Positions 1-64,000 of a stretch of 64,000 nucleotides of DNA are shown one piece after another. The stretch lies in contig JBAUGX010000118.1 of the NCBI GenBank assembly GCA_049679965.1, positions 8,064 to 72,063 on the forward strand. Reading direction: 5' to 3'. This DNA comes from Vicinamibacterales bacterium. GTDB lineage: Bacteria; Acidobacteriota; Vicinamibacteria; Vicinamibacterales; CAVVIG01. A model generated the notes under the pieces. It did no database searches and was not told the DNA's origin. It saw only the letters and a list, made by a program, of their open reading frames with translations. A program made the position numbers and the translations under genes. Each line of letters begins with the position of its first letter. Position 1 is the first letter of the stretch.

Positions 1-286
1 CGCTCGCCCGATGGTTGATCTCGAGCGTGCAGTCCTCGCTCAAGCACCCAAGCGGGTCGTTTGAGAGGGCGGCCAGATGAATCACCGCGTCGAAACCCTC
101 GAGGTCGGCGGGCTGAACGTCGCGGACATCCTTGCGGATCGCCGGGACCACGCGCAGGGCGTCGCCAAAGTCGCAGCCTTCGTAAAGGTACGTGTCCAGG
201 CCGACGATGTCGTGGCCGGCGCGAGCCAGCACGTCGATCATGACCGACCCGATATAGCCGTGATGTCCGGTAACCAGTATTTTCAA
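1..286 (-). CDS. NAD-dependent epimerase/dehydratase (extended SDR), N-terminal part; gene runs off the left edge
   Basis: Absent from the ORF track because there is no stop in the window. Reverse-complement translation from TTG (286-284) gives MKILVTGHHGYIGSVMIDVLARAGHDIVGLDTYLY...DAVIHLAALSNDPLG. It has the Rossmann GxxGxxG motif and is divergent from the sugar-epimerase operon. Confidence 0.75.
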   Translation of the reverse strand, partial: MKILVTGHHGYIGSVMIDVLARAGHDIVGLDTYLYEGCDFGDALRVVPAIRKDVRDVQPADLEGFDAVIHLAALSNDPLGCLSEDCTLEINHRAS

Positions 287-517
287 ATGAGACCTTCCAG
301 GATTTGGGTTTCGTATGCTGAACGCAAGGACCTGGCCAAGAGATAGACAGTTCGCCAGGGCTGAAAGTGCTGCAGAGCCTTGCGATCGAGGCTTGTGGGG
401 GATCGCTGAAAGCTCATCGGCCGAGTAAAGTCGCCCGAATGGAAGACTAAGTTCTTCGAATTTTGCATTTCTGACGGCCCAGGACGTGCCGCCAGTGCGT
501 CTGGCCAGACGTCAGCC

Positions 518-532
518 TGGCGAGCGCCTTGC
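518..532 (+). promoter_or_regulatory. candidate sigma54 (-24/-12) promoter TGGCGA-N5-TTGC upstream of the rfbC-like operon
   Basis: Sequence is TGGCGAGCGCCTTGCT with GG-N10-GC spacing. It lies 43 nt upstream of the ATG at 575, and a GGAGG RBS sits at 565-569. The -24 half deviates from TGGCAC. Confidence 0.35.
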
Positions 533-574
533 TACTCTCCAGCCGTCCACAGGACTGCTTATCTGGAGGCGTGA

Positions 575-1165
575 ATGATCTTTATCGAGACCAAGCTGAA
601 GGGTGCCTACATCATCGACCTTGAACGCAGAGAAGATTCGCGCGGATTCTTCGCGCGTGGCTTCTGTCAGCACGAATTTTCGGCGCACGGGCTGAAACCG
701 ATCATCGCCCAGGCCAATATTGCACACAACCGCACGAAGGGCACGATCCGCGGGATGCATTTCCAGTTTCCGCCGGCGGCCGAAACCAAGCTCGTGCGCT
801 GCACCCGCGGCGGCATCGTCGACATCATCGTTGACCTTCGTCCGGAGAGTCCGACGTACCTCCAGCACATCGAAGTTGAGTTGACCGAAGAGAACGGCCG
901 CTCGCTGTATGTGCCGGAGCGTTTTGCGCATGGCTATCAGGCGCTCGAGGACAACACCAACACGAGCTATCAGTGCGGCGAGTTCTACACGCCGGCGACC
1001 GAAGGAGGCCTGAGACACGACGACCCTCGGCTGGGCCTGCGCTGGCCGCTGCCTGTCTCGGCGATCTCGGACAAAGACAAGGTGTACAAGCTCCTCGATG
1101 AGATCGAGCCGGAGCTGAAGGCGCGTATGAGCGCATTGACCCTGGCCGGAGGCGGCCGCGCATGA
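575..1165 (+). CDS. rfbC: dTDP-4-dehydrorhamnose 3,5-epimerase family (RmlC-type cupin)
   Basis: Contains DSRGFFARGF, GTIRGMHFQ, ETKLVRCTRGGIVDIIVDLRPESPTY and YVPERFAHGY, the typical RmlC motifs. ATGA overlap with the next gene. Confidence 0.85.
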   Translation: MIFIETKLKGAYIIDLERREDSRGFFARGFCQHEFSAHGLKPIIAQANIAHNRTKGTIRGMHFQFPPAAETKLVRCTRGGIVDIIVDLRPESPTYLQHIEVELTEENGRSLYVPERFAHGYQALEDNTNTSYQCGEFYTPATEGGLRHDDPRLGLRWPLPVSAISDKDKVYKLLDEIEPELKARMSALTLAGGGRA

Positions 1166-2508
1166 TCATCGTTGACAATGCACTGAAGGCGCGAGCGGCC
1201 GAGAACAAGCCGATCCGCGTCGGGCTGCTCGGGTCGGGATTCATGGCCCGGGGCCTCGCCAATCAGATCGCGAACAGCGTGCCGGGCATGCGCCTCGCGG
1301 CCGTCTACAGCAGGCGTCTCGCTCCGGGCTTGGACTTGTACGACTACATTGGCCAGGGTGGGGCCGTGGAGGCCGGCACGCAGAGCGTGCTAGACGAAGC
1401 GGCCGAACGGCGTAAGCCCGTGGTCACTGGCGACGCGTTTCTCCTTGCCAGGTCCCCGCACATCGACGTGCTGGTGGACACGACCGGGTCTGTCGAATTT
1501 GGCGCGCAGGTCATCCTCGAGGCGTTCAAGCACGGCAAGGACGTCGTGCTGCTCAATGCCGAGATCGACGCGACGATCGGGCCTATCCTGCAGGTCTACG
1601 CCGACAAACACGGCGTCATCCTGTCGGCGTGCGATGGTGACGAGCCGGGCATTCAAGTGAATCTGTACCGGTGGGTCCGCGGTCTCGGTCTCATCCCCCG
1701 CGTGGTGGCCAACATCAAGGGCCTCCAGGATCCCTACCGCAATCCGACGACCCAGAAGGGTTTCGCCGAGAAGTGGGGGCAGAACCCCGCGATGGTGACA
1801 AGCTTCGCCGACGGGTCGAAGATCAGCTTCGAAGAAGCCATCGTGGCCAACGCGACGGGCTTTGTCGTCAAGTCTCGCGGCATGTCGCGCGGCCTGGAGT
1901 ACAAGGGCGACGTGATGAAGATTGGCGCTTTATACGACATCGACGAGCTCCGCCAGCTCGGCGGCATCGTCGACTACGTCGTTGGCACACCGTTGACGAA
2001 GGTGTATTGCCTTGCCGAGCACCCCGATCCGAAGCAGCAGCACTACCTCAGCTTGTACAAGATGGGCGAGGGGCCGCTGTATCCGTTCTTTATTCCTTAT
2101 CACCTCGTGCACTTCGAGGTGCCGAACGCGATTGCCCGCGTCGTGCTGTTCCGCGACTCTCTCGCCAAGCCCTTGGGCGGCCCCGTGGTCGAAGTGTGCG
2201 CCGTCGCCAAGCGCGACTTGAACGCAGGTGAAGTGCTCGACGACTATGGTCAGTACATGACCTATGGCGAAGCGGTGAACACGCCCGAGATGAGCGACGG
2301 CCGCTATCTGCCCGAAGGGTTGGTTGAGGGGTGCCTCTTGAAGCGAGCGGTCAAGAAGGACGCGGTAATCACCTACGCCGACGTCGAGTTACCCAAGAAT
2401 CGACTCGCCGATCGCCTTCGCGCCGAGCAGTATCGCCACTTCCGCGGCGAAGGGTGGCTCGAAGCCGTTCTGGCCGAGCAAGAGCACGCTGTAGGCACGA
2501 AGCGATGA
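1162..2508 (+). CDS. NAD(P)-binding oxidoreductase with C-terminal SAF domain (COG4091-like)
   Basis: N-terminal Rossmann segment IRVGLLGSGFMARG and C-terminal SAF-like VAKRDLNAGEVLD. Translationally coupled on both sides. Confidence 0.7.
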   Translation: MIIVDNALKARAAENKPIRVGLLGSGFMARGLANQIANSVPGMRLAAVYSRRLAPGLDLYDYIGQGGAVEAGTQSVLDEAAERRKPVVTGDAFLLARSPHIDVLVDTTGSVEFGAQVILEAFKHGKDVVLLNAEIDATIGPILQVYADKHGVILSACDGDEPGIQVNLYRWVRGLGLIPRVVANIKGLQDPYRNPTTQKGFAEKWGQNPAMVTSFADGSKISFEEAIVANATGFVVKSRGMSRGLEYKGDVMKIGALYDIDELRQLGGIVDYVVGTPLTKVYCLAEHPDPKQQHYLSLYKMGEGPLYPFFIPYHLVHFEVPNAIARVVLFRDSLAKPLGGPVVEVCAVAKRDLNAGEVLDDYGQYMTYGEAVNTPEMSDGRYLPEGLVEGCLLKRAVKKDAVITYADVELPKNRLADRLRAEQYRHFRGEGWLEAVLAEQEHAVGTKR

Positions 2509-3290
2509 CCGGTGCGTGGTCTGCTGAACTCTGGCACTACAGAGAGCTCTTCTGGTTCCTGGCGTGGCGGGACGTCAAGGTGCGCTACAAGCAGGCCGCG
2601 CTCGGGGCCGGCTGGGCCGTCCTCCAGCCACTCTTTGCCATGATCGTCTTCACGGTCGTCTTCGGTCGATTGACGGTGATGGCCGACTCCGACGTGCCCT
2701 ATCCCATCTTCATCTACTGCGCCCTGGTTCCGTGGACCTACTTTTCGGGAACACTGAGCCAGGCTGGGAACAGCCTCGTCACGAACTCCAATCTCATCAC
2801 GAAGGTGTACTTCCCGCGAGTCCTGCTGCCGGCATCGACGGCGTTCAGTGGCCTGCTCGATTTCCTGATCGGTTCAGCCTTTCTTGTCGTGCTGATGGGC
2901 TATTACAGGATTCACCCGACGTGGGCCCTGGTGTTCTATCCGATTCTGATGATCGGCATGTGGATGTTTACGCTCGGCGTGAGCATGTGGCTCGCGGCAC
3001 TCAACGTGCGGTACCGCGACGTCAAGTACGCGATTCCTTTTCTGATTCAACTCGGGCTGTTCGTGACGCCCGTCATCTATCCCAAGACGCTCATTCCGGT
3101 CCGCCTGCAGCCGGCCCTGGCCCTCAATCCGCTTGCGGGCCTGATTGAAGGGTTCAGGGCCTGCCTGTTCCCCGACCGTCCGATCGACTTCGCCCTGATC
3201 GCGACTTCGGCGGCTGTGGCCACCGGCGTCTTCGTCGCGAGCGCCATCTACTTTCGAAGAACAGAACGCGTGTTCGCGGACATCGTGTAG
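2505..3290 (+). CDS. wzm: ABC-2 type polysaccharide/O-antigen export permease
   Basis: The internal ATG at 2505 overlaps the upstream stop (ATGA). From there the sequence reads MTGAWSAELWHYRELFWFLAWRDVKVRYKQAALGAGWAVLQPL, the ABC-2 signature, followed by multiple TM segments. The Arg-rich 58 aa upstream in the track ORF look non-coding. Confidence 0.85.
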   Translation: MTGAWSAELWHYRELFWFLAWRDVKVRYKQAALGAGWAVLQPLFAMIVFTVVFGRLTVMADSDVPYPIFIYCALVPWTYFSGTLSQAGNSLVTNSNLITKVYFPRVLLPASTAFSGLLDFLIGSAFLVVLMGYYRIHPTWALVFYPILMIGMWMFTLGVSMWLAALNVRYRDVKYAIPFLIQLGLFVTPVIYPKTLIPVRLQPALALNPLAGLIEGFRACLFPDRPIDFALIATSAAVATGVFVASAIYFRRTERVFADIV

Positions 3291-3296
3291 GCAGGC

Positions 3297-4616
<1,320 letters not shown>

Positions 4617-4620
4617 AGGA

Positions 4621-5532
4621 ATGCCCGATCGGGACGCCGTTGCCATCCTGTTTGTCTCTCACGTCTTCGATCGCACCATTCTCGATCGCCTCAAGAAGCT
4701 AAGCGAGGAATCAGCCGACCATGGGACTCTTTTCGTCCACGCGGACGTTCACGGCGAGAATCCGGGGGACGTGAATGGGATAGTCGAGCAGTTCGATTTT
4801 GAAGCCATCCAGCGAGAATATCCGAGAATTCTCGGGACGACACTCGTTCCAGGAAACTGTCACCTTCCTCTTCTGCAATTCTTTAAGCGCCATCCGCAGT
4901 TCCAGTACTACTGGGTTATTGAGTACGACGTGGTGTTCACTGGAGACTGGAGAGAGTTGTTCGGCGCCTTCTCGAATCAGCCGGCAGACTTTCTTGCATG
5001 CCATCTGCGCCGCCAGGAAGAAGAGCCTTCATGGTATTGGTGGAAGAGCATCCAGGCACCGGATGGACGCGGATTGCCCACGACCTTCACCCGAGCATTC
5101 GGTCCGATTCAGCGACTGAGTCATCGCGCGCTTGAAGCGTTGGAGCGCAGGGCCAAAGAAGGCTGGGTCGGCCATTTCGAGTGTCTCGTGCCGACCGTTC
5201 TCGCGGACGAGGGTTACCTGCTCGCAGACTTTGGCGGCGACGGCAGCTATGTTCCCCTCGGATTCCGCAATCGGTTTTACCGCAGTTTCAGCTGGCCGGA
5301 TGGACGCCTGATCCATTTGGGATCCATGCGTTTCCGCCCCCACGTTTCTTCCTTACGTTTTGCTAGACGAAACACGTTGTATCACCCGGTCAAACCTCGA
5401 TTGGCCCACGCCACATCGGCACCCAAGCGGTTCTTCCTCGAGCTGAAGGAACGGCTGGCGTTTTTCATCCTGAATCTTGCCAGGCACCCCATCAACTTCA
5501 GTCGCGCCCTGGCTCGGCTATATGGCTCGTAG
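4621..5532 (+). CDS. hypothetical protein in the polysaccharide cluster (possible glycan-modifying enzyme)
   Basis: Intact 303-aa ORF 4 nt after wzt. I recognise no family. GC is visibly lower than in the neighbours (for example 4801-4920). Confidence 0.6.
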   Translation: MPDRDAVAILFVSHVFDRTILDRLKKLSEESADHGTLFVHADVHGENPGDVNGIVEQFDFEAIQREYPRILGTTLVPGNCHLPLLQFFKRHPQFQYYWVIEYDVVFTGDWRELFGAFSNQPADFLACHLRRQEEEPSWYWWKSIQAPDGRGLPTTFTRAFGPIQRLSHRALEALERRAKEGWVGHFECLVPTVLADEGYLLADFGGDGSYVPLGFRNRFYRSFSWPDGRLIHLGSMRFRPHVSSLRFARRNTLYHPVKPRLAHATSAPKRFFLELKERLAFFILNLARHPINFSRALARLYGS

Positions 5533-6480
5533 GGTCGCAATCTCAGGGAAGCGCGCGTGCGGCTGCAATTGGTTTTCACGAATGAACCGTGCCGCACTCG
5601 CTTCACCGACGAACTCAGCCCACTGACACTTCATGGAGAACAGGCCGTCCCTGGCTCCTAGGAGCAGCATGTTCACATAGCGGATCGGGCCGACACGGCG
5701 TACCGGAAGGCCCTGCAGTTGGTGCCTCAGGATACTGTGGGAAAACGCATGGTCGCGAGCGAGCCGCAGCAGGTAAGCGGTGTTCAATCGAGACGCGGGA
5801 ATCAAGTGCCTGAGGCGCAGTTGCGGGAAAATGCCGAAGCCGTAGCCCAGCGACGTCGCGACCCACGAAAAGACATCGTCCTCGCCGCAGAAGAGCTCCT
5901 TGCCTTTTCGACCCAGCACTGCGGTGACATCGAGACCTTTCACAAAGTCGATGTACAGCTCGGCCACCTGACGGCGGACGCAGAGCCCCGCGCCCCACGG
6001 GAGCGCCTCGAAATCTCTTGCGTTATTGCTCCAGAGGGTCCTCGAGACCGTCCGCAAGGCGAGCAGCTTCAGGTGCGAGCGAATCTCGGTCGGCGGCTCC
6101 ACCTCGAACTCCGGATCCAGATTGCCGGCGCCAACAACGCCTAAATAGGGGTACCGACCGCAAATGGCCGACGCACTTTCCAGGAAATCAGGCATGAGCA
6201 CGTTGTCGTCGTCGACGAACACCAGCAGTTCGCCGCACGACTCCGCGATGCCGCGAAGCCGAGCCGGCGTCAGCCCGACGCGGTCCTCGCGGACATGCCT
6301 GGCGTGCGCATGCCACGTCACGTCGTACGTGTCCGCGAGCCTTTCGTCGCTGGCATTGTCGACGATCACCAGTTCCCACCTGTCCCTGGGGGCTGTTTGG
6401 TCGCTGAGCGCTGCCAGGACGCGGTGCAGATAGTCGCGCCGAGGATTGTGTGTGCAGAGGATGACGGAGATGTCCACCAT
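5518..6480 (-). CDS. glycosyltransferase family 2
   Basis: ISVILCTHNPRRDYLHRVLAALSDQT, VIVDNASDE and VFVDDDN (DxD) form the GT-A fold signature. Confidence 0.85.
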   Translation of the reverse strand: MVDISVILCTHNPRRDYLHRVLAALSDQTAPRDRWELVIVDNASDERLADTYDVTWHAHARHVREDRVGLTPARLRGIAESCGELLVFVDDDNVLMPDFLESASAICGRYPYLGVVGAGNLDPEFEVEPPTEIRSHLKLLALRTVSRTLWSNNARDFEALPWGAGLCVRRQVAELYIDFVKGLDVTAVLGRKGKELFCGEDDVFSWVATSLGYGFGIFPQLRLRHLIPASRLNTAYLLRLARDHAFSHSILRHQLQGLPVRRVGPIRYVNMLLLGARDGLFSMKCQWAEFVGEASAARFIRENQLQPHARFPEIATLRAI

Positions 6481-6507
6481 GAGGCCCTACGCTGCGTCGT
6501 CCTGCGG

Positions 6508-7566
6508 CTATTCGACCACGAGGAGCTGTTCCACCACGGTTGGCTGTTGCGCCGCCGCTGGAAGCGTGCGCTCAGAGCGCGTGCGGGCAGGAAAGGGCCT
6601 CTGGCTCGCTGACATCGGCACCAAGGTGGGCCGGACGGTCTCCTCGTATCCCCGTCGCGTGCGATGACGAAGGAACCAGAGTACGAGAGACGGGTCGCAC
6701 ACGGCGGCCTGTGCGAAGAACGCGGCTGCACCCGCATACTGGCCTACCTGCATCAGGCTTCGAGCGAGTCCCCAGTAGGACCCGGCGACGTTGTAGCGGG
6801 CCAGCCTGCGAAACTCTGGCGGCAGCGTCGCTTCGTTCCGAAGGACATCCGTCCACAGCATGAGCGACTCGGCTGTGTGTTTGAGCGAGCCCATGGGTGT
6901 CGCCCTCGTCAGCCGCACCGGCGCGGCATCCGATGTCTGGATGGATCCAACGCCAGTCACCGCGCACCCGACACCGCCGATGCCAAGGCGGCAGAAGAGG
7001 TGGGCATCTTCAAGGAGCAGCCGGAACCGGACGTCAAACCCGCCGATCCGTTCGAGCGCCTGTCTGCTGATGACTGAGCTCTGAAGCATCGTGGGCTGCC
7101 GCTTCATCAGCGCCCACGCGCTGGCGTCGCGCACGAGATGGTGCGGCGCACCCGGCCGGAATCCAATGCTTTTCCAGAGCGTGCCGCCGCCCTCAGCGTC
7201 CGGCAGCTGCATGTCCGAGAAATAGAAGGCCGCTTCGCCAGCCGTCTCGGAGATGGCAGCCGTCATCCGCTGGAGATGCCAGCCGTTCCAGTGGTCATCC
7301 GAATCGAGAAAGGCCACCCACGGGCTGCGCGCCAGGTGGATGCCGAGATTCCGCGCCGCAGAAACCCCGGCGTTCTCCTGAAAGACGTACTCGATGCGCC
7401 CAGCGTACGTCCTGCAGATCTGCGCGGTATTGTCGGACGAGCCGTCGTCAACGACGATGACCTGGCTCGGCGGAGCCGTTTGATTCAGGACACTCTCGAT
7501 CGCTCGACCGAGCAGCCGTGCTCGGTTGAATGTCGGGATAACCGCTGTAATCGCACAGTCAATCAT
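6508..7566 (-). CDS. glycosyltransferase family 2
   Basis: From the internal ATG at 7566: MIDCAITAVIPTFNRARLLGRAIESVLNQT, VIVVDDGSSDNT and AFLDSDDHW. The 23 codons upstream in the track ORF are probably not translated. Confidence 0.85.
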   Translation of the reverse strand: MIDCAITAVIPTFNRARLLGRAIESVLNQTAPPSQVIVVDDGSSDNTAQICRTYAGRIEYVFQENAGVSAARNLGIHLARSPWVAFLDSDDHWNGWHLQRMTAAISETAGEAAFYFSDMQLPDAEGGGTLWKSIGFRPGAPHHLVRDASAWALMKRQPTMLQSSVISRQALERIGGFDVRFRLLLEDAHLFCRLGIGGVGCAVTGVGSIQTSDAAPVRLTRATPMGSLKHTAESLMLWTDVLRNEATLPPEFRRLARYNVAGSYWGLARSLMQVGQYAGAAAFFAQAAVCDPSLVLWFLRHRTRRGYEETVRPTLVPMSASQRPFPARTRSERTLPAAAQQPTVVEQLLVVE

Positions 7567-7721
7567 TAACCAGGTTCTCCACTGGGGCGCGGCCAGGGAG
7601 ACAAGCGTACATTCCGAGCGATCCGAACGGCACATCCGCTCCGTACGAATTCGTGCAAACTGCGCAGATCTGTGAAGGGCTGTCTGAGGACTCGACTTCA
7701 GGCCGAGTAGTGCTGACTCGA

Positions 7722-8369
7722 TTACTCGGCGCGCTGTCGCTTCGGATGACGACGCTTGTAGCCCAAAGCTGCGCCTGCGCCGAGCGTGAGCAGAAAAAGA
7801 GTCGCGGGTTCGGGAGTCGCGATCTGATCCTGGCCGTGCCCTGTCGATGAGATGTTGTCAACGTCGAGGTAGGTCGCCACCGAGGTCTGGTTGCCCATCT
7901 GATTCAAGTACGACGCGGCCAGATTCATGACCGTGCTGTTGGTGACGCTCACAAAGGACTGGCCATAGAGCGCCTGCCAGATCGCGAGTTGCAGCGCCGC
8001 CGCCTTGGTGTTGTCAGCGGAAGCTTCGGCTCTGAAGTTATTGAAGAGCCATGCGGCTTGGCCACCGGCGCCATCCAGCACGCCCGCTGAATTCGTCGAG
8101 TTCAGCGCGGTGGTTGTCCTGACGGTTACCGTTTCGGTCCACAACGCCGGGTCAAAAAGATCGACGCAGTAGGTGACGATTGCCCCAAACGAACTCTCAT
8201 TCCACTTGATCTCGCCGACCCAGACGTTCTCAGTGGTCGATCCGAACGTCACGTTGAGTCCGAGTCCCTTGCCCAGGCCGTTGAACGTCAGCGTGTCCGC
8301 AGCCGCAGCCGCAGGGCCCAACAGCGTCATCGCCATCAACAGCCCTGCGAACGCGAGTCTCTTCGTCAT
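7722..8369 (-). CDS. PEP-CTERM sorting-domain surface protein
   Basis: The C-terminus TPEPATLFLLTLGAGAALGYKRRHPKRQ has PEP, a TM segment and a basic tail. The signal peptide starts at Met15 (MTKRLAFAGLLMAMTLLGPAAAAA), so I prefer a start at 8369 over 8411. Confidence 0.85.
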   Translation of the reverse strand: MTKRLAFAGLLMAMTLLGPAAAAADTLTFNGLGKGLGLNVTFGSTTENVWVGEIKWNESSFGAIVTYCVDLFDPALWTETVTVRTTTALNSTNSAGVLDGAGGQAAWLFNNFRAEASADNTKAAALQLAIWQALYGQSFVSVTNSTVMNLAASYLNQMGNQTSVATYLDVDNISSTGHGQDQIATPEPATLFLLTLGAGAALGYKRRHPKRQRAE

Positions 8370-8423
8370 CACCGCTCCGCAATCTGCAGCACGCTGAACA
8401 TGAGGTGTCATACGGGCATACCA

Positions 8424-8439
8424 AGCAATAGAACTGCCC
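8424..8439 (-). promoter_or_regulatory. candidate sigma54 promoter GGGCAG-N5-TTGCT for the PEP-CTERM gene
   Basis: The reverse complement reads GGGCAGTTCTATTGCT with GG-N10-GC spacing and a TTGC -12 box. It lies about 55 nt upstream of the ATG at 8369. It would sit almost on top of a start at 8411, which supports the 8369 start. Confidence 0.45.
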
Positions 8440-8652
8440 TAGCTCGACTCGAACGGATGAGTGGCCTAAGTGGCTAAAGACAAGAGACTTACAGCAGTTT
8501 GGCGGTTCCGGCATTCCTCCAAGAGTCATCCTGTGGAGAGGCTTAAGATCGCCGTATTTGCTAGAACTGCACACAATTACTCTCTAGTACTACGTTATTG
8601 GGCCTATTGCGTACTGTTTGGTGCTCTATGGTCACTTTGTGCTTGACGTCCG

Positions 8653-9819
8653 ATGCCGAAGGGGATGAAAATACCCTCTCGTTCAGCTGACACAAGCATG
8701 GACTCTCCACTGCAACTCGTCGGATCAAGTGCTGCTATTCGCGACGTCGAACAAGAGATCGTCTGTGCCTCACGCTCGGACGCCAAAGTCCTGATCACTG
8801 GAGAGAGCGGCGTCGGCAAGGAAATCGTCGCCCAGCTCATTCATCAGCGCAGCCGGCGCTCGCCCAGTCCGCTCGTGACGATGAACTGCGCCGGCGTGCC
8901 CGACTCGCTGCTCGAGTCAGAACTCTTCGGGCACGTGCGCGGCAGCTTCACCGACGCGTATCGCGACAAGAAAGGCTTACTCGATCAATCGAACGGCGGC
9001 ACCGTCTTCATGGACGAAGTGGGCGAGATGAGCCTGCGCATGCAGGCCCTGCTGCTCCGGTTTCTCGAGAACGGCGAGATTCAGCGTGTGGGATCGACGC
9101 GGATCAACTCGGTGGTCGATGTTCGGGTGATCGCGGCAACCAATCGCAACCTTGTGGCGGGGATTGCCGACAAGACGTTCCGCGAGGACCTGTATTACCG
9201 GCTCAACGTCATTCACGTGTTCATCCCGCCGCTGCGCGCGCGGCCGGAGGATATCGGGACCCTCCTCACCCACTTCTTCCGCGTCTACAGTGGCAAGCAC
9301 CGGACGGCGCCGCCGGTCATCTCCGAAGAAGCCATGGAACGGCTGACGGTCTACCGTTGGCCGGGCAACGTCCGCGAGCTCAAGAATCTGGCGGAGCGCC
9401 TCGTCGTTCGCGCGCAGGCCGGCGTGATCACGCCGGGAGACCTGCCGCGAGAAATCTCGGGGGCGCTGGCCGCACCGTCGCCCGCGCAGACCGCCGCGCT
9501 GAAACCACGGGCTGATGTGTTGTTCGAGCGCATGAGCGTCGGGGGCGAGTCGTTCTGGTCGGTGGTGTACGAGCCGTTCATGTCCAGGGACCTGACGCGC
9601 GACGACCTGCGCACGATCGTCAGCCGAGGCCTCGAGCGGACCGGCGGCAGCTACAAGGCCCTGGTGCGGAGCTTCAATCTCGAGGCCGAGGACTACAAGC
9701 GGTTCCTCAATTTCCTCCGCAAGTACGAATGCCACATGCCGTTCCAGCGCTTTCGCTCGATGCGCGTACGCTTGACCGACGATGAGCCGGTCGAAGAGCG
9801 GATGGCTGCAAAAGGCTAA
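8653..9819 (+). CDS. sigma54-dependent transcriptional activator (bEBP) without an N-terminal sensory or receiver domain
   Basis: The AAA+ core begins about 20 aa from the N-terminus (LVGSSAAIRDVEQEI, Walker A GESGVGKE, Walker [23 protein letters not shown]). The C-terminal HTH is Fis-like (GLERTGGSYKALVRSFNL). The sigma54-contact loop reads GSFTDA instead of GAFTGA. Confidence 0.85.
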   Translation: MPKGMKIPSRSADTSMDSPLQLVGSSAAIRDVEQEIVCASRSDAKVLITGESGVGKEIVAQLIHQRSRRSPSPLVTMNCAGVPDSLLESELFGHVRGSFTDAYRDKKGLLDQSNGGTVFMDEVGEMSLRMQALLLRFLENGEIQRVGSTRINSVVDVRVIAATNRNLVAGIADKTFREDLYYRLNVIHVFIPPLRARPEDIGTLLTHFFRVYSGKHRTAPPVISEEAMERLTVYRWPGNVRELKNLAERLVVRAQAGVITPGDLPREISGALAAPSPAQTAALKPRADVLFERMSVGGESFWSVVYEPFMSRDLTRDDLRTIVSRGLERTGGSYKALVRSFNLEAEDYKRFLNFLRKYECHMPFQRFRSMRVRLTDDEPVEERMAAKG

Positions 9820-10238
9820 AACGCGGGCTGGGTCTTCCAGCGGCGTAGGGTCCGTTCGATTCGACCTTCGAGAACCATACGAATCCGTGCGAGAAGACGA
9901 TCTGGATCGATCGGCGTCCTGATGTAATGGGCACCGAGTCGCTCAGCTTCCATTTCGCTCCCGCTGTCTGCAGGCCCCGCGAGCACGATGGCTTTCGCAG
10001 TGGGGTGGAGGGCCTGATTGTGGATGACGAGGTGCAGCCCGTTGTAGGGGAGTAGCCTGAGCGTCGTAATCATCAGGTCGTATCGGCGGGCCTTGAGCTG
10101 CCGCCGCGCGGTCTCAAATGTCCCGGCGCCGGTGGCCGCATAGCCTTCGCTCCGCAACATGCTCACCACCGAGGCAAGCTCTCGGTCGTCGCAGTCGACA
10201 ACCAGAATATCGGCGGCCGGAATCTCTGACATATCCAT
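9816..10238 (-). CDS. single-domain receiver-like protein lacking the phospho-acceptor Asp (pseudo-receiver)
   Basis: CheY-like layout (ILVVDCDD ... YDLMITTLRLLPYNGLHL ... AIVLAG ... YIRTPID). The acceptor position is Thr, and the conserved Thr/Ser and Lys positions are also replaced. Confidence 0.75.
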   Translation of the reverse strand: MDMSEIPAADILVVDCDDRELASVVSMLRSEGYAATGAGTFETARRQLKARRYDLMITTLRLLPYNGLHLVIHNQALHPTAKAIVLAGPADSGSEMEAERLGAHYIRTPIDPDRLLARIRMVLEGRIERTLRRWKTQPAF

Positions 10239-10377
10239 AGCAATCGCTGACCAATCCGCGTTGAGCGGGTGGGACGGGTTCGAAGAAGGGCTCAGTCAGC
10301 CGACGCAGACATGGGCTGCGGCGCTCATGACCGCATCCTCGAACTCGCCCGAAACCCGCTCTCGCGGCATTTCAGGG

Positions 10378-10392
10378 GCAACGCCGATGCCA
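10378..10392 (-). promoter_or_regulatory. candidate sigma54 promoter TGGCAT-N5-TTGC
   Basis: The reverse complement reads TGGCATCGGCGTTGC. It sits in the 300-bp gap upstream of the pseudo-receiver gene, with a leader of about 140 nt. An ATCCCC-N6-GGGGAT palindrome is centred about 82 bp further upstream (10464-10481). Confidence 0.45.
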
Positions 10393-10539
10393 TCCCCGGG
10401 CGACTGGGGATTCGCTGATTACAAGCCTGTTTTGCCGCTTTCCTTCGAGGAACCTGTCGGATGATCCCCTGATGCGGGGATAAAAGGCACCAGTAAGCCA
10501 GAATTCCTTAGTCCTGGAGCCAGGCCGGAGGATTGGGGA

Positions 10540-11217
10540 TCAGTGCATCACGGACGAGCCGGGGAGCTTGTCCACGAGCGCGCGCCAGGCGAGCGCGGTG
10601 TCGAGATCGCTTGGAGAGAGCGTAGCGCCGCACGACATTCCGGCACCGGCTTCCTGTGCCGGAGACATCCAGACCCGATCGACGCGGCACGAGAAATTGA
10701 ACATGGGCAACCGGACGACGAACGAAGCCGGCAAGGTGTCGCGGCCGCCCATCGCCTCAATCCTCATACCTTCGTGGCTGACGTCGAGGAGGCGTGCCTC
10801 CATGTCGTTGACGAGGGCCTCGAGGACGGGCACCCGCTTGCGGGGCGACTTGCGCTTGTGAGACGCCGTGGTCAGAAGGTCCTTGACGAGAGCAAGGACA
10901 TGCCCGAGATCGGTGGGCGCGGTCAGGTAAACCGCGCTCTGATGCTCGGCCTCCAGCTGGAGCACCGGATCCCGATCGCCAATCACGATGGCAGGTGTCC
11001 CGAGGCCGCCGGCCAGGATCGCCAGGTGCAGACCGTTGTAGGGTCCAAGCTTGACTTCGGTGATCACGAGATCGGGTCGCGTTCCGAGCGTCGCTCTCGC
11101 TTCGGGGAAGCCCTTTTCCAGCACCAGGTCGTACCCCGCCGACTCAAGCCATGGAGCCACAGCGTGGGCCATCTCTTCGGAGGGCCCGACCAGAAGAATC
11201 CGCTGCTGCGACGTCAT
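10540..11217 (-). CDS. receiver-like domain (acceptor Asp replaced by Glu) fused to a C-terminal PilZ domain
   Basis: From the ATG at 11217: MTSQQRILLVGPSEE ... PDLVITEVKLGPYNGLHL. PilZ motifs RKSPRKR (RxxxR) and DVSHEGM (D/NxSxxG) are present. The Arg-rich 115 aa upstream in the track ORF look non-coding. Confidence 0.8.
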   Translation of the reverse strand: MTSQQRILLVGPSEEMAHAVAPWLESAGYDLVLEKGFPEARATLGTRPDLVITEVKLGPYNGLHLAILAGGLGTPAIVIGDRDPVLQLEAEHQSAVYLTAPTDLGHVLALVKDLLTTASHKRKSPRKRVPVLEALVNDMEARLLDVSHEGMRIEAMGGRDTLPASFVVRLPMFNFSCRVDRVWMSPAQEAGAGMSCGATLSPSDLDTALAWRALVDKLPGSSVMH

Positions 11218-11409
11218 TGGGGAGGATGGCAGAGCAAATACGCTGCCGTCCGCTATCTCACGTTTTCTTTGGACTTGTCGACGTCTCTGGGTCGCTCCCA
11301 TTGCAGAATTTACGTATCGGCCACACTTTTGTGTGGTCGCGAATGGCAGACTTCCCACCCGCCGCCCTTGGGCGAAGGTCAGAATTGCCCATGGTAGCAT
11401 TCGATCAGC

Positions 11410-12123
11410 ATGCCTTTGCGCATAGCCGTGGATCTGGACGGAGTGCTCGCCGACATGCATGGTGAGCTGGCCCGCCAAGCCGAGGCGCTCTTCGGCGAGG
11501 CCGCGACGGGCCGGCGGATCGCGCGAGCGTCTCCCTCGGCGCCGAATCCTAGGCAGCCACAACCGGACCTACCGTCACTCGAAAGGCTCCAGCTCACCTC
11601 GCGCGATCAGCGCCGGCTCTGGCGGCACGTCGAGACGATCGAGAACTTCTGGGAGACGCTCAAGGAAGCCGAGCCCGGGATGGTCCGCCAGCTCGCCGCC
11701 ATCGCGACAGACCGCAGGTGGGAAGTCATCTTCCTGACCACGCGCCCAACGAGCGCTGGCGCGACCTGTCAGATTCAAACCCAACGGTGGCTTGCGGCCC
11801 AAGGCTTCGAGCTACCGAGTGTTTACGTCGTTCGGGGATCGCGCGGTCGCATCGCGGCCGCGCTCGATCTGGACTTCGTCATCGACGACCGCCCTGAGAA
11901 CTGTCTCGATGTGGTCGTCGACTCACAGGCGAGGGCGATTCTGGTGTGGCCGGACGACGAGAAGCAGCTGCCGCTCGAGTCGCGTCGGATGGGCATCGGT
12001 GTCGTGAAGTCGTTCGAAGAGTGTCTCGATATCCTGGCCGAGATCGATACGCCCTCCGAACGTGGGGGCTTCGTCGATCGCGTGAAGCGACTGCTCGGCC
12101 TCAAAGAGCCCGCCGGCGTCTAA
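11410..12123 (+). CDS. HAD-superfamily hydrolase (5-prime(3-prime)-deoxyribonucleotidase-like)
   Basis: The N-terminal DxDxV motif is IAVDLDGVLAD, and a late Asp motif is FVIDDRPEN. Confidence 0.7.
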   Translation: MPLRIAVDLDGVLADMHGELARQAEALFGEAATGRRIARASPSAPNPRQPQPDLPSLERLQLTSRDQRRLWRHVETIENFWETLKEAEPGMVRQLAAIATDRRWEVIFLTTRPTSAGATCQIQTQRWLAAQGFELPSVYVVRGSRGRIAAALDLDFVIDDRPENCLDVVVDSQARAILVWPDDEKQLPLESRRMGIGVVKSFEECLDILAEIDTPSERGGFVDRVKRLLGLKEPAGV

Positions 12124-13097
12124 GAGCCGGGATTTGGGATTCGGGATTCGGGAGTCGAGAGAAACTGGCGGAGCTTCAGCAGGCTGTCCATATCCTGCAC
12201 GTTCAACATCTTCACCTCGCGGCTGATGTCGCGCATCAGGCCGCTCAATACCTTGCCAGGCCCGACTTCGACGAAGGTCCGGTGGCCCTCTCGAACCAGC
12301 TTGTTCATCGAGTCTACCCACCGCACTGGACGCACGATCTGCTCAATGAGCGTCTCTCGAATCCGGTCGGGCTCGGTCGCGTAGGCGTCCGCGGTGACGT
12401 TTGCGATAACGGGCAACGCAGGAGGGGCAAGGGCGCAGGTCTCGAGCGCATGGCGCATAGGTGTCTTCGCGTCGGCCATGAACCGGCTGTGCCATGGCCC
12501 ACTGACTTTGAGCGCTATGGTCAACCGTGCACCCTTCTGCTTCGCCAACTCCGCGGCTTTCTGGAGCGCGTCGGTCTGACCGGTGAGGGCGACCTGCAGC
12601 GGAGAATTGTGATTGGCCACCTCGACAGACCCGACGTCCTTCACTTCCCCGCAGATTCTCGAGACGGTCTCGATATCGAGCCCAACAACGGCGAGCATGC
12701 CGCCTGGATTTCGCGTGGCTGCCTCCTGCATCGCACTCCCTCGGACCTGAACGAGCCGCATGGTGTCGGCAAATGACAGCACGCCGGCCGCGTGCAAGGC
12801 TGCGTATTCCCCGAGGCTATGCCCAGCGGCCGCGGACGGCACGACGCCTTCCTCACGCAGCACCTGCAGGCACGCAAGATTCACCAGTGTGATCGCAGGC
12901 TGCACGTTGTCGGTCTGAACGAGCGTCGGCTCAGGTCCTTCGAAGCACAGACGCCTCAGATCCTTCTTGATGAGATCGGATGCTTCGCCGAAGAGCGTCC
13001 TGACTGACGGATACGCGTCAAAGAAGGCCTTGCCCATGCCGACGGAGTGCGAGCCCTGGCCGGGAAATAAGAAGACGATATCCGGGTGGCCGGTCAC
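12120..13097 (-). CDS. fabD: malonyl-CoA:ACP transacylase
   Basis: FLFPGQGSHSVGMG, active-site GHSLGEYAALHAAG, and QPAITLVNLA. Confidence 0.95.
   Translation of the reverse strand: MTGHPDIVFLFPGQGSHSVGMGKAFFDAYPSVRTLFGEASDLIKKDLRRLCFEGPEPTLVQTDNVQPAITLVNLACLQVLREEGVVPSAAAGHSLGEYAALHAAGVLSFADTMRLVQVRGSAMQEAATRNPGGMLAVVGLDIETVSRICGEVKDVGSVEVANHNSPLQVALTGQTDALQKAAELAKQKGARLTIALKVSGPWHSRFMADAKTPMRHALETCALAPPALPVIANVTADAYATEPDRIRETLIEQIVRPVRWVDSMNKLVREGHRTFVEVGPGKVLSGLMRDISREVKMLNVQDMDSLLKLRQFLSTPESRIPNPGS
12129..12156. repeat. 7-bp tandem array GGGATTT GGGATTC GGGATTC GGGAGTC (G-quadruplex-type motif)
   Basis: Read directly from the sequence. It lies just after the HAD stop codon and inside the last about 12 codons of the fabD ORF. 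Confidence 0.9.
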
Positions 13098-13411
13098 TTC
13101 GGCCGCCGCTTACCGGCTGCCCGTTTGCCAAATCGCGCGCGCGGATCCTCGTGCTTCCCGCCAGGCCGCCAGTCCCGGCTACGCGCGGCGACGCCGGCTG
13201 GTGGCCGGCGTGTCTGCCGGGCCTGCCAGGAGGCGCGTTCTTCTTCTCGGGATTCCCACAGCTGGCCGCGGGCGAACCACTTCATCAGCACGTCGCTGTT
13301 CTTGCGGCGCAGCTGATGAAGGGTGGGCAGGAGCTCCTCGCGCTCGTGCGCGCGGAACGCCGTCGGCTTATGGTCGATGAGGATGGTCCAGTACGCGAAG
13401 CGCGGGGGCAC
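13094..13411 (-). CDS. hypothetical protein
   Basis: 105-aa ORF with strong GC at third codon positions. It overlaps the fabD start by 4 nt. No family recognised. Confidence 0.55.
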   Translation of the reverse strand: MPPRFAYWTILIDHKPTAFRAHEREELLPTLHQLRRKNSDVLMKWFARGQLWESREEERASWQARQTRRPPAGVAARSRDWRPGGKHEDPRARFGKRAAGKRRPK

Positions 13412-13416
13412 GTCCC

Positions 13417-14199
13417 CTATTGTGGCTCCATTGCACCCTGAAACGGAATCACCTGTCCGGGCAGCACGTCCGCATCGAACGTCAGCGGTTCAAATCCTTC
13501 CTCATGGATTTCGATGCGATGCCGGCCTGGCGCGAGCGACAGCGGCTGCATGTTCGACGAGTAATCCTCCACGAGTCCCATGTACCGACCATCGACGAAG
13601 ATCTCAGCCGTCGCCGGTGCGATGTCAAAGCTCAGGCCGCCGGCCGCACCGGGCACCGGTACTGGGGCGGCGTACGCGTAGGGGTAGTAGTAGACGGGAT
13701 AGGCGACCGGATACCCAACGAACAGTCTGAAGCCCAGGTTGAACCGAGGGCGGAACGAGTAATACGGGCGGTACACCGGTCTGGGTCCTCTGGGATCGAC
13801 GATACGCGGTGCGTAATAGCGGGGCGTGTGAACGTACGCACGAGGCGGAGCGGTGCGAGGGTACGACCGAGCGAACGTGCGAGGCGCCGGGGGGCGCGGT
13901 GCGAAGGTGCGCGGTGCGACGGCGCGCGGCGCTGGCTCGCTACGCTCGAACCGCGGCGCAGTGCGCGGTACGGCGACACCCGCTCTGGGCGAGGCATCGC
14001 GTCGCGCTTCCGGCTGCCGTGACGCTTGGGTCCGACCGCCACCTCGGCCAGCACTACGATCGTTACCGTTGCCGCGGCCTCGCGAGTCGCGATCTTGAGA
14101 GCCTCGATCGCGCTCGCCGCGCTGGGCGGCAACTGCTGGTCCGGCGGCGAGCGAGAGCACGACGAGCGTGAGCGGTGCGAAGGTGCGGATGCGATTCAT
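13417..14199 (-). CDS. secreted PEGA-domain protein with an Arg/Pro-rich low-complexity region
   Basis: Signal peptide MNRIRTFAPLTLVVLSLAAGPAVAA, repetitive APRTFAPRPPAPRTFA segment, and a C-terminal PEGA-like region (IFVDGRYMG ... LAPGRHRIEIHEEGFEP). Confidence 0.75.
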   Translation of the reverse strand: MNRIRTFAPLTLVVLSLAAGPAVAAQRGERDRGSQDRDSRGRGNGNDRSAGRGGGRTQASRQPEARRDASPRAGVAVPRTAPRFERSEPAPRAVAPRTFAPRPPAPRTFARSYPRTAPPRAYVHTPRYYAPRIVDPRGPRPVYRPYYSFRPRFNLGFRLFVGYPVAYPVYYYPYAYAAPVPVPGAAGGLSFDIAPATAEIFVDGRYMGLVEDYSSNMQPLSLAPGRHRIEIHEEGFEPLTFDADVLPGQVIPFQGAMEPQ

Positions 14200-14227
14200 A
14201 AGGCCTCCCAGGTAACGCGCCCCTTCC

Positions 14228-14242
14228 GCAACTGCCCTGCCA
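14228..14242 (-). promoter_or_regulatory. candidate sigma54 promoter TGGCAG-N5-TTGC for the PEGA gene
   Basis: The reverse complement reads TGGCAGGGCAGTTGC. It is 6 nt after the stop of the NtrC-type gene and about 29 nt before the ATG at 14199. A GGGAGG RBS lies in between. Confidence 0.55.
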
Positions 14243-14248
14243 ACCCTT

Positions 14249-15703
14249 CTAGCGAGCTTCTGGCCTGTTCTTGGGTATTTCGGGAGATGGCCGGCTGTCG
14301 ATGTCCGCAGGCGAGGACATCCGTTTGAGCTTTTCGACGAGCGTTGTCCGCTTGAGATTGAGCAACCTCGCCGCCTGTTCCCTGTTCCCGCCAGTTCGCT
14401 CCAGCGACCGCGCGATAAGGTCGCGCTCGATGTCGGCGACCAGGGCGCCCAGGTCGAGACCGTTCTCCGGCAGGGGGATCGAGGAAGGCAGTGCCGGTTC
14501 CTCCGCCTGCTGCAGCTCTGATGGCAGGTCCAGCACGTCGATCTGCGGTCGCCCGGCGCTGAGCGCCATGGCCCTCTCGATCGTGTTCTCGAGCTGACGA
14601 ACGTTGCCGGGCCACGAGTAGGCCATCAGCCGGCGCATCGCCTCCTGCGACACGGTAACGGGCCCGCGCGAGCTCCCAGCAGCGGTTTCGCCAGTGCGGA
14701 ATTTGTCCAGGAAGTGCTGCACGAGGAGCGGGATATCCTCTTTCCGTCCGCGCAGCGGCGGGATTCCCACGGGAATGACGTTAAGGCGGTAGAACAAGTC
14801 CTCGCGGAACTGGCCCTCGGCGACCATGCGCCCGAGGTCGCTGTTGGTGGCCGCGATCACTCGCACATCGACCTTCGTCGTGTGTGAGTCGCCCACTTTC
14901 TCGAACTCCCGCTCCTGGAGGACCCGAAGCAGCTTTGCCTGCAACGCGGAACTCATGGTTCCGACTTCGTCGAGGAACAGGGTTCCCTTGTGTGCCTGCT
15001 CGATGCGGCCCTGACGGTTGCCGATGGCGCCCGTGAACGCCCCGCGCACATGCCCGAACAGTTCCGCCTCGAGCAGCGTTTCGGGAATGGCGCTGCAGTT
15101 GATCGCCACGAAGCGATTCATGCGGCGCGGACTGTTGTGATGAATCGCGCGCGCGACGACTTCCTTGCCAGTCCCTGTCTCGCCGGTAATAAGGATGGTG
15201 CTGCTCGTCGGCGCGACCGTCTCAAGCAGCTGAAAGAGTCGCGACATCGCCCGGCCCTTGCCCACCACGCCTTCGAATCGGTACCGCTCTTCGAGCTGCG
15301 CGCGCAGATACGCGTTCTCTGACTGCAGCCGCCGCTGCTCGAGCGCCGAATCGAGCACGTGCAGCAATTCGTCGATTTGAAACGGCTTGTTGACGAAGTC
15401 CCACGCGCCGCGCTTGATGGCTTCGACAGCGTGCTTCACCGTTCCGTAGCCGGTGACCACGATGGCGATGATGTTGGGATACCGGCCGACGGCGGCGTCG
15501 ACCACCGCCGAGCCGTCAATCCCGGGCAGTCGCAGGTCGGTGACGATAATGTCGAACGCAAAATCAGCGAGACGAGCAAGCGCGGCCTCGCCCGACTCGG
15601 CCTGCTCGACTTGATAACCCCGGTCGGCAAGTTGTTCGGCGATGGCCTGTCGCAGCGGTACCTCGTCGTCGACCAGCAGCAGATGTTTAGAGGTGTCAGG
15701 CAT
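14249..15703 (-). CDS. sigma54-dependent response regulator (NtrC family: REC + AAA+ + Fis HTH)
   Basis: LLLVDDE ... [21 protein letters not shown], canonical [17 protein letters not shown], and C-terminal [18 protein letters not shown]. Confidence 0.95.
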
Positions 15704-15732
15704 TTAGGAGGCGCCAACATATTGACACAGAA

Positions 15733-15807
15733 GGTGGGATTGGGGGTTTGGGATTTGGGATTCGACCCCCAACTCCCGAATCCCTAATCCCCAATCCCAA
15801 TCCCACC
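15733..15807. repeat. imperfect palindrome built from GGGATTY heptamers (G-rich arm, about 10-bp centre, C-rich arm)
   Basis: GGTGGGATTGGGGGTTTGGGATTTGGGATTCG, then ACCCCCAACTC, then CGAATCCCTAATCCCCAATCCCAATCCCACC, in the divergent gap between the NtrC-type gene and the HTH gene. Confidence 0.9.
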
Positions 15808-15834
15808 GATAGTGTCCCTTGGAGGGAAGCTCCT

Positions 15835-16053
15835 GTGGAACGAAAAACGATTTCGATCATGAAGGCCTGTGAGACCGTCGGCGTCAGCCGGCGCACGATC
15901 TACAACTGGCTGGCGAGTGGCAAGATTGAATACGTGCGGACCGCGGGCGGCTCCGTGCGGATTTTCGTCGATTCGCTGTGGCGAGATGCGAACGATGCCA
16001 ACCGGCCCGCCGTGCAGTCGATGTGGCAGGTGGAAGGGCCGCACCAGGTCTAA
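15835..16053 (+). CDS. excisionase/MerR-type helix-turn-helix DNA-binding protein
   Basis: ISIMKACETVGVSRRTIYNWLASGKIEYVRTAGGSVRIF matches the excisionase-family HTH pattern. The start is uncertain (GTG 15835 or ATG 15859). The upstream part of the track ORF merely translates the heptamer array. Confidence 0.7.
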   Translation: MERKTISIMKACETVGVSRRTIYNWLASGKIEYVRTAGGSVRIFVDSLWRDANDANRPAVQSMWQVEGPHQV

Positions 16054-16307
16054 TGGCCCGGCCCTTCAGCGTCGAGGATCTCCTGGCACGGAGACCTATG
16101 GACGAATCTCAGGAACTGCACGCGCTCTTTCACCGCCTGAATAATCAGCTCGGTATCATCCTCGCGCACGCGGAGTTGCTCGAAGCGAAGGTGCCCGACG
16201 CCATGAACCGCGCGCGCGCCGGCCAGGTGGTGGCCAGCGCCCTCGAAGCCATGAACACCGCGAAGGAAATCCGCCGCGTCACGAATCCTCCAGCCGAATC
16301 TCGATAG
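16053..16307 (+). CDS. small stand-alone histidine-kinase DHp-like (H-box) protein, 84 aa
   Basis: The ATG overlaps the HTH stop (TAATG). LHALFHRLNNQLGIILAHAELLEAK resembles the HxxNNxLxxIxGxxELL phospho-acceptor helix. There is no ATPase domain. Confidence 0.55.
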   Translation: MARPFSVEDLLARRPMDESQELHALFHRLNNQLGIILAHAELLEAKVPDAMNRARAGQVVASALEAMNTAKEIRRVTNPPAESR

Positions 16308-16329
16308 CCCGAAAATTGTAAGCGAGTGT

Positions 16330-16371
16330 CAAATTATTGGCCTGAGCGTTGCTCAGATCGCCAATAATTTG
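16330..16371. other. nested perfect hairpin in an AT-rich spacer (terminator or protein-binding palindrome)
   Basis: CAAATTATTGG-C-CTGAGC-GTT-GCTCAG-ATCG-CCAATAATTTG, with an 11-bp outer stem and a 6-bp inner stem. It starts 22 nt after the DHp gene stop and is not followed by a T-tract. Confidence 0.4.
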
Positions 16372-16506
16372 GCGAAATTCACGCGACTGCACCTGCAACT
16401 CCGCCTGCCGCCTCGGACTGAACCGAGCCGCTAACGTTTTTAGAATTAACGGTCTACGAGGGAACAACGGACCCGTAGGCCGGTTTTGGTGCATCGGCTG
16501 AGCTGT

Positions 16507-16521
16507 TGGTATCGCCATTGC
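16507..16521 (+). promoter_or_regulatory. candidate sigma54 promoter TGGTAT-N5-TTGC upstream of the FliA-like sigma gene
   Basis: TGGTATCGCCATTGC lies 45 nt upstream of the ATG at 16566, which is preceded by a GAGGAG RBS. Confidence 0.4.
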
Positions 16522-16565
16522 GGTGTTGCGCACCGGCAGGCAGTAAGCCTGCGAGGAGAAGCAGC

Positions 16566-17486
16566 ATGCGCGTTCAGCCCGTCGCCGCCAGTCACACCCG
16601 TCGGATCGTCGCCAGCCTGCCGTTTGTCGAAGCCCTTGCTCGACGCATGGCCGCGACGATGCCGAATTCGATCGACGTCGGCGACCTCGTTCAGGATGGC
16701 GTCCTTGGCCTGATCGACGCCGTGCGGCGGTTCGACCAGGACCGCGGCATCAAGTTCGAGACGTTTGCAGAGAGGCGCGTCCGCGGCGCCATGATCGACG
16801 CACTGCGCCGCGATGCCTGGCCCCGCGGGGTTCGGCGCCAGCGGCGCGAGCTCGATGCGGCGCGAGAAGCGCTGCGCCGCGAGCTGGGCCACGAACCGTC
16901 GATGGCCGATCTCGCCGCCCGCGTGGGCTCCGACGAGAAGCGGCTGAGCCGCACGATCGTCCGCATCAATACTATCGAGTCGACCTCGCCGCTCGCCACG
17001 GGCGAACACATGGACGAGAACTCGCTGCCGCGGGTGCTGGTGCCGTCCGAGCCGGATTCCCCGCACAAGGCTTTTGAAAAGACGGAGACGCGCACTCGCG
17101 TGCGCGCTGCCATCCTGTCGCTGCCGGTGCGGGAGCGCAAGGTGATCAGTCTCTACTACTACGGCGAAGTGACGATGAAGGATATCGGGTCCGAAATCGG
17201 CGTCAACGAATCACGCGTCTCGCAGCTGCATGCTCGTGCGATCCGGCGCCTGCGTGACGCGCTCGGCGACATGAACCCGCAGCAGGCTGCCGAGGTTCGG
17301 CGCCAACTGGTCGCCTTCGCGTCGAGGAAACCCAAGATGGTCAAGGCCCAGCTGCCGACAGCGGAAACCGTGGCCTCACCGCACGGCGTGGTACTGCCGT
17401 ACAAACCGGCGGCCAGGCGCGGCGCTATGGCCCACGCGACACTCAAGGTCGGCCGTGCCCGGCAGGCTATCGCCGCGGCAAGATAG
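16566..17486 (+). CDS. sigma-70 family RNA polymerase sigma factor, FliA/WhiG (sigma-28) type, with about 70 aa C-terminal extension
   Basis: Region 2 is DLVQDGVLGLIDAVRRFDQDRGIKFETFAERRVRGAMIDALR. Region 4 is LPVRERKVISLYYYGEVTMKDIGSEIGVNESRVSQLHARAIRRLR. I prefer the ATG at 16566 with its RBS over 16506. Confidence 0.85.
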   Translation: MRVQPVAASHTRRIVASLPFVEALARRMAATMPNSIDVGDLVQDGVLGLIDAVRRFDQDRGIKFETFAERRVRGAMIDALRRDAWPRGVRRQRRELDAAREALRRELGHEPSMADLAARVGSDEKRLSRTIVRINTIESTSPLATGEHMDENSLPRVLVPSEPDSPHKAFEKTETRTRVRAAILSLPVRERKVISLYYYGEVTMKDIGSEIGVNESRVSQLHARAIRRLRDALGDMNPQQAAEVRRQLVAFASRKPKMVKAQLPTAETVASPHGVVLPYKPAARRGAMAHATLKVGRARQAIAAAR

Positions 17487-17494
17487 GAAAAGTC

Positions 17495-19111
<1,617 letters not shown>

Positions 19112-19189
19112 TCAGAACCCTAGCAGAGGTGGCAGATACCGCTTAGCTCAGCACCCAATAATCAGAAACCCTGAAACACTTCGCGCGGC

Positions 19190-19582
19190 ATGCCTGATGC
19201 AATCCAAAACCGCATGCCGGAAACCATTACGAGCTACCGTGACCTAGTCGTGTGGCAGAAAGGGATGGACCTCGCTGAGTGTGTGTTTCACGTGACGGCG
19301 AGGTTCCCGGACTCTGAACGATTCGGTCTCTCGACTCAGATGCGAAAGGCCGCTGTCTCGATACCATCAAACGTGGCAGAGGGACATCGGCATCGTCGAG
19401 CCAGCTACGTTCATCACGTCGTAATCGCGCTTGGGTCGCACGCAGAACTCGAAACGCAGGGGTTGCTCGCGCATCGGCTTGGATTCGTGAATGCGGCGAA
19501 TCTGGAGAAGTTCATCAGGCTCTCGACGCAGGTTGGCGAGCTTGCGCACGGTCTTCTGCGGTCGCTTGAAGCCCGCCCGTGA
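19190..19582 (+). CDS. four-helix-bundle protein (23S rRNA intervening-sequence protein / Avd-like family)
   Basis: SYRDLVVWQKGMDLAECVFHVTARFPDSERFGLSTQMRKAAVSIPSNVAEGH is the family signature. GC is lower than in the flanking DNA. Confidence 0.85.
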   Translation: MPDAIQNRMPETITSYRDLVVWQKGMDLAECVFHVTARFPDSERFGLSTQMRKAAVSIPSNVAEGHRHRRASYVHHVVIALGSHAELETQGLLAHRLGFVNAANLEKFIRLSTQVGELAHGLLRSLEARP

Positions 19583-19595
19583 GCCTGCACAGCTA

Positions 19596-19632
19596 GAATC
19601 CCCAAATCCCGAATCCCAAACCCCGAATCCCA
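19596..19632. repeat. GGGATTY-type heptamer array in inverted orientation (C-rich on the + strand)
   Basis: GAATC CCCAAAT CCCGAAT CCCAAAC CCCGAAT CCCA. It forms the right inverted arm and abuts the stop codon of the PCYCGC gene. Confidence 0.9.
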
Positions 19633-19633
19633 T

Positions 19634-20230
19634 CTAATTCGCGGTGGGAGGCTCCGGTGTGTGCGTGTGGTTGGTGGACTTTGATCCCCATTCCTTGTCG
19701 ATGGCGGTCCGAATCTCGCGCACCGAGGCGCCGGCCGCGTGCATCAGCCTGGCCCGGGTCGCCACGTCAAGGCACACGGCGCATTCCATGCCGTGATCGT
19801 CCCACAGCACCACGTCGCCGTTGATATCGCGCGCTTTGACGAAACAATCTTCGTTCCCGCGGTGGCCGCTGCGCTCACAGCCGCAGAAGCACGGCACGTA
19901 GCTCAGGACCTCGGGATGCTCGGCGGCGAATCTGTAAGCCGCCGTCACGACCTCCGGCGATCGCGACATCGGATAACCGGGAAACTGCAGCGGAGGCAGA
20001 TTAGCCTGCGGATGCGGTTTCAAGCCAGTTGGAATCGGGGCGGACTGTGCGGCGTCCGCCGCTGGTGCTGGTTCCGGCTGAAGCCGGGCACTACGAACGT
20101 ACATGAAGCCGCCGCCAATCAAGGCCAGTGCCAGGACTCCGGCGACAAGCGGCATCGACGAGCCCTTCGGGGCTTGTGGGGGTTGCGTGGGCGGAGGCGT
20201 GTGGGCCTTGGCCGAAGATTTTCTACCCAT
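19634..20230 (-). CDS. membrane-anchored PCYCGC-motif protein
   Basis: N-terminal TM segment (MPLVAGVLALALIGGGFMYV) and Cys cluster VPCFCGCERSGH ... ECAVC. Confidence 0.7.
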   Translation of the reverse strand: MGRKSSAKAHTPPPTQPPQAPKGSSMPLVAGVLALALIGGGFMYVRSARLQPEPAPAADAAQSAPIPTGLKPHPQANLPPLQFPGYPMSRSPEVVTAAYRFAAEHPEVLSYVPCFCGCERSGHRGNEDCFVKARDINGDVVLWDDHGMECAVCLDVATRARLMHAAGASVREIRTAIDKEWGSKSTNHTHTPEPPTAN

Positions 20231-20307
20231 ATCTATTTGTGTGCTCCCAGGTTCTCCCGCATTTTACCCTGTCAGCCCGTTTCGGCTACAGTCAATCCCT
20301 CCAATGA

Positions 20308-21219
20308 GTGCAGTCGGTCGCCAAGACCGCGTACGGCTGGCCGGGCTTGACCACACAACATAAGGCGTATGCGGCGTGGGTTGCGGTCTGCCTGATTTGG
20401 GGCACGACGTATCTGGGTATCCGCGTCGCGCTCGATGCCATCCCGCCCTTCCTGATGGCGGCCTTCCGATGGATCGCGGGCGGAGCGGTCCTCGTCTCGA
20501 TTCTCAAGGCGCGCGGAGAAGCAATTCCAGAGATGCGATCGTGGCCCGCGCTGGCGCTCCTGGGCGTGCTGCTCATCGGATTCGGCAACGGTGGGGTCGT
20601 GTGGGCCGAACAGACGGTGCCGAGCGGCCTGACCGCCGTGCTCGCCGCGATGATTCCATTTTGGCTGGTGGGCCTCGACGCCGTCGTGGGGAGCGGTGAG
20701 AGGCCGTCACGGCGTCGGATGACTGGCCTCGCCGTCGGCTTCGTCGGCGTCGTCGTGTTGGTATGGCCGGAGCTTCGGATGGAGGGCCGGGGCCCGGGCT
20801 TCGCGGTCGGCCTGCTCGCGACTCAACTGGCGTGCCTGGGCTGGGCGACCGGCTCGACGTACGCACGGCGTCGCAGCCGCGAAGAGAATGTCCTGGCCGC
20901 CGCCGCACTCGAAATGCTCTTTGCCGGATTCCTGATGCTGGGCATTGGGCTGGCCACTCACGAATGGGCGAGACTGCGTTTTGAGCCCAGGAGCGCGGGA
21001 GCGCTCGCCTACCTCACCGTGGTCGGATCGATTGGCGCCTTTCCAGCCTACGTATACGCGCTGAAACACCTGCCGGTCGCCACCGTCTCGTTGTACGCGT
21101 ACGTCAATCCGGTCATCGCGATGGTCCTCGGAGCGCTCCTGCTCGGCGAGCCCTTCGGCGTCCGCATCGTGGCGGCCGCCGCGATCATCCTGACGGGAAT
21201 GGCACTCGTACGATCGTGA
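20308..21219 (+). CDS. EamA/DMT-family transporter
   Basis: About ten hydrophobic segments in two EamA-like halves (VCLIWGTTYLGIRVAL and AYVYALKHLPVATVSLYAYVNPVIAMVLG). Confidence 0.8.
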   Translation: MQSVAKTAYGWPGLTTQHKAYAAWVAVCLIWGTTYLGIRVALDAIPPFLMAAFRWIAGGAVLVSILKARGEAIPEMRSWPALALLGVLLIGFGNGGVVWAEQTVPSGLTAVLAAMIPFWLVGLDAVVGSGERPSRRRMTGLAVGFVGVVVLVWPELRMEGRGPGFAVGLLATQLACLGWATGSTYARRRSREENVLAAAALEMLFAGFLMLGIGLATHEWARLRFEPRSAGALAYLTVVGSIGAFPAYVYALKHLPVATVSLYAYVNPVIAMVLGALLLGEPFGVRIVAAAAIILTGMALVRS

Positions 21220-21234
21220 ATTGATGATTCACGT

Positions 21235-21684
21235 CTATGCTGCCGGCGGGCCGAGCGCGAAGGTCATCGTGCCGTCCATGACGACCTTCCCGTCAACCCG
21301 CGCGGCGCCCGTGACGACGCCCATGCGGCTGCGCAGTCTCACGACCTTTGCTTCAATCTCGACCACATCTCCCGGATGGACCGGCCTGCGGTACCTCACG
21401 CGGTCGATCCCCATGAAATAGATCAAGCGCTGCTGATTCTCCGGCTTCGCGAGAATCATGATCGCGCCCACTTGCGCCACTGCCTCGGTGAGAATCGCGG
21501 GCGGCAGGACCGGCGAGCCCGTGCCGGTGTGTGAAAGGTAATGATCGCCCAGCGACACGTTCTTGATGCCGACGATACGCTTGTCAATCTCGAGTTCGGT
21601 GACGCGGTCGACAAGCAGGAACGGATAGCGGTGCCGGAGGATCCGTTCGATCGCGGTAATGTCGAGCGGCAGCACCAAGTCCAT
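21235..21684 (-). CDS. fabZ: 3-hydroxyacyl-ACP dehydratase
   Basis: ILRHRYPFLLVDRV, GIKNVS, PVLPPAILTEAVAQ and FMGIDRVRYRRPVHPGD. Confidence 0.95.
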   Translation of the reverse strand: MDLVLPLDITAIERILRHRYPFLLVDRVTELEIDKRIVGIKNVSLGDHYLSHTGTGSPVLPPAILTEAVAQVGAIMILAKPENQQRLIYFMGIDRVRYRRPVHPGDVVEIEAKVVRLRSRMGVVTGAARVDGKVVMDGTMTFALGPPAA

Positions 21685-21708
21685 CGGGGGAAACTATACT
21701 ATCTGCGG

Positions 21709-23457
21709 ATGGCCTCTGCCACGTCAGCCGATCAGCTCACGATCCTCTTCGCGCTCGGGCGCGAAATGACGTCGGTTCTCGACCTCGACGAGCTCCTGCA
21801 GAAAATCCCGCAGCTCATCGCGCGGTTGACCCAATTCCGCGCCTTTGCGGTGTACCTGCTCGACGCGAAACGCGACGATCTGCGGATCGCGTACTCGGTC
21901 GGGTACTCCGACGAGGTCGCGCGTACGCGCCGCGTCAAGGTCGGGGAGGGTCTGGTTGGCGCAGCCGTAGCCGAGGGGCAGCCGATTCTCGTCAACGACG
22001 TCCGCAACGATCCCCGGTACGTGGAGGCGGTGCCGGGATCGGTCGCCGAGCTCGTCGTTCCGCTGCGCCGCAAGGGTCGGGTGATCGGCGCCCTCAACCT
22101 GCTCGGCGACACGCCGGGCCAGTTCACCGAGGCCGACGAAGCCATCCTCCGGCAGTTTGGCGCCTATGTGGCGGTGGCGATTGAGAACGCCAGGCTCTTC
22201 GAGCACGAACGCGAGTACACGAGCACGCTCGAAACGCTCACCGAGATTGCCCGGGAGTGTGGCGCCATCCTCAATCTTGACGAGCTGCTCCGGCGCATTG
22301 CCAGCCTCACTCGCCGCGTGATCGACTACCGGACCTTCGCCATCCTGCTCGTCGACGACGAGGCCGAGTATCTCGATGTGAAGGTCTCCGTGTCCGAGAG
22401 CGGCAAGATGCGGATCCCGCGCGTGAAAATCGGCGAGGGGCTCGTCGGCTATGCGGCGCTGCACAAGGAGCCGATCCTGGTGCCCGACGTGGCCGCCGAC
22501 CCGCGCTATCTCAAGGCCGTGGATGATACGCGGTCAGAGCTCGTGATTCCGCTCCTGGTCAAGGAGCGCTGCATCGGCGTCTTCGATCTCGAAAGCCCGG
22601 AGATCGACGCGTTCACCAGGAGCCATGTCGAGATTCTCACGCTGCTCGCGAGCCAGGCGGCTGTCGCGATCGAGAATGCGCGGCTCTACGAAACGATTCG
22701 CGCCAACGAGATCCGGTTGGAGAGGGAGCTTCGGTTCGCCGAGCGCGTGCAGGCGGCGTTTCTCCCTGAGTTACCCACGCGGCTGAAGGGCGTCGACGTG
22801 GCGGCTCGGCTGGCGCCGGCCCGCGAACTCGGGGGCGACCTCTACGACTTTCTCACGCCTGAACCTCACTGCCTGGTCGTGGCCGTTGGAGACGTCTCTG
22901 GCAAGGGCGTGGCGGCCGCGTTGTACGGCGCCTTCGCGGGCGAACTCGTGCGATCGCGCACCTTCCGCCGCCGCTACACGCCCGAGCGAGTCACGCCCGC
23001 GGGCGTGCTGGCCTCGACCAACACAATCCTGCACGAGCGGCAGCTCGAGGAGTATTACTGCACGCTCGGTTACGCGGTGTTCGACTTCAAGCGTCGCACG
23101 GTCACGATGGCCAATGCCGGCTTGCCCTACCCCATTCGGTCGAGCGGCGGCGAGCTGTCGCACGTGCAGCTGCCGGGTGTTCCCCTGGGCGTGTTCGCCG
23201 GTTCGACCTACGACGAAGCGGTGTTCTCACTCGCACCCGGCGATGTCTTTGTCTTTTGCACCGATGGCGTGTCAGACGCGACCAACGCACTGCATGCCGA
23301 GTTTGGCGTTGAACGCGTGTTGAAGGTGGTCGAAGCGACGGCAGGGAAGTCGGCGCAGGAGCTGGTGGATGGAATCTTCTCGGCCGTGCAGCAGTTTCGC
23401 GGTGACACGGCGCCGAACGACGACATGACGGCGGTGGTGATAAAGATTACGGGCTAA
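21709..23457 (+). CDS. GAF-GAF-PP2C (SpoIIE-type) serine phosphatase
   Basis: From the ATG at 21709 there are two GAF repeats (GEGLVGAAV ... LVVPL and GEGLVGYAA ... LVIPL). The phosphatase region contains ELGGDLYDF, VAVGDVSGKG and NDDMTAVVIK. Confidence 0.85.
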   Translation: MASATSADQLTILFALGREMTSVLDLDELLQKIPQLIARLTQFRAFAVYLLDAKRDDLRIAYSVGYSDEVARTRRVKVGEGLVGAAVAEGQPILVNDVRNDPRYVEAVPGSVAELVVPLRRKGRVIGALNLLGDTPGQFTEADEAILRQFGAYVAVAIENARLFEHEREYTSTLETLTEIARECGAILNLDELLRRIASLTRRVIDYRTFAILLVDDEAEYLDVKVSVSESGKMRIPRVKIGEGLVGYAALHKEPILVPDVAADPRYLKAVDDTRSELVIPLLVKERCIGVFDLESPEIDAFTRSHVEILTLLASQAAVAIENARLYETIRANEIRLERELRFAERVQAAFLPELPTRLKGVDVAARLAPARELGGDLYDFLTPEPHCLVVAVGDVSGKGVAAALYGAFAGELVRSRTFRRRYTPERVTPAGVLASTNTILHERQLEEYYCTLGYAVFDFKRRTVTMANAGLPYPIRSSGGELSHVQLPGVPLGVFAGSTYDEAVFSLAPGDVFVFCTDGVSDATNALHAEFGVERVLKVVEATAGKSAQELVDGIFSAVQQFRGDTAPNDDMTAVVIKITG

Positions 23458-24644
23458 GCCGTCTTATCTCGAGCGACGGCCTCTGGAGGCGATGCCGTGA
23501 GGATCCCCGCCAGCTGCGCCGCCAGGATCGCCGCAAAAGCCTGTACGCTCTCTGAGCCCTCCCCGCCGCTACGGATTTCGGCTGAAAACGCTCCAATACA
23601 TCCGTCCGCTGACAGAATCGGTGCGACGATGGCGCCCGCGATTGAATTGGCGCGAGACCGCACAATCTGCAGCTCACCGGTGCGGTACGCGGCGGCGGCT
23701 GCATTGTCGGACGATCGCGCGACCGGCGGCATTCGCGCCAGGCCCTGCTGACTGTATCCGTGCGCCAGGACGGGCTGGAGGTCCGCGCCAGCCGCGCTGC
23801 CGAGCCAGACGACCAGCCCCGTCGCATCCATCGCGTCGGCTCCGCGTACCAGAAGCCTGCTCACGTCGTCGAGGTCGCGCACGCGTCCGAAGTCGGTGCA
23901 GAGCCGCACGGCGGCACTCAAGACCGGCGACGCTGCGTGCACCGTCGGCGCGCGAGTCCCGCGCGTCAGTGCGCTGATCCCTGGCGTCAACTCGGACTCT
24001 CGCGTTCGGACGTCGGGGAGCAGGGCCGGTTCGGCATCGCGTTTGGAACCCGTGGCTCCTGTCAGTCCAAGCAGCAGAATGACCAGTGCGGCGACGACCC
24101 CACAGGCGGCCAGCGCCAGGGCCTGCCGCCCTCGCAGTGTCATGTAGGTGGCGTCAAACGCCTGGAACTCTGCGACGCGTGCGGCCTCCACCTGCTGACT
24201 CGCTGTCGCCACGGTGCGTTGGCCCTCCGCGAAGATGACGTCGCCGGCCATGAACGGTTGATCCGACGCGAGAAACTCGCGCGCGCGTTTGTCGATGGCG
24301 CTGAACGCTGACAACGCCGTGGCGGCATCGTCGAGCGCGGAGCGCCCGCCGACGCTCGTGGCCGACTGTCGCAGCGACGCAATTGTTCTTGCTGCGGCGT
24401 CCAGCGACTGTGCGACCTTCGGCATCCAGGCCCCGACGCCCTGGCCGACGGCCACGTACGCCTGTTCGGCACCACGGAGATCGGAGAGCTCGTCGCTGGC
24501 TTCGCGCGCGTGCAGGTCAAAGGTCCGCACGGCTGCGCGATGCGCCGCGATCTGCCGTTCGGAACTGATGGTGAAGAACGCGCCCGCCGCGAACGCGATC
24601 CCAGCCGCCGCGGCCGCTGCCAGTCTCGCTGTTGGAGATCGCAT
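23454..24644 (-). CDS. membrane protein with an extracytoplasmic region and a C-terminal GAF-like domain
   Basis: Two hydrophobic segments (residues about 8-25 and about 175-195). The C-terminal segment LVVWLG ... AGAIVAPILSADGCIGAFSAEI is GAF-like. Confidence 0.6.
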   Translation of the reverse strand: MRSPTARLAAAAAAGIAFAAGAFFTISSERQIAAHRAAVRTFDLHAREASDELSDLRGAEQAYVAVGQGVGAWMPKVAQSLDAAARTIASLRQSATSVGGRSALDDAATALSAFSAIDKRAREFLASDQPFMAGDVIFAEGQRTVATASQQVEAARVAEFQAFDATYMTLRGRQALALAACGVVAALVILLLGLTGATGSKRDAEPALLPDVRTRESELTPGISALTRGTRAPTVHAASPVLSAAVRLCTDFGRVRDLDDVSRLLVRGADAMDATGLVVWLGSAAGADLQPVLAHGYSQQGLARMPPVARSSDNAAAAAYRTGELQIVRSRANSIAGAIVAPILSADGCIGAFSAEIRSGGEGSESVQAFAAILAAQLAGILTASPPEAVARDKTA

Positions 24645-24696
24645 CGACGGTCAGAGTACCACAGGGGTTCTGGAGGTACCAGAGCCCCTCAGCCCG

Positions 24697-26445
24697 CTAC
24701 GGTTTTGGTCGAAGGATGATGTAGGTCGGCAATCCGATCGCGTCGAAGTGCTGCATGACGGCTTTGGCGGGTTGGCGATCCGGGTCCTCGGCTTGAAACT
24801 TGATCTTCACGTAGCCATCGAGTGCTGCCATCACCGCCGAATCCTTCAACGTCGTTTTGTCCATGGTGAGACAGTTCTTGCACCACGTCGCCCACATGTC
24901 GATGAGCACTGGCTTCTGCTCGCGCGTCGCCGTCGCGAGGCCCTCGGCGAGCGAAGGGTGCCACCCGGCCGACAGCTTCTCCTGCACGCTCGCGCTGACC
25001 TCGGAGGCATCGACCCAGCGGTCCGCGAAGAGGCCGTACGCGACGTAGCCGTAGTAGACGGCCGTCGCGAGAATGACGATACCCATGACCTGCTTGACCC
25101 GGACCATCCAGGCGCCGGGCTTGGGCAGCGAGGCGAGGCCGGCGCCCGCAAGAGGCCAGGGCACGGCCATCCCGACGCCCAGGAGGAACGGCAGGCCGAG
25201 TGCGATCGTCGTGCCGGTCGCATAGAGGTTGCTTGAGAACAGCACGACCTGGATCACGACCGGCGCGACACAGGCGCCCGCGAGGAGCGCGGCCACCGCA
25301 CCCATGCTGAAGGCGAGCAGGAACGGACCGCGGCCGCTCGGCCCGGCACCGACGCCGGCCGAGAACCGGGAAAAGTCGATCGCGATCACGTCGAACATCG
25401 CCAGCGCGAGAGCCACGAAGAGCACGGCAATGCCGAGATTGAACCAAGGCGAGGCGTTGATCGTGCCGAAGGTGCCGGCCGTCAGGATCACCACGAGCCC
25501 GAGAACGCCGTAGACCAATGCCATGGCGGCGCCGTAGACGCCGCCGAGCAGGAACCCACGGCTGCGCGATCCCGCCTGGGTGCCGGCGCCGATGATCGCG
25601 AGGTTGATGGGGATCATCGGAAGCACGCACGGGGTCAGGTTGAGGGCCAGACCGCCGAGGAAGACGAGGAGCAAGATGGCAAGAAGGCCGCGGCCTTCGA
25701 AAAGGCCCGGTTCCCTCACGCCGTTCTCCGCATTGCGGATGAAGGTTAGAAAATCGCTGGTGCCGAGGTAGCCGCCCGTCGTGCCGAGGACGGTGAATGC
25801 GTTGAGCGCCGCGAGCTCGGCGGCAGCGTCTGTTCCTGGTCCCGACACGATGCGCGGCGCGGTGGACACGGCAGCACGGGCGGGCGCTTCGCCCCGGCCG
25901 AAGGCGATGCGATCGAGCACGTCGACCTCGCCCTGCTTCCGTGCCGCAGTCGACCCGGCAGGGATCACGTGGACGGTCCACTGCACGTTCGCCGTCTTTG
26001 GCGCGAAGCACGCGACGTCGTTGCATGCCTGATAGCGCAGGTGGCCCGGGACGACGATCTCGCCGGTTGCGACCGTCGAAGCGATGGCGAAGCGGACGCC
26101 AATCGAGAAGTCTCGTTCGAAAACGGCGAGTGCCTCGTCAATACCGGCCACCTTCACATCGATGGGCGCCGGAAAGACGACTTCGGCGACCGAGACGCCG
26201 GCCGGTGGATCGAAGGTCAGCTCGGTCGGGATAAGGGAGGGATCGCGCGGCTTGTTCGACTGGACGTGGAAGCCGTCCGGGAGCGCGACGGTGACCGCGG
26301 CCCGCAGCGTTCCACCGGCGGCGACCTCACCCTCGACGATGGGTGTGACGGCGGCTACCGGAGCGCGCAACTGCGCGCTGGCCGCCGCCGTCGCGAGGAG
26401 CAGAACGCCCGCGACCGATAGAGGAACGCGAAACCTGATCGTCAC
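24697..26445 (-). CDS. dsbD: thiol:disulfide interchange protein DsbD (protein-disulfide reductase)
   Basis: Signal peptide, N-terminal Ig-like domain, a central multi-TM region with LTPCVLPMIP, and a C-terminal thioredoxin fold with WATWCKNC. Confidence 0.9.
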   Translation of the reverse strand: MTIRFRVPLSVAGVLLLATAAASAQLRAPVAAVTPIVEGEVAAGGTLRAAVTVALPDGFHVQSNKPRDPSLIPTELTFDPPAGVSVAEVVFPAPIDVKVAGIDEALAVFERDFSIGVRFAIASTVATGEIVVPGHLRYQACNDVACFAPKTANVQWTVHVIPAGSTAARKQGEVDVLDRIAFGRGEAPARAAVSTAPRIVSGPGTDAAAELAALNAFTVLGTTGGYLGTSDFLTFIRNAENGVREPGLFEGRGLLAILLLVFLGGLALNLTPCVLPMIPINLAIIGAGTQAGSRSRGFLLGGVYGAAMALVYGVLGLVVILTAGTFGTINASPWFNLGIAVLFVALALAMFDVIAIDFSRFSAGVGAGPSGRGPFLLAFSMGAVAALLAGACVAPVVIQVVLFSSNLYATGTTIALGLPFLLGVGMAVPWPLAGAGLASLPKPGAWMVRVKQVMGIVILATAVYYGYVAYGLFADRWVDASEVSASVQEKLSAGWHPSLAEGLATATREQKPVLIDMWATWCKNCLTMDKTTLKDSAVMAALDGYVKIKFQAEDPDRQPAKAVMQHFDAIGLPTYIILRPKP

Positions 26446-26479
26446 TGCCTTAAGACGGGATCATACCAGCCCCAGGTTC

Positions 26480-27661
26480 TCAGATAATGCCGAGTTCGCT
26501 GCCGACCTTCTTGAACACGTCGAGGGCGAACTGCAGATCGGCGCGCGTGTGAGTGGCCGTCACGATCGTGCGAACGCGCGCTCTGCTGTGGGCCACCGTC
26601 GGGAACCCAATCCCCTGCGCGAAGACGCCTTCGGCAAACAGGCGATCCGACAACTTCATGGCCAAGGCACCGTGCCCTACGATGACCGGCGTGATCGGGC
26701 TCTCGCTCAGGCCGGTATTGAAGCCAAGCGCCGTCAGGCCGGCCTTGAAGAACCGGGTGTTCTCCCACAGCCGATCGACGATCTGCGGCTCTCCCTCGAG
26801 CACGTCGAGCGCTGCGATGCACGCAGCGGCCACGGCCGGCGGATGTGACGTCGAGAAGAGAAATGGCCGTGCCCTGTGGTGGAGAAACTCGACCAGCGCG
26901 CGGCTGCCGGCGACGTATCCCCCGAGCACGCCGATGGCCTTCGACAGCGTGCCGACCTGGATGTCGACCCGGCCGTGGAGGCCGAAATGGTCGATCGTCC
27001 CTCGACCCTGTTGCCCGAACACGCCGCTCGCATGCGCGTCGTCGACCATCATGATGGCGCCGAACGCTTCGGCGAGCGCGCACAGATCGGGCAACGCGCC
27101 GAGGTCGCCATCCATGCTGAACACGCCATCGGTGATGAGGAGCGTGCGTCCGTTCGCCGGAAGGCCGGCGAGAATCTTCCGCGCGGCAGCGACGTCTTTG
27201 TGCGCGAACACCTTGATGGTCGCTCGGCTCAGCCGGCAGCCGTCGATGATACTCGCGTGATTCAGCTCGTCGGAGACGACGATATCGTCCTTGGTGAGCA
27301 CCGCGGCGACCGTCCCGGCGTTGGCCGCGAATCCGCTCTGGAACACGACGGCGGCTTCGGTCTTCTTGAACGCCGCCAGCCGCCGCTCGAGCTCCATATG
27401 AATGGCCATCGTGCCGGCAATCGTGCGAACCGATCCTGAACCCACGCCGAACTGACGCGTCGCCTCCAGTGCCCGCTCGCGCAGTGTTGGGTGGGTGGTC
27501 AGGCCGAGGTAGTTGTTCGACGACAAGTTGACGACCTGGCGGTCGTCGAAGATCGCCCGTGGCCGCTGCTCACCCTGAAGGACGCGCAGGGGCCGATAGA
27601 GCCCCTGCGCCTTGAGCGTGTCGAGCTCGGTCGAGAGATATGCGAGTGGGTCTTGGCGCAT
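26480..27661 (-). CDS. kbl: glycine C-acetyltransferase / alpha-oxoamine synthase family (PLP)
   Basis: From the ATG at 27661: MRQDPLAYLSTELDTLKAQGLYRPLRVL ... NLSSNNYLGL ... DDAHASG ... GTLSKA (PLP Lys). The upstream part of the 527-aa track ORF overlaps the aminotransferase gene and is an artefact. Confidence 0.8.
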   Translation of the reverse strand: MRQDPLAYLSTELDTLKAQGLYRPLRVLQGEQRPRAIFDDRQVVNLSSNNYLGLTTHPTLRERALEATRQFGVGSGSVRTIAGTMAIHMELERRLAAFKKTEAAVVFQSGFAANAGTVAAVLTKDDIVVSDELNHASIIDGCRLSRATIKVFAHKDVAAARKILAGLPANGRTLLITDGVFSMDGDLGALPDLCALAEAFGAIMMVDDAHASGVFGQQGRGTIDHFGLHGRVDIQVGTLSKAIGVLGGYVAGSRALVEFLHHRARPFLFSTSHPPAVAAACIAALDVLEGEPQIVDRLWENTRFFKAGLTALGFNTGLSESPITPVIVGHGALAMKLSDRLFAEGVFAQGIGFPTVAHSRARVRTIVTATHTRADLQFALDVFKKVGSELGII

Positions 27662-27681
27662 GACTGCCGACTGACCGCCGA

Positions 27682-28902
27682 CTATCGTGCCAAGTACTCC
27701 GCCGTGAATTTCGCGACAAGGTCGTAAACCTCGCCGAGCTCCTCGAGAGGGGCGAGATACACGATGCGCAGATATCCGTCCTGGGGCGCTGTGCCGAATC
27801 CCGAGCCATAGACGGTCAGCACGCCGGTGGCGCGCAGCAGCGCGAGGACGTAGTCTTCGTCGGTACGACCCGGCGGCAGCGAGACGCGCGGCATCGCGTA
27901 GAAGGCCGCAGTCGGCGCAACGCAAGTGACGCCGGGCATGGCGTTCAACCGATCGACGGTCAACGCGGCGCGCGCCTTGAGCGCCGCGCGGAACGATACC
28001 TGATGGGATCGATCGCCGGTGAGCGCCGCAGCGACGGCGTACTGCATCGGCAGCGTGCTGCACAGCCGACCGTCGGCGAGCTTCGCAACCGCCTTCACGA
28101 AATCATTCAAGCGTGGCGAGCGGCCGATGGCCATCCAGCCAGTCCGCCAGCCCGGCGCGAGATACGCCTTCGACAGGCTGGAAAACGACACGATCGGGGC
28201 ATCCGGATCCAGGCTGCCGAGTGGTGCGACCGGGCCGTCGAATCCGATGTCACCGTAGACCTCGTCGGCGATGATGGGGAGCCCGTGGCGATCCGCGAAC
28301 TCGAGCAGCGCACGTCGCGTCGCGACCGAGTAGGTCGCGCCCGTCGGATTATTCGGGTCGATGACGACGAGCGCCCGCGTGGCCGGGGTCACGATGCTCC
28401 GGAGGTGATCGAGATCCGGCGCCCAGCCCTGACGAGGGTCGGTTCGATAGTACAGAGCGCGGGCGCCCAATCGGGCGATCACTGCTGTGTAAAGAGGATA
28501 GGTCGGCATCGGGACGAGTACGTCGCTGCCTTCGTCGGCCAGCGCCGCGAGCGCGAGATCGATGCCTTCAGACGTGCCGGCCGTCAGGAACACGCGGTCT
28601 GCCGAAACCGGAAACCCGGCCTTGGTGTACTCGGCGGCCACCGCTTCGCGCCCGGCCTCGATACCGGGCGATGGCCCGTAGCCGTTGTGCCCATCCCGCA
28701 AGGCGCGCTCGACGGCGGCGATGAGATGCGGCGGCGTCTTGAATCCGAAGGCGACCGGATCCCCGATGTTCAGATAGCGTACGCGAAGGCCTCCAGCCTC
28801 GACCTGTTTGGCCTCGCCGACGATGTTGCGGATCGCATATGTGAAGCGACTGACGCGCGCTGCGACAGGAATCACCGGAAAGGAAGCCTTCAACGCAGCC
28901 AC
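27682..28902 (-). CDS. class I/II PLP-dependent aminotransferase (alanine-aminotransferase-like)
   Basis: NIGDP, YGPSPG, VVIDPNNPTGA, and SFSSLSKAYLAPGWRTGW (PLP Lys). Confidence 0.85.
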   Translation of the reverse strand: MAALKASFPVIPVAARVSRFTYAIRNIVGEAKQVEAGGLRVRYLNIGDPVAFGFKTPPHLIAAVERALRDGHNGYGPSPGIEAGREAVAAEYTKAGFPVSADRVFLTAGTSEGIDLALAALADEGSDVLVPMPTYPLYTAVIARLGARALYYRTDPRQGWAPDLDHLRSIVTPATRALVVIDPNNPTGATYSVATRRALLEFADRHGLPIIADEVYGDIGFDGPVAPLGSLDPDAPIVSFSSLSKAYLAPGWRTGWMAIGRSPRLNDFVKAVAKLADGRLCSTLPMQYAVAAALTGDRSHQVSFRAALKARAALTVDRLNAMPGVTCVAPTAAFYAMPRVSLPPGRTDEDYVLALLRATGVLTVYGSGFGTAPQDGYLRIVYLAPLEELGEVYDLVAKFTAEYLAR

Positions 28903-28914
28903 CTCGGAATCTTA

Positions 28915-28950
28915 CCGCGACTGCCGACTGCCGACTGCTGACTGCTGACT
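28915..28950. repeat. 7-bp tandem array CTGCCGA CTGCCGA CTGCTGA CTGCTGA
   Basis: Read directly from the divergent gap between the aminotransferase and VWA genes. A degenerate relative (GACTGCC GACTGAC CGCCGAC) lies at 27662-27684 between the aminotransferase and kbl. Confidence 0.9.
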
Positions 28951-29047
28951 CCTCCTCACCGTGTCATTCCTGCATCGACCGTGTGGGACTCACATGTTTG
29001 CGCGCTGTACAATCCCCCTAAATCATTGGTAGCATAGGACCATATAC

Positions 29048-30034
29048 ATGGCAGCTAAATTGCTGTTCCTTCCTCGCGCGATGAGATTCTTCTGGGCGAC
29101 CGTGCTCGGAGCAGCCTCCCTCAGTCTCTGGCCAACCGCCGGGACCGGCCAGGAGGCACCGGTGGCAACATTCCGGTCGAGCGTGAACGTCGTGCAGATA
29201 TCAGCGGTCGTGCGGGACCGCGCGGGCCGGTTCGTCGAGAACCTGTCGTCTGGCGACTTCGAGATCCTCGATTCAGGTTTGCGGCGGACGATAACCGAAT
29301 TCAGACGCGATCCGGCGGGCGTGAGCGTGGCGCTGTTGTTCGACACGAGCGGGAGCATGGAAGCCCAGTTTGCCCGCGCGCGCGAGGGGGCGGTTGAGGT
29401 GCTGGGCCGGCTCCAATCGGGGCGAGATGAAGTCGGCATCTTCGCCTTCGATACTCGGCTGCGGGAAGTGGCGCCGTTTCGGACCGAGCTCGGAACGCTG
29501 CCCGACGCGTTGTCGTCGATCAAGCCCTTCGGCAAGACATCTCTGTATGACGCGATTGCGCAGACAGCCGAGCGCCTCGACGCGCGCGAGCAAACCCGTC
29601 GCCGCGCCGTCGTCGTCTTCACCGACGGCGACGACAATGCCAGCCGGCTGAGTGCCGGCGAGGCGCAGTCCACGGCCAGCACGATCGACGTGCCGGTCTA
29701 CGTCTTCGGGCTGGTGTGGTCGCATGACGTCCCGCCAGCCGAAGTTCCGGCTGCCCGCGGCGATGGTGAGACCACCCCGCCGGCATTCTCGGGCCGGCTG
29801 GGCGATCTAGCGACGGGGACTGGCGGGCGGGTGTTCATCACGAGCACTGCCATCCAGCGCCAGCTGGCGGCACAGTACTTCATCGACGAGGTGCGGCATC
29901 AGTATCTTATTGCGTTCGAGACGAGCGGCAGACCGGGCTGGCATCCGCTCGTGGTCCGCACACCCGGCAAGGACTTGGCGGTTCGTACCCGGACTGGTTA
30001 TTACGCTGGGCAATCTCGCCCGACAAGGGGTTAG
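29048..30034 (+). CDS. VWA-domain protein (acidobacterial VWFA-related type)
   Basis: Signal peptide, then FRSSVNVVQISAVVRDRAGRFV. MIDAS-like DTSGSM, then TSLYDAI and VVFTDGDDNAS. Confidence 0.8.
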   Translation: MAAKLLFLPRAMRFFWATVLGAASLSLWPTAGTGQEAPVATFRSSVNVVQISAVVRDRAGRFVENLSSGDFEILDSGLRRTITEFRRDPAGVSVALLFDTSGSMEAQFARAREGAVEVLGRLQSGRDEVGIFAFDTRLREVAPFRTELGTLPDALSSIKPFGKTSLYDAIAQTAERLDAREQTRRRAVVVFTDGDDNASRLSAGEAQSTASTIDVPVYVFGLVWSHDVPPAEVPAARGDGETTPPAFSGRLGDLATGTGGRVFITSTAIQRQLAAQYFIDEVRHQYLIAFETSGRPGWHPLVVRTPGKDLAVRTRTGYYAGQSRPTRG

Positions 30035-30045
30035 GAGGATCCATC

Positions 30046-30744
30046 ATGTGGCGGAAACTATTCGTGGCAGTTCCTCTCGTGGCGTTGGCGATCGGTTCGA
30101 CCGCCTGCGCGTCCAAGGGGTTTGTGAGGACGAGCGTCGGCGATCTCAATAAGGAGCTCAGCACCAAGGTCGACTCGCTCGGCCGATCGATTGAAGACAC
30201 CCAGGAGCGCACGAGGGCCAACGAAGGACGTATTACCGAAGTCGATCAGAAGGCCAGCGCGGCTACCCAATCAGCCCAGCAGGCCAATACGGCGGCGGCT
30301 GCGGCGAACTCGACGGCGGTGGCGGCGCGCTCGGCCGCGACCGATGTCAATACCAAGGTCGACGTTCTCGATAAGTCAACCCGTCGCCTGGTGTACGAAG
30401 TGGTGCTGAACTCGGAGAACGGCAACTTCAAGTTCGGTCAGGCGAATCTGCCCGACGAGGTCAAGCAGAAGCTCGACGGAATCGTGCAGCAGCTCAAACA
30501 GGATCAGAAAAACGTGTTCATTGAGATCGAAGGACACACCGACAACGTGGGTCCCAAGGTCGTCAACGAAAAGGTTGGCCTGGAGCGCGCCGAGGCGGCG
30601 AAGCGGTATCTGTACGAACAGTTCCAGATCCCGCTGCACAAGATGAGCGTCATCAGCTTCGCGGACGCGAAGCCCGTGGCGCCGAACACGACGAAGGAAG
30701 GCCGCGCGCAGAATCGGCGAGTCGTGATCAAAGTACTCGCGTAG
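30046..30744 (+). CDS. OmpA-family lipoprotein (coiled-coil N-terminus, peptidoglycan-binding C-terminus)
   Basis: Lipobox LAIGSTAC, an Ala/Gln-rich coiled coil, and the OmpA_C motifs IEGHTDNVGP ... NEKVGLERAEAAKRYL ... NRRVVIKV. Confidence 0.9.
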   Translation: MWRKLFVAVPLVALAIGSTACASKGFVRTSVGDLNKELSTKVDSLGRSIEDTQERTRANEGRITEVDQKASAATQSAQQANTAAAAANSTAVAARSAATDVNTKVDVLDKSTRRLVYEVVLNSENGNFKFGQANLPDEVKQKLDGIVQQLKQDQKNVFIEIEGHTDNVGPKVVNEKVGLERAEAAKRYLYEQFQIPLHKMSVISFADAKPVAPNTTKEGRAQNRRVVIKVLA

Positions 30745-30750
30745 AAAGTT

Positions 30751-30785
30751 AGAACTAAGAACTAAGAACTAAGAACTAAGAACGA
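30751..30785. repeat. 7-bp tandem array AGAACTA x4 plus a degenerate fifth unit (AGAACGA)
   Basis: Read directly from the sequence, 6 nt after the OmpA-family stop codon. An inverted partial copy (CTTAGTTCTT) follows the terminator at about 30856-30866. Confidence 0.95.
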
Positions 30786-30798
30786 CTGGGAAGGCAAG

Positions 30799-30850
30799 AG
30801 GGCGAAGGACGCATTGTCCTTTCGCCCTTTCCTTTTTCCTTTTACATTTT
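30799..30850 (+). terminator. Rho-independent terminator
   Basis: Stem GGGCGAAGGAC, loop GCATT, stem GTCCTTTCGCCC (one bulge), followed by the T-rich run TTTCCTTTTTCCTTTTACATTTT. Confidence 0.75.
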
Positions 30851-30889
30851 GCCTTCTTAGTTCTTCCTTCCCCTGCTAGTCTCTTCGGT

Positions 30890-31273
30890 ATGGCGATCCG
30901 TACCGAGCTCAATCTGCGGCTTCCGAACAATCCCGGCGCGCTCGCTGGCGTCTGCCGCCTGCTGTCCGACGAGCGCGTGGGAATCCTGGCCATGTCGGTT
31001 GACCCTGCCGGCCACCTGCGTCTCGTCGTCGACAATCACGTCCACGGCGCAGCGACGCTGCGCGAACGGCATCATCAGGTTACTGTGCGCGACGTCATCG
31101 TGATGACGCTCTCCAACACCCCCGGCTCGCTCGCGCCCGCCCTGCGGCTGGTCGGCGACGCCAACGTCAACGTCGAATATGCGTACGGCGGCGCGGCCGA
31201 AGGCAGCCCCATGGCGACGGTCGTGCTCGGCGTTGACGACGCACAACGGGCCGCGGCGGCGGCGGGCGTGTGA
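30890..31273 (+). CDS. ACT-domain protein (two ACT repeats)
   Basis: The pattern LRLPNNPGALAGVCRLL is repeated as MTLSNTPGSLAPALRLV, typical of small amino-acid-binding ACT proteins. Confidence 0.7.
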   Translation: MAIRTELNLRLPNNPGALAGVCRLLSDERVGILAMSVDPAGHLRLVVDNHVHGAATLRERHHQVTVRDVIVMTLSNTPGSLAPALRLVGDANVNVEYAYGGAAEGSPMATVVLGVDDAQRAAAAAGV

Positions 31274-31302
31274 TTTCGCAATCTGCAATCTGAAATCTGC
31301 AA
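31274..31302. repeat. 7-bp tandem array ATCTGCA ATCTGAA ATCTGCA with a partial leading unit
   Basis: Read directly from the sequence, immediately after the ACT-gene stop codon. Confidence 0.85.
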
Positions 31303-31306
31303 GGTA

Positions 31307-31492
31307 ATGCGTCTCTATGTGGAGCCCATGGATGCCGTCGTGGTCGAAGTCGGCGCGGACGGCCGCGTCCGGCTCGAACACGAGGACTGGTCGCATCCGA
31401 CGCTCCAGGAGCGCCGCGCGATTCTCTATGCCGCCAAGAATGAGGTCGAGGCGCTGACCGAACTCATCGAGATACTGCAAAAGGATCGATAA
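31307..31492 (+). CDS. small hypothetical protein (61 aa) upstream of crcB
   Basis: Intact ORF ending 1 nt before crcB with acceptable GC3. No family recognised. Confidence 0.4.
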   Translation: MRLYVEPMDAVVVEVGADGRVRLEHEDWSHPTLQERRAILYAAKNEVEALTELIEILQKDR

Positions 31493-31493
31493 C

Positions 31494-31862
31494 ATGGCAT
31501 GGATCGCCGTCGCGATCGGCGGGGCCCTCGGATCGGCCGCGCGTCACTTCGTCAACCTCGAGGTCGCACGCGGGACGGGGAACGCGATCCCGTGGGCGAC
31601 CCTTGTCGTCAACGTCGTCGGGTGCATCGTTATCGGGGCGCTCGCCGGCCGGACCGCGGGCGGACATCTTCATCTGGCGCCGATCATGCGGACGTTTCTC
31701 CTTGTCGGCGTCTTGGGCGGATTTACGACGTTCTCCACCTTTGAGCTGGATACCTTCACACTCGGGCATGGCGGAAACCATGTCGCCGCCTTCTGGAACA
31801 TCGTCGGACAGGTCGGCCTCGGGCTCGGCGGCGTCTGGCTCGGCTACTACCTGGCCCTGTAA
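31494..31862 (+). CDS. crcB: fluoride efflux channel CrcB
   Basis: Four TM segments, plus GGALGSAARH, WATLVVNVVGC and GVLGGFTTFSTF. Confidence 0.9.
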   Translation: MAWIAVAIGGALGSAARHFVNLEVARGTGNAIPWATLVVNVVGCIVIGALAGRTAGGHLHLAPIMRTFLLVGVLGGFTTFSTFELDTFTLGHGGNHVAAFWNIVGQVGLGLGGVWLGYYLAL

Positions 31863-31880
31863 GTCCTTTCCATCGAAGGG

Positions 31881-31957
31881 CAACCACGATGCCACCAAGA
31901 GCACGAGGATCATTACTGGTTTCGTGTATCTTCGTGGTCGTCGTGTCTTCGTGGTTG
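31881..31957. repeat. long imperfect inverted repeat (about 30-bp arms, 23/30 pairing by eye, 17-nt loop)
   Basis: CAACCACGATGCCACCAAGAGCACGAGGAT pairs with ATCTTCGTGGTCGTCGTGTCTTCGTGGTTG, between crcB and the SDR gene. Confidence 0.7.
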
Positions 31958-31969
31958 GCGGGTTCCTGA

Positions 31970-32710
31970 ATGGATCTTCAAGACAAAGTCGCGCTGATCA
32001 CTGGCGCCAAGCGCATCGGGATGGTCGTGGCCGCTGAGCTGGCCGCGCGCGGTGTGGACGTGGCGCTCGGCTACGCGCGGTCGCGGGCCGAAGCCGAACA
32101 GGGCGCTGCGAAGGTCCGGGGGGCGGGCCGGCGGGCGGCCGTCATTCAAGCCGATCTCTCGCGACCTGAGGGATGCGATGGCCTCGTTTCCGCCGCAGTC
32201 CAGGCGCTCGGGCGGCTCGACATCCTGATCAACATGGCGTCGGTCTTCGCCGAACGGCCGTTTGACGCGCTGACGGTCGCCGACTGGGACGCCACCATGC
32301 ATGTCGATCTGCGCGCGGCCTTTCTCTGCGCGCGGAGTGCCGTGCCGCATATGCGCAAGCAGGGCGGCGGCCGGATCATCAACTTCAGCGATTGGACGGC
32401 AAAGAGCGGCCGCCCGCGTTATCGCGGGTACCTTCCGTACTATGTCGCCAAGAGCGGCGTGATCGCCTTGACCGAAGTACTGGCCCTCGAGCTCGCGTCA
32501 GACGGGATTCTCGTCAACGCCATCGCCCCCGGGCCGATCCTGGCCCCGCCAGGCACGACCGATGACGAGTCTCTGGCGGTGGAGCAGGCAACCCCGCTCG
32601 GCCGTTGGGGAGGCGAGGTCGAGATCGCGAAAGCCGTCCTGGCGCTCCTCGACGGCGATTTCATCACGGGCGAGACGCTGCGCGTCGATGGCGGCCGTCA
32701 CCTGAAGTAG
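31970..32710 (+). CDS. short-chain dehydrogenase/reductase (SDR)
   Basis: ALITGAKRIGMVVA (TGxxxGxG-like), NMAS, and catalytic YYVAK. Confidence 0.85.
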   Translation: MDLQDKVALITGAKRIGMVVAAELAARGVDVALGYARSRAEAEQGAAKVRGAGRRAAVIQADLSRPEGCDGLVSAAVQALGRLDILINMASVFAERPFDALTVADWDATMHVDLRAAFLCARSAVPHMRKQGGGRIINFSDWTAKSGRPRYRGYLPYYVAKSGVIALTEVLALELASDGILVNAIAPGPILAPPGTTDDESLAVEQATPLGRWGGEVEIAKAVLALLDGDFITGETLRVDGGRHLK

Positions 32711-32731
32711 TGAAGGAGTAAGTCTTGTACA

Positions 32732-34108
32732 ATGCGAAATTCGATGGCCTCCCTGACGTTCCTCGGCGCCGCCGGCACCGTCACGGGTTCGAAGCATCTG
32801 CTCGATCTCGGCGACCGCCGGATTCTCGTCGACTGCGGGATGTTTCAGGGTCTCAAGGAACTGCGGCTTCGCAACTGGACTCCGTTTCCGATCGATCCGG
32901 CGCGCGTTGATGCGGTCATTCTCACGCACGCGCACCTGGATCACTGCGGTCAGTTGCCTCGTCTGGTCGCGCAAGGCTATCGCGGGCGCATCTTCTGCAC
33001 GCCGGGCACGCGCGATCTGTGCACCCTCGTACTCCCGGACTCAGCGCGACTTCAGGAAGAGGACGCTCGACAGGCCAACAAGCATGGCTACTCGAAGCAC
33101 CATCCGGCCGAGCCTCTCTACACGTCGGTCGATGCCGCGCGTGCGTTGAGCCTGCTGCAGCCGGTTGGCTACAACCGGCCCGTTCCCGTCGTGCCAGGCG
33201 TCGAAGTCGAATTTATCAACGCCGGTCATCTGCTCGGGTCGGCGTACGCGCGCGTGACGGTCGGTCAGCGGACGCTGCTCTTTGGCGGCGACCTCGGACG
33301 CTACGGCCGGCCCGTGCTGCCCGATCCGGCGCCGGTCGATGCCGCAGATGTGCTGCTCGTCGAGTCCACCTACGGCGATCGCCTCCACGAGCCGGACGAT
33401 GACGGCACACGCCTGGCGAAGATCGTGAGCGAGACCATCGCGGGCGGTGGGAAGGTCATCATTCCGTCATTCGCCATCGGCCGCGTCGAGGAAGTTCTCT
33501 ACTGGCTGAAGCGGCTCGAAGAAGAACGTCGCATTCCTGTCGTCCCGGTGTACATCGACAGTCCGATGGCCGCCGGCGCTCTGCAGTTCTACCTGGGCCG
33601 GCTGAATGAGCTCGATCCGGCCGACCTGCGCGCCTTCTGCACCCGCCACCTGGTGAAGGTCGCCTCGGTGGAGGAGTCCAAAGGCCTCACGGCCTCCAAG
33701 ACCCCGTCAATCGTGATCGCCGCGAGCGGAATGGCTACCGGAGGCCGCGTGCTCCATCATCTGGAGGCGGCCCTGCCCGATCCGCGCAACACCGTGCTGT
33801 TTGTCGGCTATCAGGCGGCTGGCACCCGCGGTCGCCACCTGTGCGATGGAGCCAAACAGGTGAAGATGCACGGCCGGATGGTGCCGGTGGCGGCACGCGT
33901 CGAGCGGCTCGACTCGATGTCGGCGCACGCCGATGCGGGCGAGATCATGCGCTGGCTGTCGGGTTTTTCCCGGGCTCCCGCCACGACCTACCTCGTCCAC
34001 GGCGAGCCGCCGGGGCTCGAGGGGCTCGCCGCACGCATTCAGTCCGACAAGGGCTGGCCCGTGCACATCGCCAAACATCTTGAAAAAGTGGAACTGGACC
34101 TGGGATAA
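32732..34108 (+). CDS. MBL-fold beta-CASP hydrolase (RNA-metabolising metallo-beta-lactamase type)
   Basis: LTFLGAAGTVTGSK, ILVDCGMFQG, LTHAHLDHCG and ESTYGDR, with a C-terminal beta-CASP His motif region (MSAHAD). Confidence 0.85.
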   Translation: MRNSMASLTFLGAAGTVTGSKHLLDLGDRRILVDCGMFQGLKELRLRNWTPFPIDPARVDAVILTHAHLDHCGQLPRLVAQGYRGRIFCTPGTRDLCTLVLPDSARLQEEDARQANKHGYSKHHPAEPLYTSVDAARALSLLQPVGYNRPVPVVPGVEVEFINAGHLLGSAYARVTVGQRTLLFGGDLGRYGRPVLPDPAPVDAADVLLVESTYGDRLHEPDDDGTRLAKIVSETIAGGGKVIIPSFAIGRVEEVLYWLKRLEEERRIPVVPVYIDSPMAAGALQFYLGRLNELDPADLRAFCTRHLVKVASVEESKGLTASKTPSIVIAASGMATGGRVLHHLEAALPDPRNTVLFVGYQAAGTRGRHLCDGAKQVKMHGRMVPVAARVERLDSMSAHADAGEIMRWLSGFSRAPATTYLVHGEPPGLEGLAARIQSDKGWPVHIAKHLEKVELDLG

Positions 34109-34116
34109 GGCTGCGG

Positions 34117-34152
34117 TAGAGTACGTGGCGTCCGGCTTCAGCCGGACCGTGA
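34117..34152. repeat. REP-like hairpin element (single-hairpin copy)
   Basis: GTACGTGGCGTCCGGCTTCAGCCGGACCGTGATC has an 8-bp perfect stem (GTCCGGCT / AGCCGGAC). It is near-identical to the first half of the element inside copA at 49979-50034. Confidence 0.8.
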
Positions 34153-34157
34153 TCTGT

Positions 34158-36191
34158 ATGATGAAAAGGCTTGCCACCGTCATGACCATTGTCGGAACCG
34201 TTGCCTGCGGAAGCGGCGACACCGCGAAGACGACGACCCCAGCGCCCTCGGCGGCACCAGCGGCGGAGCGTACGTATCTGCTCGAGCGCGTCGACGAAGC
34301 CGCGGTGGTGCAGCTCTACGCGGACGGATTCAGCGCCCTGCCACTCAGGGACAAGACGCTCGTGTGGCACCTCTACCAGGCGGCGCTTGCCGGCCGCGAC
34401 ATCTATTACGACCAGAAGTACGGGCCGAGCCTCGAGATGCGCGACGTACTTGAGGCGATCATTGCGCACCCGCAGGGGATCGAGAAGGCGACGCTCGACG
34501 AGATCACGCGCTACACCAAGCTCTTCTGGATTAACACCGGCCCCCACAACAATCTCACCGCGAGAAAGTTCGTGCTCCAGTGCACTCCCGAGGCGTTTGC
34601 CGCCGCGGCGCATGCCGCCGATCGGGCAGGCGCGACCCTTGCGCTCAGGAACGGCGAAACGCTCGACCGGCTGCTGGCGCGCCTCCAGCCGGCGTTCTTC
34701 GATCCGGACGTCGATTCAATCGTCACGAACAAGACGCCGCCGGCCGGCAAGGACATCCTGACGGCGAGCTCCAACAACCTGTACGTGGGCCTGTCGATGA
34801 AGGACCTCGACGGGTTCCGTGAGAAGAGCCCCCTCAACTCGCGATTGGTGAAGAGAAACGGCGCGATTGTCGAGGAGGTGTACCGGGTCGGTGGCCGGTA
34901 CGGCTCGCAGATCTCGGCCATCATCACGCATCTCCAGGACGCCATCCCGTACGCCACCGAGCCGATGGCGGCCGCGCTTCGCGCGCTCATCACGTTCTAC
35001 CAGTCGGGCGACACGAAGGATCGCGAGGCGTACGACATCGCATGGGTCAGAGACAAAGCCTCGCCCGTGGACACCATCAACGGCTTTGTCGAGGTCTATC
35101 TCGACGCCCGCGGCATCAAGGGCGCCTGGGAAGGGCTCGTCTTTTATGTGAACCCGGAGAAGACGTCCAACATCCAGAAGCTGGCCGCCAACGCACAGTG
35201 GTTCGAAGACCGGATGCCCTGGGACCAGAAGTACAAGAAAGAGGGCGTGCAGGGCATCACGGCCAATGCCATCGACGTGGTGATCGAGACGGGCGATTCG
35301 GGTCCGGTGACGCCGGTGGGCATCAACCTCCCGAACGATCAGATGGTCCGCGAGCGCTTCGGCAGCAAGTCCGTGCTGCTGTCCAACGTGAGCGAAGCCT
35401 ACGACAAGTCCACGCTCCCGGAGTTCCGCACCGAATTCGCGTGGACACCCGACGAAGTGGCGCGCACGTCGACATGGGGTGCGTCTGCCGGCGAGCTGAC
35501 GACCAACATGCACGAGGTGATCGGACACGCCTCCGGCAAAATCGCCGAGCGGCTCAACGGCAACCCGCAGGCCGTGCTGAAAGAGCAGTTCTCGGCGCTC
35601 GAGGAGGCGCGCGCGGATCTTGTCGCGCTCTACTTCCTCCCCGATGCGAAGCTTGTCGAGCTCGGTATTCTGGCGAGGGAGGATCAGGACGAGATCGTGC
35701 GGACGGAGTACGAGGCCTACGCGCGCAACGCCCTCGTCCAGCTGCGGCGTATCCGCCAGGGAACGCAGATCGAAGAAGATCACATGCGGAACCGACAGAT
35801 GATCGTGCGCTGGCTGATGGCGAACACCAAGGCCATCGACGTGCCGACCCGAGACGGGAAGACGTACTACGTCATGACCGACGTCAAGGCGTTTCACGAG
35901 GGCGTCGGGCGTCTGCTCGCCGAGGTCCAGCGCATCAAGGGCGAGGGCGACTACGCGGCGGCGAAACAGTTGTTTGAAACCTACGGGGTTCACTTCGATG
36001 CCAGGCTGCGGGACGAAGTCGTGGCGCGGGTCGAGAGACTGCACCTGCCGTCGTACACCGGCTTCGTCATGCCGAAGCTCGAACCGGTCACGAACGCCTC
36101 GGGCGAGATCACCGACGTGAAGGTGTCGTATCCGCTGGATTTCACCAAGCAGATGCTGGAGTACTCGGCCGCGACCCGCGCCTTCCGGTAA
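34158..36191 (+). CDS. M49-family dipeptidyl-peptidase III-like lipoprotein
   Basis: From the ATG at 34158 there is a lipobox (MMKRLATVMTIVGTVAC). Zinc motifs HEVIGH and EEARAD are present. The upstream part of the 752-aa track ORF overlaps the MBL gene and the REP element. Confidence 0.8.
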   Translation: MMKRLATVMTIVGTVACGSGDTAKTTTPAPSAAPAAERTYLLERVDEAAVVQLYADGFSALPLRDKTLVWHLYQAALAGRDIYYDQKYGPSLEMRDVLEAIIAHPQGIEKATLDEITRYTKLFWINTGPHNNLTARKFVLQCTPEAFAAAAHAADRAGATLALRNGETLDRLLARLQPAFFDPDVDSIVTNKTPPAGKDILTASSNNLYVGLSMKDLDGFREKSPLNSRLVKRNGAIVEEVYRVGGRYGSQISAIITHLQDAIPYATEPMAAALRALITFYQSGDTKDREAYDIAWVRDKASPVDTINGFVEVYLDARGIKGAWEGLVFYVNPEKTSNIQKLAANAQWFEDRMPWDQKYKKEGVQGITANAIDVVIETGDSGPVTPVGINLPNDQMVRERFGSKSVLLSNVSEAYDKSTLPEFRTEFAWTPDEVARTSTWGASAGELTTNMHEVIGHASGKIAERLNGNPQAVLKEQFSALEEARADLVALYFLPDAKLVELGILAREDQDEIVRTEYEAYARNALVQLRRIRQGTQIEEDHMRNRQMIVRWLMANTKAIDVPTRDGKTYYVMTDVKAFHEGVGRLLAEVQRIKGEGDYAAAKQLFETYGVHFDARLRDEVVARVERLHLPSYTGFVMPKLEPVTNASGEITDVKVSYPLDFTKQMLEYSAATRAFR

Positions 36192-36217
36192 CGACCAACG
36201 ACTAACGTCTGACGACC
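36190..36217. repeat. 7-bp tandem array AACGACC AACGACT AACGTCT GACGACC
   Basis: Read directly from the sequence. It spans the convergent junction of the peptidase gene and the methyltransferase gene, covering the last codons of the latter. Confidence 0.8.
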
Positions 36218-37191
36218 AAGAGCGTCCTGATCAATCCGTCCAGCACTGCTGTCGGCGACTGGGGTGCCCGGATGTTCCGCTGCTCCTCGATCCGCGCGCG
36301 GAGCTTCTGGAACGGTCGGACGTACGGATAAAGGCTGAAGAGGTGAGACATCGTCGTGTGGCGGCGGAGAGTCGACGCCACCCGTTCGTAGTTCCCCGGT
36401 ATCTCACCCGAGGCGGGAGGGGTCGCGGCGGTCTTCTGAAAAACGACTCTGATGATCCCGCCGTCCGAGGAAGTGAAATCGCTGACGGGCGTGTAGCCCG
36501 CACGCCTGCCCAACATCTGGAGCACCGCCAGATTGAAATGGTACAAATGACCGCGATGGAACTGCGAGTGCGGTTGGTTGTAGACCGCCTCGACGTTGGG
36601 CACCTCGACGAGCAGCAGGCCCTGTGGCACGAGCCACTCATGGGCGCGCCGCATCAGGTCGAGCGGGCTCTCCAGGTGCTCGAGCGCATGGAAGATCGTC
36701 ACGAGATTTTGTGACGCCGGCTCGACGGCGGCATCCTGCCAGAAGCCCTGGGCGACGGAGACGCCGAGCCGCTCGGCGGCGTAGCGCGCGTACCCCTCAT
36801 TGGGCTCGACGCCAGAGGCCGCATAGCCCATCGCCCGCAGGACGTACACTACCTCGCCTCCGCCCGCGCCCACATCAAAGACCCGGAAGCCAGGCTGGAG
36901 GAGGGGTCGAAGATCCAGAAAGCGATAGACGGCGACTCTGCCCGCTCGGAAAATGTGCCGAGGCTTGGGCTGGTAGGTCCGCTTGTAGTCGAGGCGATAG
37001 TCGCGCGCGTAGAACGTCCGCATCTGGTCGGGCGTCGGGCGCGGATCGGTCCAGACCAGCCCGCAGCGGCGGCAGATGACCGAGCGCAGGAAGCGGCCTT
37101 GGCGATCCTTGGAACGGATCGGCTCTGCGTCAGACGATCCGCACAGGTTACAGGGAATGGAACATGATGCAGAATGGGCCGGAGCATGCAT
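36202..37191 (-). CDS. class I SAM-dependent methyltransferase with an N-terminal Cys4 zinc-ribbon
   Basis: CNLCGS ... CRRCG, SAM motif I VFDVGAGGG, and IFHALEHLESP. Confidence 0.85.
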   Translation of the reverse strand: MHAPAHSASCSIPCNLCGSSDAEPIRSKDRQGRFLRSVICRRCGLVWTDPRPTPDQMRTFYARDYRLDYKRTYQPKPRHIFRAGRVAVYRFLDLRPLLQPGFRVFDVGAGGGEVVYVLRAMGYAASGVEPNEGYARYAAERLGVSVAQGFWQDAAVEPASQNLVTIFHALEHLESPLDLMRRAHEWLVPQGLLLVEVPNVEAVYNQPHSQFHRGHLYHFNLAVLQMLGRRAGYTPVSDFTSSDGGIIRVVFQKTAATPPASGEIPGNYERVASTLRRHTTMSHLFSLYPYVRPFQKLRARIEEQRNIRAPQSPTAVLDGLIRTLLVVRR

Positions 37192-37264
37192 GTCGCGAGG
37201 AAAGTGTAGTACCTGCGACCCCCCGGGCCAAGGATGAATTGGCCAGGTCGGCTAGGATCGTCCG

Positions 37265-38470
37265 GTGTTCTCCTCGCGAACGCCCTCGAACCTGACGGCC
37301 AACCGCCTCACCGAGGCGCTCAGAGCGATGAGGGCCGGCCCCTCCACTGCGCTTGCGGCTGGGGGGCGGCCCTTCATCGATCTCACGGAATCGAATCCCA
37401 CGCGCGCGGGATTCGACTACCCGTCCGACCTGCTTGCTCCCCTTGGCCACTCGCGCGGCCTCACCTACGCGCCGAGCCCGCTCGGCGCGCTCGAGGCGCG
37501 CCGAGCCGTCGCCAGTGACTACGCCCGACGCGGGCTCGACGTCGCGCCGGAGCGCATCGTGCTGACGACGAGCACGAGCGAGGCGTACGGGTTGCTGTTC
37601 AAGCTGCTGGTTGATCCCGGAGACGAGGTGCTCGTCCCGCGCCCGAGCTATCCGCTCTTCGATCATCTCGCGCGGCTCGACGCCGCCACGCCTCGCCCCT
37701 ATGACCTCGAGTATCACGGGGTCTGGGCGATCGACTTCGCCTCCGTCGAACGCGCCATCACCGACCGCACGCGCGCCATTCTTGTCGTCTCTCCCAACAA
37801 TCCGACAGGAACGTTCGTCAAGCCCGACGAACTGGATCGGCTGGCCGTTCTCTGCGAGCATCACGAGGTGTCGCTCATCGCCGACGAGGTCTTCGCTGAC
37901 TACGGGCTGGAGCCGATCGGGGCCCAGGCGGCCGGCCGTCCGGTCGAGCGGCGCGATATCCTCGCGTTCTCCCTCGGCGGCCTGTCGAAATCGGTCGGCC
38001 TTCCGCAGGTAAAGCTGGGATGGATCGCGACCGCGGGTCCCGATCGGCTCGTCGGACAGGCACTCGACCGGCTCGAACTGATCTGTGACACCTACCTGCC
38101 CGTCTCGACGCCGGTCCAGCTTGCCGCTTCCGAGCTGCTGGAGCGCGGTGCGTTGGTGCGAGACCAGATCGCGCGGCGAGTGGTCGCGAACAACCGCCAG
38201 CTGCGAGAGCTGGTTGCGTCGGTGCCGGCATGCCACGTGCTTGCGAGCGATGCTGGATGGTACGCTGTGTTGCAGGTGCCCTCGCTGCGATCGGAAGAAG
38301 ACCTGGCCCTCAGCCTTCTTCACACTTGTGCCGTCCTGGTGCACCCTGGATACTTCTTTGACTTCCCGCGCGAGTCGTTTCTCGTCGTCAGTCTGCTCGT
38401 GGAAGAGGAGCGGTTTGCCGACGGCGTGGGCCGCGTGTTGCGGCACGTCGATGGCTCGGCTGCGCACTGA
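37265..38470 (+). CDS. class I/II PLP-dependent aminotransferase
   Basis: YAPSPLG, VVSPNNPTG, and LGGLSKSVGLPQVKLGW (PLP Lys). GTG start. Confidence 0.85.
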   Translation: MFSSRTPSNLTANRLTEALRAMRAGPSTALAAGGRPFIDLTESNPTRAGFDYPSDLLAPLGHSRGLTYAPSPLGALEARRAVASDYARRGLDVAPERIVLTTSTSEAYGLLFKLLVDPGDEVLVPRPSYPLFDHLARLDAATPRPYDLEYHGVWAIDFASVERAITDRTRAILVVSPNNPTGTFVKPDELDRLAVLCEHHEVSLIADEVFADYGLEPIGAQAAGRPVERRDILAFSLGGLSKSVGLPQVKLGWIATAGPDRLVGQALDRLELICDTYLPVSTPVQLAASELLERGALVRDQIARRVVANNRQLRELVASVPACHVLASDAGWYAVLQVPSLRSEEDLALSLLHTCAVLVHPGYFFDFPRESFLVVSLLVEEERFADGVGRVLRHVDGSAAH

Positions 38471-40059
38471 TGCGGCCTGTGTCCATGACTGACGCCGGTC
38501 TTGGCCGCCGAGCGGGTCTTCTCATTCCGCTGTTCTCCTGTACCTCGTCGACGAGCTGGGGCATAGGCGACATCGGTGACCTGGTGCCCATCACGGCGTG
38601 GCTGGCCGGCGCCGGCCAGCGCGTGCTGCAGATCCTGCCTATCAACGAGATGGCGCCGGGGCAGCAGTCGCCGTACTCCGCCATCAGCGGGATGGCCATC
38701 GATCCCATCTTCATCAGGCTTCCCGACGTTCCCGAGTTCGCCGCGATGGGCGGCGAGGCGGCACTCGGCAGCAGCGACCGTGACCTGCTCGGTCAGGTGC
38801 AGAGAGCGCCGCGGATCGAATACGCGAGCGTGAGGCGGCTGAAGCAGGGCTCGCTTCGCATGGCGTTCGAGTGGTTCTGGAACGTCGAGTGGCGGCACGA
38901 CACGGCCCGCGCGCGCGCCCTGAAGACCTTCGTCAATGAGCAGGCGTGGTGGATCGAGGACTACGCGCTGTTTCGCGCCATTCACGCCCGCGAGGGCGAG
39001 CGTCCGTGGACGGAGTGGCCGGCCGGGTTGGCGCGTCGGGAGCCCGCCGAGGTCGATCGCGCCCGGCGCGAGCTGACGAGCGAGGTCCTCTTTTGTCAGT
39101 ACTTGCAGTGGCTGGCCATGTCGCAGTGGCGCGAGGCTCGCCTGCGAGCGCACGGCGTGTCGGTCTTCGGCGATCTGCCGTTCATGGTCGATGGCGACAG
39201 CGCCGACGTGTGGGCCAGGCAACAGCAGTTCCGCCTCGACGTGTCGATCGGCGCGCCCCCGGATGCCTTCAGCGCCACCGGCCAGAACTGGGGCATGCCG
39301 CTCTATCGCTGGGACGAGATGGCCGTCGAGGATTTCTTATGGCTGCGCGAACGGGCGCGTCGCGCCGCCGACTTGTACGATGGCTACCGTATCGATCATC
39401 TCGTCGGGTTCTACCGAACCTTCGCGTGGCCGACCGACGGCACGCCGCCGTTTTTCACACCCTCGAACGAGCCGGCGCAGACGGCGCTCGGCGAGCGCCT
39501 GCTCGGCATCTTCCGTGCGACCGGCTCCACGATCATCGCCGAGGATCTGGGAGTCGTGCCCGACTTCGTGCGCGCCTCGCTCGCGCGTCTCGGCGTGTCC
39601 GGCTTTCGAGTGTTCCGCTGGGAACGCCGATGGGGCATCGAGGGAAGGCCGTTCATCGACCCGTTGGAGTATCCGCCGACGTCAGTGGCGACGTCCGGGA
39701 CGCACGATACCGAACCGATGGCCTCCTGGTGGGATCAGGCAACGGCCGATGAGCGCCGCCAGGTCTGCGATGTGCCGACGATTCGGCGGCTGACGGGACC
39801 ACACGGCGGTGCGCTCTTCAATCCCACCGTTCGCGACGCCGTGCTCGAGGCGCTCTTCGCGTCAGGCTCCAACTTGCTGCTCCTGCCGATTCAGGACGTC
39901 TTCGGCGCCCGCGATCGCATCAACGAACCGGCGACGGTGAACGACCGTAATTGGACCTACCGTCTGCCGTGGCCGTGCGATCGCCTGGAAGAGTTTTCCG
40001 AAGCACGCGAGCGACAGGCAGCGCTCCACCGGTGGGCAGCCGCCTACGGCCGCCTGTAA
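38470..40059 (+). CDS. malQ: 4-alpha-glucanotransferase (amylomaltase, GH77)
   Basis: SWGIGDIGDL, LQILPINE, SPYSAISGMAIDP, YRIDHLVGF, IIAEDLG and TSGTHDT. Confidence 0.9.
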   Translation: MRPVSMTDAGLGRRAGLLIPLFSCTSSTSWGIGDIGDLVPITAWLAGAGQRVLQILPINEMAPGQQSPYSAISGMAIDPIFIRLPDVPEFAAMGGEAALGSSDRDLLGQVQRAPRIEYASVRRLKQGSLRMAFEWFWNVEWRHDTARARALKTFVNEQAWWIEDYALFRAIHAREGERPWTEWPAGLARREPAEVDRARRELTSEVLFCQYLQWLAMSQWREARLRAHGVSVFGDLPFMVDGDSADVWARQQQFRLDVSIGAPPDAFSATGQNWGMPLYRWDEMAVEDFLWLRERARRAADLYDGYRIDHLVGFYRTFAWPTDGTPPFFTPSNEPAQTALGERLLGIFRATGSTIIAEDLGVVPDFVRASLARLGVSGFRVFRWERRWGIEGRPFIDPLEYPPTSVATSGTHDTEPMASWWDQATADERRQVCDVPTIRRLTGPHGGALFNPTVRDAVLEALFASGSNLLLLPIQDVFGARDRINEPATVNDRNWTYRLPWPCDRLEEFSEARERQAALHRWAAAYGRL

Positions 40060-40079
40060 ACCAGATTCCCAACATACTC

Positions 40080-40601
40080 ATGTCTGCACACTCGTTCACC
40101 TGCGTTCTCCCTGTGCGGGGGTGTGCGGGGGAGGGCCGCGCACCGATATGTACGGACGTGGAGGGCAAGGAGGTGACGGCGCCCGGCTCGACGATAGCCG
40201 GGCGGAAGTGGGACAAAGATCCGGTTTCCGGGGACGAACTGGAGAATCTGAATCTCACGCTCTCGCCGGTGCCGGCCGGGGAGCCGACCTTTTCGGCGCA
40301 CCTCCACAACCTGCTCGACGACCTCGATGTCCTGGCGGATGTCGATGACGGCAGCGGCCCGCCGCGAGAGCCTCGTGGAGCAGCCGACTGGCCCCTCATA
40401 CTGGCTCCCAATCGGTCCAGATCGGCCAGGTCGCGCCGCCGCGCCAGACACCGCATGGCGCTGACACCCCAGGTCGCCCAGATCCTCTTGGTGATCATGT
40501 TGTTCGCCGGCCTTGGAACGATCTCAGCGAGTGTCGTCTTCCACGAGGAGCTGTCACGCGCGCTTGACCAGTGGGATCGGATATTCTTCGCTGCCAGGTA
40601 A
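40080..40601 (+). CDS. hypothetical tail-anchored membrane protein
   Basis: The ATG at 40080 lies inside track ORF 39951..40601. It has high GC3, an acidic middle, and a C-terminal TM segment (VAQILLVIMLFAGLGTISASVVF). The antisense ORF 39920..40498 is Arg/Ser-rich and looks non-coding. Confidence 0.5.
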   Translation: MSAHSFTCVLPVRGCAGEGRAPICTDVEGKEVTAPGSTIAGRKWDKDPVSGDELENLNLTLSPVPAGEPTFSAHLHNLLDDLDVLADVDDGSGPPREPRGAADWPLILAPNRSRSARSRRRARHRMALTPQVAQILLVIMLFAGLGTISASVVFHEELSRALDQWDRIFFAAR

Positions 40602-40603
40602 CC

Positions 40604-41170
40604 ATGCGCACGCTTCGAGAACGCGACGTGCAGATCGGTGCGATTGGCTTGCTGTGTCTTCAGGCTGCAGCGTTGTGGCTATTCGGGCAGCCGGCGATCT
40701 GCACGTGCGGATACGTGAAGGCCTGGGAGGGAGTGGTGCTCTCGTCGGGCACGTCACAGCACCTGACGGATTGGTACACGTTCTCGCACGTCATCCACGG
40801 ATTCCTGTTTTACGCGCTCTCGTGGTGGCTGTTCCCGGGCTGGCCGCTCGGTTCGCGGTTGCTGCTGGCCATGGGCGCAGAAGTTGGATGGGAGATCGCG
40901 GAAAACACGCCCTGGGTGATCCAGGCCTATCGCAAGCAGGCGCTGGCTCAGGGTTATGTGGGCGACAGCGTCATCAATTCCATCTTCGATACCTTCTCCA
41001 TGATGCTGGGGTTCGCCGCCGCGCGGATGTCCCCGATATGGGCGACGGTTGCCGTGGCCCTCGCCTTTGAGGGTTGGGTCGGCTACGTGATCCGCGACAA
41101 TCTGACGCTCAATATCCTGAACTTCATCTATCAGTTCGACTCGATCAACCGCTGGCAGCTGGGCGGGTGA
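40604..41170 (+). CDS. DUF2585 (UPF0314) family membrane protein
   Basis: GQPAICTCGYVKAWEG ... SQHLTDWYTFSHVIHGFLFY is the family signature as I recall it. The ATG lies 3 nt after the upstream stop. Confidence 0.7.
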   Translation: MRTLRERDVQIGAIGLLCLQAAALWLFGQPAICTCGYVKAWEGVVLSSGTSQHLTDWYTFSHVIHGFLFYALSWWLFPGWPLGSRLLLAMGAEVGWEIAENTPWVIQAYRKQALAQGYVGDSVINSIFDTFSMMLGFAAARMSPIWATVAVALAFEGWVGYVIRDNLTLNILNFIYQFDSINRWQLGG

Positions 41171-41188
41171 AGGACGGCTTACCCTCTC

Positions 41189-42253
41189 ATGCTCATCAAG
41201 CGACAGGCTGACCGCGAGCGTCTCACGACGGCGCTCTACCTATTGGTGGTGGGGCTCCTGGCCTACCTCATCTTCCGCGTATTCCAGCCGTTTCTCGTGC
41301 CACTGGGCTGGGCCGCGGTGCTCGTCATCGTGTTCCAACCCGTGCACGAGCGGTTCGAGCGGCGGTGGGGCCGGACGCGGGCCGCCATCGTGAGCACGGC
41401 CGCCGTCGGGATCATCGTGGTGGTGCCGCTGGTGCTGGTCCTCACCGCGTTCGTCCGCGAGGCCATTCAGGCGACGGGCGATGTGCAGCGGGCCTTCGCC
41501 GAGGGCCGGCTGGGGTGGTTCGAACGGGCCTGGCAATGGATTCAGCAGCGGTCAAACGGCGCGCCGCCGATCGACCTGGCCGCGATGGCCGTTGACATCG
41601 CGCGGCGGACGGCCGCGGCCGTCGCCAACCAGGCCGGCGCGTTGCTTCAGAACGTCGCCGTATTCGTGTTCGATCTCGCGGCCACACTGTTCGCGACCTT
41701 CTTCCTGTTCCGAGATCGCGACGCCATCATGCAGGCGATCCGAAGAGCGCTGCCGCTCGACGAGCAGCTCCGGGAACGCCTCATCGCGCAAACGGGCGAA
41801 CTGGTGTCGGCCAGCGTGACCTCGGCCTTCGTGGTCGCGGCCGTGCAAGGCCTGCTCGGAGGGCTGTCGTTTGCCGCCCTGGGCATCAGCTCCCCAGTCT
41901 TCTGGGGCGTGGTCATGGCGTTCTTCTGCCTGCTGCCCTTCGGTGCGTGGATCGTGTGGCTGCCGGCCGCGGTGTTCCTCGTGGCGGGCGGAGACGTGTG
42001 GCGTGGCGTCATCCTCGCGGGACTTGGATTCGCGGCAGTCAGCGGCGTCGACAACGTGCTGCGCCCGATGCTGCTCAGCGGACGGGTGGGCATGAACGGC
42101 CTGCTGGTTTTCATCGGCCTGCTTGGCGGGTTGCGCGTGTTCGGTTCGATCGGTCTCATCCTGGGGCCGACCCTTCTCGCGTTGAGCGTCGGCCTCCTGA
42201 AGACATTCACCACCCCCACACCCGACACTTCCGCGCCGGACGTTGCGAAGTGA
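41189..42253 (+). CDS. AI-2E family transporter (PerM/UPF0118)
   Basis: Eight hydrophobic segments, with the characteristic F.PFL.PL.WA N-terminus and GVDNVLRPMLLSGR. Confidence 0.8.
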   Translation: MLIKRQADRERLTTALYLLVVGLLAYLIFRVFQPFLVPLGWAAVLVIVFQPVHERFERRWGRTRAAIVSTAAVGIIVVVPLVLVLTAFVREAIQATGDVQRAFAEGRLGWFERAWQWIQQRSNGAPPIDLAAMAVDIARRTAAAVANQAGALLQNVAVFVFDLAATLFATFFLFRDRDAIMQAIRRALPLDEQLRERLIAQTGELVSASVTSAFVVAAVQGLLGGLSFAALGISSPVFWGVVMAFFCLLPFGAWIVWLPAAVFLVAGGDVWRGVILAGLGFAAVSGVDNVLRPMLLSGRVGMNGLLVFIGLLGGLRVFGSIGLILGPTLLALSVGLLKTFTTPTPDTSAPDVAK

Positions 42254-42331
42254 CATAGTTACGACGTCACCCCACTTGAGCGGTCCTGCCGATTCAAGGT
42301 ACTCTGCGGTCTGCTGCTGAGAGGCACTGTC

Positions 42332-42363
42332 GGGACTATTTCGCTCGGCTGCGGGATAGTCCC
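42332..42363. promoter_or_regulatory. 32-bp palindromic enhancer-like element, copy 1 (13-6-13)
   Basis: GGGACTATTTCGC-TCGGCT-GCGGGATAGTCCC. The centre lies about 80.5 bp upstream of the GG of the candidate sigma54 promoter at 42427. A near-identical copy is at 52074-52105. Confidence 0.6.
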
Positions 42364-42426
42364 CGGTGTCCTGGCCAGGGTTTCGAAGGCCCCGAGTGTT
42401 TTGTGGCCAAGGCCACCACGCTCGCC

Positions 42427-42441
42427 CGGCATGTCGTTTGC
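42427..42441 (+). promoter_or_regulatory. candidate sigma54 promoter CGGCAT-N5-TTGC for the cytochrome operon
   Basis: CGGCATGTCGTTTGC has GG-N10-GC spacing and lies about 50-65 nt upstream of the cytochrome c start. A TTTGCC-AGA-GGCAAA palindrome overlaps the -12 box. Confidence 0.5.
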
Positions 42442-42489
42442 CAGAGGCAAACCGGCAATGAAGCGCTGTTGGAGAATCAGGAGGAATGT

Positions 42490-42837
42490 TTGAGTAATAC
42501 GACGATGCCCCGAGCGATTTTCTGCCTGGTGGCGATCATGGCTGCGGCGGGCGCAAGGCTCGCCGCACAGGATGCAAAGGCGAAGGGCGAAAAGTTATTT
42601 GCGGACCAAAAATGTGCCCTTTGCCACTCCGTTGGCGACAAGGGCAACAAGAAAGGCCCGCTCGACGAAGTTGGTCGCAAATTGTCCGCCGCCGAGATCC
42701 GCAATTGGATCGTCGATGCGAAGGCGATGACCGAGAAGACCAAGGCCACGCGAACGCCAGCCATGAAACAGTTCAACTTGAAACAGGCCGAGGTGGACTC
42801 GCTGGTGGCGTACCTTCAGTCGCTCACGGGGAAATGA
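42490..42837 (+). CDS. monoheme c-type cytochrome (class I), secreted
   Basis: One CxxCH motif (CALCH), a signal peptide, and a distal Met region. I prefer TTG at 42490 as the start (AGGAGG RBS at 42479-42484, 5-nt spacer); the alternative is ATG at 42505. Confidence 0.8.
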   Translation: MSNTTMPRAIFCLVAIMAAAGARLAAQDAKAKGEKLFADQKCALCHSVGDKGNKKGPLDEVGRKLSAAEIRNWIVDAKAMTEKTKATRTPAMKQFNLKQAEVDSLVAYLQSLTGK

Positions 42838-42841
42838 AGGG

Positions 42842-43369
42842 GTGAGCACTGAACGGCGGAGGTTCCTCGGGGCGCTCCCGTTTCTCGGTGCGCTCCTGGC
42901 CGTCGGCACGTCGAGCGTGGGCGCGCTGCTGGCCGTGCCGCTGGCCAGGTTCGCCATGCATCCGCTTCGACGCAAGCCGGGCGAAGTGGCGTGGTCCGAT
43001 ATCGGACCCACGGCCGATCTGACTTCGCTTGCCGCGCCCATGAAGATGCTCGTCGAGGTCGAGCAGCGCGATGGCTGGCGGAAGATGATTTCCACCAAGC
43101 CTGTCTACGTGACTCGAACCGCAGAAGGCCGCCTGCGCGTACTGTCCGCCGTTTGCCCGCATCTGGGCTGCAGCGTGGCCTGGAATGAAAGTCAAAAGCG
43201 GTTTCTGTGTCCCTGCCACGTCGGTGTGTTTGCCGAAGATGGCGCGTTGGTATCCGGACCTCCGCCTCGTGGCATGGACGAGCTCGACAGCACGGTTGAA
43301 GACGGCCGTCTGAAAGTGCGCTACCAGTACTTCCGCCAGCTCGTCCCGACGCGGGAGATCATCGCGTGA
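42842..43369 (+). CDS. Rieske [2Fe-2S] subunit of a cytochrome bc-type complex
   Basis: Tat-type N-terminus (RRRFL), and the Rieske boxes CPHLGC and CPCHVG. GTG start 4 nt after the cytochrome c stop. Confidence 0.9.
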   Translation: MSTERRRFLGALPFLGALLAVGTSSVGALLAVPLARFAMHPLRRKPGEVAWSDIGPTADLTSLAAPMKMLVEVEQRDGWRKMISTKPVYVTRTAEGRLRVLSAVCPHLGCSVAWNESQKRFLCPCHVGVFAEDGALVSGPPPRGMDELDSTVEDGRLKVRYQYFRQLVPTREIIA

Positions 43370-44784
43370 GCCGGCTCGTCGACTGGTTGGATCGCCGCAC
43401 CGGACTCCGGCAACTGCTGCGCGAGGCGCTCGGCGAACCGATTCCTGGTGGTGCGCGGCTCGCGTACGTGTTCGGTTCCGGTCTGCTATTCGTGTTTCTG
43501 TCTCAAGTGATCACGGGCGTGTTTCTCGCGCTTTACTACGTCCCATCCGCGGATCACGCCCACGTGACGGTCGCCTATATCGTCAAGGAGGTCGCGTCGG
43601 GATCCTTCCTGCGGAGCCTCCATGCCTACGGCTCGAGCGCCATGATCATCATCGTGCTGCTGCACATGGCGCAAACGCTCGTCTACGGTTCGTACAAAGG
43701 GGCCCGCGAGATCCTCTGGGTGGCCGGATGCGTGCTGTTCGCGCTCGTGCTCGGCATGGCGTTTACCGGCTACCTGCTGCCCTGGGATCAGAAGGCCTAC
43801 TTCGCGACCGCCATAGGCACCAACATCCTTGGCGAGGTGCCGCTGATCGGGGAGTGGCTGCAGCGGCTTGTCCGCGGCGGCGCCGACATGGGCACGCTGA
43901 CCGTCTCGCGGTTCTTTGTCGCTCACGTCTTCCTCATTCCAGCGGCCATCTTCGCGTTCGTCGGCCTTCATGTGTTCCTGTTTCGGAAGGCCGGGCCCGC
44001 CGGCCCGCCGTCGGTCGAGGCGGCCCGTCGGCGGACCGAGTTGTTCTATCCGCGCCAGGTACTGATGGATGTCGGGTTCGCGATGACGATCATCGTCTGC
44101 CTTGGAGTTGTTGCCTGGATGTGGCCGGCCGAGCTCGGGCCAGAGGCCAACGCCGCCGATACGCGCTTCCTGCCGCGGCCGGAGTGGTACTACGTGCCGG
44201 TGTTCCAGTGGCTCAAGTACTGGAAGGGGTCCAGCGCGGTCATTGGGATCGTGATCATCCCGGCGCTGCTGGCGGTGTTTTTCGTCGGGCTGCCGTTCTT
44301 TGACCGGAGCCCGGAGCGGTCCCCGTTGAAGCGCCCCGTCACGGTCGGTGCGTTCGCGGCGGTGCTGCTGTCACTCGCCCTGCTTGGTGTGCTCAGCGTG
44401 CTGGAGGATCGCCGCGACCCGGCGATCGCCCAGCAGTTGACCGCGCAGCGGGAGGCCGATCGGCGGTATACCGCCGAGCCGTTCGCGCCGGAAGAGTCGC
44501 CGGCGTCCCTCAAGACCGCCAAGGCGGCGCTGGTCGATCCCGCCCTCAGTCGCGGCAAGGCCGTGTACGAGGCGCAATCCTGTGATGCCTGTCACGGCGA
44601 TGCCGGGCAGGGCACACCCGGCGCGCCGGCCCTTATCGGCCTTGCTGCCAAGTATCCGGGCGAGGAGATGTCGCGAATCCTCAGGATGCCCACCGCGAAG
44701 ATGACCGACGGTGGGATGATGCCGCTCGATATCTCTGACGATGATCTGAAGGTCCTTGTGGCTTACATGAATGCCTTGAAATGA
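43366..44784 (+). CDS. cytochrome b (b6 plus subunit-IV-like) fused to a C-terminal monoheme cytochrome c domain
   Basis: The cyt b N-terminal four-helix region has conserved His residues. Also present: a PEWY motif (RPEWYYVPVF) and C-terminal CDACHG. The start overlaps the Rieske stop (GTGA). Confidence 0.9.
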   Translation: MSRLVDWLDRRTGLRQLLREALGEPIPGGARLAYVFGSGLLFVFLSQVITGVFLALYYVPSADHAHVTVAYIVKEVASGSFLRSLHAYGSSAMIIIVLLHMAQTLVYGSYKGAREILWVAGCVLFALVLGMAFTGYLLPWDQKAYFATAIGTNILGEVPLIGEWLQRLVRGGADMGTLTVSRFFVAHVFLIPAAIFAFVGLHVFLFRKAGPAGPPSVEAARRRTELFYPRQVLMDVGFAMTIIVCLGVVAWMWPAELGPEANAADTRFLPRPEWYYVPVFQWLKYWKGSSAVIGIVIIPALLAVFFVGLPFFDRSPERSPLKRPVTVGAFAAVLLSLALLGVLSVLEDRRDPAIAQQLTAQREADRRYTAEPFAPEESPASLKTAKAALVDPALSRGKAVYEAQSCDACHGDAGQGTPGAPALIGLAAKYPGEEMSRILRMPTAKMTDGGMMPLDISDDDLKVLVAYMNALK

Positions 44785-45707
44785 GTCCTATGAAACTCAC
44801 TCATCGAGTGTCTGTACGGCTGCTCGTCGCCGGCGCCTGTGCCTGGGCGCTCGTGGCCGGCCTACGCGGGTGGCCGGCGGCCGCTCAGTCCAACGACTAC
44901 GTCGGCACGGCGGCGTGCGTGACGTGCCATGGCACCGAGGGCCAGAGTCTGCAGAGGACGCTGCACGGCAAGACGGCGAACCCCCGGACGCCGGCGGCGA
45001 CCCAGGGCTGCGAGTCGTGTCACGGGCCGGGTCGGGCGCATGTCGAGAGCGGCGGAGAAGCGGACAAGATCAAGCGGTTTACCGCCATGGCGGCCCGGGA
45101 CATCTCAGCGACCTGTCTGACGTGCCACAACCGCGGCAACTATGTGCAGTGGCGGGGCAGCGCCCACGATTCCCGCAACCTTTCGTGTGTGACCTGTCAC
45201 TCGATACATAGCCCGAAGTTGGAGAAGGCGCAGCTCAAGGCCGTGTCGATCACGGCGACCTGCGCGGCCTGCCACAAGACGCAAGTCGCCAAGCTCCAGC
45301 GCTTCGGGCACATGCCGGTTCGTGAAGGCAAGATGGAGTGCTCGGCGTGTCACAACCCGCACGGATCGACCAACGTCCGCTTGCTCAAAATAGGCAACTG
45401 GGTGAACGAGACCTGCGTCAGCTGCCACACCGAGAAGCGCGGTCCGTTCCTGTGGGACCACGTGCCGGTTCGCGAGGCGTGCAACACCTGTCACGATCCA
45501 CACGGCTCGAACAACGAACGGATGCTGGTCGCCAAGCTGCCAATCCTCTGCCAGCGGTGCCACATCGGTACCCGACATCCGTCGACCATCTACGACGGCA
45601 ACCAGCTGGCGGCCCGCAGCGGCCGGCTGATTGGTCGTAGCTGCGTGAACTGTCACGTCCAGATTCACGGCTCGAATAGTCCAGCCGGCCACGCGTTCGT
45701 TCGGTAG
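44781..45707 (+). CDS. periplasmic decaheme c-type cytochrome, MtrA/DmsE/PioA/MtoA family
   Basis: Ten CxxCH motifs counted (CVTCH, CESCH, CLTCH, CVTCH, CAACH, CSACH, CVSCH, CNTCH, CQRCH, CVNCH) in 308 aa with a signal peptide. ATGA overlap with the cytochrome b gene. Confidence 0.9.
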   Translation: MSPMKLTHRVSVRLLVAGACAWALVAGLRGWPAAAQSNDYVGTAACVTCHGTEGQSLQRTLHGKTANPRTPAATQGCESCHGPGRAHVESGGEADKIKRFTAMAARDISATCLTCHNRGNYVQWRGSAHDSRNLSCVTCHSIHSPKLEKAQLKAVSITATCAACHKTQVAKLQRFGHMPVREGKMECSACHNPHGSTNVRLLKIGNWVNETCVSCHTEKRGPFLWDHVPVREACNTCHDPHGSNNERMLVAKLPILCQRCHIGTRHPSTIYDGNQLAARSGRLIGRSCVNCHVQIHGSNSPAGHAFVR

Positions 45708-45709
45708 CG

Positions 45710-47833
45710 TTGAGGACCATGCACATGCGAACCCCGATTCTTCTCATCGTGACCGCGCTTCTCCTGCAGCCCGCGGGCGTGATGGGCCAGGGCCTGCCCG
45801 CCAACTCCATTGATTTCGGCGCCCGGGCCACGGAGTTCGCCGCTGGTTCCGACCAGGCGCGAAGCCGGCGCTATCGAGACTCGCGCGACGGCGTCACACT
45901 CGACGCCTTCACGTTCGCAAAAGACACCGACATGCGACGGTTGAGCCTGCAGGCCAATCATGTCGGGTACCTCGACCAGCACTATGCCGCCGCCTGGAAC
46001 GAGTTCGGACGGTTCAAGCTAACCTTCGACTGGAACCAGATCCCGCTGTTGTTCAGTGAGAGCACCAAGACGCTGTTCTCGACATCGAGAGGCGTGCTGC
46101 GCATCAGCGACGCGATCCAGGCAGGCGTGCAAGCGGGCACCACCACGCTCGACGCAGCGGTCTTGGAGGCGCGGCCCCTCGAACTGCGCCTCAGGCGGGA
46201 CGTCGCCGACTTCAGGGTGACGTACAGCGCGACGGACCACGTCGATTTCAACCTGTCGATCAAGAACGCGACGAAGACTGGAAACCAGCCATGGGGCGGC
46301 AACTTCGGCCAATCCAACGACGTGGAGCTCCCCGTGCCGGTCGATACGAGAACGACGGACCTTGGTGCGGGGATCGAGTGGGCCAACGGGCGGACCTCGG
46401 CGCGCCTGGCGTACGACGGATCGTTCTTCACCAACAACGTCAGCACGCTCGTCTGGGACAATCCGCGTCGCGCGACCGACTCGGCCACCGCGGGACCGTT
46501 CCAGGGCCGGATGGCGATGTGGCCCAACAGCAACATGCACACGGGCAGCGCCACCGGATCGCTGACGCTTCCGGCCCGCAGCCACGCGACGGCGTACATC
46601 TCCGTCGGCGACTGGTCCCAGGACGATCCCCTGATCCCCTTCACGATCAACAGCGCCCTGGCGACGATTCCGCTCGACCGGCCGACGGCGAATGCCGACG
46701 CCCGGGTCACGAGCATGAACTACACGTTCCACTCGAGACCGATCGATCTGGTGTCCTATACCGCGCGCTACCGTTCGTACGAGTTCAAGAACCGGACGCC
46801 CGTCTTCAACTCTCCGACCACTGTGTCCTACGACACGACCGTCGCGGCGTTCGCCAAAGGCGGCACGAGTCCCCTCAGTTACACGCGGCGGACCTTGGAC
46901 GCCGACGTGGTGCTGACGCCCTTCACGTACGGGTCGTTCCGTGCAGGGTATACACGCGAGCAGGTCGATCAGACCGTCCGGTTCTTCGATACCACGACGG
47001 AAGATACATTCCGGGTATCCGCCGACACGACGGCCCTGGCCTGGCTCACGCTGCGCGGCGTCTACGAGCACGCCAAGCGCGTCGGTTCGGGGTTCGACGA
47101 GCTGGCGCTCGACGATATCGGCGAGCAAGTGTCGCTGCGCCAATTTGACATTTCAGATCGCACGTCCAATCGGTTCTCAGGCATTGTGCAGGTTGCGCCT
47201 GTGCCTCTCCCGCAGCTGGCGGTGAACGGGTCGGTGTCGGTCGGCGACGAGGATCGTCCGGGTGCGGGATTTGGCCTTCGAAGCAACGGCAATCACGCGT
47301 ACTCGATCGGCGTGGATTTCGTGCCTCGCGACGAAGTATCGATGGGGGTGACGTTCGGGCGTGAGTGGTATACGGCGCTCCAGGCGTCAAGGCAGGCGAA
47401 TCCGGGCGCGCAGTTCAACGATCCCACGCGGGACTGGACGACCAACAGCACCGACACCGCCCAAACCCTGTCGGCCTCGCTCGATCTGCTCAAGGCGTGG
47501 CCGAAGACCGATGTGCGGATGGCGTACGACTACAGCCGTGCGGAATCACAGTACGTGTATGGCTTGGCGCCCAACAGCACGTTGACGCCCGTCGTGCAAC
47601 TGCCCGTGGTCTCAAACGAGCTGCAGCGCGGCACACTCGACGTCCGGTACCATGTCACGCCGCGGCTGGCTCTTGGCCTTGTCTACTGGTACGACCGCTA
47701 CATCGTCAACGACTTCGCACAGGATCCGCAAAGGTTCACCACCCTCGCGCAGCCGTCGTTGCTGATGATGGGGTACTTCTCGCGTCCCTACACCGCCAAC
47801 ACGGTGTCGGCCCGGCTCACCTATTACTGGTAG
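45710..47833 (+). CDS. MtrB/PioB-family outer-membrane beta-barrel (decaheme-associated porin)
   Basis: Signal peptide, about 700 aa with alternating beta-strand-like pattern, and a C-terminal aromatic end (LTYYW). It sits directly after the decaheme gene. The start is uncertain (TTG 45710, ATG 45719 or ATG 45725). Confidence 0.8.
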   Translation: MRTMHMRTPILLIVTALLLQPAGVMGQGLPANSIDFGARATEFAAGSDQARSRRYRDSRDGVTLDAFTFAKDTDMRRLSLQANHVGYLDQHYAAAWNEFGRFKLTFDWNQIPLLFSESTKTLFSTSRGVLRISDAIQAGVQAGTTTLDAAVLEARPLELRLRRDVADFRVTYSATDHVDFNLSIKNATKTGNQPWGGNFGQSNDVELPVPVDTRTTDLGAGIEWANGRTSARLAYDGSFFTNNVSTLVWDNPRRATDSATAGPFQGRMAMWPNSNMHTGSATGSLTLPARSHATAYISVGDWSQDDPLIPFTINSALATIPLDRPTANADARVTSMNYTFHSRPIDLVSYTARYRSYEFKNRTPVFNSPTTVSYDTTVAAFAKGGTSPLSYTRRTLDADVVLTPFTYGSFRAGYTREQVDQTVRFFDTTTEDTFRVSADTTALAWLTLRGVYEHAKRVGSGFDELALDDIGEQVSLRQFDISDRTSNRFSGIVQVAPVPLPQLAVNGSVSVGDEDRPGAGFGLRSNGNHAYSIGVDFVPRDEVSMGVTFGREWYTALQASRQANPGAQFNDPTRDWTTNSTDTAQTLSASLDLLKAWPKTDVRMAYDYSRAESQYVYGLAPNSTLTPVVQLPVVSNELQRGTLDVRYHVTPRLALGLVYWYDRYIVNDFAQDPQRFTTLAQPSLLMMGYFSRPYTANTVSARLTYYW

Positions 47834-47838
47834 CTCAC

Positions 47839-50226
47839 TTACGCCTTCGCATTCCGTAGACGCAGGGCGTTGCCGATGACCGACAGCGAGCTGAAGCTCA
47901 TGGCGGCCGCAGCTATGATGGGACTCAGCAGAAGGCCGAATGCTGGATACAACACTCCTGCGGCGATGGGCACGCCCGCCGTGTTGTAGACGAACGCGAA
48001 AAACAGATTCTGTTTGATATTGCGCATCGTCTGCCGCGAGAGCCCGCGCGCCCGCGCGATGCCGCGCAGGTCGCCCTTCACGAGCGTCACGCCCGCGCTC
48101 TCCATCGCGACATCCGTGCCGGTGCCCATCGCAATGCCCACCTGCGCCTGGGCGAGCGCCGGCGCATCGTTGATGCCGTCACCTGCCATCGCGACGATCC
48201 GGCCCTCCGCCTGCAGGCGCTTGATCTTGTCGGCCTTCTGATCCGGCAGCACCTCGGCCATCACTTCGTCGATACCGAGCTTCCGGGCGACCGCCTGGGC
48301 TGTGGCCTGACTGTCTCCGGTCAGCATCACCAGGCGGACGCCGTCCTTGTGAAGTGCCTCGATCGCCTCGGAGGTGCTCTCCTTGATCGGATCGGCCACG
48401 CCAACCAGTCCGGCCGCCTTGCCGTCGATTGCCACGAACATCACCGTTTGCGCATCCGCCCGGAGCTCCTCGGCGCGTCCCACGAGCGATCGCGCCTCGA
48501 CGCCGAGGCTCTCGAACAAGGCCTTGTTCCCCAGTGCCACCTCGCGGCCATCGACGCGCCCCTTCACGCCCTTGCCCGTGATCGACTCGAACCCCTCGGC
48601 GTTGCCCAAGACAAGCCCTCGGGCAAGGGCGCCGTTGACGATGGCGGCCGCGAGCGGGTGCTCGCTCCCTCGCTCGAGGCTGGCGGCCAGGCGAAGGAGC
48701 TCCGCTTCCTTGACGCCTGGCGCGGGGGTGACGCTCACCAGCGTCGGTTTCCCTTCCGTGAGCGTCCCCGTCTTGTCGACGACCAGCGTATCGACCTTGC
48801 GCAGAACCTCGATGGCTTCCGCGTTCCTGAAGAGCACGCCCATCGTTGCGCCTTTGCCTGTCGCCACCATGATCGACATCGGTGTGGCCAGGCCGAGCGC
48901 GCACGGGCAGGCGATGATGAGCACCGCGACGGCATTGATGAGCGCGTGCGCCATGCGAGGCTCTGGCCCGATGAGCGCCCACACCACGAAGGTGGCGATG
49001 GCGACCAGGATGACGATCGGCACGAAGTAGCCAGAGACGACGTCCGCGAGTTTCTGAATGGGCGCTCGGCTGCGCTGCGCCTCGGCGACCATCGCCACGA
49101 TGCGCGCGAGAAGTGTTTCGGCGCCGACCTTCTCCGCGCGGATGATCAGGCCGCCAGTGCCGTTAATCGTCGCGCCGACCACGCGGTCGCCCGCTTGTTT
49201 CTCCACCGGAATGGGCTCGCCGGTGATCATCGACTCGTCCACATGGCTGTGTCCGTCGACCACGACGCCATCGACCGGCACCTTTTCGCCGGGCCGCACG
49301 CGCAGCCGGTCGCCGACTTCAACGATGTCAAGCGGCACGTCTTCCTCGCGTCCATCCGAACGCAGCCGTCGCGCTGTCTTGGGTGTGAGGCCCAGCAGTT
49401 TTCGGATCGCGGAGCTCGTCTGGCTCCTCGCGCGCAACTCGAGCACCTGGCCGAGCAGGATGAGCGTCGTGATGACGGCGGCGGCCTCGAAGTAGACAGC
49501 GACCTCGCCTTGCGCGCGGAACGAATCAGGGAAGACTCCTGGAAAGAGCGTGGCCACGATGCTGTAGATGTAGGACACGCTCACACCGAGCCCGATGAGC
49601 GTGAACATGTTCAGGTTACGGTGGACGACGGATTGCGCGGCCCGTTCGTAGAACGGCCACGCGGCCCAGAGGCACACCGGCGTGGCGAGCGCGAGCTCGA
49701 CGAGCAGACGCGTCCGCATGGACATGACAGACAGCGATCCGACCCCCGGCAGCATGTCGCTCATCACGGAGATGAGGAGAGGCGCCGTCAGGGCCGCCGC
49801 CAGCCAGAAGCGGCGCGTCATGTCCCGCAATTCGGGATTGTCCTCTTCGTCTGCGCTGGTGACGGTGCGGGGCTCGAGCGCCATCCCGCAGAGGGGACAC
49901 GTGCCCGGTCGGTCACTGAGGATCTCGGGGTGCATGGGACACGTGTAGATCCCGCCCGCTGACTGTTTCGGAGTTGTCGTGGGGTCCGCCTTCAGGCGGA
50001 CCTCGGTCCGGCTAAAGCCGGCCCCCACGTACGTCTTGGGGTTGTCGCGGAACTTCGCCAGGCACCCGGCGCAGCAGAACAGATACGTCTCGCCCTCGTA
50101 GTTGAACCGATGAGGACTCTCCGGCTTGACGCGCATCCCGCACACCGGATCGGTTGCCGTCGCTGGAGGAGCGGGCGTGTGCACGTCCGGGTCGGGCGCG
50201 TGATGCTCGTGCGTCATGCCCATCAT
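47839..50226 (-). CDS. copA: copper-translocating P1B-type ATPase
   Basis: N-terminal Cys-rich TRASH/YHS-like region (CGMRV ... FCCAGC) and YTCPMHPE ... CPLCGM. Also the TM CPC motif ([11 protein letters not shown]), DKTGTLT and [10 protein letters not shown]. Confidence 0.95.
49979..50034. repeat. REP-like double-hairpin element lying in frame inside copA
   Basis: On the + strand: GGTCCGCC-TTCA-GGCGGACC (perfect 8-bp stem), then GGTCCGGCT-AA-AGCCGGCCC. In the copA sense it encodes ..[19 protein letters not shown].. between the two N-terminal Cys-rich modules. Confidence 0.75.
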
Positions 50227-50352
50227 TGTCTCCTACACCGCCATTCCCGAGACCTTCAACGTGCCTTTCCGCAAGGCGCGCAACTTGGTCGCGTAGAAGA
50301 CAGGAATGAAGATGATGAAGAGCACACCTAGGGCTGCACCCAGGTGCGAGCG

Positions 50353-50796
50353 TCAGCCGATCGACGCGATGACTCGGCGAAGCCGCTGGTCGGCCTCGTC
50401 AACCACCGGCGTCAGCTCCGGGTTGTCGACGATCCTGAACATCGCCCGTGGATCGGCAATGGACACGACAACTCCGCCGCCTTCGGGCGCCGCTTGCACG
50501 ACGACGTTACACGGAAGGAGCAGGCCGATCTGGGGATCAACGGTGAGCGCCTTGTGAGCGAGGGTCGGGTTGCACGCGCCCAGGATGATATACGGCCGGA
50601 ACTCGGCGTTGAGCTTCTTCTTGAGGGTATCCCTGATGTCGATTGTCGTCAGGACGCCGAATCCTTCGTTCCTGAGCGCCGTCGTGACCCGTGCGACGGC
50701 CTCTTCGACCGTTCCTTGCTCGAGGCGGCGCTCAAATCCATAAGAGACCGGGGAAGCCGCCTTGGGCCGGGCCTTGAGTGAATCGGTGTTCAACAT
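50353..50796 (-). CDS. DUF302-domain protein
   Basis: From the ATG at 50796 (GGAGAGAGG RBS): ...VTTALRNEGFGVLTTIDIRDTLKKKLNAEFRPYIILGACNP ... LPCNVVV, the DUF302 pattern. The upstream 88 aa of the track ORF look non-coding. Confidence 0.8.
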   Translation of the reverse strand: MLNTDSLKARPKAASPVSYGFERRLEQGTVEEAVARVTTALRNEGFGVLTTIDIRDTLKKKLNAEFRPYIILGACNPTLAHKALTVDPQIGLLLPCNVVVQAAPEGGGVVVSIADPRAMFRIVDNPELTPVVDEADQRLRRVIASIG

Positions 50797-51218
50797 GGCG
50801 GTATTCCTCTCTCCGATGCCGCATTCCACTTCTGCACAGATTCCTCGAGAACTTCTCGCGCGTCGGGAGACAGCGGTGTGCTGCCCTGGTCGGGCTTCGC
50901 GAAGAGTTGGACGATCCTGAAGAAACGCAAGCCGCCGAACGCCACCTTGAAGGCAAACTCGGCGTTTCCCGCTCTCACGCCGGGCTCGACATCCTGGATG
51001 TTTCCGAACGCCACGATCCGGCCAGATCCCGGGTCCGCGTACCCGCGCGCGGCCGCGCACGAGTAGAAGCGACCGCCCAGATTCACCCGGCCCGCATTCC
51101 CTCCAAGGGACTCGTTCTTCAAGAGACGGATCATCGGGCCGTTCATCTGCACGAGATTGTGCATGACCGCAGGGTCATCGGCGATAGCCGGGTCCATGAC
51201 TGCAAATCTAGTGGTCAC
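50790..51218 (-). CDS. hypothetical protein
   Basis: 142-aa ORF with reasonable GC3. It overlaps the tonB stop and the DUF302 start by a few nt, which suggests an operon. The opposite-strand ORF is Arg-rich. No family recognised. Confidence 0.5.
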   Translation of the reverse strand: MTTRFAVMDPAIADDPAVMHNLVQMNGPMIRLLKNESLGGNAGRVNLGGRFYSCAAARGYADPGSGRIVAFGNIQDVEPGVRAGNAEFAFKVAFGGLRFFRIVQLFAKPDQGSTPLSPDAREVLEESVQKWNAASERGIPPC

Positions 51219-52053
51219 GTTTCTGTCCTTGGATGCTGAAGTTGAACGTCACGGTCAACACGAACGACACCGGCGTGCCGTTCAAAACGAGCGGGGCGTA
51301 CTGCCACTGCCTGAGTGCGTCGATGGCGGCGTTGTCGAGCAGGGGATGACGCGACCGCAAGACCTTGATCGATTCGACACAACCGGTCTTGTCCACAACG
51401 GCTTCGAGAATGACCAGCCCGGTTATCTGCATGACTGACGCGACGCTCGGGTAGACAGGCTCGACGCGGTGGATGAGTGATGGCTCGTGAACCAGTCCGC
51501 CGATTCGCACGGGTGCGTCGGGTGCCTTGGCTGCCGGCGGCGGAGGCGGAGCCTCGGACACGAGGCCACCGACGATCCCGCCAATCGTTCCACCCGGGAC
51601 TCCGCCTTCAACACCGCCTTCAACGCCAGCGACGGTCGTGGCATGGCCGGCATCAGGCTCGGGCGGTCGCACCTCAGGTGGCGCCTCAACCGGTGCCGCC
51701 GCTTCGGCGGTCGGAGCCGGCTTCGGGCGTGACTCAACCGCCCGAGGGGGTCTGGGCGCTGCGGGCGCTGGCGGTGGAGGCGGTGGAGCGGGCGGCGGAG
51801 CCACGAACGCCATCATCCTGGGTGCCGTGGGCAACACCCTGACGCCTTCAGTCATGGCGATAGCGACAACGCCGCCAACGACAGCCGCGTGGAGTGCAAA
51901 AGCCAAGGCCTTCGAGATCGGAGAACGCTCCCGAAGCGGTCGCTCGGTTGTCCCGATAACCAGGTCGAACATACGAAGAAAAAGTGCAGGAACTGCGCCA
52001 GTCAGAAGTCCGTTCGGGAGAGGCTGTTCACGGTGTTTTGACGCCAGGCCCAC
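51208..52053 (-). CDS. tonB: energy transducer TonB
   Basis: N-terminal TM segment, a Pro-rich spacer (PPPAPPPPPPAPAAPRPP), and the C-terminal TonB domain (EPVYPSVASVMQITGLVILEAVVDKTGCV ... LRQWQYAP). The start may be Met28 (51972). Confidence 0.9.
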   Translation of the reverse strand: MGLASKHREQPLPNGLLTGAVPALFLRMFDLVIGTTERPLRERSPISKALAFALHAAVVGGVVAIAMTEGVRVLPTAPRMMAFVAPPPAPPPPPPAPAAPRPPRAVESRPKPAPTAEAAAPVEAPPEVRPPEPDAGHATTVAGVEGGVEGGVPGGTIGGIVGGLVSEAPPPPPAAKAPDAPVRIGGLVHEPSLIHRVEPVYPSVASVMQITGLVILEAVVDKTGCVESIKVLRSRHPLLDNAAIDALRQWQYAPLVLNGTPVSFVLTVTFNFSIQGQKRDH

Positions 52054-52073
52054 AGGGCGAAGGGATTGCCGGG

Positions 52074-52105
52074 GGGACTATTCCGCGAGACCGCGGGATA
52101 GTCCG
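52074..52105. promoter_or_regulatory. 32-bp palindromic enhancer-like element, copy 2 (13-6-13)
   Basis: GGGACTATTCCGC-GAGACC-GCGGGATAGTCCG. It has the same architecture as 42332-42363, and its centre lies about 81.5 bp upstream of the GG of the promoter at 52170. Confidence 0.6.
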
Positions 52106-52169
52106 CGCTATGCCTTGACGCGCCGCCTGAACCCGAGCGTTGTGCGGGTCAGATAGCCATCTTCACGCG

Positions 52170-52184
52170 TGGCACATCGCTTGC
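52170..52184 (+). promoter_or_regulatory. candidate sigma54 promoter TGGCAC-N5-TTGC (consensus) for the MgtC/ATPase operon
   Basis: TGGCACATCGCTTGC lies 46 nt upstream of the ATG at 52230. Confidence 0.65.
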
Positions 52185-52229
52185 CGTTTATGGCCATCGA
52201 CGCGCTCAACGGGCAATACTGAACACGTA

Positions 52230-53468
52230 ATGGAACTTCTCCCTGCCGGCATCATCGTGGCCGCGCTCGGCGGCTTGGCGATTGGCGTCGAGCGGCAGTG
52301 GTCCGGTCATGCGACTGGTCCGCGCGCCCGATTTGCGGGCATCCGGACGTTCACTCTACTCGGCGCGGTCGGAGGTGTCGCCGGCTGGTTGTGGACGCAG
52401 CAGGTCTATGCGCTGGCGACCGTCCTGCTGGCGGCTGGCGCGGCACTCGTGGTCGCCGCCTACATTGCTGCAAGCCGGGCCGAAGTCGATGGCACGACCG
52501 AGGTCGGCGCCATCGTCGTCCTCGGCACGGGCGCGCTGTCTGGCCTCGGTCATATCACGCTCGCGAGCGGCATTGTCGCGGTCACGACGCTCATTCTGCT
52601 CGAGAAGTCTCGTCTGCACGCGTTCGTCGAGCGCCTCGATGATGAGGAGCTGCGGGCGGCGGCACGATTCGCCGTGATGGCGGTCGTCGTGCTGCCGCTC
52701 TTGCCGGCCGGCCCGTACGGGCCGCTCGGCGGCGTTCGGCCGCGCGACATCTGGCTGCTGGTGCTCTTCGTCTCCGGGCTGAGCTTTGCCGGCTACATCG
52801 CCCGCCGCGCCATCGGCGCGAGCCGCGGCTACCCGTTGGCGGGTCTCCTTGGCGGCCTGGTCTCGTCCACCAACGTGACGCTCATGTTCTCCCGCGCGAG
52901 CCGCGACTCGCGCCAGGCCCGCATACCGCTGGCCTACGGCGTTGTGGCGGCGTGCACCGTCTTGTTTGTTCGCGTGGCCATCACCGTGTCGGTCCTCAAC
53001 TCGAGCCTCGCGTGGACGCTGCTGCCGTATCTCGGTCCGCCGTTCGTCGTGGGCGTACTGATTCTGGCGACTGGCTTCCACGATGCGCGCCATGAGCCGA
53101 CACACCTCGACGTGCCCACCAACCCGTTGCAGATCGGCGCGGCCCTGCAGATGGCCGCCATGTTTCAGGCCGTGTTGTTCGCGGTCGATCTGATGCGCCG
53201 GTTCTGGGGCGATGCCGGCGTTATCGTGTCGGGCGCCGTGCTGGGGCTGACCGACATGGACGCGTTGACGATCGCGATGGCACGCGGCGCGTCCTCCGGC
53301 ATCCCGCTCGAGGTTGCGGCGCGCGCCGTCGCGACAGGCATTCTGGCGAACACGGCGCTGAAGCTCGCCCTGGCTGTGGTCATCGGCCGTGCCCGGTTCA
53401 GGCGTGTGGTCGGAGCAAGCCTGGCCGCCATCGGCCTGGCGATTGGCGCGTCGCTGGCGCTTCAGTGA
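52230..53468 (+). CDS. MgtC/SapB-family plus DUF4010 membrane protein
   Basis: From the ATG at 52230: LGGLAIGVERQWSGH ... AGIRTFTLLG (MgtC-like N-terminus), followed by about 10 further TM segments. Confidence 0.75.
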   Translation: MELLPAGIIVAALGGLAIGVERQWSGHATGPRARFAGIRTFTLLGAVGGVAGWLWTQQVYALATVLLAAGAALVVAAYIAASRAEVDGTTEVGAIVVLGTGALSGLGHITLASGIVAVTTLILLEKSRLHAFVERLDDEELRAAARFAVMAVVVLPLLPAGPYGPLGGVRPRDIWLLVLFVSGLSFAGYIARRAIGASRGYPLAGLLGGLVSSTNVTLMFSRASRDSRQARIPLAYGVVAACTVLFVRVAITVSVLNSSLAWTLLPYLGPPFVVGVLILATGFHDARHEPTHLDVPTNPLQIGAALQMAAMFQAVLFAVDLMRRFWGDAGVIVSGAVLGLTDMDALTIAMARGASSGIPLEVAARAVATGILANTALKLALAVVIGRARFRRVVGASLAAIGLAIGASLALQ

Positions 53469-55357
53469 AGGACTATTCCACGAGGTTGGCAGTGCTAGGC
53501 TCTCTGCCGGTGAGGTTCTGGCGTGACTCGAATGCGCTGATTGCCTTCCTGAGTCTCGCCGGTATCCTCGTCCACCTCACCCTGCGGTATCTGGTCCCAG
53601 CCGGGTCGTCCGGCCTGGCCACGAATCTGCCTCTGCTCATCGTGCTCGCCGTCGGCGGGTCCCTCCTTGTGGTGCGCCTGGCCTGGCGGGCCATTCGCGG
53701 CCAGTTCGGGGCCGATCACCTCGCCGGGATTTCGATCGTGGCGTCGGTCCTGCTCGAGGAGTACCTCGCGGGCGCGATCGTGGTGCTGATGCTGGCCGGC
53801 GGGGAAACGCTCGAAGGCTACGCCGTCGCCGAGGCGACCTCGGTGCTGCGCGCCCTGGCGAGCCGCGTCCCGACGCTTGCGCATCGCCGGCGCGGGACGG
53901 GCTTCGAAGACGTACCGGTGGCCGACATCGCCGTTGGCGAAGAACTCTCCGTCCTCCCTCATGAAATCTGCCCAGTGGACGGCGAAGTGGTTCAAGGTCA
54001 CGGGACGATGGACGAGTCGTACCTGACTGGCGAGCCGTTCAATATTTCCAAAGGTCCTGGCGCGTCCGTCCTGTCCGGCGCCATCAACGGCGAGGCGGCG
54101 CTCGCGATTCGCGCCACTCGCGCCGCCGCCGACAGCCGCTACGCCCAGATCATGCAGGTCATGCAGGAGGCCGAGCAGCGGCGTCCGAGGCTCCGCCGCA
54201 TCGGTGATCAGCTCGGCGCGTGGTACACACCACTGGCCGTCGGGCTGGGCTTGGGCGCGTGGTGGTGGTCTGGAAACCCTCTACGCTTCCTGAGCGTTGT
54301 CGTCGTGGCGACGCCGTGTCCGTTGCTGATCGCCATCCCCGTTGCCATCATCGGCGCCATTTCCTCGGCCGCGCGGCGGAGCGTGATCATCAAAGACCCG
54401 GCAGCCCTCGAGCAGCTGGCGCGCTGCCACACCATGATTTTCGACAAGACCGGGACGCTGACCTTGGGGCGTCCCAGCCTGAGTGACGAGCTGTATGCGC
54501 CGCCCTTCACCCGCGAGACCGTCCTGCCGGCCGTTGCGGCGATGGAGCAGTACAGCCGTCATCCCCTGGCCGCCGCCATCGCGCAGGTCGCGGCGGACGG
54601 CAAGCATGCGCTGCCGGCCGTCGAATGGATTCGCGAAGAGCCGGGCGTGGGCTTGCACGGCAAGGTGGGCGACCGGTCCATACTGATCACCAATCGGACG
54701 CACGCGGCCAGCCGGTTCGAGTTGCCGCCGAGCCAGCCGACGGGTCTCGAATGCGTGGTCATCATCGATGATCGCTACGCGGCAGTCTATCGATTCCACG
54801 ACGTGCCACGGCCCGACAGCCGAGGGTTCGTCAAGCACCTGGGCCCGAAACACGGGTTTACCCGCGTGCTCGTCGTCTCTGGCGATCGCGAGGCCGAGGT
54901 CAGGAGGCTGGCCGACCTGATGGCGATCACGCACATCTACGCCGAGATGTCGCCAGAGGAGAAGGTCGCGATCGTCCGCGAGGAAACAAGACGCGCGGGA
55001 ACGTTGTTTATTGGAGACGGCATCAACGACGCGCCGGCCTTGATGACGGCCACCGTGGGGATCGCGTTCGGGCTGCACAGCGATGTGACCACTGAGGCCG
55101 CACGTGTGGTCATCATCGACAGCTCGCTGTCGAAGGTCGATGAGCTCATTCACATCAGTCTTCGTCTCCGGCGGGTCGCGTTGCAGAGCGTGGTTGGCGG
55201 CATGGCCCTGAGCGGCGCCGGCATGATGTTCGCGGCCTTTGGCCTGCTGTCGCCGGTTGCCGGGGCGGTGTTTCAGGAGGTGATCGATCTGTTCGCCGTC
55301 CTCAACGCCCTGCGCATGACGCGGCCCGCCCGAGTACGGACCGACTTCGAGCGCTAG
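53465..55357 (+). CDS. heavy-metal P1B-type ATPase with a TPCP transmembrane motif and no N-terminal metal-binding domain
   Basis: [31 protein letters not shown], and the TGEP actuator motif (LTGEPFNI). GTGA overlap with the upstream gene. Confidence 0.9.
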   Translation: MKDYSTRLAVLGSLPVRFWRDSNALIAFLSLAGILVHLTLRYLVPAGSSGLATNLPLLIVLAVGGSLLVVRLAWRAIRGQFGADHLAGISIVASVLLEEYLAGAIVVLMLAGGETLEGYAVAEATSVLRALASRVPTLAHRRRGTGFEDVPVADIAVGEELSVLPHEICPVDGEVVQGHGTMDESYLTGEPFNISKGPGASVLSGAINGEAALAIRATRAAADSRYAQIMQVMQEAEQRRPRLRRIGDQLGAWYTPLAVGLGLGAWWWSGNPLRFLSVVVVATPCPLLIAIPVAIIGAISSAARRSVIIKDPAALEQLARCHTMIFDKTGTLTLGRPSLSDELYAPPFTRETVLPAVAAMEQYSRHPLAAAIAQVAADGKHALPAVEWIREEPGVGLHGKVGDRSILITNRTHAASRFELPPSQPTGLECVVIIDDRYAAVYRFHDVPRPDSRGFVKHLGPKHGFTRVLVVSGDREAEVRRLADLMAITHIYAEMSPEEKVAIVREETRRAGTLFIGDGINDAPALMTATVGIAFGLHSDVTTEAARVVIIDSSLSKVDELIHISLRLRRVALQSVVGGMALSGAGMMFAAFGLLSPVAGAVFQEVIDLFAVLNALRMTRPARVRTDFER

Positions 55358-55425
55358 AGAACCACGCGATGGTTCTGACCGCTGCTCGCAGGGGCCTTTG
55401 TTGCCGGGGGCCGTGTTGGTGAAGA

Positions 55426-56817
55426 ATGAGCCAAGTGAAGATTCTGCTGGCAGTGTTCTGTCTGGTGGCCCTGGTCCTCCGTGTCGGCGTCGCCGTGTAT
55501 TCGCCGAACATTGCGCACCCCGACGAAGTGTTTCAGACACAGGAGCCCGCGCACCGGCTGGCCATGGGCCCCGGAGTGGTCACCTGGGAATGGACGGAAG
55601 GGGTCCGCTCCTGGGTGTTTCCGGTGTTTCTGGCCGGTGTCATGCGAGCGACCGGCTGGATGGGCAGCGGATCCCTGGGGTATGTGCTGGGGATCATCGT
55701 GGTCCTGTCGCTCGTTTCCCTGAGCACGGTCTGGTTTGCCTATGCGTGGGGGAAACGCGCGAGCGGCATCCACGCAGCCCTGATCGGCGCCGGCGCCTGC
55801 GCCATATGGTGGGAGCTCGTCTGGTTCGCGCCAAAGGCCTTGACCGAAGTTGTCGCGGGACACGTTCTCTTGATCGGCCTCTATCTCGGACGCTATGGAG
55901 ACCGATTTCCTGAACGAACCCGGATGTTCCTGGCGGGGCTTTTGTGCGGTCTCGCCGTGTCCTTGCGGATTCATCTGGCGCCGGCCGTCGCGTTCGCCGT
56001 CCTTTACTTCGGCTATCCAGGCTGGCGCAAACGACTCCCCGCGCTTGCCGTGGGGCTGCTTCTGCCTGTCGCGGCTTTTGGCGTCGTGGACGCGGTCACG
56101 TGGTCGTACCCGTTTCAATCGTTCATTCGCTATGCGTGGATCAACGTTGTGGAGGGACGAAGTCTGGAGTTCGGCACCGAGCCGTGGTATTGGTACGGCG
56201 CGATCCTGCTGGCAACCTTCGGCCCGCTCCTGTTGCTGGCTCTCGTCGGGTCTCGCCGGAGCCCATTCCTGGGCTGGGTCGCGTTGATTACCGTGGTCGC
56301 TCACTCCCTGCTTGCCCACAAGGAGATTCGCTTCCTGTATCCCATCGTGCCGATCGGGATCACGCTCGCCGCCCTCGGCCTTTCCGACATCGCGAACACC
56401 GTCAACGCGCGATTCCAGTCCCAGTGGTCTTCCATGACCATCGTGGCCGCCAGTCTGGCGTTTTGCGCGATGACGTCGGCCGCGCTCGCCTGGGCATTTC
56501 CTGTCTGGCACACATCGTCGGGCGGGCTGGCTGCCCTGGACCAGCTCAGCCAGGACTCGACCGTCTGCGGAGTCGGACTCTACTCAGTGGCCTGGCACAA
56601 CACCGGTGGCTATACGCACCTGCATCGGGATGTGCCATTGATTGAGATTCCAGAGAACGCCGATCCGGAGCGGGAAGCACGCTCGTTCAACGCCTTGCTG
56701 GCGAGGGCAGGATCTCGCGTCGGTTCGACCGGGGCGTTCACATTGGTTGAATGCTGGAACGACCTGTGCCTGTATCGCCGAGCCGGTCCCTGCGAGGCTC
56801 CGGGCGTGACGAAGTGA
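55426..56817 (+). CDS. GT22-family (Alg9/PIG-B-like) membrane mannosyltransferase
   Basis: The N-terminal signature is HPDEVFQTQEPAHRLAMG, followed by about 11 TM segments. Confidence 0.7.
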   Translation: MSQVKILLAVFCLVALVLRVGVAVYSPNIAHPDEVFQTQEPAHRLAMGPGVVTWEWTEGVRSWVFPVFLAGVMRATGWMGSGSLGYVLGIIVVLSLVSLSTVWFAYAWGKRASGIHAALIGAGACAIWWELVWFAPKALTEVVAGHVLLIGLYLGRYGDRFPERTRMFLAGLLCGLAVSLRIHLAPAVAFAVLYFGYPGWRKRLPALAVGLLLPVAAFGVVDAVTWSYPFQSFIRYAWINVVEGRSLEFGTEPWYWYGAILLATFGPLLLLALVGSRRSPFLGWVALITVVAHSLLAHKEIRFLYPIVPIGITLAALGLSDIANTVNARFQSQWSSMTIVAASLAFCAMTSAALAWAFPVWHTSSGGLAALDQLSQDSTVCGVGLYSVAWHNTGGYTHLHRDVPLIEIPENADPEREARSFNALLARAGSRVGSTGAFTLVECWNDLCLYRRAGPCEAPGVTK

Positions 56818-56839
56818 AACGCCGTGGGTGGGTCGTGAC

Positions 56840-57787
56840 CTAGAGAAACGTCGTCGACGCGAGCCCGCGAAGGCCCGCCTTGAGCGCCGATGGACCGCGC
56901 GGACGGAACCGGCTCGGAAGGGCTACGACCGGCACGAGCCCCTGGCAGAGCACCTGATACGTGATCGACCCGGGACGCGGGCCGAACACGCCGCGCGCGC
57001 CTCGCAGGACGAGCACGATCAGTCCAATGCGCAGACGGACCGCCTCGGCCGAGATCGAATTCGCGGGGTCGCCGACGAGCACGCAGTGTTCGGCGTGGAC
57101 CCGAGGGCCAAGCCTCGCCATGAGGTGTTCGAGCTGTCTACGCGCTTTGGCCACGCGACGGCCTTCAGAGTCGCTGGGACGCACCCGGAACCAGGACGGC
57201 GCCTGCAGGTCCGGCAGGACGTGGACCAGTAGCAAGGCCGCCCCGAAACCACGTGCAAATTCTGAGGCGGCGCGTGCGTCCGACCTCGCATGAGCGCCGA
57301 GCTCGATTCCCGCGAGAAACCGGTGCCCGGGCCAGGAGGACGGCGGCGTTCTCGCGGCGCCGCCCGGCACGGCCAGAACGGGTACCGTGGCACGCCTCAG
57401 CACCTCACGTGTCGTCGATCCGAAAAAGAGCCGCTTCGGGCCGCGGAGGCCGTGCGTGCCCATCACCACCATGTCGGCGCGACGGCGTTTGGCAACCTTC
57501 TCGATCTCGCGTGCCGGTACACCGAGCGACACCACGTAATCGACAGACCGGGCACGTGTTCCTCCGATCGCGTGGTTGACGAAGCGACGCAGTTCTCTCG
57601 TCGAGGTTCTCGCGAGCGCGCTGCGGTCGTAACCGATGGCGGCGGATGCGAGCAACAGGTCCTCCACGAACAGCACCGTGAGCCGTCCCTGGAACTGTCC
57701 GGCCAGTGCGGCGGCGTACCTGAGCGCCCGACGCGAGGACTCCGAGAAGTCAACCGGGCACAACACCCGCAAAACATGGCGCTTCAT
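56840..57787 (-). CDS. tandem universal stress protein (2 x UspA domain)
   Basis: From the ATG at 57787 the first domain reads VLCPVDFSESS ... MVVMGTHGLRGPKRLFFGSTTREVLRRATVPVLAV. A second Usp-like half follows. ATGA overlap with the acd stop. The rest of the 544-aa track ORF is out-of-frame overlap with acd. Confidence 0.8.
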   Translation of the reverse strand: MKRHVLRVLCPVDFSESSRRALRYAAALAGQFQGRLTVLFVEDLLLASAAIGYDRSALARTSTRELRRFVNHAIGGTRARSVDYVVSLGVPAREIEKVAKRRRADMVVMGTHGLRGPKRLFFGSTTREVLRRATVPVLAVPGGAARTPPSSWPGHRFLAGIELGAHARSDARAASEFARGFGAALLLVHVLPDLQAPSWFRVRPSDSEGRRVAKARRQLEHLMARLGPRVHAEHCVLVGDPANSISAEAVRLRIGLIVLVLRGARGVFGPRPGSITYQVLCQGLVPVVALPSRFRPRGPSALKAGLRGLASTTFL

Positions 57788-59973
57788 GGATGGCCTACTT
57801 TGATTCGTGCGTCGAGAATGCGGCACCCGCGGCCAGGAGGCATCGCGACGACAGGGTTGAAGTCGAGCTCCAGAATCTCCGGCACGTCCTCGGCCAGCCG
57901 CGAAAGGCGCAGCAGCACATCCGCCAGCGCGCCGAGGTCGGCCGCCGGGTGGCCGCGGTATCCCTGCAGCAGCCGGAAGCCCTTGATCTCGTGGAGCAGT
58001 TCGTCGACGTCGCGATCCGTGAGCGGCGCCACGCGGAAGCGCACGTCTCCGAGGATCTCGACATGGATGCCGCCGAGACCGAAGGCAATGAGCGGTCCGA
58101 ACGCCCGATCGTGGACGACGCCCATCATCGTTTCGACGCCTCCGGCGATCATCGGCTGGATCAGCACGCCCTCGAACGGATCGTCGGGCGCCATGCGTCG
58201 AGCAACCGCGGCGATGTCGGCATGGGCGGCGCGAACCTCCGCGGCGCCCGTCAGGTTCAGTCGAACGGCGCCGACATCGGTCTTGTGCTGGATGCGCCGT
58301 GAGAGGAGTTTGGCTGCGACCGGGAACCCGATGGTCGCCGCGAGGGCGGCCGCCTCGTCTGGGCTCCTGGCGATGCTGCCGGCCGCCAGCGGGAGGCCGA
58401 ACGCCGTCGCCACGCGTCGCATTTCCGCATCGGTCAACCAGCCCTCGCCCCGCGCCTCGATCGCGGCCCGGCACACCCCGCGAGCGTCACTGGCGCGGAC
58501 GTCAGCGAATTGTGGAATCGAGCCGGAGGGCTCCGCGCGCCAGGAGCTGTACGCGGCCACTTTGCCGAGCGCTCGCACCGCGTTCTCGGGGAAGGCGAAG
58601 GCCGGCACCACCTCTCCGTTCACGTTGAGCGAGGCGGGATGTCCCGGCTGGGCCATGATGCAGGCCAGCACGGGCTTGCCGGTGGCGCCCGCTCGCCGGC
58701 CGGCCGCGATCCCGTCGCGGATGGCCTGAAGAATCTCGTCGCAGCGAATCCGATCGATAGAGGTGAACAGGATGATGAGGGCATCCGTCTCCTCAGCCGC
58801 CAGCGCGCCCTCGATCGTGTCTCGAAACTCCTTCGGGCCTGCCGATGCCACCATGTCGATCGGGTTCGAGGCGCTCGCCATCGGTGGCAGGCAGGCCGCC
58901 AGGCGCGCGCGCGTCTTCTCGGAGAACTCCGCAACGGTCAGGCCGGCCGCGTCACATGCGTCCGCGGCCAGAATCCCCGGTCCTCCGGCGTTGGTCACAA
59001 TCGTCACCCGGCGGCCGCGGGGCAGGGGCTGATCGTTGAGGCACGCGGCGATGTCGAACATCTCATCGATCGTATCCGCCCGGATGACGCCCGTCTGCCG
59101 GAACAGCGCGTCGACCGCCACGTCATTGGCGGCGAGCGCGGCGGTGTGGCTGCCGGCCGCGCGCGATCCGGCCCGCGTCCGACCGGCCTTGACCACGACG
59201 ATCGGCTTGCTGCGGCCGATGCGCCGGGCCAGGCTCGCAAAACGCCGAGGGTTGCCGAACGATTCGAGGTACAGCAGGATCACGCGTGTCGACGCGTCCG
59301 CCTCCCAGTACTCCAGCAGATCGTTGCCCGAGATGTCGGCCTTGTTGCCCACGCTGACGAAGGTCGACAGTCCCAGCTGCCGTTCGACGGCCAGCTCGAG
59401 GATGGCCAGACCGAGCGCCCCGCTCTGCGACGAGAGTGCGATGGACCCACTCAGCGGGAAGATCTGCGAGAACGACGCGTTGAGGCGCACCAACGGGTCC
59501 GCGTTCAGCAGACCCATGCAGTTGGGGCCGACCATGCGCATGCCGTACCCGCGAACCTTTTCAAGCAGGTGTGTCTGCAGCGCGCGGCCCTCGCTGCCGA
59601 GTTCGGCGAAGCCGGCCGTGATGACGACCACCGCTTTGACGCCGGCCGCCGCGCAGTCGTCCACCGCGCCTCCGACCGCCGCCGGCGGAACGGCGATGAC
59701 GGCGAGATCGACGCCCGGGGGCGCGTCTCGAACGGACGCGAAGGCGCGCAGGCCGGCGATCTCGGTGGCGCGCGGGTTGATGGGATAGATCGGACCGGTG
59801 AACCCGGCCGACATCAACTGATCGAGAATCCGCCGCCCGATGTTCGGACGGCCCTGCGAGACACCGACGACTGCGACAGCCCTGGGGCGGAAGAGCGGGT
59901 GAAGCGACACGGCGGTCAACTCCGGCGGCGGTGCCGCAACCGCAGGCACGTCACGCCTTGGCGGTTGCCACAA
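57784..59973 (-). CDS. ADP-forming acetyl-CoA synthetase / NDP-forming acyl-CoA synthetase (fused alpha-beta)
   Basis: CoA-binding region (AVAVVGVS ... IYPINP), MVGPNCMG, the phospho-His loop GSHTAALA, and a C-terminal ATP-grasp domain. A GTG at 59910 with a GGAG RBS would remove the 23-nt overlap with usp. Confidence 0.85.
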   Translation of the reverse strand: MWQPPRRDVPAVAAPPPELTAVSLHPLFRPRAVAVVGVSQGRPNIGRRILDQLMSAGFTGPIYPINPRATEIAGLRAFASVRDAPPGVDLAVIAVPPAAVGGAVDDCAAAGVKAVVVITAGFAELGSEGRALQTHLLEKVRGYGMRMVGPNCMGLLNADPLVRLNASFSQIFPLSGSIALSSQSGALGLAILELAVERQLGLSTFVSVGNKADISGNDLLEYWEADASTRVILLYLESFGNPRRFASLARRIGRSKPIVVVKAGRTRAGSRAAGSHTAALAANDVAVDALFRQTGVIRADTIDEMFDIAACLNDQPLPRGRRVTIVTNAGGPGILAADACDAAGLTVAEFSEKTRARLAACLPPMASASNPIDMVASAGPKEFRDTIEGALAAEETDALIILFTSIDRIRCDEILQAIRDGIAAGRRAGATGKPVLACIMAQPGHPASLNVNGEVVPAFAFPENAVRALGKVAAYSSWRAEPSGSIPQFADVRASDARGVCRAAIEARGEGWLTDAEMRRVATAFGLPLAAGSIARSPDEAAALAATIGFPVAAKLLSRRIQHKTDVGAVRLNLTGAAEVRAAHADIAAVARRMAPDDPFEGVLIQPMIAGGVETMMGVVHDRAFGPLIAFGLGGIHVEILGDVRFRVAPLTDRDVDELLHEIKGFRLLQGYRGHPAADLGALADVLLRLSRLAEDVPEILELDFNPVVAMPPGRGCRILDARIKVGHP

Positions 59974-60454
59974 GCGCGTCTGGCAGGACGAACTCGTGCT
60001 CGGGATGATGCACGGTCAGCACCGGACACGGTGCCGTGCGGACGACGCGCTCGGCGACGCTCCCCATGAACAAGCGGGCGAGCCCGGCTCGCCCATGCGT
60101 GCCGATTACCACCAGATCGACGTTGTTGTTCTTCGCGTACTCCACAATCGACTGGGCCGGCCCGATCGACGTCAGCACGTCGCTCTTCGTGCGGATCGGC
60201 GGCCGGTCGTTGTCGATCAGCCGTTCGTCGAGTTGCTTTCGCGCGGCGTCTTCGATGTCGCGCTGCAGATCGGGCAGAAGCATGACGTAGCTCTCCCCGC
60301 CAAGACCGGCATTCCGCATCATCACGTTCTCGGCGACGTGGACCACGTGCAGCGTGGCGCCGAAGGTGCGGGCGAGTGTGCGACCGTACGCCAGCGCAGC
60401 GTCCGCGGCTTCACCGAAATCGGTGGCCACGAGGATGTTGTTCATCTGAATCAT
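59951..60454 (-). CDS. universal stress protein UspA
   Basis: From the ATG at 60454 (GGAGGG RBS): ILVATDFGEAADAAL ... DLVVIGTHGRAGLARLFMGSVAERVVRTAPCPVLTV. Confidence 0.85.
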   Translation of the reverse strand: MIQMNNILVATDFGEAADAALAYGRTLARTFGATLHVVHVAENVMMRNAGLGGESYVMLLPDLQRDIEDAARKQLDERLIDNDRPPIRTKSDVLTSIGPAQSIVEYAKNNNVDLVVIGTHGRAGLARLFMGSVAERVVRTAPCPVLTVHHPEHEFVLPDALVATAKA

Positions 60455-60487
60455 GATGCCCTCCTGGAAGCCATGCCCGCGGAAACA

Positions 60488-60502
60488 GCATGCTCTGTGC
60501 CA
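60488..60502 (-). promoter_or_regulatory. candidate sigma54 promoter TGGCAC-N5-ATGC for the usp-acd-usp operon
   Basis: The reverse complement reads TGGCACAGAGCATGC, about 34 nt upstream of the ATG at 60454. A GCTCCA-GCGCT-TGGAGC palindrome (60575-60591) is centred about 82 bp upstream. Confidence 0.55.
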
Positions 60503-60600
60503 CAGTGGATTTTTACCCGATTGCGTGAAATTCCCCAAACTGTTCGGATTCCCGCCGCCTGCGGTAAGCTCACTGCTCCAGCGCTTGGAGCTCTCCCCAC

Positions 60601-61677
60601 GTGTCAGACGCTTCGCACCACACGCCTGAAGGTCACTCGGCTCGCATTCTGGCGGCCATCGTGGAATCCGCCGTCGATGGCATCGTTCTCATCGATGCTC
60701 ACGGCCGGATTGAAGCGTTCAATCCCTCAGCTGAGCGGCTGTTCGGGTATGCGGCCGCAGAAGTGATGGGTCGGAACGTCAGCATGCTGATGCCGTCCCC
60801 GTTCCGCGAGGAACACGACAGGTACATGGAGCGTTACCTGACGACCGGCGTGAAGAAGATCATCGGCATCGGCCGCTCGGTGTCCGGCCGCCGCAAGGAC
60901 GGCACGACCTTTCCCATCCATTTGTCGGTTGGCGAAATGACCATTGGCGGCGAGCGCAAGTTCTCCGGGATCATTCACGACTTGACGTCCCGCGTGCAGC
61001 TGGAAGGGCAGCTTCGCGAGCAGGCGGCACTTGTCACTCTCGGAGAAATGGCGGCCGTTCTCGCCCACGAGGTCAAGAACCCCCTGGCCGCCATTCGGGG
61101 GGCGATTCAGGTAATCGCCGGACGCCTGCCGTCGGAGAGTCGAGATGCGAGCGTGATGACGGAAGTCATCCGGCGCATCGATGGATTGAACGACCTGATG
61201 AAGGACCTGCTCCTGTTCGCACGGCCGCCTCAGCCCAGACCGGTGCCGATCGACGTCGTATCCTTGCTCAAGACAACCGCCGAATTGCTCAACAAGGACG
61301 CCGAGTTCAAGGAATTGGGCGTGGGGATTTCTGGTGCTGTCCCGCCCGTCCTGGCCGACGCCAGTCTGTTGGGCGTCGTGTTCGAGAATCTTCTGCTGAA
61401 CAGCGCCCAGGCGATGCGAGGCAAGGGCGTGATCGGGGTTTCGGTTGCCTCGAGTGGAAATCACTGCGAAATCGTCATCACAGACTCTGGTCCGGGGATT
61501 CCTCCAGAGGTAAGGGAGAAGATTTTCGCGCCGTTCTTCACCACGAAGTCAAAAGGCACCGGTCTCGGCCTGCCGACGACAAAGCGATTCGTTGAGGCGC
61601 ACGGCGGGACCATCGCGGTCGACTGTCCGGTTGGCGGCGGAACCACGATTACGGTCAGGCTCCCGCTCCGAACCTAA
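60601..61677 (+). CDS. FixL-like heme-PAS sensor histidine kinase (soluble)
   Basis: The PAS segment NVSMLMPSPFREEHDRYMERYLTTGVKKIIGIGRSVSGRRKDGTTFPIHLSVGEM closely parallels, from memory, the FixL heme pocket, including the proximal His and the GIGR Arg. H-box LAHEVKNPL. ATPase motifs DSGPGIP and GTGLGL. Confidence 0.8.
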   Translation: MSDASHHTPEGHSARILAAIVESAVDGIVLIDAHGRIEAFNPSAERLFGYAAAEVMGRNVSMLMPSPFREEHDRYMERYLTTGVKKIIGIGRSVSGRRKDGTTFPIHLSVGEMTIGGERKFSGIIHDLTSRVQLEGQLREQAALVTLGEMAAVLAHEVKNPLAAIRGAIQVIAGRLPSESRDASVMTEVIRRIDGLNDLMKDLLLFARPPQPRPVPIDVVSLLKTTAELLNKDAEFKELGVGISGAVPPVLADASLLGVVFENLLLNSAQAMRGKGVIGVSVASSGNHCEIVITDSGPGIPPEVREKIFAPFFTTKSKGTGLGLPTTKRFVEAHGGTIAVDCPVGGGTTITVRLPLRT

Positions 61678-61805
61678 ACAGCACCTGAGCTTGGCGCGAC
61701 TCTTGAAACGCCGCGAGCACGTGCGTGGAGACCTCGTTGATCGCCAATTCGCCAGTTGAAAGAACCGGAGGAGCCGAGCCGGAAGGCGCGCCGAATAATT
61801 CCCAT

Positions 61806-62198
61806 ATGGCGAAAAAACCCCCGTCCCTGCGGGTGCTCGTCGTTGACGACGAGCCGCTGATTCGCTGGTCCCTGTCCGAGACACTCTCGGGCTCCGGTCA
61901 TTTCGTCATCGAAGCATCCGATGGTGAAGCAGCCGTGCGCGTCCTTTCCGACGGCCAAGAACCCGTGGACGTCGTCGTGCTCGACTATCGTCTGCCGGAT
62001 TCGAACGACCTGACCTTGCTGGCGACGCTTCGGCGGCTGGCGCCCCTGGCACAGGTCATCATGATGACCGCCTTCGGCACAGCGGACGTCGTCAGCGGGG
62101 CGCTCAGTCTGGGCGCCTATCGCGTCGTGCCAAAGCCGTTTGAAATGCACGACATGGCCGCGCTCGTCCTCCAAGCCCACGCCGCCCGCCCGCACTAG
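61806..62198 (+). CDS. single-domain response regulator (CheY-like)
   Basis: VLVVDDEPLIRWSL ... VVVLDYRLPDSN ... MMTAF ... VVPKPF has all the canonical residues. It is a close paralogue of the receiver domain of the next gene. I prefer the ATG at 61806. Confidence 0.85.
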   Translation: MAKKPPSLRVLVVDDEPLIRWSLSETLSGSGHFVIEASDGEAAVRVLSDGQEPVDVVVLDYRLPDSNDLTLLATLRRLAPLAQVIMMTAFGTADVVSGALSLGAYRVVPKPFEMHDMAALVLQAHAARPH

Positions 62199-62228
62199 AC
62201 TTCAGATTTCCTGCATATACTAGCGTTC

Positions 62229-63596
62229 ATGCCCGCACCGACAGTTCTGGTCGTGGACGACGAACAGCTGATTCGCTGGTCGTTGACGACGCGTCTCTCC
62301 GATGAAGGTTACCGCGTCCTCGAGGCCGAGACGGCCGCCGCCGCTCTCGATCGGGTGCGGGAGGGTGTCGACCTCGTTCTGCTCGACTACCGGTTACCCG
62401 ATGGGGACGGCCTGGCGGTCCTCAAGAAGATCAAGGAACGCGACCCCGACACGCTCGTCATCCTGTTGACGGCGCAGGTGAGCGTGGAGCTCGCCGTCGA
62501 GGCGATGAAACAGGGCGCGTATCACTACGCGAACAAGCCCTTCAACGTCGACGAAATCGTCCTGCTCGTCGAGAAGGCGCTCGAAACGACTCGGCTGCGT
62601 CGCGAAGTGCGAACACTGCGGGCCACCCAGGCCCAGCCCTACACACTCGACCGCATTGTCGGCGACAGTGCCGCGATGGTCGCCATCAGGGCGCTTCTGC
62701 AGAAGGTGGCGGCAAGCCCCGCATCAACCGTGCTGCTGACTGGAGAGAGCGGTACCGGCAAGGATCTGGCCGCCAAGGTCATCCACTACGCAAGCGATCG
62801 TGCGAACAGACCCTTCATGAACATCACCTGCTCGGCCTTGCCCGAGCAGTTGATCGAGAGCGAGCTGTTCGGGCACGAGCGCGGTTCGTTCACCGGCGCG
62901 GATCGCCAGAAGCGGGGCTTGCTCGAATCGGCCGATGGCGGCACGGTGTTCCTGGACGAAATCGGCGAGATGCAACCGGGACTGCAGGCCAAGGTGCTGC
63001 GTTTTCTCGAGGACAAGGCCTTCAAGCGTGTCGGCGCGTCGGCGGACATCAAGGTCGACGTGCGCGTCATTGCCGCCACCAACCGCAAGCTCGAAGACGA
63101 GGTCCGCCAGGGGAAGTTTCGAGAGGACCTCTACTATCGGTTGAACGTCCTGCCCATAGCACTGCCCCCGCTGCGGGCCAGGGCTGGCGATTTGCCGCTG
63201 CTCGTCAACTACTACATCGACATCTTCAATCGCGAGTTCAAGAAGCGCGTGCGGGGCATCGCGCCGGACGCGATGGCTCGCCTTCAGACCTATGCGTGGC
63301 CCGGCAATGTCCGGGAGCTCCGCAACGCCATCGAGCGGGCGATGTTGCTGACTGAAGAGCCGGTGCTCGGTATCGATCAGTTCCCGCTCGGCGGGGGCCT
63401 GGGCAGAGTCACCGATGGCTTCGAGTTGCCCAATGGCGGCGTCGATCTCGAGCAATTGGAGCGCTCCCTCGTCGTCCAGGCGCTCGAGCGAAGCGCGTGG
63501 AACCAGACCAAGGCCGCCACGCTTCTGGGCCTCAATCGCGATCAGATCCGGTATCGCGTCGAGAAGTTCAAGCTCGAGCGGCCAGCCCAGGCCTGA
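62229..63596 (+). CDS. sigma54-dependent response regulator (NtrC family)
   Basis: [14 protein letters not shown] ... [38 protein letters not shown], and C-terminal [20 protein letters not shown]. Confidence 0.95.
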
Positions 63597-63613
63597 ACCC
63601 GGCGCCTGCCGCG

Positions 63614-63645
63614 ATTTTTCCCCCGCTTCGCCACGAAATAGTCCC
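63614..63645. promoter_or_regulatory. degenerate third copy of the 13-6-13 element (one good half-site)
   Basis: The reverse complement reads GGGACTATTTCGT-GGCGAA-GCGGGGGAAAAAT. The left half matches 12/13 to copy 1, while the right half keeps only GCGGG. The centre lies about 89 bp upstream of the promoter GG at 63718. Confidence 0.4.
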
Positions 63646-63716
63646 CACGCCCGAGGTCGCCGGCGGCCATCTTGTCCAATTAGCGCCGAAATCCCGGCGC
63701 TTTGGCCCTGGGCCGG

Positions 63717-63731
63717 TGGCACATGGGTTGC
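63717..63731 (+). promoter_or_regulatory. candidate sigma54 promoter TGGCAC-N5-TTGC (consensus) for the NifU-like gene
   Basis: TGGCACATGGGTTGC lies 49 nt upstream of the ATG at 63780. Confidence 0.65.
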
Positions 63732-63779
63732 CCCAGGTGCCGGCATTCCGGAGGCACTCATGGCCGGGTGGAGGACTCG

Positions 63780-64000
63780 ATGGTGACGAAAGAGCGGGTG
63801 GAATCGGTGCTCGACCGCGTGCGGCCGTTCCTGCGCGCCGATGGCGGAGACATTGAGTTGATCAATGTGGAAGGTAATTCCGCGGGCGTCCGTCTCACGG
63901 GCGTCTGCGCGGCCTGTCCGAGCGCGCAGATGACGCTGCATCTTGGTGTCGAAGCCGCGCTTCGTGACGCGATGCCCGAGTTCGGCACGCTGCGGCTCGT
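63780..64000 (+). CDS. NifU-like (NifU C-terminal / Nfu-type) Fe-S cluster protein; runs off the right edge
   Basis: My own translation gives MVTKERVESVLDRVRPFLRADGGDIELINVEGNSAGVRLTGVCAACPSAQMTLHLGVEAALRDAMPEF. This is the Nfu pattern with the CxxC motif. Confidence 0.8.
   Translation, partial: MVTKERVESVLDRVRPFLRADGGDIELINVEGNSAGVRLTGVCAACPSAQMTLHLGVEAALRDAMPEFGTLRL

Follow-up and report, generated by a model that had tools for sequence, protein, structure and literature searches.

Heptanucleotide Arrays of Changing Sequence Are Retained at Gene Borders in a Probable Acidobacteriota Lineage and Its Relatives

In the stretch of DNA analysed here (64 kb, called the window in the following), short tandem arrays of 7 nt units lie at the borders of genes, and in related genomes arrays are retained at the same sites despite changes in unit sequence, copy number and even period (from 7 to 8). 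The arrays belong to a heptanucleotide class already known outside cyanobacteria; its cyanobacterial members go by the name STRR, and LSSR is the general term. They were probably born by slippage or template switching and kept where they supply nucleic-acid structure. Arrays of the STRR type have been recognised since 1990, in heterocystous cyanobacteria (Calothrix, Nostoc, Anabaena), and since 2007 heptamers have been known to be more common than any other long simple repeat in many bacteria, although neither the 7 nt period nor the function of such arrays has an established explanation. In the soil Acidobacteriota, which form a major uncultured group, they are prominent: about one intergenic spacer in three is filled by an array, and short-read assemblies break at them.

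Results and Discussion

Period-7 arrays at gene borders

The window was searched with TRF, rows with at least three copies were counted, and 200 dinucleotide-preserving shuffles served as the null. Period 7 gave 12 rows, against a shuffle mean of 0.41 (maximum 4), and the other periods from 4 to 12 showed no excess, their counts being at the shuffle expectation. The arrays, each of which was also read directly, are real and above chance; the excess of period 7 is clear in the window, and the core claim of an earlier, sequence-only reading, that tandem arrays of several families share a 7 bp period, therefore stands. Two of the 12 rows (13894 and 13909) fall within a coding 15 nt repeat and are not the same kind of array. 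A stricter repeat scan caught just the three most perfect arrays, and TRF with shuffles was used instead.

Array density is about 10 per 64 kb, and five unit families coexist: GGGATTY, CTGCCGA, AGAACTA, GCAATCT and AACGACC. Spacers make up 5.9% of the window, and, with gene context taken from curated gene calls, all genuine arrays lie in spacers or touch the first or last codons of genes, often filling the whole spacer or overrunning stop codons, at 1–16 nt from the nearest stop or start codon. Three are between convergent genes (12128, 19596 and 36190), three are in divergent 5′ regions (15735/15768, 19049 and 28918) and four are between co-directional genes (27662, 30751, 31278 and 31881). 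The description of the arrays as parked at gene ends thus holds for their position near or over gene ends but does not hold as a preference for 3′ ends. A further GGGATTY trace that had been listed at 296–315 amounts to about two degenerate units and is not significant alone. Rfam and tRNA scans of the window gave no match, a fluoride riboswitch upstream of crcB was not found either, and the window holds no rRNA gene.

Gene context and folding of individual arrays

The first GGGATTY array (12124–12157, + strand; TRF row 12128–12157, CGGGATT x4.3) has about four units with four G3 tracts and lies between convergent NT5C-like (+) and FabD-like (−) genes. It starts 1–6 nt past the stop of the former and encodes the last ~11 codons (LPNPNPNPGS*) of the latter. 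The second location is an inverted pair (TRF), with a G-rich arm at 15735–15762 (TGGGATT x4.0) and a C-rich arm at 15768–15805 (CCCAAT(C) x5.7), which forms a hairpin with a 13 nt loop in the divergent spacer between NtrC and HTH_17 genes (region 15725–15815, −51.5 kcal/mol, z −5.9). In the third, the arms are further apart. The G-rich arm (19049–19081 by eye, + strand; TRF row 19056–19079, GGGATTT x3.4) is upstream of a gene for a four-helix-bundle protein (IVP, see below) and, on the − strand, directly upstream of a TATAAT sequence (19038–19043) that precedes a histidine-kinase gene; an automatic gene call with its start at 19096 runs through this arm. The C-rich arm (19596–19632, + strand), RAATCCC x5 (TRF GAATCCC x5.0), fills the convergent spacer between the IVP and PCYCGC genes. 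Over 32 nt, 19049–19080 and 19600–19631 are 88% complementary, at a distance of 519 nt.

All five GGGATTY arrays match the G-quadruplex motif G3+N1-7 x4, having at least four G3 tracts with short loops, and they account for five of the six such motifs in the window, where 2.8 are expected.

Two arrays share the CTGCCGA-type unit. The degenerate copy that had been noted at 27662 proved to be a GACTGCC array of about 2.5 units (27661–27683, + strand) which constitutes the entire 20 nt spacer between two aminotransferase genes. The CTGCCGA/CTGCTGA array at 28918–28950 (+ strand; TRF CGACTGC x4.7, 96% matches) lies between divergent aminotransferase and VWA genes, 16 nt before the start codon of the − strand gene, and two metagenome contigs break at this site.

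The AGAACTA array (30751–30783, + strand; TRF x4.7, 100% matches) begins 7 nt past the stop codon of an OmpA gene and forms the 5′ arm of a long hairpin. Within it, as read from the sequence and folded, is an inner terminator-like hairpin (GGGCGAAGGAC / GTCCTTTCGCCC) with a T-rich, 7-periodic tail (30800–30843, + strand), overlapped by a TRF row of TTTCCTT x4.0 (30828–30855); downstream of the T tract follows TTCTTAGTTCTTCC (30854–30867, + strand), the inverted partner of the AGAACTA array. The region 30745–30880 folds at −45.1 kcal/mol (z −4.1). Folding and arm complementarity thus bear out the proposal that inverted pairs can form long hairpins. A simple terminator scan of the window flagged neither the OmpA hairpin nor the other array hairpins.

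Of the remaining arrays, GCAATCT x3.6 (31278–31302, + strand; TRF) fills a 33 nt spacer leading from an ACT-domain gene to a 61-aa ORF. Between crcB and an SDR gene, at 31881–31957, is a degenerate octamer-like hairpin (..CACG units, period about 8), which was absent from the earlier list. The weakest of the set is the AACGACC-like array at 36190–36219 (+ strand; TRF x4.3, only 73% matches), which covers the stop codons of two convergent genes, for an M49 peptidase (+) and a methyltransferase (−), and encodes the C-terminal tail of the methyltransferase. When the window arrays were folded, those at 12128, 28918, 31278 and 36190 had no partner and no significant fold.

Conservation of array sites in related genomes

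Relatives were fetched by protein, which introduces no array bias, and 316 kb of their sequence contains 43 non-redundant period-7 arrays with at least three copies, as well as 18 of period 8, 11 of period 9 and 8 of period 6. The 43 arrays represent 24 unit classes, in agreement with the view that period 7 is independent of unit sequence, and certain families (AATCCGC, AATCTGC, ACTGCCG and AATCCCG) recur within the clade. Relatives at ~80% nucleotide identity, and more distant ones, retain arrays at the same sites, where units mutate, copy number shifts and the period may go from 7 to 8; in many inverted pairs the arms are still complementary though their sequence differs by lineage. For example, in one relative (L127) the orthologue of the GACTGCC array has 5.6 units, the site corresponding to 28918–28950 has ~3.5 units, the GCAATCT site carries an octamer array (CTGCCATC x3), and the array at 36190–36219 is partly conserved. 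At the 31881–31957 site, inverted pairs of AAACCACG octamer arrays are found in relatives. L127 also has arrays at 4428 and 4474, and the matching spacer of the window (24645–24696) has none. Where the window has four exact AGAACTA units, its nearest relatives have a degenerate array of AAAGTTA type, consistent with re-amplification of one unit.

Compared across 56 non-redundant relatives, the 3′ end of the OmpA gene has its highest mean self-identity at lag 7 (0.389) and lag 14 (0.359), other lags giving 0.26–0.32. At least 10 different units occur at this site, where arrays stay down to ~60–70% OmpA protein identity, and in 14 lineages whose sequences are unrelated its hairpins have z-scores of −3.3 to −10.7. 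Many lineages thus differ in the heptamer unit that follows the OmpA gene and still have a long hairpin around a terminator.

At short evolutionary distance the arrays appear stable. Thirteen metagenome contigs from several samples, 99.89–100% identical, show no gap or indel in any array, which goes against the suggested hypervariability, with the proviso that these are assemblies and can hide minor copy-number variants.

The unit (GGGATTY)3 is spread over many phyla, including many Lysobacterales, Acidobacteriota and Planctomycetota, and 897 kb of sequence seeded with it from many phyla contains ~113 further heptamer arrays of ~80 other unit classes. Unit counts of G-rich arrays in the GTDB set are biased by the three-unit seed and were not used to assess a four-unit preference.

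Relation to known repeat classes

Likeness to STRR sequences extends to the tandem 7 nt units, the several unrelated families per genome and the intergenic location. It does not extend to the strict STRR host or to the units STRR1-3: the host probably belongs to the Acidobacteriota (Vicinamibacterales), and its arrays have other units, in short runs of 3–6. The earlier guess at an acidobacterial host is plausible, as the gene order EamA-PCYCGC-IVP-HK is also found in a MAG labelled 'Vicinamibacterales bacterium'.

The sequence-only reading knew of no equivalent description for Acidobacteriota and named slippage with a 7 nt phase as one candidate mechanism. The class has been reported outside cyanobacteria (Mrazek 2007; Rehm 2015, PMC4692102; MacGregor 2015, PMC4679880), and the slippage idea was put forward in the first of these studies. 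According to PMC4679880 and PMC4692102, Mrazek, Guo and Shah (2007) found an excess of heptanucleotide repeats in many bacteria, heptanucleotides being the most abundant among long simple repeats with 5–11 nt units, noted that such repeats typically occur in non-pathogens with large, GC-rich genomes, and proposed slippage with a 7 nt footprint. Those published summaries mention neither the persistence of sites under unit turnover nor the hairpin architecture found here.

Rehm et al. 2015 described G-quadruplex-forming GGGNATC repeats, GGGAATC in Xanthomonas and GGGGA(C/T)T in Nostoc, with ~4 units, in inverted pairs and within 50 bp of ORF ends (PMC4692102). The GGGATTY arrays are alike in being heptamers of G3–4 plus 3–4 nt, in their ~4 units, in 'convergent' inverted pairs, in positions near ORF ends (within about 50 bp) and over stop codons, and in kept sites that differ in length between related species, with no link to phase variation. 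They differ in the unit, GGGATT(C/T) rather than GGGAATC or GGGNATC, and the non-G families of the window cannot form G-quadruplexes. The TAACTGA direct repeats of marine Beggiatoaceae, some cyanobacteria and Bacteroidetes (MacGregor 2015, PMC4679880) are likewise short intergenic heptamer arrays scattered over phyla (2–6 copies, often abutting start codons), but in them a single unit prevails and related heptamers are seldom seen, whereas many units coexist here. Like REP/BIME elements, the arrays are intergenic, occur at 3′ ends, form hairpins and break short-read assemblies; REP/BIME, however, are imperfect palindromes of 20–40 nt with one conserved sequence, spread by RAYT transposases. 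The arrays consist of 7 nt units that vary widely in sequence, and no RAYT was found here.

A PF05635 gene between inverted arrays

The gene at 19190–19582 (+ strand), between two inverted arrays, encodes a PF05635/TIGR02436 four-helix-bundle ('23S rRNA intervening sequence') protein, with a PF05635 E-value of 4.7e-28 and a TIGR02436 score of 90.6 bits against a cut-off of 24; a structure related to the family is known (PDB 2GSC, XCC0516). Genes of this family, here the window gene and about 20 more from five phyla, are nearly always enclosed by inverted heptamer arrays. Orthologues of the window gene are, like it, flanked by inverted GGGATTY arrays, with the ORF in either orientation relative to its neighbours, and a like architecture is seen in Gallionella, Xanthomonas (unit GGGGACC) and Sulfurimonas. 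Among 14 copies on cyanobacterial and Gemmatimonadota plasmids, 11–12 have inverted arrays, the unit being different each time; of the remaining copies, one has direct heptamer arrays and two have just a downstream array beside an IS. The cassettes are located inside operons, and in 50 kb of a Nostoc plasmid the IVP gene is the sole one of 48 enclosed by an inverted pair. A possible sigma-54 promoter upstream of the window gene, considered by eye, was dropped, as its spacing does not fit.

The ORF-bearing 23S rRNA intervening sequences of Leptospira and Coxiella similarly have a PF05635 ORF within inverted repeats capable of forming a stem. Stems of this kind in rRNA are reportedly cut by RNase III, a finding said to go back to Ralph and McClelland in 1993. 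The window cassette differs in that it lies between protein-coding genes rather than in 23S rRNA and in that its stem arms are heptamer tandem arrays. IVS protein genes embedded in inverted arrays offer a new handle on both the repeats and an uncharacterised protein family. Tentatively, a widespread IVS-like cassette system could have inverted heptamer arrays as its cis-acting stems. Small Avd-like PF05635/TIGR02436 four-helix-bundle genes would then reside in, move into or invert within array hairpins in at least five phyla, and the upkeep of complementary arms would be tied to the cassettes or to the RNase III-type processing that they exploit. We regard this as doubtful; if true, it would connect the STRR puzzle, now 35 years old, to a defined gene family.

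Origin and retention of the arrays

The explanation we prefer, with moderate confidence, is that of STRR/LSSR-class arrays retained for structure. Replication slippage or template switching, intrinsically favouring units of ~7 nt, would create and remodel arrays, which would survive only where the reading frame is irrelevant. They may then be retained for nucleic-acid structure, paired arrays lengthening the stem around an intrinsic terminator, and from their sequence the pairs do usually appear to enclose one. Correctly terminated RNA would end after the 5′ arm and inner hairpin, and read-through RNA would form a long duplex of the kind that RNase III could cut. GGGATTY, a member of the G3N4 family, could also form G-quadruplexes, and the pair 19049/19600 may, by analogy, enclose its four-helix-bundle gene as 23S rRNA intervening sequences enclose theirs. 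These terminator, RNase III and G-quadruplex roles are predictions, and the paired arrays provide a concrete, testable model as fail-safe terminators or RNase III stems. The arrays are long-lived at particular sites, where their sequence is replaced and their period and arm complementarity are retained, which argues for selection on structure, not sequence. Counting against this explanation are the four unpaired arrays without significant fold and the OmpA hairpin left unflagged by the terminator scan, and a terminator role makes no sense for the three arrays in divergent promoter regions. Slippage by itself does not account for the number 7, for the few units recurring at many loci per genome or for GGGATTY across phyla.

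The arrays might instead be a neutral by-product, that is, 7 nt duplications made by polymerase slippage that persist without function under weak selection. The >100 unrelated unit classes, the occurrence in every spacer type, the gains and losses between the window and L127 and the intrusion into ORF ends speak for this, but persistence at the OmpA site to such low protein identity, arms that remain complementary while their sequence is replaced, the use of the same few units at many loci and a bias in pair order (34:10) make it rather unlikely. Very improbable is phase variation, in which copy-number change would switch neighbouring genes on and off: tandem repeats are its classical substrate and some arrays do occupy promoter or 5′ regions (19049, 28918 and 15735), but the 13 near-identical contigs show no indel, the neighbouring genes are housekeeping ones, many arrays lie past stop codons, and Rehm et al. 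drew the same conclusion for Xanthomonas (PMC4692102).

The remaining alternatives invoke a protein or a mobile element. A DNA- or RNA-binding protein with a 7 nt register (e.g., of S1, Csp or CsrA type), an idea published for the TAACTGA repeats of Beggiatoaceae (PMC4679880), would suit the recurrence of a few unit families in the clade, the five GGGATTY arrays within 8 kb of the window and the presence of (GGGATTY)3 in many phyla. A sequence-specific binder would not tolerate the replacement of the unit by unrelated ones at one orthologous site, however, positions span promoters to 3′ UTRs, and no candidate protein was found, so that we give this idea little credence. Only slightly less improbable is that the arrays are the ends or docking hairpins of an IVS-like mobile cassette of PF05635/TIGR02436 (Avd-like) genes, with ORF-less pairs as empty or decayed copies. 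The flanked IVP orthologues in either orientation, the same architecture in the three other genera, the plasmid copies, the location inside operons and the enclosure of the IVP gene alone in the Nostoc plasmid all favour it, but most arrays and most pairs lack such a gene, some arrays are unpaired, a transposase or recombinase is absent, and arm sequences vary between copies and hence are not conserved element termini. The association may reflect no more than the insertion of such ORFs into hairpin loops that already existed, or their tolerance there.

The pair order is G-arm-first in the ratio 34:10, plus 2:0 in the window. A telomerase-like 'end-healing' origin of this order was dropped, the order not being absolute and non-G units sharing the architecture. 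Empty pairs in other phyla enclose a 65–100 nt core with an inner terminator-like hairpin.

Heptamer arrays in the window

Tandem Repeats Finder (TRF) returned 12 rows of period 7 with at least three copies in the window, against a mean of 0.41 (maximum 4) in 200 dinucleotide-preserving shuffles of the 64 kb, confirming the arrays noticed in the sequence-only reading. The other periods between 4 and 12 showed no excess, their counts being at shuffle expectation. Period-7 arrays, each checked in sequence, start at 12128, 15735, 15768, 19056, 19596, 28918, 30751, 30828, 31278 and 36190, the last of these being weak (73% matches). A GGGATTY trace proposed at 296–315 amounts to some two degenerate units and is no evidence alone. 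Two of the 12 TRF rows (13894 and 13909) were rejected as heptamer arrays, as they lie inside a coding 15 nt repeat of a PEGA-domain protein. This five-codon repeat (5.3 copies, 13850–13929) occupies the N-terminal half of an ORF on the minus strand (13417–14199), is also listed by TRF with a period of 7, and belongs to a gene whose length is disputed between gene callers (119 versus 260 aa).

Gene calls were taken from assemblies carrying identical proteins, together with Pfam assignments. Intergenic DNA makes up 5.9% of positions 3297–50226, and all genuine arrays are situated in spacers or extend over the codons at the beginning or end of a gene. Of the spacers measuring 10 nt or more in the same interval, about one third contain a periodic array, and some spacers are nearly all array (27662–27681, 31274–31306 and 19583–19633). 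Two arrays encode C-terminal codons and adjoin the stop codon of a minus-strand gene, namely a FabD-like gene, the product of which ends in the array-encoded sequence ...LPNPNPNPGS*, and the methyltransferase gene at 36202. Arrays are found between convergent genes (12128, 19596, 36190), but gene 3′ ends are not their only location: divergent (promoter) regions (15735/15768, 19049, 28918) and spacers between co-directional genes (27662, 30751, 31278 and an octamer-like hairpin at 31881–31957) are also occupied.

A perfect TATAAT (19038–19043, minus strand) directly follows an array about 55 nt upstream of the ATG of a histidine kinase (HK) gene at 18984, and a C-rich array followed by TATAAT is also present in three loci from other genomes (L214, L219, L221). 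For the HK gene, the automatically called start at 19096 would make the ORF run through the array and is probably wrong.

Inverted pairs, hairpins and quadruplex motifs

The inverted pair 15735/15768 has a computed hairpin energy of −51.5 kcal/mol (z −5.9), and the region downstream of the OmpA gene (30745–30880) folds at −45.1 kcal/mol (z −4.1). In the latter, the AGAACTA array forms the 5′ arm and is followed by an inner stem-loop (GGGCGAAGGAC/GTCCTTTCGCCC) that ends in a T-rich tail; the inverted partner of the array, TTCTTAGTTCTTCC (30854–30867), lies past the T tract. Neither a partner nor a significant fold was found for the arrays at 12128, 28918, 31278 and 36190. All five GGGATTY arrays match the canonical quadruplex motif and provide all but one of its six occurrences in the window, where 2.8 are expected.

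A scan for (GGGATTY)3, with one genome per species, gave at least 120 stretches. Among the matches listed are many Acidobacteriota (including Vicinamibacterales), Lysobacterales/Xanthomonadaceae, Planctomycetota, Cyanobacteria, Bacteroidota, Chloroflexota and others. In most inverted pairs among these listed matches the G-rich arm comes first (34:10), and 'empty' pairs typically enclose a 65–100 nt core with a terminator-like hairpin. Seven loci from several phyla (L008, L033, L037, L088, L098, L107, L119) have a core of this fairly constant size between G-rich and C-rich heptamer arms; it contains a GC-rich hairpin and then a T tract, a layout like that of the OmpA 3′ region of the window.

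Conservation and turnover among relatives

A set of relatives fetched via the OmpA protein (316 kb), and hence without bias towards arrays, contained 43 non-redundant period-7 arrays of at least three copies, compared with 18, 11 and 8 for periods 8, 9 and 6. The 43 arrays fall into 24 unit classes, in agreement with the earlier idea that the 7 nt period is kept irrespective of the unit. The listed (GGGATTY)3 stretches (897 kb) carried about 113 further heptamer arrays in about 80 other unit classes, against 41 with period 6, 21 with period 8 and 31 with period 9.

Thirteen contigs from several metagenome samples match the window at 99.89–100% identity with zero gaps, which speaks against hypervariability of the arrays at this scale. 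Several metagenome contigs (SPAdes, Logan) terminate exactly at arrays (28918/28940, 30780 and about 19137), indicating that arrays fragment short-read assemblies.

L127, a syntenic locus of about 80% nucleotide identity, has the same array sites in altered form. At 27662, where the window has about 2.5 units, L127 has 5.6, and in this sense the degenerate copy proposed there is real. The site at 28918 has 4.7 units in the window and about 3.5 in L127, while the AACGACC-like array at 36190 (4.3 units) is partly conserved. After the ACT-domain gene, the window carries the heptamer GCAATCT (31278–31302) and L127 an octamer array, CTGCCATC (11153–11176), with the first unit CTGCAATC; the change has the appearance of a single inserted base, homogenised afterwards, that shifted period 7 to period 8. 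Two further L127 arrays, at 4428 and 4474, lie in a spacer that is array-free in the window. The crcB/SDR hairpin of the window (31881–31957) consists of degenerate units of about 8 nt (..CACG), and in relatives the inverted pairs are made of clean octamers, AAACCACG on one arm and its complement on the other (L130, 9850–9947; L127, 12501–12524); period 8 is therefore a second, minor register of the clade.

The OmpA 3′ end was compared in 56 non-redundant relatives (56–88% protein identity). Over the 70 nt that follow the stop codon, mean self-identity is 0.389 at lag 7 and 0.359 at lag 14, versus 0.26–0.32 elsewhere. The unit varies by lineage (AGAACTA, AAAGTTA-type, CAGTCAG, TCAAGTC, GGGATTC, TAGTCGA, CAGTCAT, CGACTGT and others), and in each lineage the downstream arm complements the upstream arm (hairpin z −3.3 to −10.7). 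The window has four exact AGAACTA units, whereas its nearest relatives (L127, L128, L129, L203) have a degenerate 7-periodic array, which would fit a recent re-amplification of a single unit. Sites persist while sequence, copy number and even period turn over; paired arms stay complementary, and terminator-like hairpins are bracketed by them.

Relation to known heptamer repeats and likely origin

As summarised in two later papers (PMC4679880, PMC4692102), heptanucleotide repeats outnumbered the other classes of long simple repeats in most genomes in the work of Mrazek et al. 2007, and were notably frequent in large GC-rich genomes of non-pathogens; the authors proposed that the polymerase contacts about 7 nt of DNA, a length that would favour slippage. 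Rehm et al. 2015 (PMC4692102) described G-rich arrays (GGGAATC, GGGGA(C/T)T) in Xanthomonas and Nostoc, with a preference for four units, in convergent inverted pairs, at most 50 bp from ORFs and over stop codons; between species the sites are equal and the lengths differ, quadruplexes formed in vitro, and a link to phase variation was absent. TAACTGA arrays lie upstream of start codons in Beggiatoaceae (MacGregor 2015, PMC4679880). The window arrays agree with this class feature by feature, and are a known kind of repeat in a new lineage with new units. The comparison with STRR sequences was sound in placing them among heptamer repeats, but their novelty is much lower than claimed, the class being already published. 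A literature search found no paper on such arrays in Acidobacteriota, which is not proof of absence. What is added here is a view of how the arrays evolve, their arrangement around terminators and the association with a gene cassette.

The sequences show a period-7 bias whatever the unit, restriction to non-coding DNA and re-amplification of single units. The best overall explanation, which we favour with some reserve, is that the arrays originate by slippage or template switching and that complementary arms serve as stem extensions. Arrays would arise and change through such events, whose footprint would inherently be about 7 nt, and complementarity would be kept by arm-to-arm copying (quasi-palindrome template switching) or by selection. 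Properly terminated RNA would end past the 5′ arm and inner hairpin, and transcripts reading through would instead fold into a long duplex, a potential substrate of RNase III; G3N4 arrays might form quadruplexes as well.

That the arrays are a purely neutral by-product would account for how diverse the units are and for arrays being gained and lost, but would leave their persistence, the complementarity of arms and the order bias unexplained, and we regard it as unlikely. Considerably less probable is a sequence-specific binder with a 7 nt register, for although a few units recur, units are replaced at one and the same site. Phase variation loci are a most improbable reading, being contradicted by the 13 gap-free contigs.

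Arrays enclosing an intervening sequence protein gene

The gene at 19190–19582, between the inverted arms at 19049 and 19600, encodes a four-helix-bundle protein of the '23S rRNA intervening sequence protein' (IVP) family (PF05635/TIGR02436, Avd-like), and its nearest solved structure is XCC0516 of Xanthomonas. Genes of this family were almost always enclosed by inverted heptamer arrays in the loci examined, with a unit differing by copy (window 19049–19632; L024 3982–4432; L079 5207–5647; L102 2122–2572; L214, L218–L221; L222–L235). All other members in the fetched loci show a purine- or G-rich heptamer array, the ORF and a complementary array in this order, as in Gallionella, Xanthomonas codiaei (unit GGGGACC) and Sulfurimonas. 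Enclosed genes span Acidobacteriota, Beta- and Gammaproteobacteria, Campylobacterota, Cyanobacteria and Gemmatimonadota. Most contigs with IVP homologues are only 0.5–1.5 kb long.

The gene order EamA–PCYCGC–IVP–HK is common to the window and a Vicinamibacterales MAG, making this order the probable taxon of the window. Five acidobacterial orthologues are also array-enclosed, and the orientation of the ORF relative to the same neighbours varies. At the conserved PCYCGC–IVP–HK locus, it is opposite to that of the window in L214, L219 and L221 and the same in L218, with the flanking arms unmoved; the segment between the arms would therefore have been inverted or inserted twice. Recombination between the two arrays of the pair could have flipped it, and insertion on more than one occasion fits as well.

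Plasmid occurrences of the family are almost only in cyanobacteria, plus Gemmatirosa. Inverted heptamer arrays flank 11–12 of 14 plasmid copies examined, each with a different unit; one copy has direct arrays on both sides, and two have only a downstream array, adjoining an IS. Cyanobacterial plasmid cassettes are embedded in operons, with examples between cas6 and cas4, between cas10 and cmr3, and between ribonucleotide reductase subunits. In a Nostoc plasmid control (50 kb, 48 genes, about 15 heptamer arrays), an inverted pair encloses only the IVP gene.

Intervening sequences of rRNA can carry an ORF within a stem that is cut by RNase III, and array-enclosed IVP cassettes resemble them in having an ORF inside an inverted-repeat stem. 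The heptamer-array nature of the IVP gene flanks was not found described in the literature search. Because most array pairs are empty, the cassette does not explain most arrays, and the association is a lead.

Other features of the window

In the crcB (fluoride channel) region (31307–31862), a 61 aa ORF without a family match precedes crcB, and no fluoride riboswitch reached the Rfam threshold anywhere in the window. Genes for a cytochrome c, a Rieske protein, a cytochrome b, a multihaem cytochrome and an MtrB/PioB-type outer-membrane porin are clustered at 42505–47833, which suggests an extracellular electron-transfer module.

Follow-up and report, generated by a model that had tools for sequence, protein, structure and literature searches.

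Upstream activating sequences (UASs) of the NtrC family are dyad-symmetric and precede a GG-N10-GC promoter by about 80-150 bp. Transcription by sigma-54 RNA polymerase is rpoN-dependent and starts about 12 nt past the -12 element. The NtrC site is TGCACC-N5-GGTGCA at glnAp2, the NifA site is TGT-N10-ACA, and many NtrC-type activators use at least two dyads. The window described here, a stretch of 64,000 nucleotides from a Vicinamibacteria member, contains two 32-bp palindromes, W1 and W2, with a common 13-6-13 architecture. They resemble NtrC-family UASs in their dyad, their GG-N10-GC promoters, their co-conservation with these promoters and their helix-face dependence, together with activators that have a C-terminal Fis-type HTH. 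They differ from them in a sequence that is unrelated to the NtrC and NifA consensus, in a much longer dyad and in being single at each promoter instead of two or more.

In Myxococcus xanthus, the haem-based O2-sensing kinase of the NmpRSTU system controls an NtrC-like activator, and the sigma-54 regulon of Nmp includes its own operon as well as universal stress proteins and a P-type ATPase together with respiratory cytochromes; NmpR binds GCGCA-N5-TGCGC, with two sites per promoter (PMC11841059). The window similarly clusters a FixL-type kinase, activators, universal stress protein (Usp) genes, an ATPase and cytochrome operons with sigma-54 promoters. However, Nmp senses O2 with a protoglobin kinase and passes the signal on by a phosphorelay that includes a hybrid kinase, and neither a second, receiver-less activator nor nifU is described for Nmp.

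NifA of alpha- and beta-proteobacteria has two Cys pairs at and just after the AAA+ domain for redox sensing (PMC10590331). The rhizobial FixLJ and RegSR cascades to NifA share with the window a FixL haem-PAS sensor on top, and NifA also shares its Cys pairs at and just after AAA+ with EBP2, a receiver-less Cys-rich activator (AAA+ and HTH_8) that starts ~15 bp beyond the window end. In contrast to the rhizobial cascades, the intermediate regulator here is an NtrC-type activator (EBP1) and not FixJ, and control would fall on an electron-transfer conduit and a metal pump rather than on nif genes. EBP2 also differs from NifA in having no GAF domain, in its Cys spacing and in its NifA score of 338 bits against a cut-off of 529 (NCBIfam). 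Nor is the UAS that of NifA: TGT-N10-ACA, TGCACC-N5-GGTGCA and GCGCA-N5-TGCGC are all absent from W1 and W2 when these are read directly.

PspF and HrpR/HrpS resemble EBP2 in being composed of AAA+ and HTH only and in standing behind a sigma-54 promoter, which is predicted for EBP2. As EBP2 is receiver-less and would be transcribed by sigma-54, its activity may depend on how much of it is made and not on phosphorylation. Unlike these systems, it has no evident PspA-like or HrpV-like partner, a NifU-domain protein is predicted to be co-transcribed with it, and it falls below the PspF cut-off (NCBIfam). A description of the palindromic motif was not found in the published literature, as the initial annotation had also stated, and the same is true of sigma-54 regulation in Acidobacteria.

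Architecture of the palindromes and their promoters

The 32-bp palindrome is, with a probability of about 0.8, an upstream activating sequence for a bacterial enhancer-binding protein (EBP) that drives sigma-54 RNA polymerase. This reading had been proposed from W1 and W2, and sequence comparison strengthens it: palindrome and promoter are kept at the locus L004 of another genome despite divergence of the spacer, four exact instances in three organisms lie 79.5-81.5 bp from a sigma-54-type promoter, and related sites at promoters of the neighbourhood are offset in ~10-bp steps. The palindromes fall in the range of dyad-symmetric UASs (roughly 70-200 bp upstream of -24/-12) and are co-conserved with the promoter at offsets that follow the helical repeat, in groups that are partly orthologous. 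The features are compiled in Table 1, and the earlier gene calls for both target operons hold in Pfam and NCBIfam.

Table 1. Palindromes, promoters and genes of the window (positions counted from its first letter).
Feature	Position	Strand	Sequence or motif	Remarks
W1, 13-6-13 palindrome	42332-42363	.	GGGACTATTTCGC-TCGGCT-GCGGGATAGTCCC	putative UAS, cytochrome/porin operon
W1 promoter, sigma-54-type -24/-12	42427-42441	+	CGGCAT-GTCGT-TTGC (CGGCATGTCGTTTGC)	GG at 42428, 80.5 bp from W1 centre
Target operon 1	42492-47833	+		downstream of W1; Pfam, NCBIfam
Cytochrome c	ORF 42403-42837	+		likely start TTG 42492 or ATG 42506
Rieske protein	42842-43369	+
Cytochrome b/c fusion	43366-44784	+
DmsE/MtrA-type decahaem cytochrome	44781-45707	+
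MtrB/PioB porin	45710-47833	+
TonB-like gene	51208-52053	-
W2, 13-6-13 palindrome	52074-52105	.	GGGACTATTCCGC-GAGACC-GCGGGATAGTCCG	putative UAS, MgtC/ATPase operon
W2 promoter, consensus sigma-54 -24/-12	52170-52184	+	TGGCAC-ATCGC-TTGC (TGGCACATCGCTTGC)	GG at 52171, 81.5 bp from W2 centre
Target operon 2	52230-55357	+		downstream of W2
MgtC+DUF4010 membrane protein	52230-53468	+		stop codon 53466-53468
Isolated half-site	53470-53484	+	GGACTATTCCACGAG	PWM half-site score 14.9 bits, no partner arm
P1B-type ATPase	53492-55357	+	TPCP, DKTGT, GDGIND	start 53492 is the database call
Usp-ACS-Usp operon	59951-60454, then 57784-59949, then 56840-57787	-
Usp promoter, sigma-54 element	60488-60502	-	TGGCAC-AGAGC-ATGC	predicted to drive Usp-ACS-Usp operon; orthologous promoter in L024
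W4 (tentative), T-rich related palindrome	60507-60536	.	GGATTTTTACCC-GATTGC-GTGAAATTCCCC
FixL-type haem-PAS histidine kinase	60601-61677	+		presumed O2 sensor atop the cascade
Single-domain response regulator	61806-62198	+
EBP1, NtrC-type activator	62229-63596	+		receiver, sigma-54 AAA+, HTH_8
W3, asymmetric related site	63614-63645	.	ATTTTTCCCCCGC-TTCGCC-ACGAAATAGTCCC	upstream of nifU
nifU promoter, consensus sigma-54 element	63717-63731	+	TGGCAC-ATGGG-TTGC	predicted to drive nifU
nifU	starts 63780	+		runs past window end; EBP2 next, just beyond window

Both 13-6-13 sequences were recovered letter for letter, with their centres at 42347.5 (W1) and 52089.5 (W2). The arms are imperfect, 11 of 13 positions being complementary in each palindrome; both mismatches of W1 are T opposite G, and W2 has one such T-G mismatch and a second, of two opposing Gs, at the outermost pair. 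A degenerate 13-6-13 pattern allowing up to three mismatches had W1 and W2 as its sole matches in 64 kb and no match in 100 dinucleotide-preserving shuffles. Within the 64 kb, the motif is not scattered at random positions, a possibility raised earlier: its two copies there share the same promoter offset. W2 is located in the divergent region that adjoins the TonB-like gene, and divergent promoter regions hold three of the four exact sites. W1, W2 and the copies in L004 and L014 are each the one 32-bp site of their promoter, with no second nearby in a PWM scan, whereas at least two activator sites per promoter are usual for NtrC-type activators.

A palindrome of this kind might also be an RNA stem-loop (terminator, stabiliser or leader) or a REP-like genomic repeat, although this is highly improbable here. 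It folds as a stable 12-13-bp hairpin (z-scores -3.4 to -6.9), W1 lies 79 bp past the stop codon of an AI-2E transporter, and, read along the promoter-sense strand, the arm mismatches of W1, W2 and L004 place T opposite G, which would give G-U pairs in RNA. L014, however, has a C-C mismatch and not a compensated pair, and the three exact sites in divergent intergenic regions are upstream of the promoter needed to transcribe them. Terminator scans do not call the palindromes, and an intrinsic terminator was rejected because of the absent T-run after the hairpin and of these divergent positions. Similarly, a REP element was rejected, as only two copies with one promoter offset exist in 64 kb, almost none in public genome collections, and only two related matches came from the public scans; the true REP-like element of the same genomes, GTCCGCCTTCAGGCGGAC, has no such promoter relation. 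Rfam gave nothing relevant at E up to 1 across 41800-53800.

Sigma-54 promoters were defined by GG and GC doublets 10 nt apart within TGGCAC-N5-TTGCW. The W2 promoter has the full consensus core, while the W1 promoter has GG and GC with two flank mismatches against the consensus. In addition to their doublet spacing, the promoters are conserved among orthologs and are a short distance from the first gene, with start codons 59-78 nt past the GG. The two centre-to-GG distances of the initial annotation were reproduced when taken to the first G of GG, and the distance is 79.5 bp in L004 and 81.5 bp in L014. The fixed offset has P ~1e-8 or lower under random placement, and the offsets of all related sites (56, 65-67, 74-77 and 107 bp, i.e., ~10-bp steps of about one helical turn) are phased with a Rayleigh R of ~0.9 at a period of 10-10.5 bp (p ~0.001) over groups that are few and partly orthologous; these statistics overstate the support, because W2 and L004 are orthologous, as are the four nifU sites, and are hence non-independent. 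The other sigma-54-like promoters of the window (10391 minus, 16508 plus and 31893 minus) are without the palindrome, and no IHF-site match (consensus WATCAA-N4-TTR) was seen by eye between palindrome and promoter at W1 or W2. The rpoN gene was not found in the 64-kb window or in the related loci compared; the presence of sigma-54 in the organism is implied by four activator genes.

Dyad symmetry by itself does not name the binding protein, and the palindrome could instead be the operator of another dimeric factor, for instance a repressor or co-regulator responding to metals or redox, which would act on both operons and, through W2, on the divergent TonB-like gene. With only ~21 bp between W2 and the TonB-like ORF start, W2 could control this gene; both target operons are metal- or redox-related, and the 32-bp dyad is unusually long for an EBP site, exceeding most characterised ones. 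This alternative is nevertheless unlikely, since W1 has no divergent gene and the 79.5-81.5 bp offset to -24/-12 is kept regardless of the flanking genes. Furthermore, the related sites are helically phased to sigma-54 promoters, one of them lies upstream of nifU-EBP2, the activator's own operon, in four genomes, and no regulator gene other than the EBPs is conserved beside the palindrome in the related loci compared.

Recurrence in other genomes and related sites

The Vicinamibacteria MAG locus L004 is orthologous to the ATPase locus of the window, with an ATPase of 85% identity. Between W2 and L004, 30 of 32 palindrome positions and 14 of 15 promoter positions are identical (TGGCAC-ATCGA-TTGC in L004), whereas the ~60-bp spacer is near-random and the flanks have diverged. 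In L014, an unrelated soil contig, the promoter next to the palindrome is TGGCAC-N5-GTGC. These loci bear on the view that W1 and W2 are functionless relics of duplication or recombination, with the half-site as part of the same scar. The half-site matches the W2 left arm and first three spacer bases at 14 of 15 positions over a distance of ~1.4 kb, and the ATPase locus is rearranged among genomes, L004 having OsmC where the window has MgtC. A relic is still highly improbable, given that the palindrome is conserved in L004 while its flanks diverge, that the surroundings of W1 and W2 are unrelated except for palindrome and promoter core, and that the palindrome recurs at the same offset in the unrelated L014. 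The half-site string itself was present as first reported, but it starts at 53470 and not 53471, in the gap that follows the MgtC/DUF4010 stop codon and precedes the ATPase start.

Public genome and metagenome collections, both of which exclude the window's own genome, were scanned for the motif. With 18 specified bases, the genome scan returned 11 matches, with ~9 expected by a rough chance estimate, and only L004 was relevant; nine of the 11 were discarded as terminator-like hairpins (Firmicutes, Bacteroidota and other unrelated taxa) or coding sequence (L002). The metagenome scan (20 specified bases) returned three, of which only L014 was relevant. Judging from its absence at the distant ATPase orthologs L015, L016, L019 and L020 (72-77% identity), the exact form of the motif is confined to a narrow lineage.

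A PWM trained solely on the four exact sites and scanned over 260 kb picked up sites in front of the orthologous cytochrome operons and of nifU (four genomes); of its seven best new matches, six are followed by a -24/-12 match at 60-125 bp, where 3.6% would be expected. The sites upstream of the orthologous cytochrome operons in L034 and L033 are diverged; the ortholog of the W1 promoter is TGGTCC-TTCAA-TTGC in L033 and has N6 spacing in L034. W3 has a good promoter-proximal half and a T-rich, degenerate distal half, and is conserved upstream of nifU in L031, L033 and L034 at 88.5-90.5 bp from the sigma-54 promoter, which is conserved as well. W4 is flanked by the Usp-ACS-Usp operon (minus) and by the kinase operon (plus), is only ~20 bp from the GG of the Usp promoter, and has the ortholog GGGATATTTCCCC-TATCGG-GTGAAATTCCCC in L024. 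Its membership in the site family is tentative because its 12.7-bit PWM score falls in the chance range for coding DNA. A putative fifth site at 61791 was discounted, as it coincides in part with the start codon of the response regulator and with the conserved codons of its N-terminus, ATG GCG AAA AAA. Separately, Gibbs sampling of 21 promoter-upstream regions yielded, as a tentative result to which no weight is given, a GGGGA-W-rich motif that would fit the family.

Activators, proposed cascade and significance

The genes around the palindromes look like a hypoxia island. The kinase matches PDB FixL haem domains at E = 7e-40 with the proximal-His motif aligned. Three activator genes occur in the window (8653-9819; 14249-15703, minus strand; and EBP1), and these had been named as the candidates for binding; EBP1 stands as such, but the best candidate may be a fourth, EBP2, outside the window. 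The recognition helix of EBP1 is invariant across orthologs. EBP2 has the cysteine arrangement ENAC-ERIAQTC-x-C-GxVxVGC, with four Cys at the AAA+/linker junction. NCBIfam gives no specific name for EBP1 or EBP2, all equivalog scores being far below the cut-offs.

The enhancer reading implies that the palindrome would be bound by a dimer, or by a larger oligomer assembling from the dyad; the palindrome centre is ~80 bp upstream of the -24 GG and would be roughly at -105 from the transcription start. The bound activator would loop on a fixed helix face to contact the closed sigma-54 complex and, using ATP, would open the promoters of the cytochrome/porin and MgtC-DUF4010/P1B-ATPase operons. Both operons have the site and the offset in common, the pair is kept in the orthologous locus, and it recurs in a third organism. 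The gene content suggests that the palindrome is part of a hypoxia/redox regulon, in which the FixL-type haem kinase would phosphorylate EBP1, and the sigma-54 promoter with the related half-site would then drive nifU and EBP2.

EBP2 is slightly favoured over EBP1 as the probable reader of the palindrome, each at somewhat less than even odds; linkage favours EBP2 for the cytochrome operon and EBP1 for the ATPase. In two other genomes nifU-EBP2 directly follows the cytochrome/porin operon, and EBP1 adjoins the ATPase in L017/L018. The sole hint of covariation is a single case, L016, where a change in the EBP2 helix coincides with a change in the nifU site. As a side observation, the types compared have KRSTLGDRINRCGL versus DRIRHCGL as the EBP2 recognition helix and RAATARTCCC versus GGTTCACCC as the proximal half-site.

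A more specific reading, which is possible but doubtful, takes the palindrome as the target of EBP2 in the second tier of a FixL-type O2 cascade (kinase to EBP1 to nifU-EBP2). EBP2 would have its own Fe-S, iron or redox checkpoint and would induce the porin-cytochrome conduit and a P1B-5-like Fe/Ni efflux pump at O2 depletion.

The mechanism is that of an ordinary EBP site; what gives the finding its value is the organism, the content of the regulon and a cascade that may have two tiers. Vicinamibacteria are Acidobacteria that abound in soil but are seldom brought into culture, and we know of no work on their gene regulation. The enhancer motif gives a testable regulon in which a FixL-type O2 sensor is linked to an MtrAB/PioAB-like outer-membrane electron conduit and its accompanying bc-type complex, and to a metal-efflux ATPase, universal stress proteins and an acetyl-CoA synthetase that yields ATP. 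If the EBP2-cascade reading is true, extracellular electron transfer would be reached by a regulatory path undescribed in any organism. If the regulon is confirmed, extracellular electron transfer would be deployed within a sigma-54 hypoxia response in Vicinamibacteria, and the motif could be used to predict the hypoxia response in metagenomes.

The W1 and W2 palindromes in the window

Direct reading of the window, which has a G+C content of 64.5%, bore out exactly the strings and positions that the initial annotation had assigned to two 13-6-13 palindromes (W1 and W2), together with their offsets, the palindrome centre lying 80.5 bp (W1) and 81.5 bp (W2) upstream of the first G of GG in the -24/-12 string. 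The degenerate 13-6-13 pattern (≤3 mismatches) matches the 64 kb at these two places only and matched none of 100 shuffled sequences, and the promoter scan predicted no sigma-70 promoter at either locus. W1 is preceded by an AI-2E-family transporter gene, while W2 is located in a divergent region with an adjoining TonB-like gene. The P1B-type ATPase downstream of W2 possesses a TPCP transmembrane motif, which is typical of the P1B-5 Fe/Ni subgroup and serves as a lead. The closest protein relatives belong to Vicinamibacteria/Vicinamibacterales MAGs and 'Acidobacteria bacterium RIFCSPLOWO2' genomes.

Coordinates and sequences of the features discussed (W1 and W2 read from the sequence; window positions unless a locus of another genome or contig, L-number, is named)
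Feature	Position	Sequence	Remark
W1 palindrome	42332-42363	GGGACTATTTCGC-TCGGCT-GCGGGATAGTCCC	downstream: cytochrome c, Rieske protein, cytochrome b/c fusion, DmsE/MtrA-type decahaem cytochrome, MtrB/PioB porin
W1 promoter-like string	42427-42441	CGGCATGTCGTTTGC	
W2 palindrome	52074-52105	GGGACTATTCCGC-GAGACC-GCGGGATAGTCCG	downstream: MgtC+DUF4010 membrane protein, 621-aa P1B-type ATPase
W2 promoter-like string	52170-52184	TGGCACATCGCTTGC	
Half-site	53470-53484	GGACTATTCCACGAG	W2 left arm plus three spacer bases, 14/15 positions; no partner arm
W3	63614-63645		upstream of nifU
Second nifU palindrome	63683-63700	GCGCCG-AAATCC-CGGCGC	
nifU promoter	63717-63731	TGGCAC-ATGGG-TTGC	perfect
NifU-domain gene	63780 to past window end		74 aa
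W4 (tentative)	60507-60536	GGATTTTTACCC-GATTGC-GTGAAATTCCCC	T-rich; between Usp-ACS-Usp and kinase operons; ortholog L024 1570-1601
Usp-ACS-Usp operon	56840-60454 (-)		sigma-54 promoter 60488-60502
Kinase gene	60601-61677		
String after kinase gene	61691-61707	TTGGCGCGACTCTTGAA	
Response regulator gene	61806-62198		single domain
EBP1	62229-63596		sigma-54 activator
Other sigma-54 activators	8653-9819; 14249-15703 (-)		
Further -24/-12-like matches	10391 (-); 16508 (+); 31893 (-)		ORFs downstream
Inverted repeat	15743-15798	GGGGTTTGGGATTTGGGATTCG / CGAATCCCTAATCCCCAATCCC	22 nt, 86% complementary, 12-nt gap
REP-like palindrome	49984-50001; 34130-34147	GTCCGCCTTCAGGCGGAC and variants	also L026, L033, L034; no fixed promoter relation
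L004 palindrome		GGGACTATTCCGC-GAGGCT-GCGGGATAGTCCG	Vicinamibacteria MAG GCA_041484265.1; syntenic with W2 locus
L014 palindrome		CGGACTATTCCGC-ACTGCT-GCGCAATAGTCCG	1.2-kb soil contig; centre 81.5 bp from TGGCAC-GGCTC-GTGC; upstream of exported-protein gene
Cytochrome-operon site, L034		TGGGCGATTTCGC-GGATGC-GCGGGGAAAAGTCC	
Cytochrome-operon promoter, L034	about 9112-9127	TGGTCC-GTCAAA-TTGC	
Cytochrome-operon site, L033		TGGGTGATTTCAC-AGGTGG-GCGGGGAAAAGTCC	
L026 palindrome	2624-2656	GGAGGTTTTTCC-N9-GGAAAAACTTCC	T-rich

The initial annotation placed the additional half-site one base too far downstream; it falls within the 23 bp that separate the MgtC stop codon from the start of the ATPase gene, and may represent a recombination scar, an internal promoter or operator, or a chance match (~0.005 expected). 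CAGTGCTAGGCTCTCTGCCG, just 3' of it, is homologous to the ATPase upstream region in L026 (RIFCSPLOWO2_12_FULL_65_11), in which the ATPase gene comes first. This orthologous ATPase is preceded by a different palindrome, ~102 bp from TGGCAT-N5-TTGC on the minus strand, which may be the form that the W1/W2 enhancer family takes at that locus. At the three further sigma-54-like matches in the window, a GGACTAT-type site is absent, and they are presumably served by the window's other two activators.

Palindromes of the W1/W2 type fold as hairpins, as any palindrome would, and Rfam has no family matching the region. An intrinsic terminator was rejected, as no T-run follows the palindromes and the terminator scan makes no call there; in W2, L004, and L014, no gene's transcript ends at the palindrome because the promoters on both sides lie downstream of it. 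A dispersed repeat was likewise rejected, in contrast to the REP-like palindrome of the same genomes, which occurs twice 5' of nifU in L033. The inverted repeat directly upstream of the start of the minus-strand activator gene has a motif unlike that of W1/W2.

Conservation and spacing of related sites

The palindrome was searched once each in a genome and a metagenome collection, yielding mostly chance hairpins in unrelated taxa and two relevant high-GC matches, L004 and L014. Their centres lie 79.5 and 81.5 bp, respectively, upstream of a -24/-12 element. L004 encodes an ADP-forming acetyl-CoA synthetase, Usp, and the orthologous ATPase (85% identity), preceded by OsmC, not MgtC, and its palindrome is placed upstream of a perfect TGGCAC-ATCGA-TTGC on the ATPase-operon strand. 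Pairwise alignment of the window with L004 leaves two conserved blocks, the palindrome (30/32) and the promoter (14/15), in otherwise diverged DNA. Thus, the four exact instances, from three organisms, are all 79.5-81.5 bp from a -24/-12 element, and three of them are located in divergent intergenic regions.

A position weight matrix trained solely on the eight half-sites of these four palindromes was scanned over 260 kb (the window and 13 loci). The best new matches were upstream of nifU in the window (W3), L031, L033, and L034; others were found upstream of the orthologous cytochrome/porin operon in L034 (weaker in L033), upstream of a Usp gene in L017, and once within a coding region. A -24/-12 match follows 60-125 bp downstream in six of the seven best new matches versus 3.6% expected at random positions; being orthologs, the nifU sites count as fewer independent events than their number suggests. 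They are asymmetric, with a conserved promoter-proximal half (ACGAAATAGTCCC or GCGGAATAATCCC) and a T-rich, degenerate distal half; the proximal-half consensus over all sites is GSGGRAWARTCC. The cytochrome-operon promoter has canonical spacing in L033 and a box gap of 6 nt instead of 5 in L034, either an assembly error or a promoter that is inactivated or shifted.

The end of the proximal half lies 65-67 bp from GG in the exact sites, 74-76 bp at nifU, 56 bp in the cytochrome orthologs, and 77 and 107 bp at the Usp genes of L024 and L017, respectively; these values differ by multiples of ~10 bp. The Rayleigh test gave R ~0.9 at periods of 10-10.5 bp (p ~0.001, 7-8 groups) for a small sample assembled post hoc. 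Such a pattern is predicted for a face-of-helix-dependent activator looping to sigma-54 polymerase. The enhancer interpretation of the initial annotation is therefore supported in silico by offset, conservation, and phasing, and the palindrome is most probably, in functional terms, an ordinary enhancer-binding-protein site.

Regulatory island and candidate binders

EBP1 is an NtrC-type activator composed of receiver, AAA+, and HTH_8 domains, preceded by the kinase and response regulator genes. The N-terminal PAS domain of the kinase matches FixL haem domains in PDB (E = 7e-40), the alignment including the proximal-histidine motif (EEHDRYMERY...IIGIGR...DGTTFPIHLSVGEM), and the gene island is therefore probably under O2 control. 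The string after the kinase gene, conserved in L024 and L026 as TTGGCNCGACTCTTGAA, resembles a -24/-12 element with GA replacing the -12 GC. Directly 3' of EBP1 follow W3, the nifU promoter, and nifU. The second nifU palindrome, between W3 and the -24 element with its centre ~26 bp upstream of GG, is conserved in L031, with an analogous CCCGCCAGATTTCCGGG in L033 and L034, and may be a site for another factor.

Sequence past the window end was read from a near-identical contig (14 differences in 11.8 kb; nifU onwards, L029 11552-12833). There, the next gene after nifU encodes EBP2, a 348-aa sigma-54 activator lacking both receiver and sensor domains, and a P2-type cation ATPase gene comes after it. 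The AAA+/linker junction of EBP2 contains four conserved cysteines (ENAC-ERIAQTC-x-C-GxVxVGC); at the equivalent position of alpha- and beta-proteobacterial NifA, two Cys pairs mediate redox sensing (PMC10590331). W4, a tentative T-rich relative of W1/W2 beside the Usp-ACS-Usp promoter, is ~84 bp from the Usp promoter GG in L024 versus ~20 bp in the window, because the latter lacks ~64 bp and a small ORF. The kinase, response regulator, EBP1, nifU-EBP2, ATPase, Usp, ACS, and Rieske/cytochrome b genes, sometimes with LDH or ADH, recur across Vicinamibacterales, a content resembling that of a hypoxia regulon.

If the palindrome is an enhancer, the evidence on its binder is divided: EBP2 would be marginally the likelier candidate, EBP1 almost as likely, and another protein unlikely. 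In favor of EBP2, nifU-EBP2 lies directly 3' of the cytochrome/porin operon in GCA_041484265.1 (L034) and RIFCSPLOWO2_02_FULL_64_15 (L032/L033), and its own promoter has the conserved proximal half-site, suggesting autoregulation. In favor of EBP1, its gene adjoins the ATPase in L017/L018 and immediately precedes nifU in the window, L031, and L016. The recognition helix of EBP1 (NRDQIRYR) is invariant in all genomes, and that of EBP2 is identical (KRSTLGDRINRCGL) wherever the RAATARTCCC half-site occurs; in L016, the EBP2 helix differs (DRIRHCGL) and the nifU site is GCGGGTTCACCC, a single case of covariation that slightly favors EBP2.

The sequences themselves show the motif with its conservation, offset, and phasing, the promoter strings, the gene content and linkage, and the FixL-type domain; binding, rpoN dependence, cascade order, and signal we infer as follows. 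Low O2 would release the FixL-type kinase to phosphorylate EBP1, which would activate sigma-54 promoters, that of nifU-EBP2 among them. EBP2, perhaps gated by its own cysteines and the NifU-domain protein, would then occupy the 32-bp dyad, ~105 bp 5' of the transcription starts of the two target operons (cytochrome/porin, MgtC/ATPase), and remodel the closed complex by looping.

Relation to known systems

The literature search found no published description of the W1/W2 motif or of sigma-54 regulation in Acidobacteria. The palindrome fails the sequence definitions of NifA, NtrC, and NmpR sites, its dyad is unusually long, and the two or more sites per promoter habitual for NtrC-type regulators were not found with it in the weight-matrix scan. 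The closest published system is M. xanthus NmpRSTU, in which a haem O2 sensor acts via NtrC-like NmpR. NmpR binds to GCGCA-N5-TGCGC, and its regulon comprises Usp, a P-type ATPase together with cbb3 oxidase, and the operon of NmpR itself (PMC11841059). The closest analogue of the two-tier arrangement is the rhizobial FixL-to-NifA logic. The palindrome is most probably a lineage-specific enhancer motif whose mechanism is not new. For a lineage that is abundant but uncultured, it provides a well-supported regulon prediction that can be tested, including a two-tier O2/Fe-S cascade over extracellular electron transfer that may be novel.

Follow-up and report, generated by a model that had tools for sequence, protein, structure and literature searches.

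How does an outer-membrane electron conduit connect to the quinone pool when genes for a Rieske/cytochrome b complex precede it in the same gene string, and in which direction do the electrons flow? This question is raised by five genes on the + strand (42505-47833) of a window from a Vicinamibacterales bacterium (the window is the whole stretch of DNA analysed, 64,000 nucleotides). They code for a periplasmic monohaem class I cytochrome c (42505..42837), a Rieske [2Fe-2S] subunit (42842..43369, GTG start), a cytochrome b with a C-terminal monohaem c domain (43366..44784), a periplasmic decahaem cytochrome of the MtrA/DmsE/MtoA type (44781..45707) and an outer-membrane beta-barrel of the MtrB/PioB type (45710..47833). 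The junctions are, in gene order, a 4-nt gap, a GTGA overlap (4 nt), an ATGA overlap (4 nt) and a 2-nt gap, and the genes are presumably co-transcribed. The first-pass annotation had already described this string with its 4-nt overlaps and gaps of at most 4 nt; its start at 42490 is an alternative in-frame TTG, 15 nt upstream of the cytochrome c ATG. The flanks are unrelated (an AI-2E transporter gene upstream and a convergent gene for a CopA-like ATPase downstream). The nearest homologues are from Vicinamibacteria/Vicinamibacterales MAGs, which agrees with the earlier attribution to Acidobacteriota; a soil acidobacterium of the Vicinamibacteria type is supported as the host. Judged from its genes, the operon probably enables respiratory electron exchange with extracellular redox partners such as iron or manganese. 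We propose that it encodes a whole dedicated path across the envelope, from the quinone pool to the exterior, with electrons most likely flowing outward, and assign this reading a probability of roughly 0.45.

The outer-membrane part belongs to a known type. The decahaem (308 aa) has a signal peptide and exactly 10 CxxCH motifs. It exceeds the cut-off of TIGR03508 (DmsE family; 264.9 against 192.2 bits) and matches MtrA (6R2Q chain A) in phmmer with an E of 7.5e-59 (residues 41-305 against 62-330). The barrel protein (707 aa, zero Cys, about 26 long strands, C-terminal YYW) scores 284.7 bits with PF11854 (MtrB_PioB; cut-off 23), covering profile positions 4-635 of 635, and 222.4 bits with TIGR03509, slightly short of the cut-off of 240.05. 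Its AF2 model (pLDDT 83.8, pTM 0.75) has MtrB (6R2Q_B) as the best Foldseek match (E 4.6e-35, TM 0.80/0.86, rmsd 3.9 A), the runners-up being 22-strand TonB-dependent receptors with a TM of 0.42 or less. Thus, apart from the narrow miss with TIGR03509, both the HMM searches and the predicted structure bear out the MtrA/MtrB assignment; as the barrel has the MtrB fold, the grounds on which the first-pass annotation would have given up its proposal do not arise. The decahaem would be the wire inside a 26-strand porin and, with it, the crossing of the outer membrane. No other ORF in the 64-kb window has more than one CxxCH, so that the absence of an MtrC/OmcA-type gene, first noted for the immediate surroundings, extends to the whole window.

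DmsE being the best curated family for the decahaem, the conduit might serve a terminal enzyme that is encoded elsewhere and located in the periplasm or outside the cell, in the way DmsEF serves DMSO reductase. A reductase gene is, however, adjacent neither in the window nor in any related locus inspected. A non-respiratory role (metal detoxification or redox sensing) could be suspected from genes next to the operon (the CopA-like ATPase with its YHS and HMBD domains, DUF302, TonB, MgtC and a second P-type ATPase), but this metal-ATPase neighbourhood is not kept across related loci. We consider such functions very improbable.

The three remaining genes code for the electron carriers of the inner membrane and the periplasm. 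The cytochrome c (PF00034, 45.8 bits) has a signal peptide, a single CALCH and a conserved Met in RxPxMK. The Rieske protein (PF00355) has a Tat leader with RRRFLG, a membrane anchor and the boxes CPHLGC and CPCHVGVF, and scores below the equivalog cut-offs of the b6f/bc1 Rieske models. Its boxes lack the Ser and Tyr hydrogen-bond donors, whose effects on the potential are known from bc1 Rieske proteins, and therefore a low-potential, menaquinol-type centre is predicted. Cytochrome b (472 aa, 7 hydrophobic segments (TM), PEWY at 272) has the haem ligands H86-X13-H100 and H187-X14-H202; an N-terminal Cys for haem ci is absent from it. A b6-like N-terminal half, a subunit-IV-like part and a monohaem cytochrome c domain (CDACH) follow each other in a single polypeptide (PF00033, 162.5 bits; PF00032, 39.6 bits; PF00034, 40.6 bits). 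It scores 199.8 on NF002990 (cytochrome b6) and 192.8 bits on NF040969 (ExtP), where the cut-off of 290 is not reached. Given the 7-TM topology, the C-terminal c domain is predicted to be periplasmic. The c-type subunit of the bc complex would thus be cytochrome b's own C-terminus, and this minimal Rieske/cytochrome b complex would exchange electrons with the membrane quinone pool, probably menaquinone. Judging from the conserved Met, both c-type carriers are probably His/Met class I cytochromes.

A survey of 79 species-level relatives (loci) shows what commonly takes the place of the Rieske/cytochrome b pair. An ImcH/NrfH-like hexahaem quinol dehydrogenase adjoins mtrAB and an orthologous cytochrome c in 39 of the 79 loci (in 29 it precedes mtrA, in the other 10 it follows mtrB). 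This protein is membrane-anchored (2-3 TM helices) and has CX3CH plus 5 CX2CH motifs and an NrfH-like domain. The Rieske/cytochrome b pair occupies the same slot in 4 of the 79, and one metagenome locus (L095) has both in one gene string. The same five-gene string occurs in the independent loci L007, L031, L037, L068, L086, L087 and L089-L094, with MtrB identity ranging from 83% down to about 32%. The window operon is a rare variant of a gene cluster that is common among relatives. Orthologues of its cytochrome c (48-75% identity) are the first gene in both bc-type and ImcH-type clusters, and it finds no match in the cytochrome c of stand-alone bc operons. This protein would be a shuttle common to all mtrAB cluster types of the lineage.

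Alternatively, the Rieske/cytochrome b pair might be an ordinary respiratory quinol:cytochrome c oxidoreductase and MtrAB a side branch (input or output), the two being co-encoded on account of a shared carrier. The cytochrome b-c fusion is indeed the standard acidobacterial bc architecture (4,680 matches and more than 120 clusters at 60% identity or more), and the Rieske motifs of mtrAB-linked and stand-alone versions do not differ systematically. However, the linked cytochrome b genes form a single clade in an NJ tree, apart from the stand-alone acidobacterial bc complexes, and this clade is found almost exclusively with mtrAB. At a cytochrome b identity of at least 69%, the decahaem and MtrB genes come next in 9/9 cases where the contig is long enough, whereas about 47 stand-alone cytochrome b loci at 68% or less are not followed by these genes. 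It also speaks against the alternative that the operon cytochrome c is of the mtrAB-cluster type, that the bc genes fill the slot of a dispensable, EET-type quinol dehydrogenase, that L095 retains both modules, and that cytochrome b is joined to mtrA by the ATGA overlap. We regard a mere sharing of the carrier as improbable. The pair is better described as a paralogue of the usual acidobacterial bc complex with a putative specialised role. The linked cytochrome b clade is polyphyletic on both the MtrB and the decahaem tree (in L031, cytochrome b is 91% identical to that of the window but MtrB only 45%), and therefore the inner-membrane module has been swapped repeatedly. Slot equivalence, separate clade and repeated swaps together make the Rieske/cytochrome b pair best read as the dedicated quinone-pool partner of the conduit. 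With the MtrB fold, this lends support to the self-contained route between quinone pool and exterior through a dedicated bc-type complex that the first-pass annotation had postulated.

The claim that such an architecture is new does not stand, and a bc complex encoded with an outer-membrane conduit can hardly be called unprecedented. In Candidatus Zixibacteria RBG-1, an Mtr cluster with monohaem cytochromes and a PetAB Rieske/cytochrome b complex was reported in 2013 (Castelle et al., PMC3903129). This cluster, known from the genome only, likewise has MtrA and MtrB homologues and lacks an extracellular cytochrome. The phylum differs, and the RBG-1 cluster holds several multihaem cytochromes; compared by description rather than gene order, the window has a minimal five-gene string with gene overlaps and a cytochrome b-c fusion. 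In Geobacter sulfurreducens, extHIJKLMNOPQS (ExtHIJKL and Cbc5) combines an outer-membrane porin-cytochrome module with the Rieske protein ExtO and the b6-like cytochrome b ExtP (PMC5877670). ExtI, the porin there, and the cytochromes that go with it are not homologous to MtrAB, and the cluster includes cytochromes with 10 and 12 haems as well as a rhodanese and a selenoprotein. Shewanella MtrCAB works on the same principle, a haem wire (6R2Q_A) insulated by a 26-strand porin (6R2Q_B). It differs from the window in having MtrC, a CXXC in the barrel, an unlinked tetrahaem CymA in place of the operon-encoded Rieske/cytochrome b module, and multihaem STC/FccA in place of a monohaem periplasmic carrier. 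In Gallionellaceae sp. of culture KS (He et al. 2017, PMC5566968), cytc1, cytc2 and "Cytbc" come after mtoAB. The neighbours of mtoAB are thus small periplasmic cytochromes c and an inner-membrane b-c fusion that was proposed as the link to the quinone pool. The b domain of this fusion is, however, of the cytochrome b561 type with a dihaem c, and there is neither a Rieske protein nor a Q-cycle architecture.

For the direction of flow, the usual slot occupant is informative. Characterised ImcH is a menaquinol oxidase required for high-potential acceptors (bioRxiv 10.1101/2023.05.03.539133; PMC6295460), and in Geobacter several quinol oxidases operate at different potentials, with an RR-sigma54 activator controlling one of them (bioRxiv 10.1101/2021.04.15.440034). 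The dominant cluster type fits outward flow best because an enzyme of the electroneutral NapC/NirT type has no means of driving electrons uphill into menaquinone. Menaquinone is, as we assume from species descriptions, the sole quinone of the host group. The native direction of bc complexes, from quinol to cytochrome c, also counts for outward flow, as does the combination of ExtO and ExtP with a porin-cytochrome cluster in Geobacter. We thus predict that, at low oxygen, the bc complex would oxidise menaquinol with Q-cycle proton translocation, that the soluble monohaem cytochrome c would ferry the electrons over the periplasm, and that they would exit via MtrAB. The acceptor would be either soluble or in close contact, and its potential fairly high; candidates are Mn(III/IV), chelated Fe(III) or similar. 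The bc variant would then be an alternative that yields more energy than the electroneutral ImcH-like enzyme.

Several features argue against outward flow. His/Met class I cytochromes are usually at a higher potential than bis-His decahaems, and therefore the step from cytochrome c to MtrA would be uphill. Such carriers resemble those of Fe(II) oxidisers (MtoD, Cyc1). The lack of an MtrC-type surface cytochrome is the hallmark of MtoAB/PioAB and limits access to solid acceptors. Finally, the common cluster of the relatives (cytochrome c, NapC/NirT-like enzyme, MtrA, MtrB) corresponds one-to-one to mtoD-cymA-mtoA-mtoB of Sideroxydans, which points the other way. The Mto system of Sideroxydans lithotrophicus ES-1 (mtoA, mtoB, mtoD, cymA/imoA) has a decahaem-in-porin conduit without MtrC, a co-encoded monohaem class I cytochrome c and an inner-membrane quinone-interacting module, and it matches the common Vicinamibacteria cluster, with its NapC/NirT-family hexahaem protein, part for part. 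The window differs from it in having a Rieske/cytochrome b-c complex in place of the NapC/NirT-family enzyme and a conserved Met in its cytochrome c, where MtoD has His/His ligation. Its host is from another phylum and is not known as a lithoautotroph, and its quinone is probably menaquinone instead of ubiquinone.

In the corresponding inward route, MtrAB would be fed by soluble Fe(II) or some other reduced extracellular donor, cytochrome c would pass the electrons to a terminal oxidase for energy, and the bc complex, running in reverse and driven by the pmf, would deliver a part of them to the quinone pool. The exchange of ImcH for a bc complex would then enable uphill quinone reduction in a menaquinone organism. 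Besides the lack of an MtrC/OmcA gene in 64 kb, this is favoured by the conserved first gene, which recalls mtoD beside mtoAB (PMC8805035; PMC10654088), by the same reasoning for the RBG-1 Mtr+PetAB cluster (PMC3903129), and by published electron-uptake models with bc1 or ACIII as the entry to the quinone pool. An N-terminal CXXC, which in MtrB is taken as a mark of gammaproteobacterial metal reducers, is missing from the barrel. The route also resembles current models of neutrophilic iron oxidisers and the petI bc1 complex of Acidithiobacillus ferrooxidans (cycA1-sdrA1-petA1B1C1), where a second bc complex, encoded together with a c-type cytochrome of its own, is devoted to an extracellular-metal pathway. 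However, petI encodes a true bc1, whose cytochrome c1 is a separate protein. The outer-membrane component (Cyc2) is encoded outside the petI operon, and for this bc1 a role in uphill flow at acid pH has been demonstrated. Against inward flow, the ImcH/NrfH-like enzymes are unable to use the proton-motive force. Aerobic Fe(II) oxidation would send most of the electrons past the bc complex, yet here the genes for cytochrome b and MtrA are coupled in translation. No oxidase gene was found within the operon or close to it. The Vicinamibacteria in culture are organoheterotrophs with an aerobic metabolism, and we know of no need for reverse electron flow in them. The lean of the first-pass annotation towards Fe(II) oxidation or electron uptake was based solely on the missing MtrC. 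Since relatives mostly have an ImcH-like partner, and those of this family that have been characterised act as quinol oxidases in metal reducers, outward flow is at least as likely, and we consider inward flow possible but rather unlikely.

A terminator-like hairpin, GGGTTTCGAAGGCCC, followed by a T-run (42378..42392, + strand) after the AI-2E transporter gene probably delimits the operon's control region on its upstream side, although such a hairpin is weak on its own because the scan gave 4 such sites against 3.3 expected. Within this region, a candidate sigma-54 -24/-12 element, CGGCATGTCGTTTGCC (42427..42442, + strand), is found 63 nt before the ATG. It has the correct GG-N10-GC spacing and 3 mismatches to TGGCAC-N5-TTGCW. 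In the two closest operons it is partly kept (L031 has TGGTCCTTCAATTGCT at the equivalent position; in L007 the spacer is one base longer). In the window as a whole, sites with at most 2 mismatches are about as frequent as chance predicts (29 found, 24 expected). A candidate regulator set, which may be linked to the operon, is located 12-15 kb downstream of it (59951..63596). It consists of Usp (59951-60538, - strand) and, on the + strand, a PAS histidine kinase (60601-61677), a receiver protein (61725-62198) and an NtrC-type sigma-54 activator (62229-63596). The same gene set is directly beside related mtrAB clusters in L001, L002, L004 and L086. The sigma-54 control suggested earlier is thus plausible in view of the RR-sigma54 activators, PAS kinases and Usp that recur beside related clusters, while the lone candidate site, with its mismatches and chance-level background, adds little. 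A hibernation factor and an ADP-forming acetyl-CoA synthetase also recur there, and these neighbours together suggest a response to hypoxia or energy stress.

Five neighboring genes occupy the forward strand at 42505-47833, as verified by an ORF listing and by direct reading of the sequence. They code for a monoheme cytochrome c (class I according to HMM scans), a Rieske protein, a cytochrome b-c fusion, an MtrA-type decaheme cytochrome and an MtrB-type barrel. A 4-nt gap separates the stop codon of the cytochrome c gene from the GTG of the Rieske gene. The two following junctions are overlaps (GTGA for Rieske/cytochrome b and ATGA for cytochrome b/decaheme), and the barrel gene starts 2 nt after the decaheme gene. 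Wherever related loci have enough contig, the latter pair is found again in practically every case. The five-gene string of the first-pass annotation is thereby confirmed for all genes, with junctions read directly and families assigned by HMM. The cytochrome c gene most likely starts at the ATG at 42505; the start originally given (42490) is an in-frame TTG. In two related operons (L007 and L031), AGGAGG is found immediately 5' of the cytochrome c ATG. In the window, what follows AGGAGG is a mini-ORF of 3 codons (ATG-TTT-GAG-TAA, 42487-42498; region 42478-42507), and the true cytochrome c start lies 15-18 nt beyond. Possible explanations are a small insertion, a shifted start and a leader peptide.

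The genes flanking the operon are unrelated to it. Directly downstream, on the reverse strand, is a gene for a CopA-like P-type ATPase with YHS and HMBD domains (47839-50226). It opens a metal-handling block (47839-55357) that further comprises a DUF302 protein, TonB, an MgtC/DUF4010 protein and, at its end, a second P-type ATPase of the heavy-metal type (53465-55357). DUF302, TonB and Usp are found again near related mtrAB clusters (L005 and L087).

The decaheme protein (about 300 aa) has a signal peptide and exactly ten CxxCH motifs. It scores 264.9 bits against TIGR03508 (DmsE family; cut-off 192.2) and its alignment to the MtrA chain in the Mtr complex structure (6R2Q_A; residues 41-305, E 7.5e-59) is full-length. 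On these family tests, it is assigned to the MtrA/DmsE/MtoA-type cytochromes. The structure-sequence search lists chain A of 6R2Q (MtrA) as "Cystathionine beta-synthase", a labeling error of the source file that could mislead automated naming.

The assignment of the barrel to the MtrB/PioB family is clear for the general model (PF11854, 284.7 bits with a cut-off of 23, the entire profile being covered) but falls slightly short for the stricter NCBIfam subfamily model TIGR03509 (222.4 bits, cut-off 240.05). No match to its sequence was found in PDB at E values up to 1. A first AlphaFold2 model rested on 18 sequences and had a pLDDT of only 54.6; even so, MtrB was its top fold match. The model built from a 120-sequence alignment (pLDDT 83.8, pTM 0.75) has about 26 long strands. 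Its best Foldseek match is MtrB (6R2Q_B; E 4.6e-35, TM 0.80/0.86, rmsd 3.9 A, 701 columns), far above all other folds; the runners-up are 22-strand TonB-dependent receptors with a TM of at most 0.42. In both fold and strand count, the barrel is thus modeled as the large 26-strand MtrB porin, as had been supposed from its barrel-like appearance. An N-terminal CXXC marks the MtrB of gammaproteobacterial metal reducers. By its sequence, the barrel lacks this mark of the Shewanella-type subgroup: it is devoid of cysteines, and a CxxC within the first 150 residues occurs in only one of 71 relatives. Homologs number in the hundreds (56-87% identity) and come from soil, aquifer and lake metagenomes, some of them being labeled Vicinamibacterales.

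The cytochrome b has seven hydrophobic segments, two bis-His sites (H86-X13-H100 and H187-X14-H202) and PEWY at 272. It scores 162.5 bits with PF00033 and 39.6 bits with PF00032. According to HMM analysis, a b6-like N-terminal part is followed by a subunit-IV-like part and then by a C-terminal cytochrome c domain. The cytochrome b6 model NF002990 is matched with 199.8 bits, and H-X14-H, a b6-type trait, is present. The N-terminal Cys for heme ci, a residue restricted to b6f and Firmicutes, is missing, which sets the protein apart from the ci type of b6f and Firmicutes. Since all seven hydrophobic segments precede it, the fused monoheme c domain should be periplasmic. The Rieske protein has a Tat motif (RRRFLG) and the boxes CPHLGC and CPCHVGVF (PF00355, 44.4 bits). 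With two bis-His sites, PEWY, Rieske boxes and a c-type heme subunit, the pair shows the sequence traits expected of the bc1/b6f superfamily. The Rieske boxes are devoid of Ser/Tyr hydrogen-bond donors, from which a low-potential center of the menaquinol type is predicted.

Besides the decaheme gene, no ORF with more than one heme-c motif was found across the 64-kb window, and there is therefore no MtrC/OmcA partner. A gene for an MtrC/OmcA-type surface decaheme lipoprotein is also absent from the related loci inspected. The early remark that no such gene is adjacent thus holds for the whole window, which in this respect differs from MtrCAB.

MtrAB/MtoAB conduits represent the best-understood type of mineral electron exchange in Gram-negative bacteria. 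Least settled is how they connect to the quinone pool, on which both direction and energy yield depend. A close known counterpart is the Mto cluster of Sideroxydans (mtoD-cymA-mtoA-mtoB), which is mirrored part for part by the order cytc-[X]-mtrA-mtrB in relatives of the window. The NapC/NirT-family cytochrome of Mto is replaced by Rieske/cytochrome b in the window and is present, in a six-heme form (see below), in 39 of 79 related loci. By description, MtoD has His/His ligation, whereas the class I monoheme cytochrome c of the window has a conserved Met.

The first-pass annotation had placed the operon outside the standard models. This is overstated. The Mtr cluster of Zixibacteria RBG-1 codes for MtrA, MtrB, two monoheme cytochromes, further multihemes and a PetAB complex, which its authors interpreted as a system for mixotrophic Fe(II) oxidation (Castelle et al. 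2013, PMC3903129). The Geobacter cluster extHIJKLMNOPQS (Cbc5/Ext) combines a non-Mtr porin-cytochrome conduit with the Rieske protein ExtO and the cytochrome b ExtP (PMC5877670). The cytochrome b of the window is akin to ExtP in architecture but does not belong to the same family (NF040969, 192.8 bits with a cut-off of 290). In the Gallionellaceae of culture KS, mtoAB is followed by small cytochromes and a b561-diheme c fusion (PMC5566968). Because these clusters show comparable links, the operon is a compact new form of an already known system and not a new category. Surveys covering mtrCAB or quinol oxidases do not report Rieske/cytochrome b partners (PMC8805035; PMC6295460). Our literature search retrieved no paper mentioning Vicinamibacteria together with MtoA. 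For Vicinamibacteria and MtrB, it retrieved a single paper, which merely lists mtrA/mtrB homologs in Acidobacteria, including Luteitalea pratensis (PMC5900883).

A scan of GTDB with one genome per species yielded 79 loci, nearly all from Vicinamibacteria/Vicinamibacterales or unclassified Acidobacteriota MAGs. A few contigs bearing MtrB have Gram-positive titles ("Bifidobacteriaceae" for L010 and L034; "Acidimicrobiia" for L033, L058, L059 and L076; "Nonomuraea" for L083). As they code for MtrB porins of the Vicinamibacteria type, they are probably mis-binned or mislabeled. Gene content was determined by tblastn of proteins from the window and from related loci against all loci. The arrangement of the window (cytc-Rieske-cytb/c-decaheme-MtrB) was found in four loci (L007, L031, L037 and L068). 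A protein of about 440 aa is encoded upstream of mtrA in 29 loci and downstream of mtrB in 10. Neither module adjoins mtrAB in 16 loci, and 20 have too little contig to judge.

In the 440-aa protein, 2-3 TM helices at the N terminus are accompanied by six heme motifs (one CX3CH, five CX2CH) and an NrfH-like domain. The same architecture has been reported for ImcH homologs (PMC6295460; bioRxiv 10.1101/2023.05.03.539133). We refer to this hexaheme as ImcH-like on the strength of its architecture. It is part of the mtrAB cluster in 39 of the 79 loci (including L009, L010, L014, L016 and L019); an example is found in the related locus L001 (5668-6987). A survey of 2018 found mtrAB never adjoining imcH (PMC6295460). 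The monoheme cytochrome c is orthologous in both cluster types (48-75% identity, Met conserved). Because of this orthology, and because the ImcH-like protein takes the same place in relatives, the Rieske/cytochrome b pair sits in the quinol dehydrogenase slot of the cytc-[X]-mtrA-mtrB cluster. In L005 (MtrB 69% identity), mtrAB (1-3338, reverse strand) has no partner in the operon. About 4 kb away (7053-10133, forward strand) is a CbcL-like set consisting of a cytochrome c, a nine-heme cytochrome, an FdnI-like diheme cytochrome b and a NapC/NirT-like cytochrome, thus resembling a split CbcL-like module. In the metagenome locus L095 (619-7900), both inner-membrane modules are present in one same-strand string (cytc-ImcH-Rieske-cytb/c-decaheme-MtrB). 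This string might be an intermediate stage of evolution or a system for two potentials.

The cytochrome b-c fusion itself is the standard acidobacterial type, with 4,680 matches and more than 120 clusters at ≥60% identity, including Bryobacteraceae. Its linkage to mtrAB was surveyed in 80 metagenome loci and by three context look-ups. Where cytochrome b is at least 69% identical and there is enough contig, decaheme and MtrB genes follow in nine of nine cases. At 68% identity or below, the roughly 47 loci with room have stand-alone Rieske/cytb-c operons. A neighbor-joining tree groups the linked cytochrome b genes in a single clade, within which a nested pair (L102/L103) is of uncertain class due to a truncated upstream region. 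In the MtrB and decaheme trees, bc-type operons are scattered among ImcH-type ones. An extreme case is L031, where cytochrome b and Rieske are 91% and 93% identical to those of the window but MtrB is only 45% identical. The linkage survey, the separate cytochrome b clade, the scatter in the other two trees, and the loci L031 and L095 indicate that the bc module is a dedicated paralog which has repeatedly moved from one mtrAB cluster to another, where it either replaces the ImcH-like protein or stands beside it. Chance adjacency of the bc complex to mtrAB was considered and rejected: the genes overlap, their arrangement is conserved in divergent loci, and the linked cytochrome b genes form a clade of their own. 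In L084 (5206-6840, reverse strand; also in L021, L023, L026 and L034), a 544-aa ORF without a heme-c motif fuses a Rieske domain to a cytochrome b with 35-39% identity to that of the window, and is divergent from cytc-ImcH-mtrAB.

Possible sigma-54 control had been suggested from the sequence. The sole sigma-54-like element upstream of the operon (CGGCATGTCGTTTGCC, 42427-42442) has 3 mismatches and is located 63 nt before the ATG, with a terminator-like hairpin (42378-42392) just ahead of it. With 2 mismatches allowed, the consensus is matched in the window about as often as expected by chance, and best-site scans of 13 orthologous upstream regions revealed no consistently conserved -24/-12 element. 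When the three closest operons are aligned, a GG...TTGC element is in an equivalent position, being conserved in L031 and having one extra spacer base in L007; in other operons it is weak or missing. A sigma-70 scan detected no promoter-like site, and terminator-like sites are at background level. Genes for NtrC-type sigma-54 activators, PAS kinases, receiver proteins and Usp directly adjoin related clusters; in the window, such a set is encoded at 59951-63596. There are three sigma-54 enhancer-binding proteins within the 64 kb (8653-9819, 14249-15703 and 62229-63596), the first of which lacks a receiver domain. Sigma-54 regulation is thus common in this genome, which weakens a specific link to the operon. 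As a precedent, the bc-type quinol oxidase CbcBA of Geobacter requires the RR-sigma54 activator BccR (bioRxiv 10.1101/2021.04.15.440034). Sigma-54 control is plausible from these sequence features, but, given the mismatches, the chance-level counts and the poor conservation, it is not, or not yet, borne out. Beside the Usp gene and the PAS kinase/receiver/activator set is a gene for an ADP-forming acetyl-CoA synthetase (729 aa; within 57784-60538, reverse strand). Together, these genes hint at a module for hypoxia or energy stress.

In the electron path that we propose, the Rieske/cytochrome b complex would trade electrons with the quinone pool, the fused c domain would pass them to the soluble cytochrome c, and the latter would serve MtrA, seated inside MtrB. 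We favor outward flow along this path, with a probability of roughly 0.45. In their native direction, bc complexes transfer electrons from quinol to cytochrome c. The dominant partner in relatives is ImcH-like, and an electroneutral enzyme of the ImcH type cannot be driven uphill into menaquinone. Characterized ImcH oxidizes menaquinol electroneutrally and serves high-potential acceptors (bioRxiv 10.1101/2023.05.03.539133). Outward flow is also favored by Geobacter, an outward specialist, which joins a Rieske/cytochrome b pair to a porin-cytochrome cluster, by the resemblance of the neighborhood to a hypoxia/energy-stress regulon (Usp, hibernation factor, PAS kinases and ADP-forming acetyl-CoA synthetase), and by the predicted low-potential, menaquinol-type Rieske center. 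According to general bc biochemistry, for electrons to flow outward through such a center, the acceptor would have to lie well above about +100 mV, e.g., Mn(III/IV) or chelated Fe(III).

It is less likely, in our view, that extracellular electrons instead enter the quinone pool via the bc complex operating in reverse. Inward flow nevertheless has real support in the lack of MtrC, the probable His/Met monoheme carriers, which are like those of Fe(II) oxidizers, and the part-for-part correspondence to the Mto cluster. The bc complex is also the only module here that could spend proton-motive force on menaquinone reduction, and published models place a reversed bc1 or ACIII at the entry into the quinone pool (PMC3903129; PMC5566968). 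The native direction of bc complexes and the prevalence of the ImcH-like partner argue for the opposite. At the redox-tuning residues, linked and stand-alone Rieske proteins are alike, so that these positions say nothing about direction. That the module feeds a shared cytochrome c hub is more doubtful still. The architecture proposed in the first-pass annotation and its dedicated link to the quinone pool have stood; its lean on direction has so far found no confirmation, as is the case for novelty and sigma-54 control.

We further speculate, with considerable doubt, that the inner-membrane module decides the use of the MtrAB wire and that Vicinamibacteria exchange this module by recombination. 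The ImcH-like protein would then be an electroneutral outlet for surplus reducing power, and Rieske/cytochrome b would provide coupling to proton-motive force. If so, the Rieske/cytochrome b version would let the cell conserve energy while respiring extracellular acceptors of high potential, e.g., Mn(III/IV), or, run in reverse, use proton-motive force to draw electrons from Fe(II) or minerals into a menaquinone pool. It would be the first Q-cycle complex hard-wired to an outer-membrane conduit. Vicinamibacteria are among the most abundant Acidobacteria of soils and aquifers and are usually seen as plain aerobic heterotrophs. A functional conduit would alter this view with respect to Fe/Mn cycling and anoxic survival, and, in either direction, abundant "aerobic heterotroph" soil Acidobacteria would be unrecognized players in Mn/Fe redox cycling. 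This significance is tempered by the prior genome-based links (Zixibacteria RBG-1 and Geobacter Cbc5/Ext). As the slot is occupied by the ImcH-like protein, by both modules or by neither in relatives, these represent isogenic-like natural variants. The tuning of extracellular electron transfer by the inner-membrane partner thus becomes directly testable.

In other Acidobacteriota (L157, 2409-8407; also L099, L100, L135, L140 and L152), a bc operon of the stand-alone type is preceded by two genes, which code for an MtrA-like decaheme cytochrome (320 aa, 35-37% identity) and a secreted protein of 824 aa. The latter has no Pfam match and ends with RYAF. It was considered as an MtrB homolog, which was rejected by sequence, the profile comparison with the MtrB alignment being not significant. 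This pair may constitute a second, unrecognized porin-cytochrome module tied to a bc complex.
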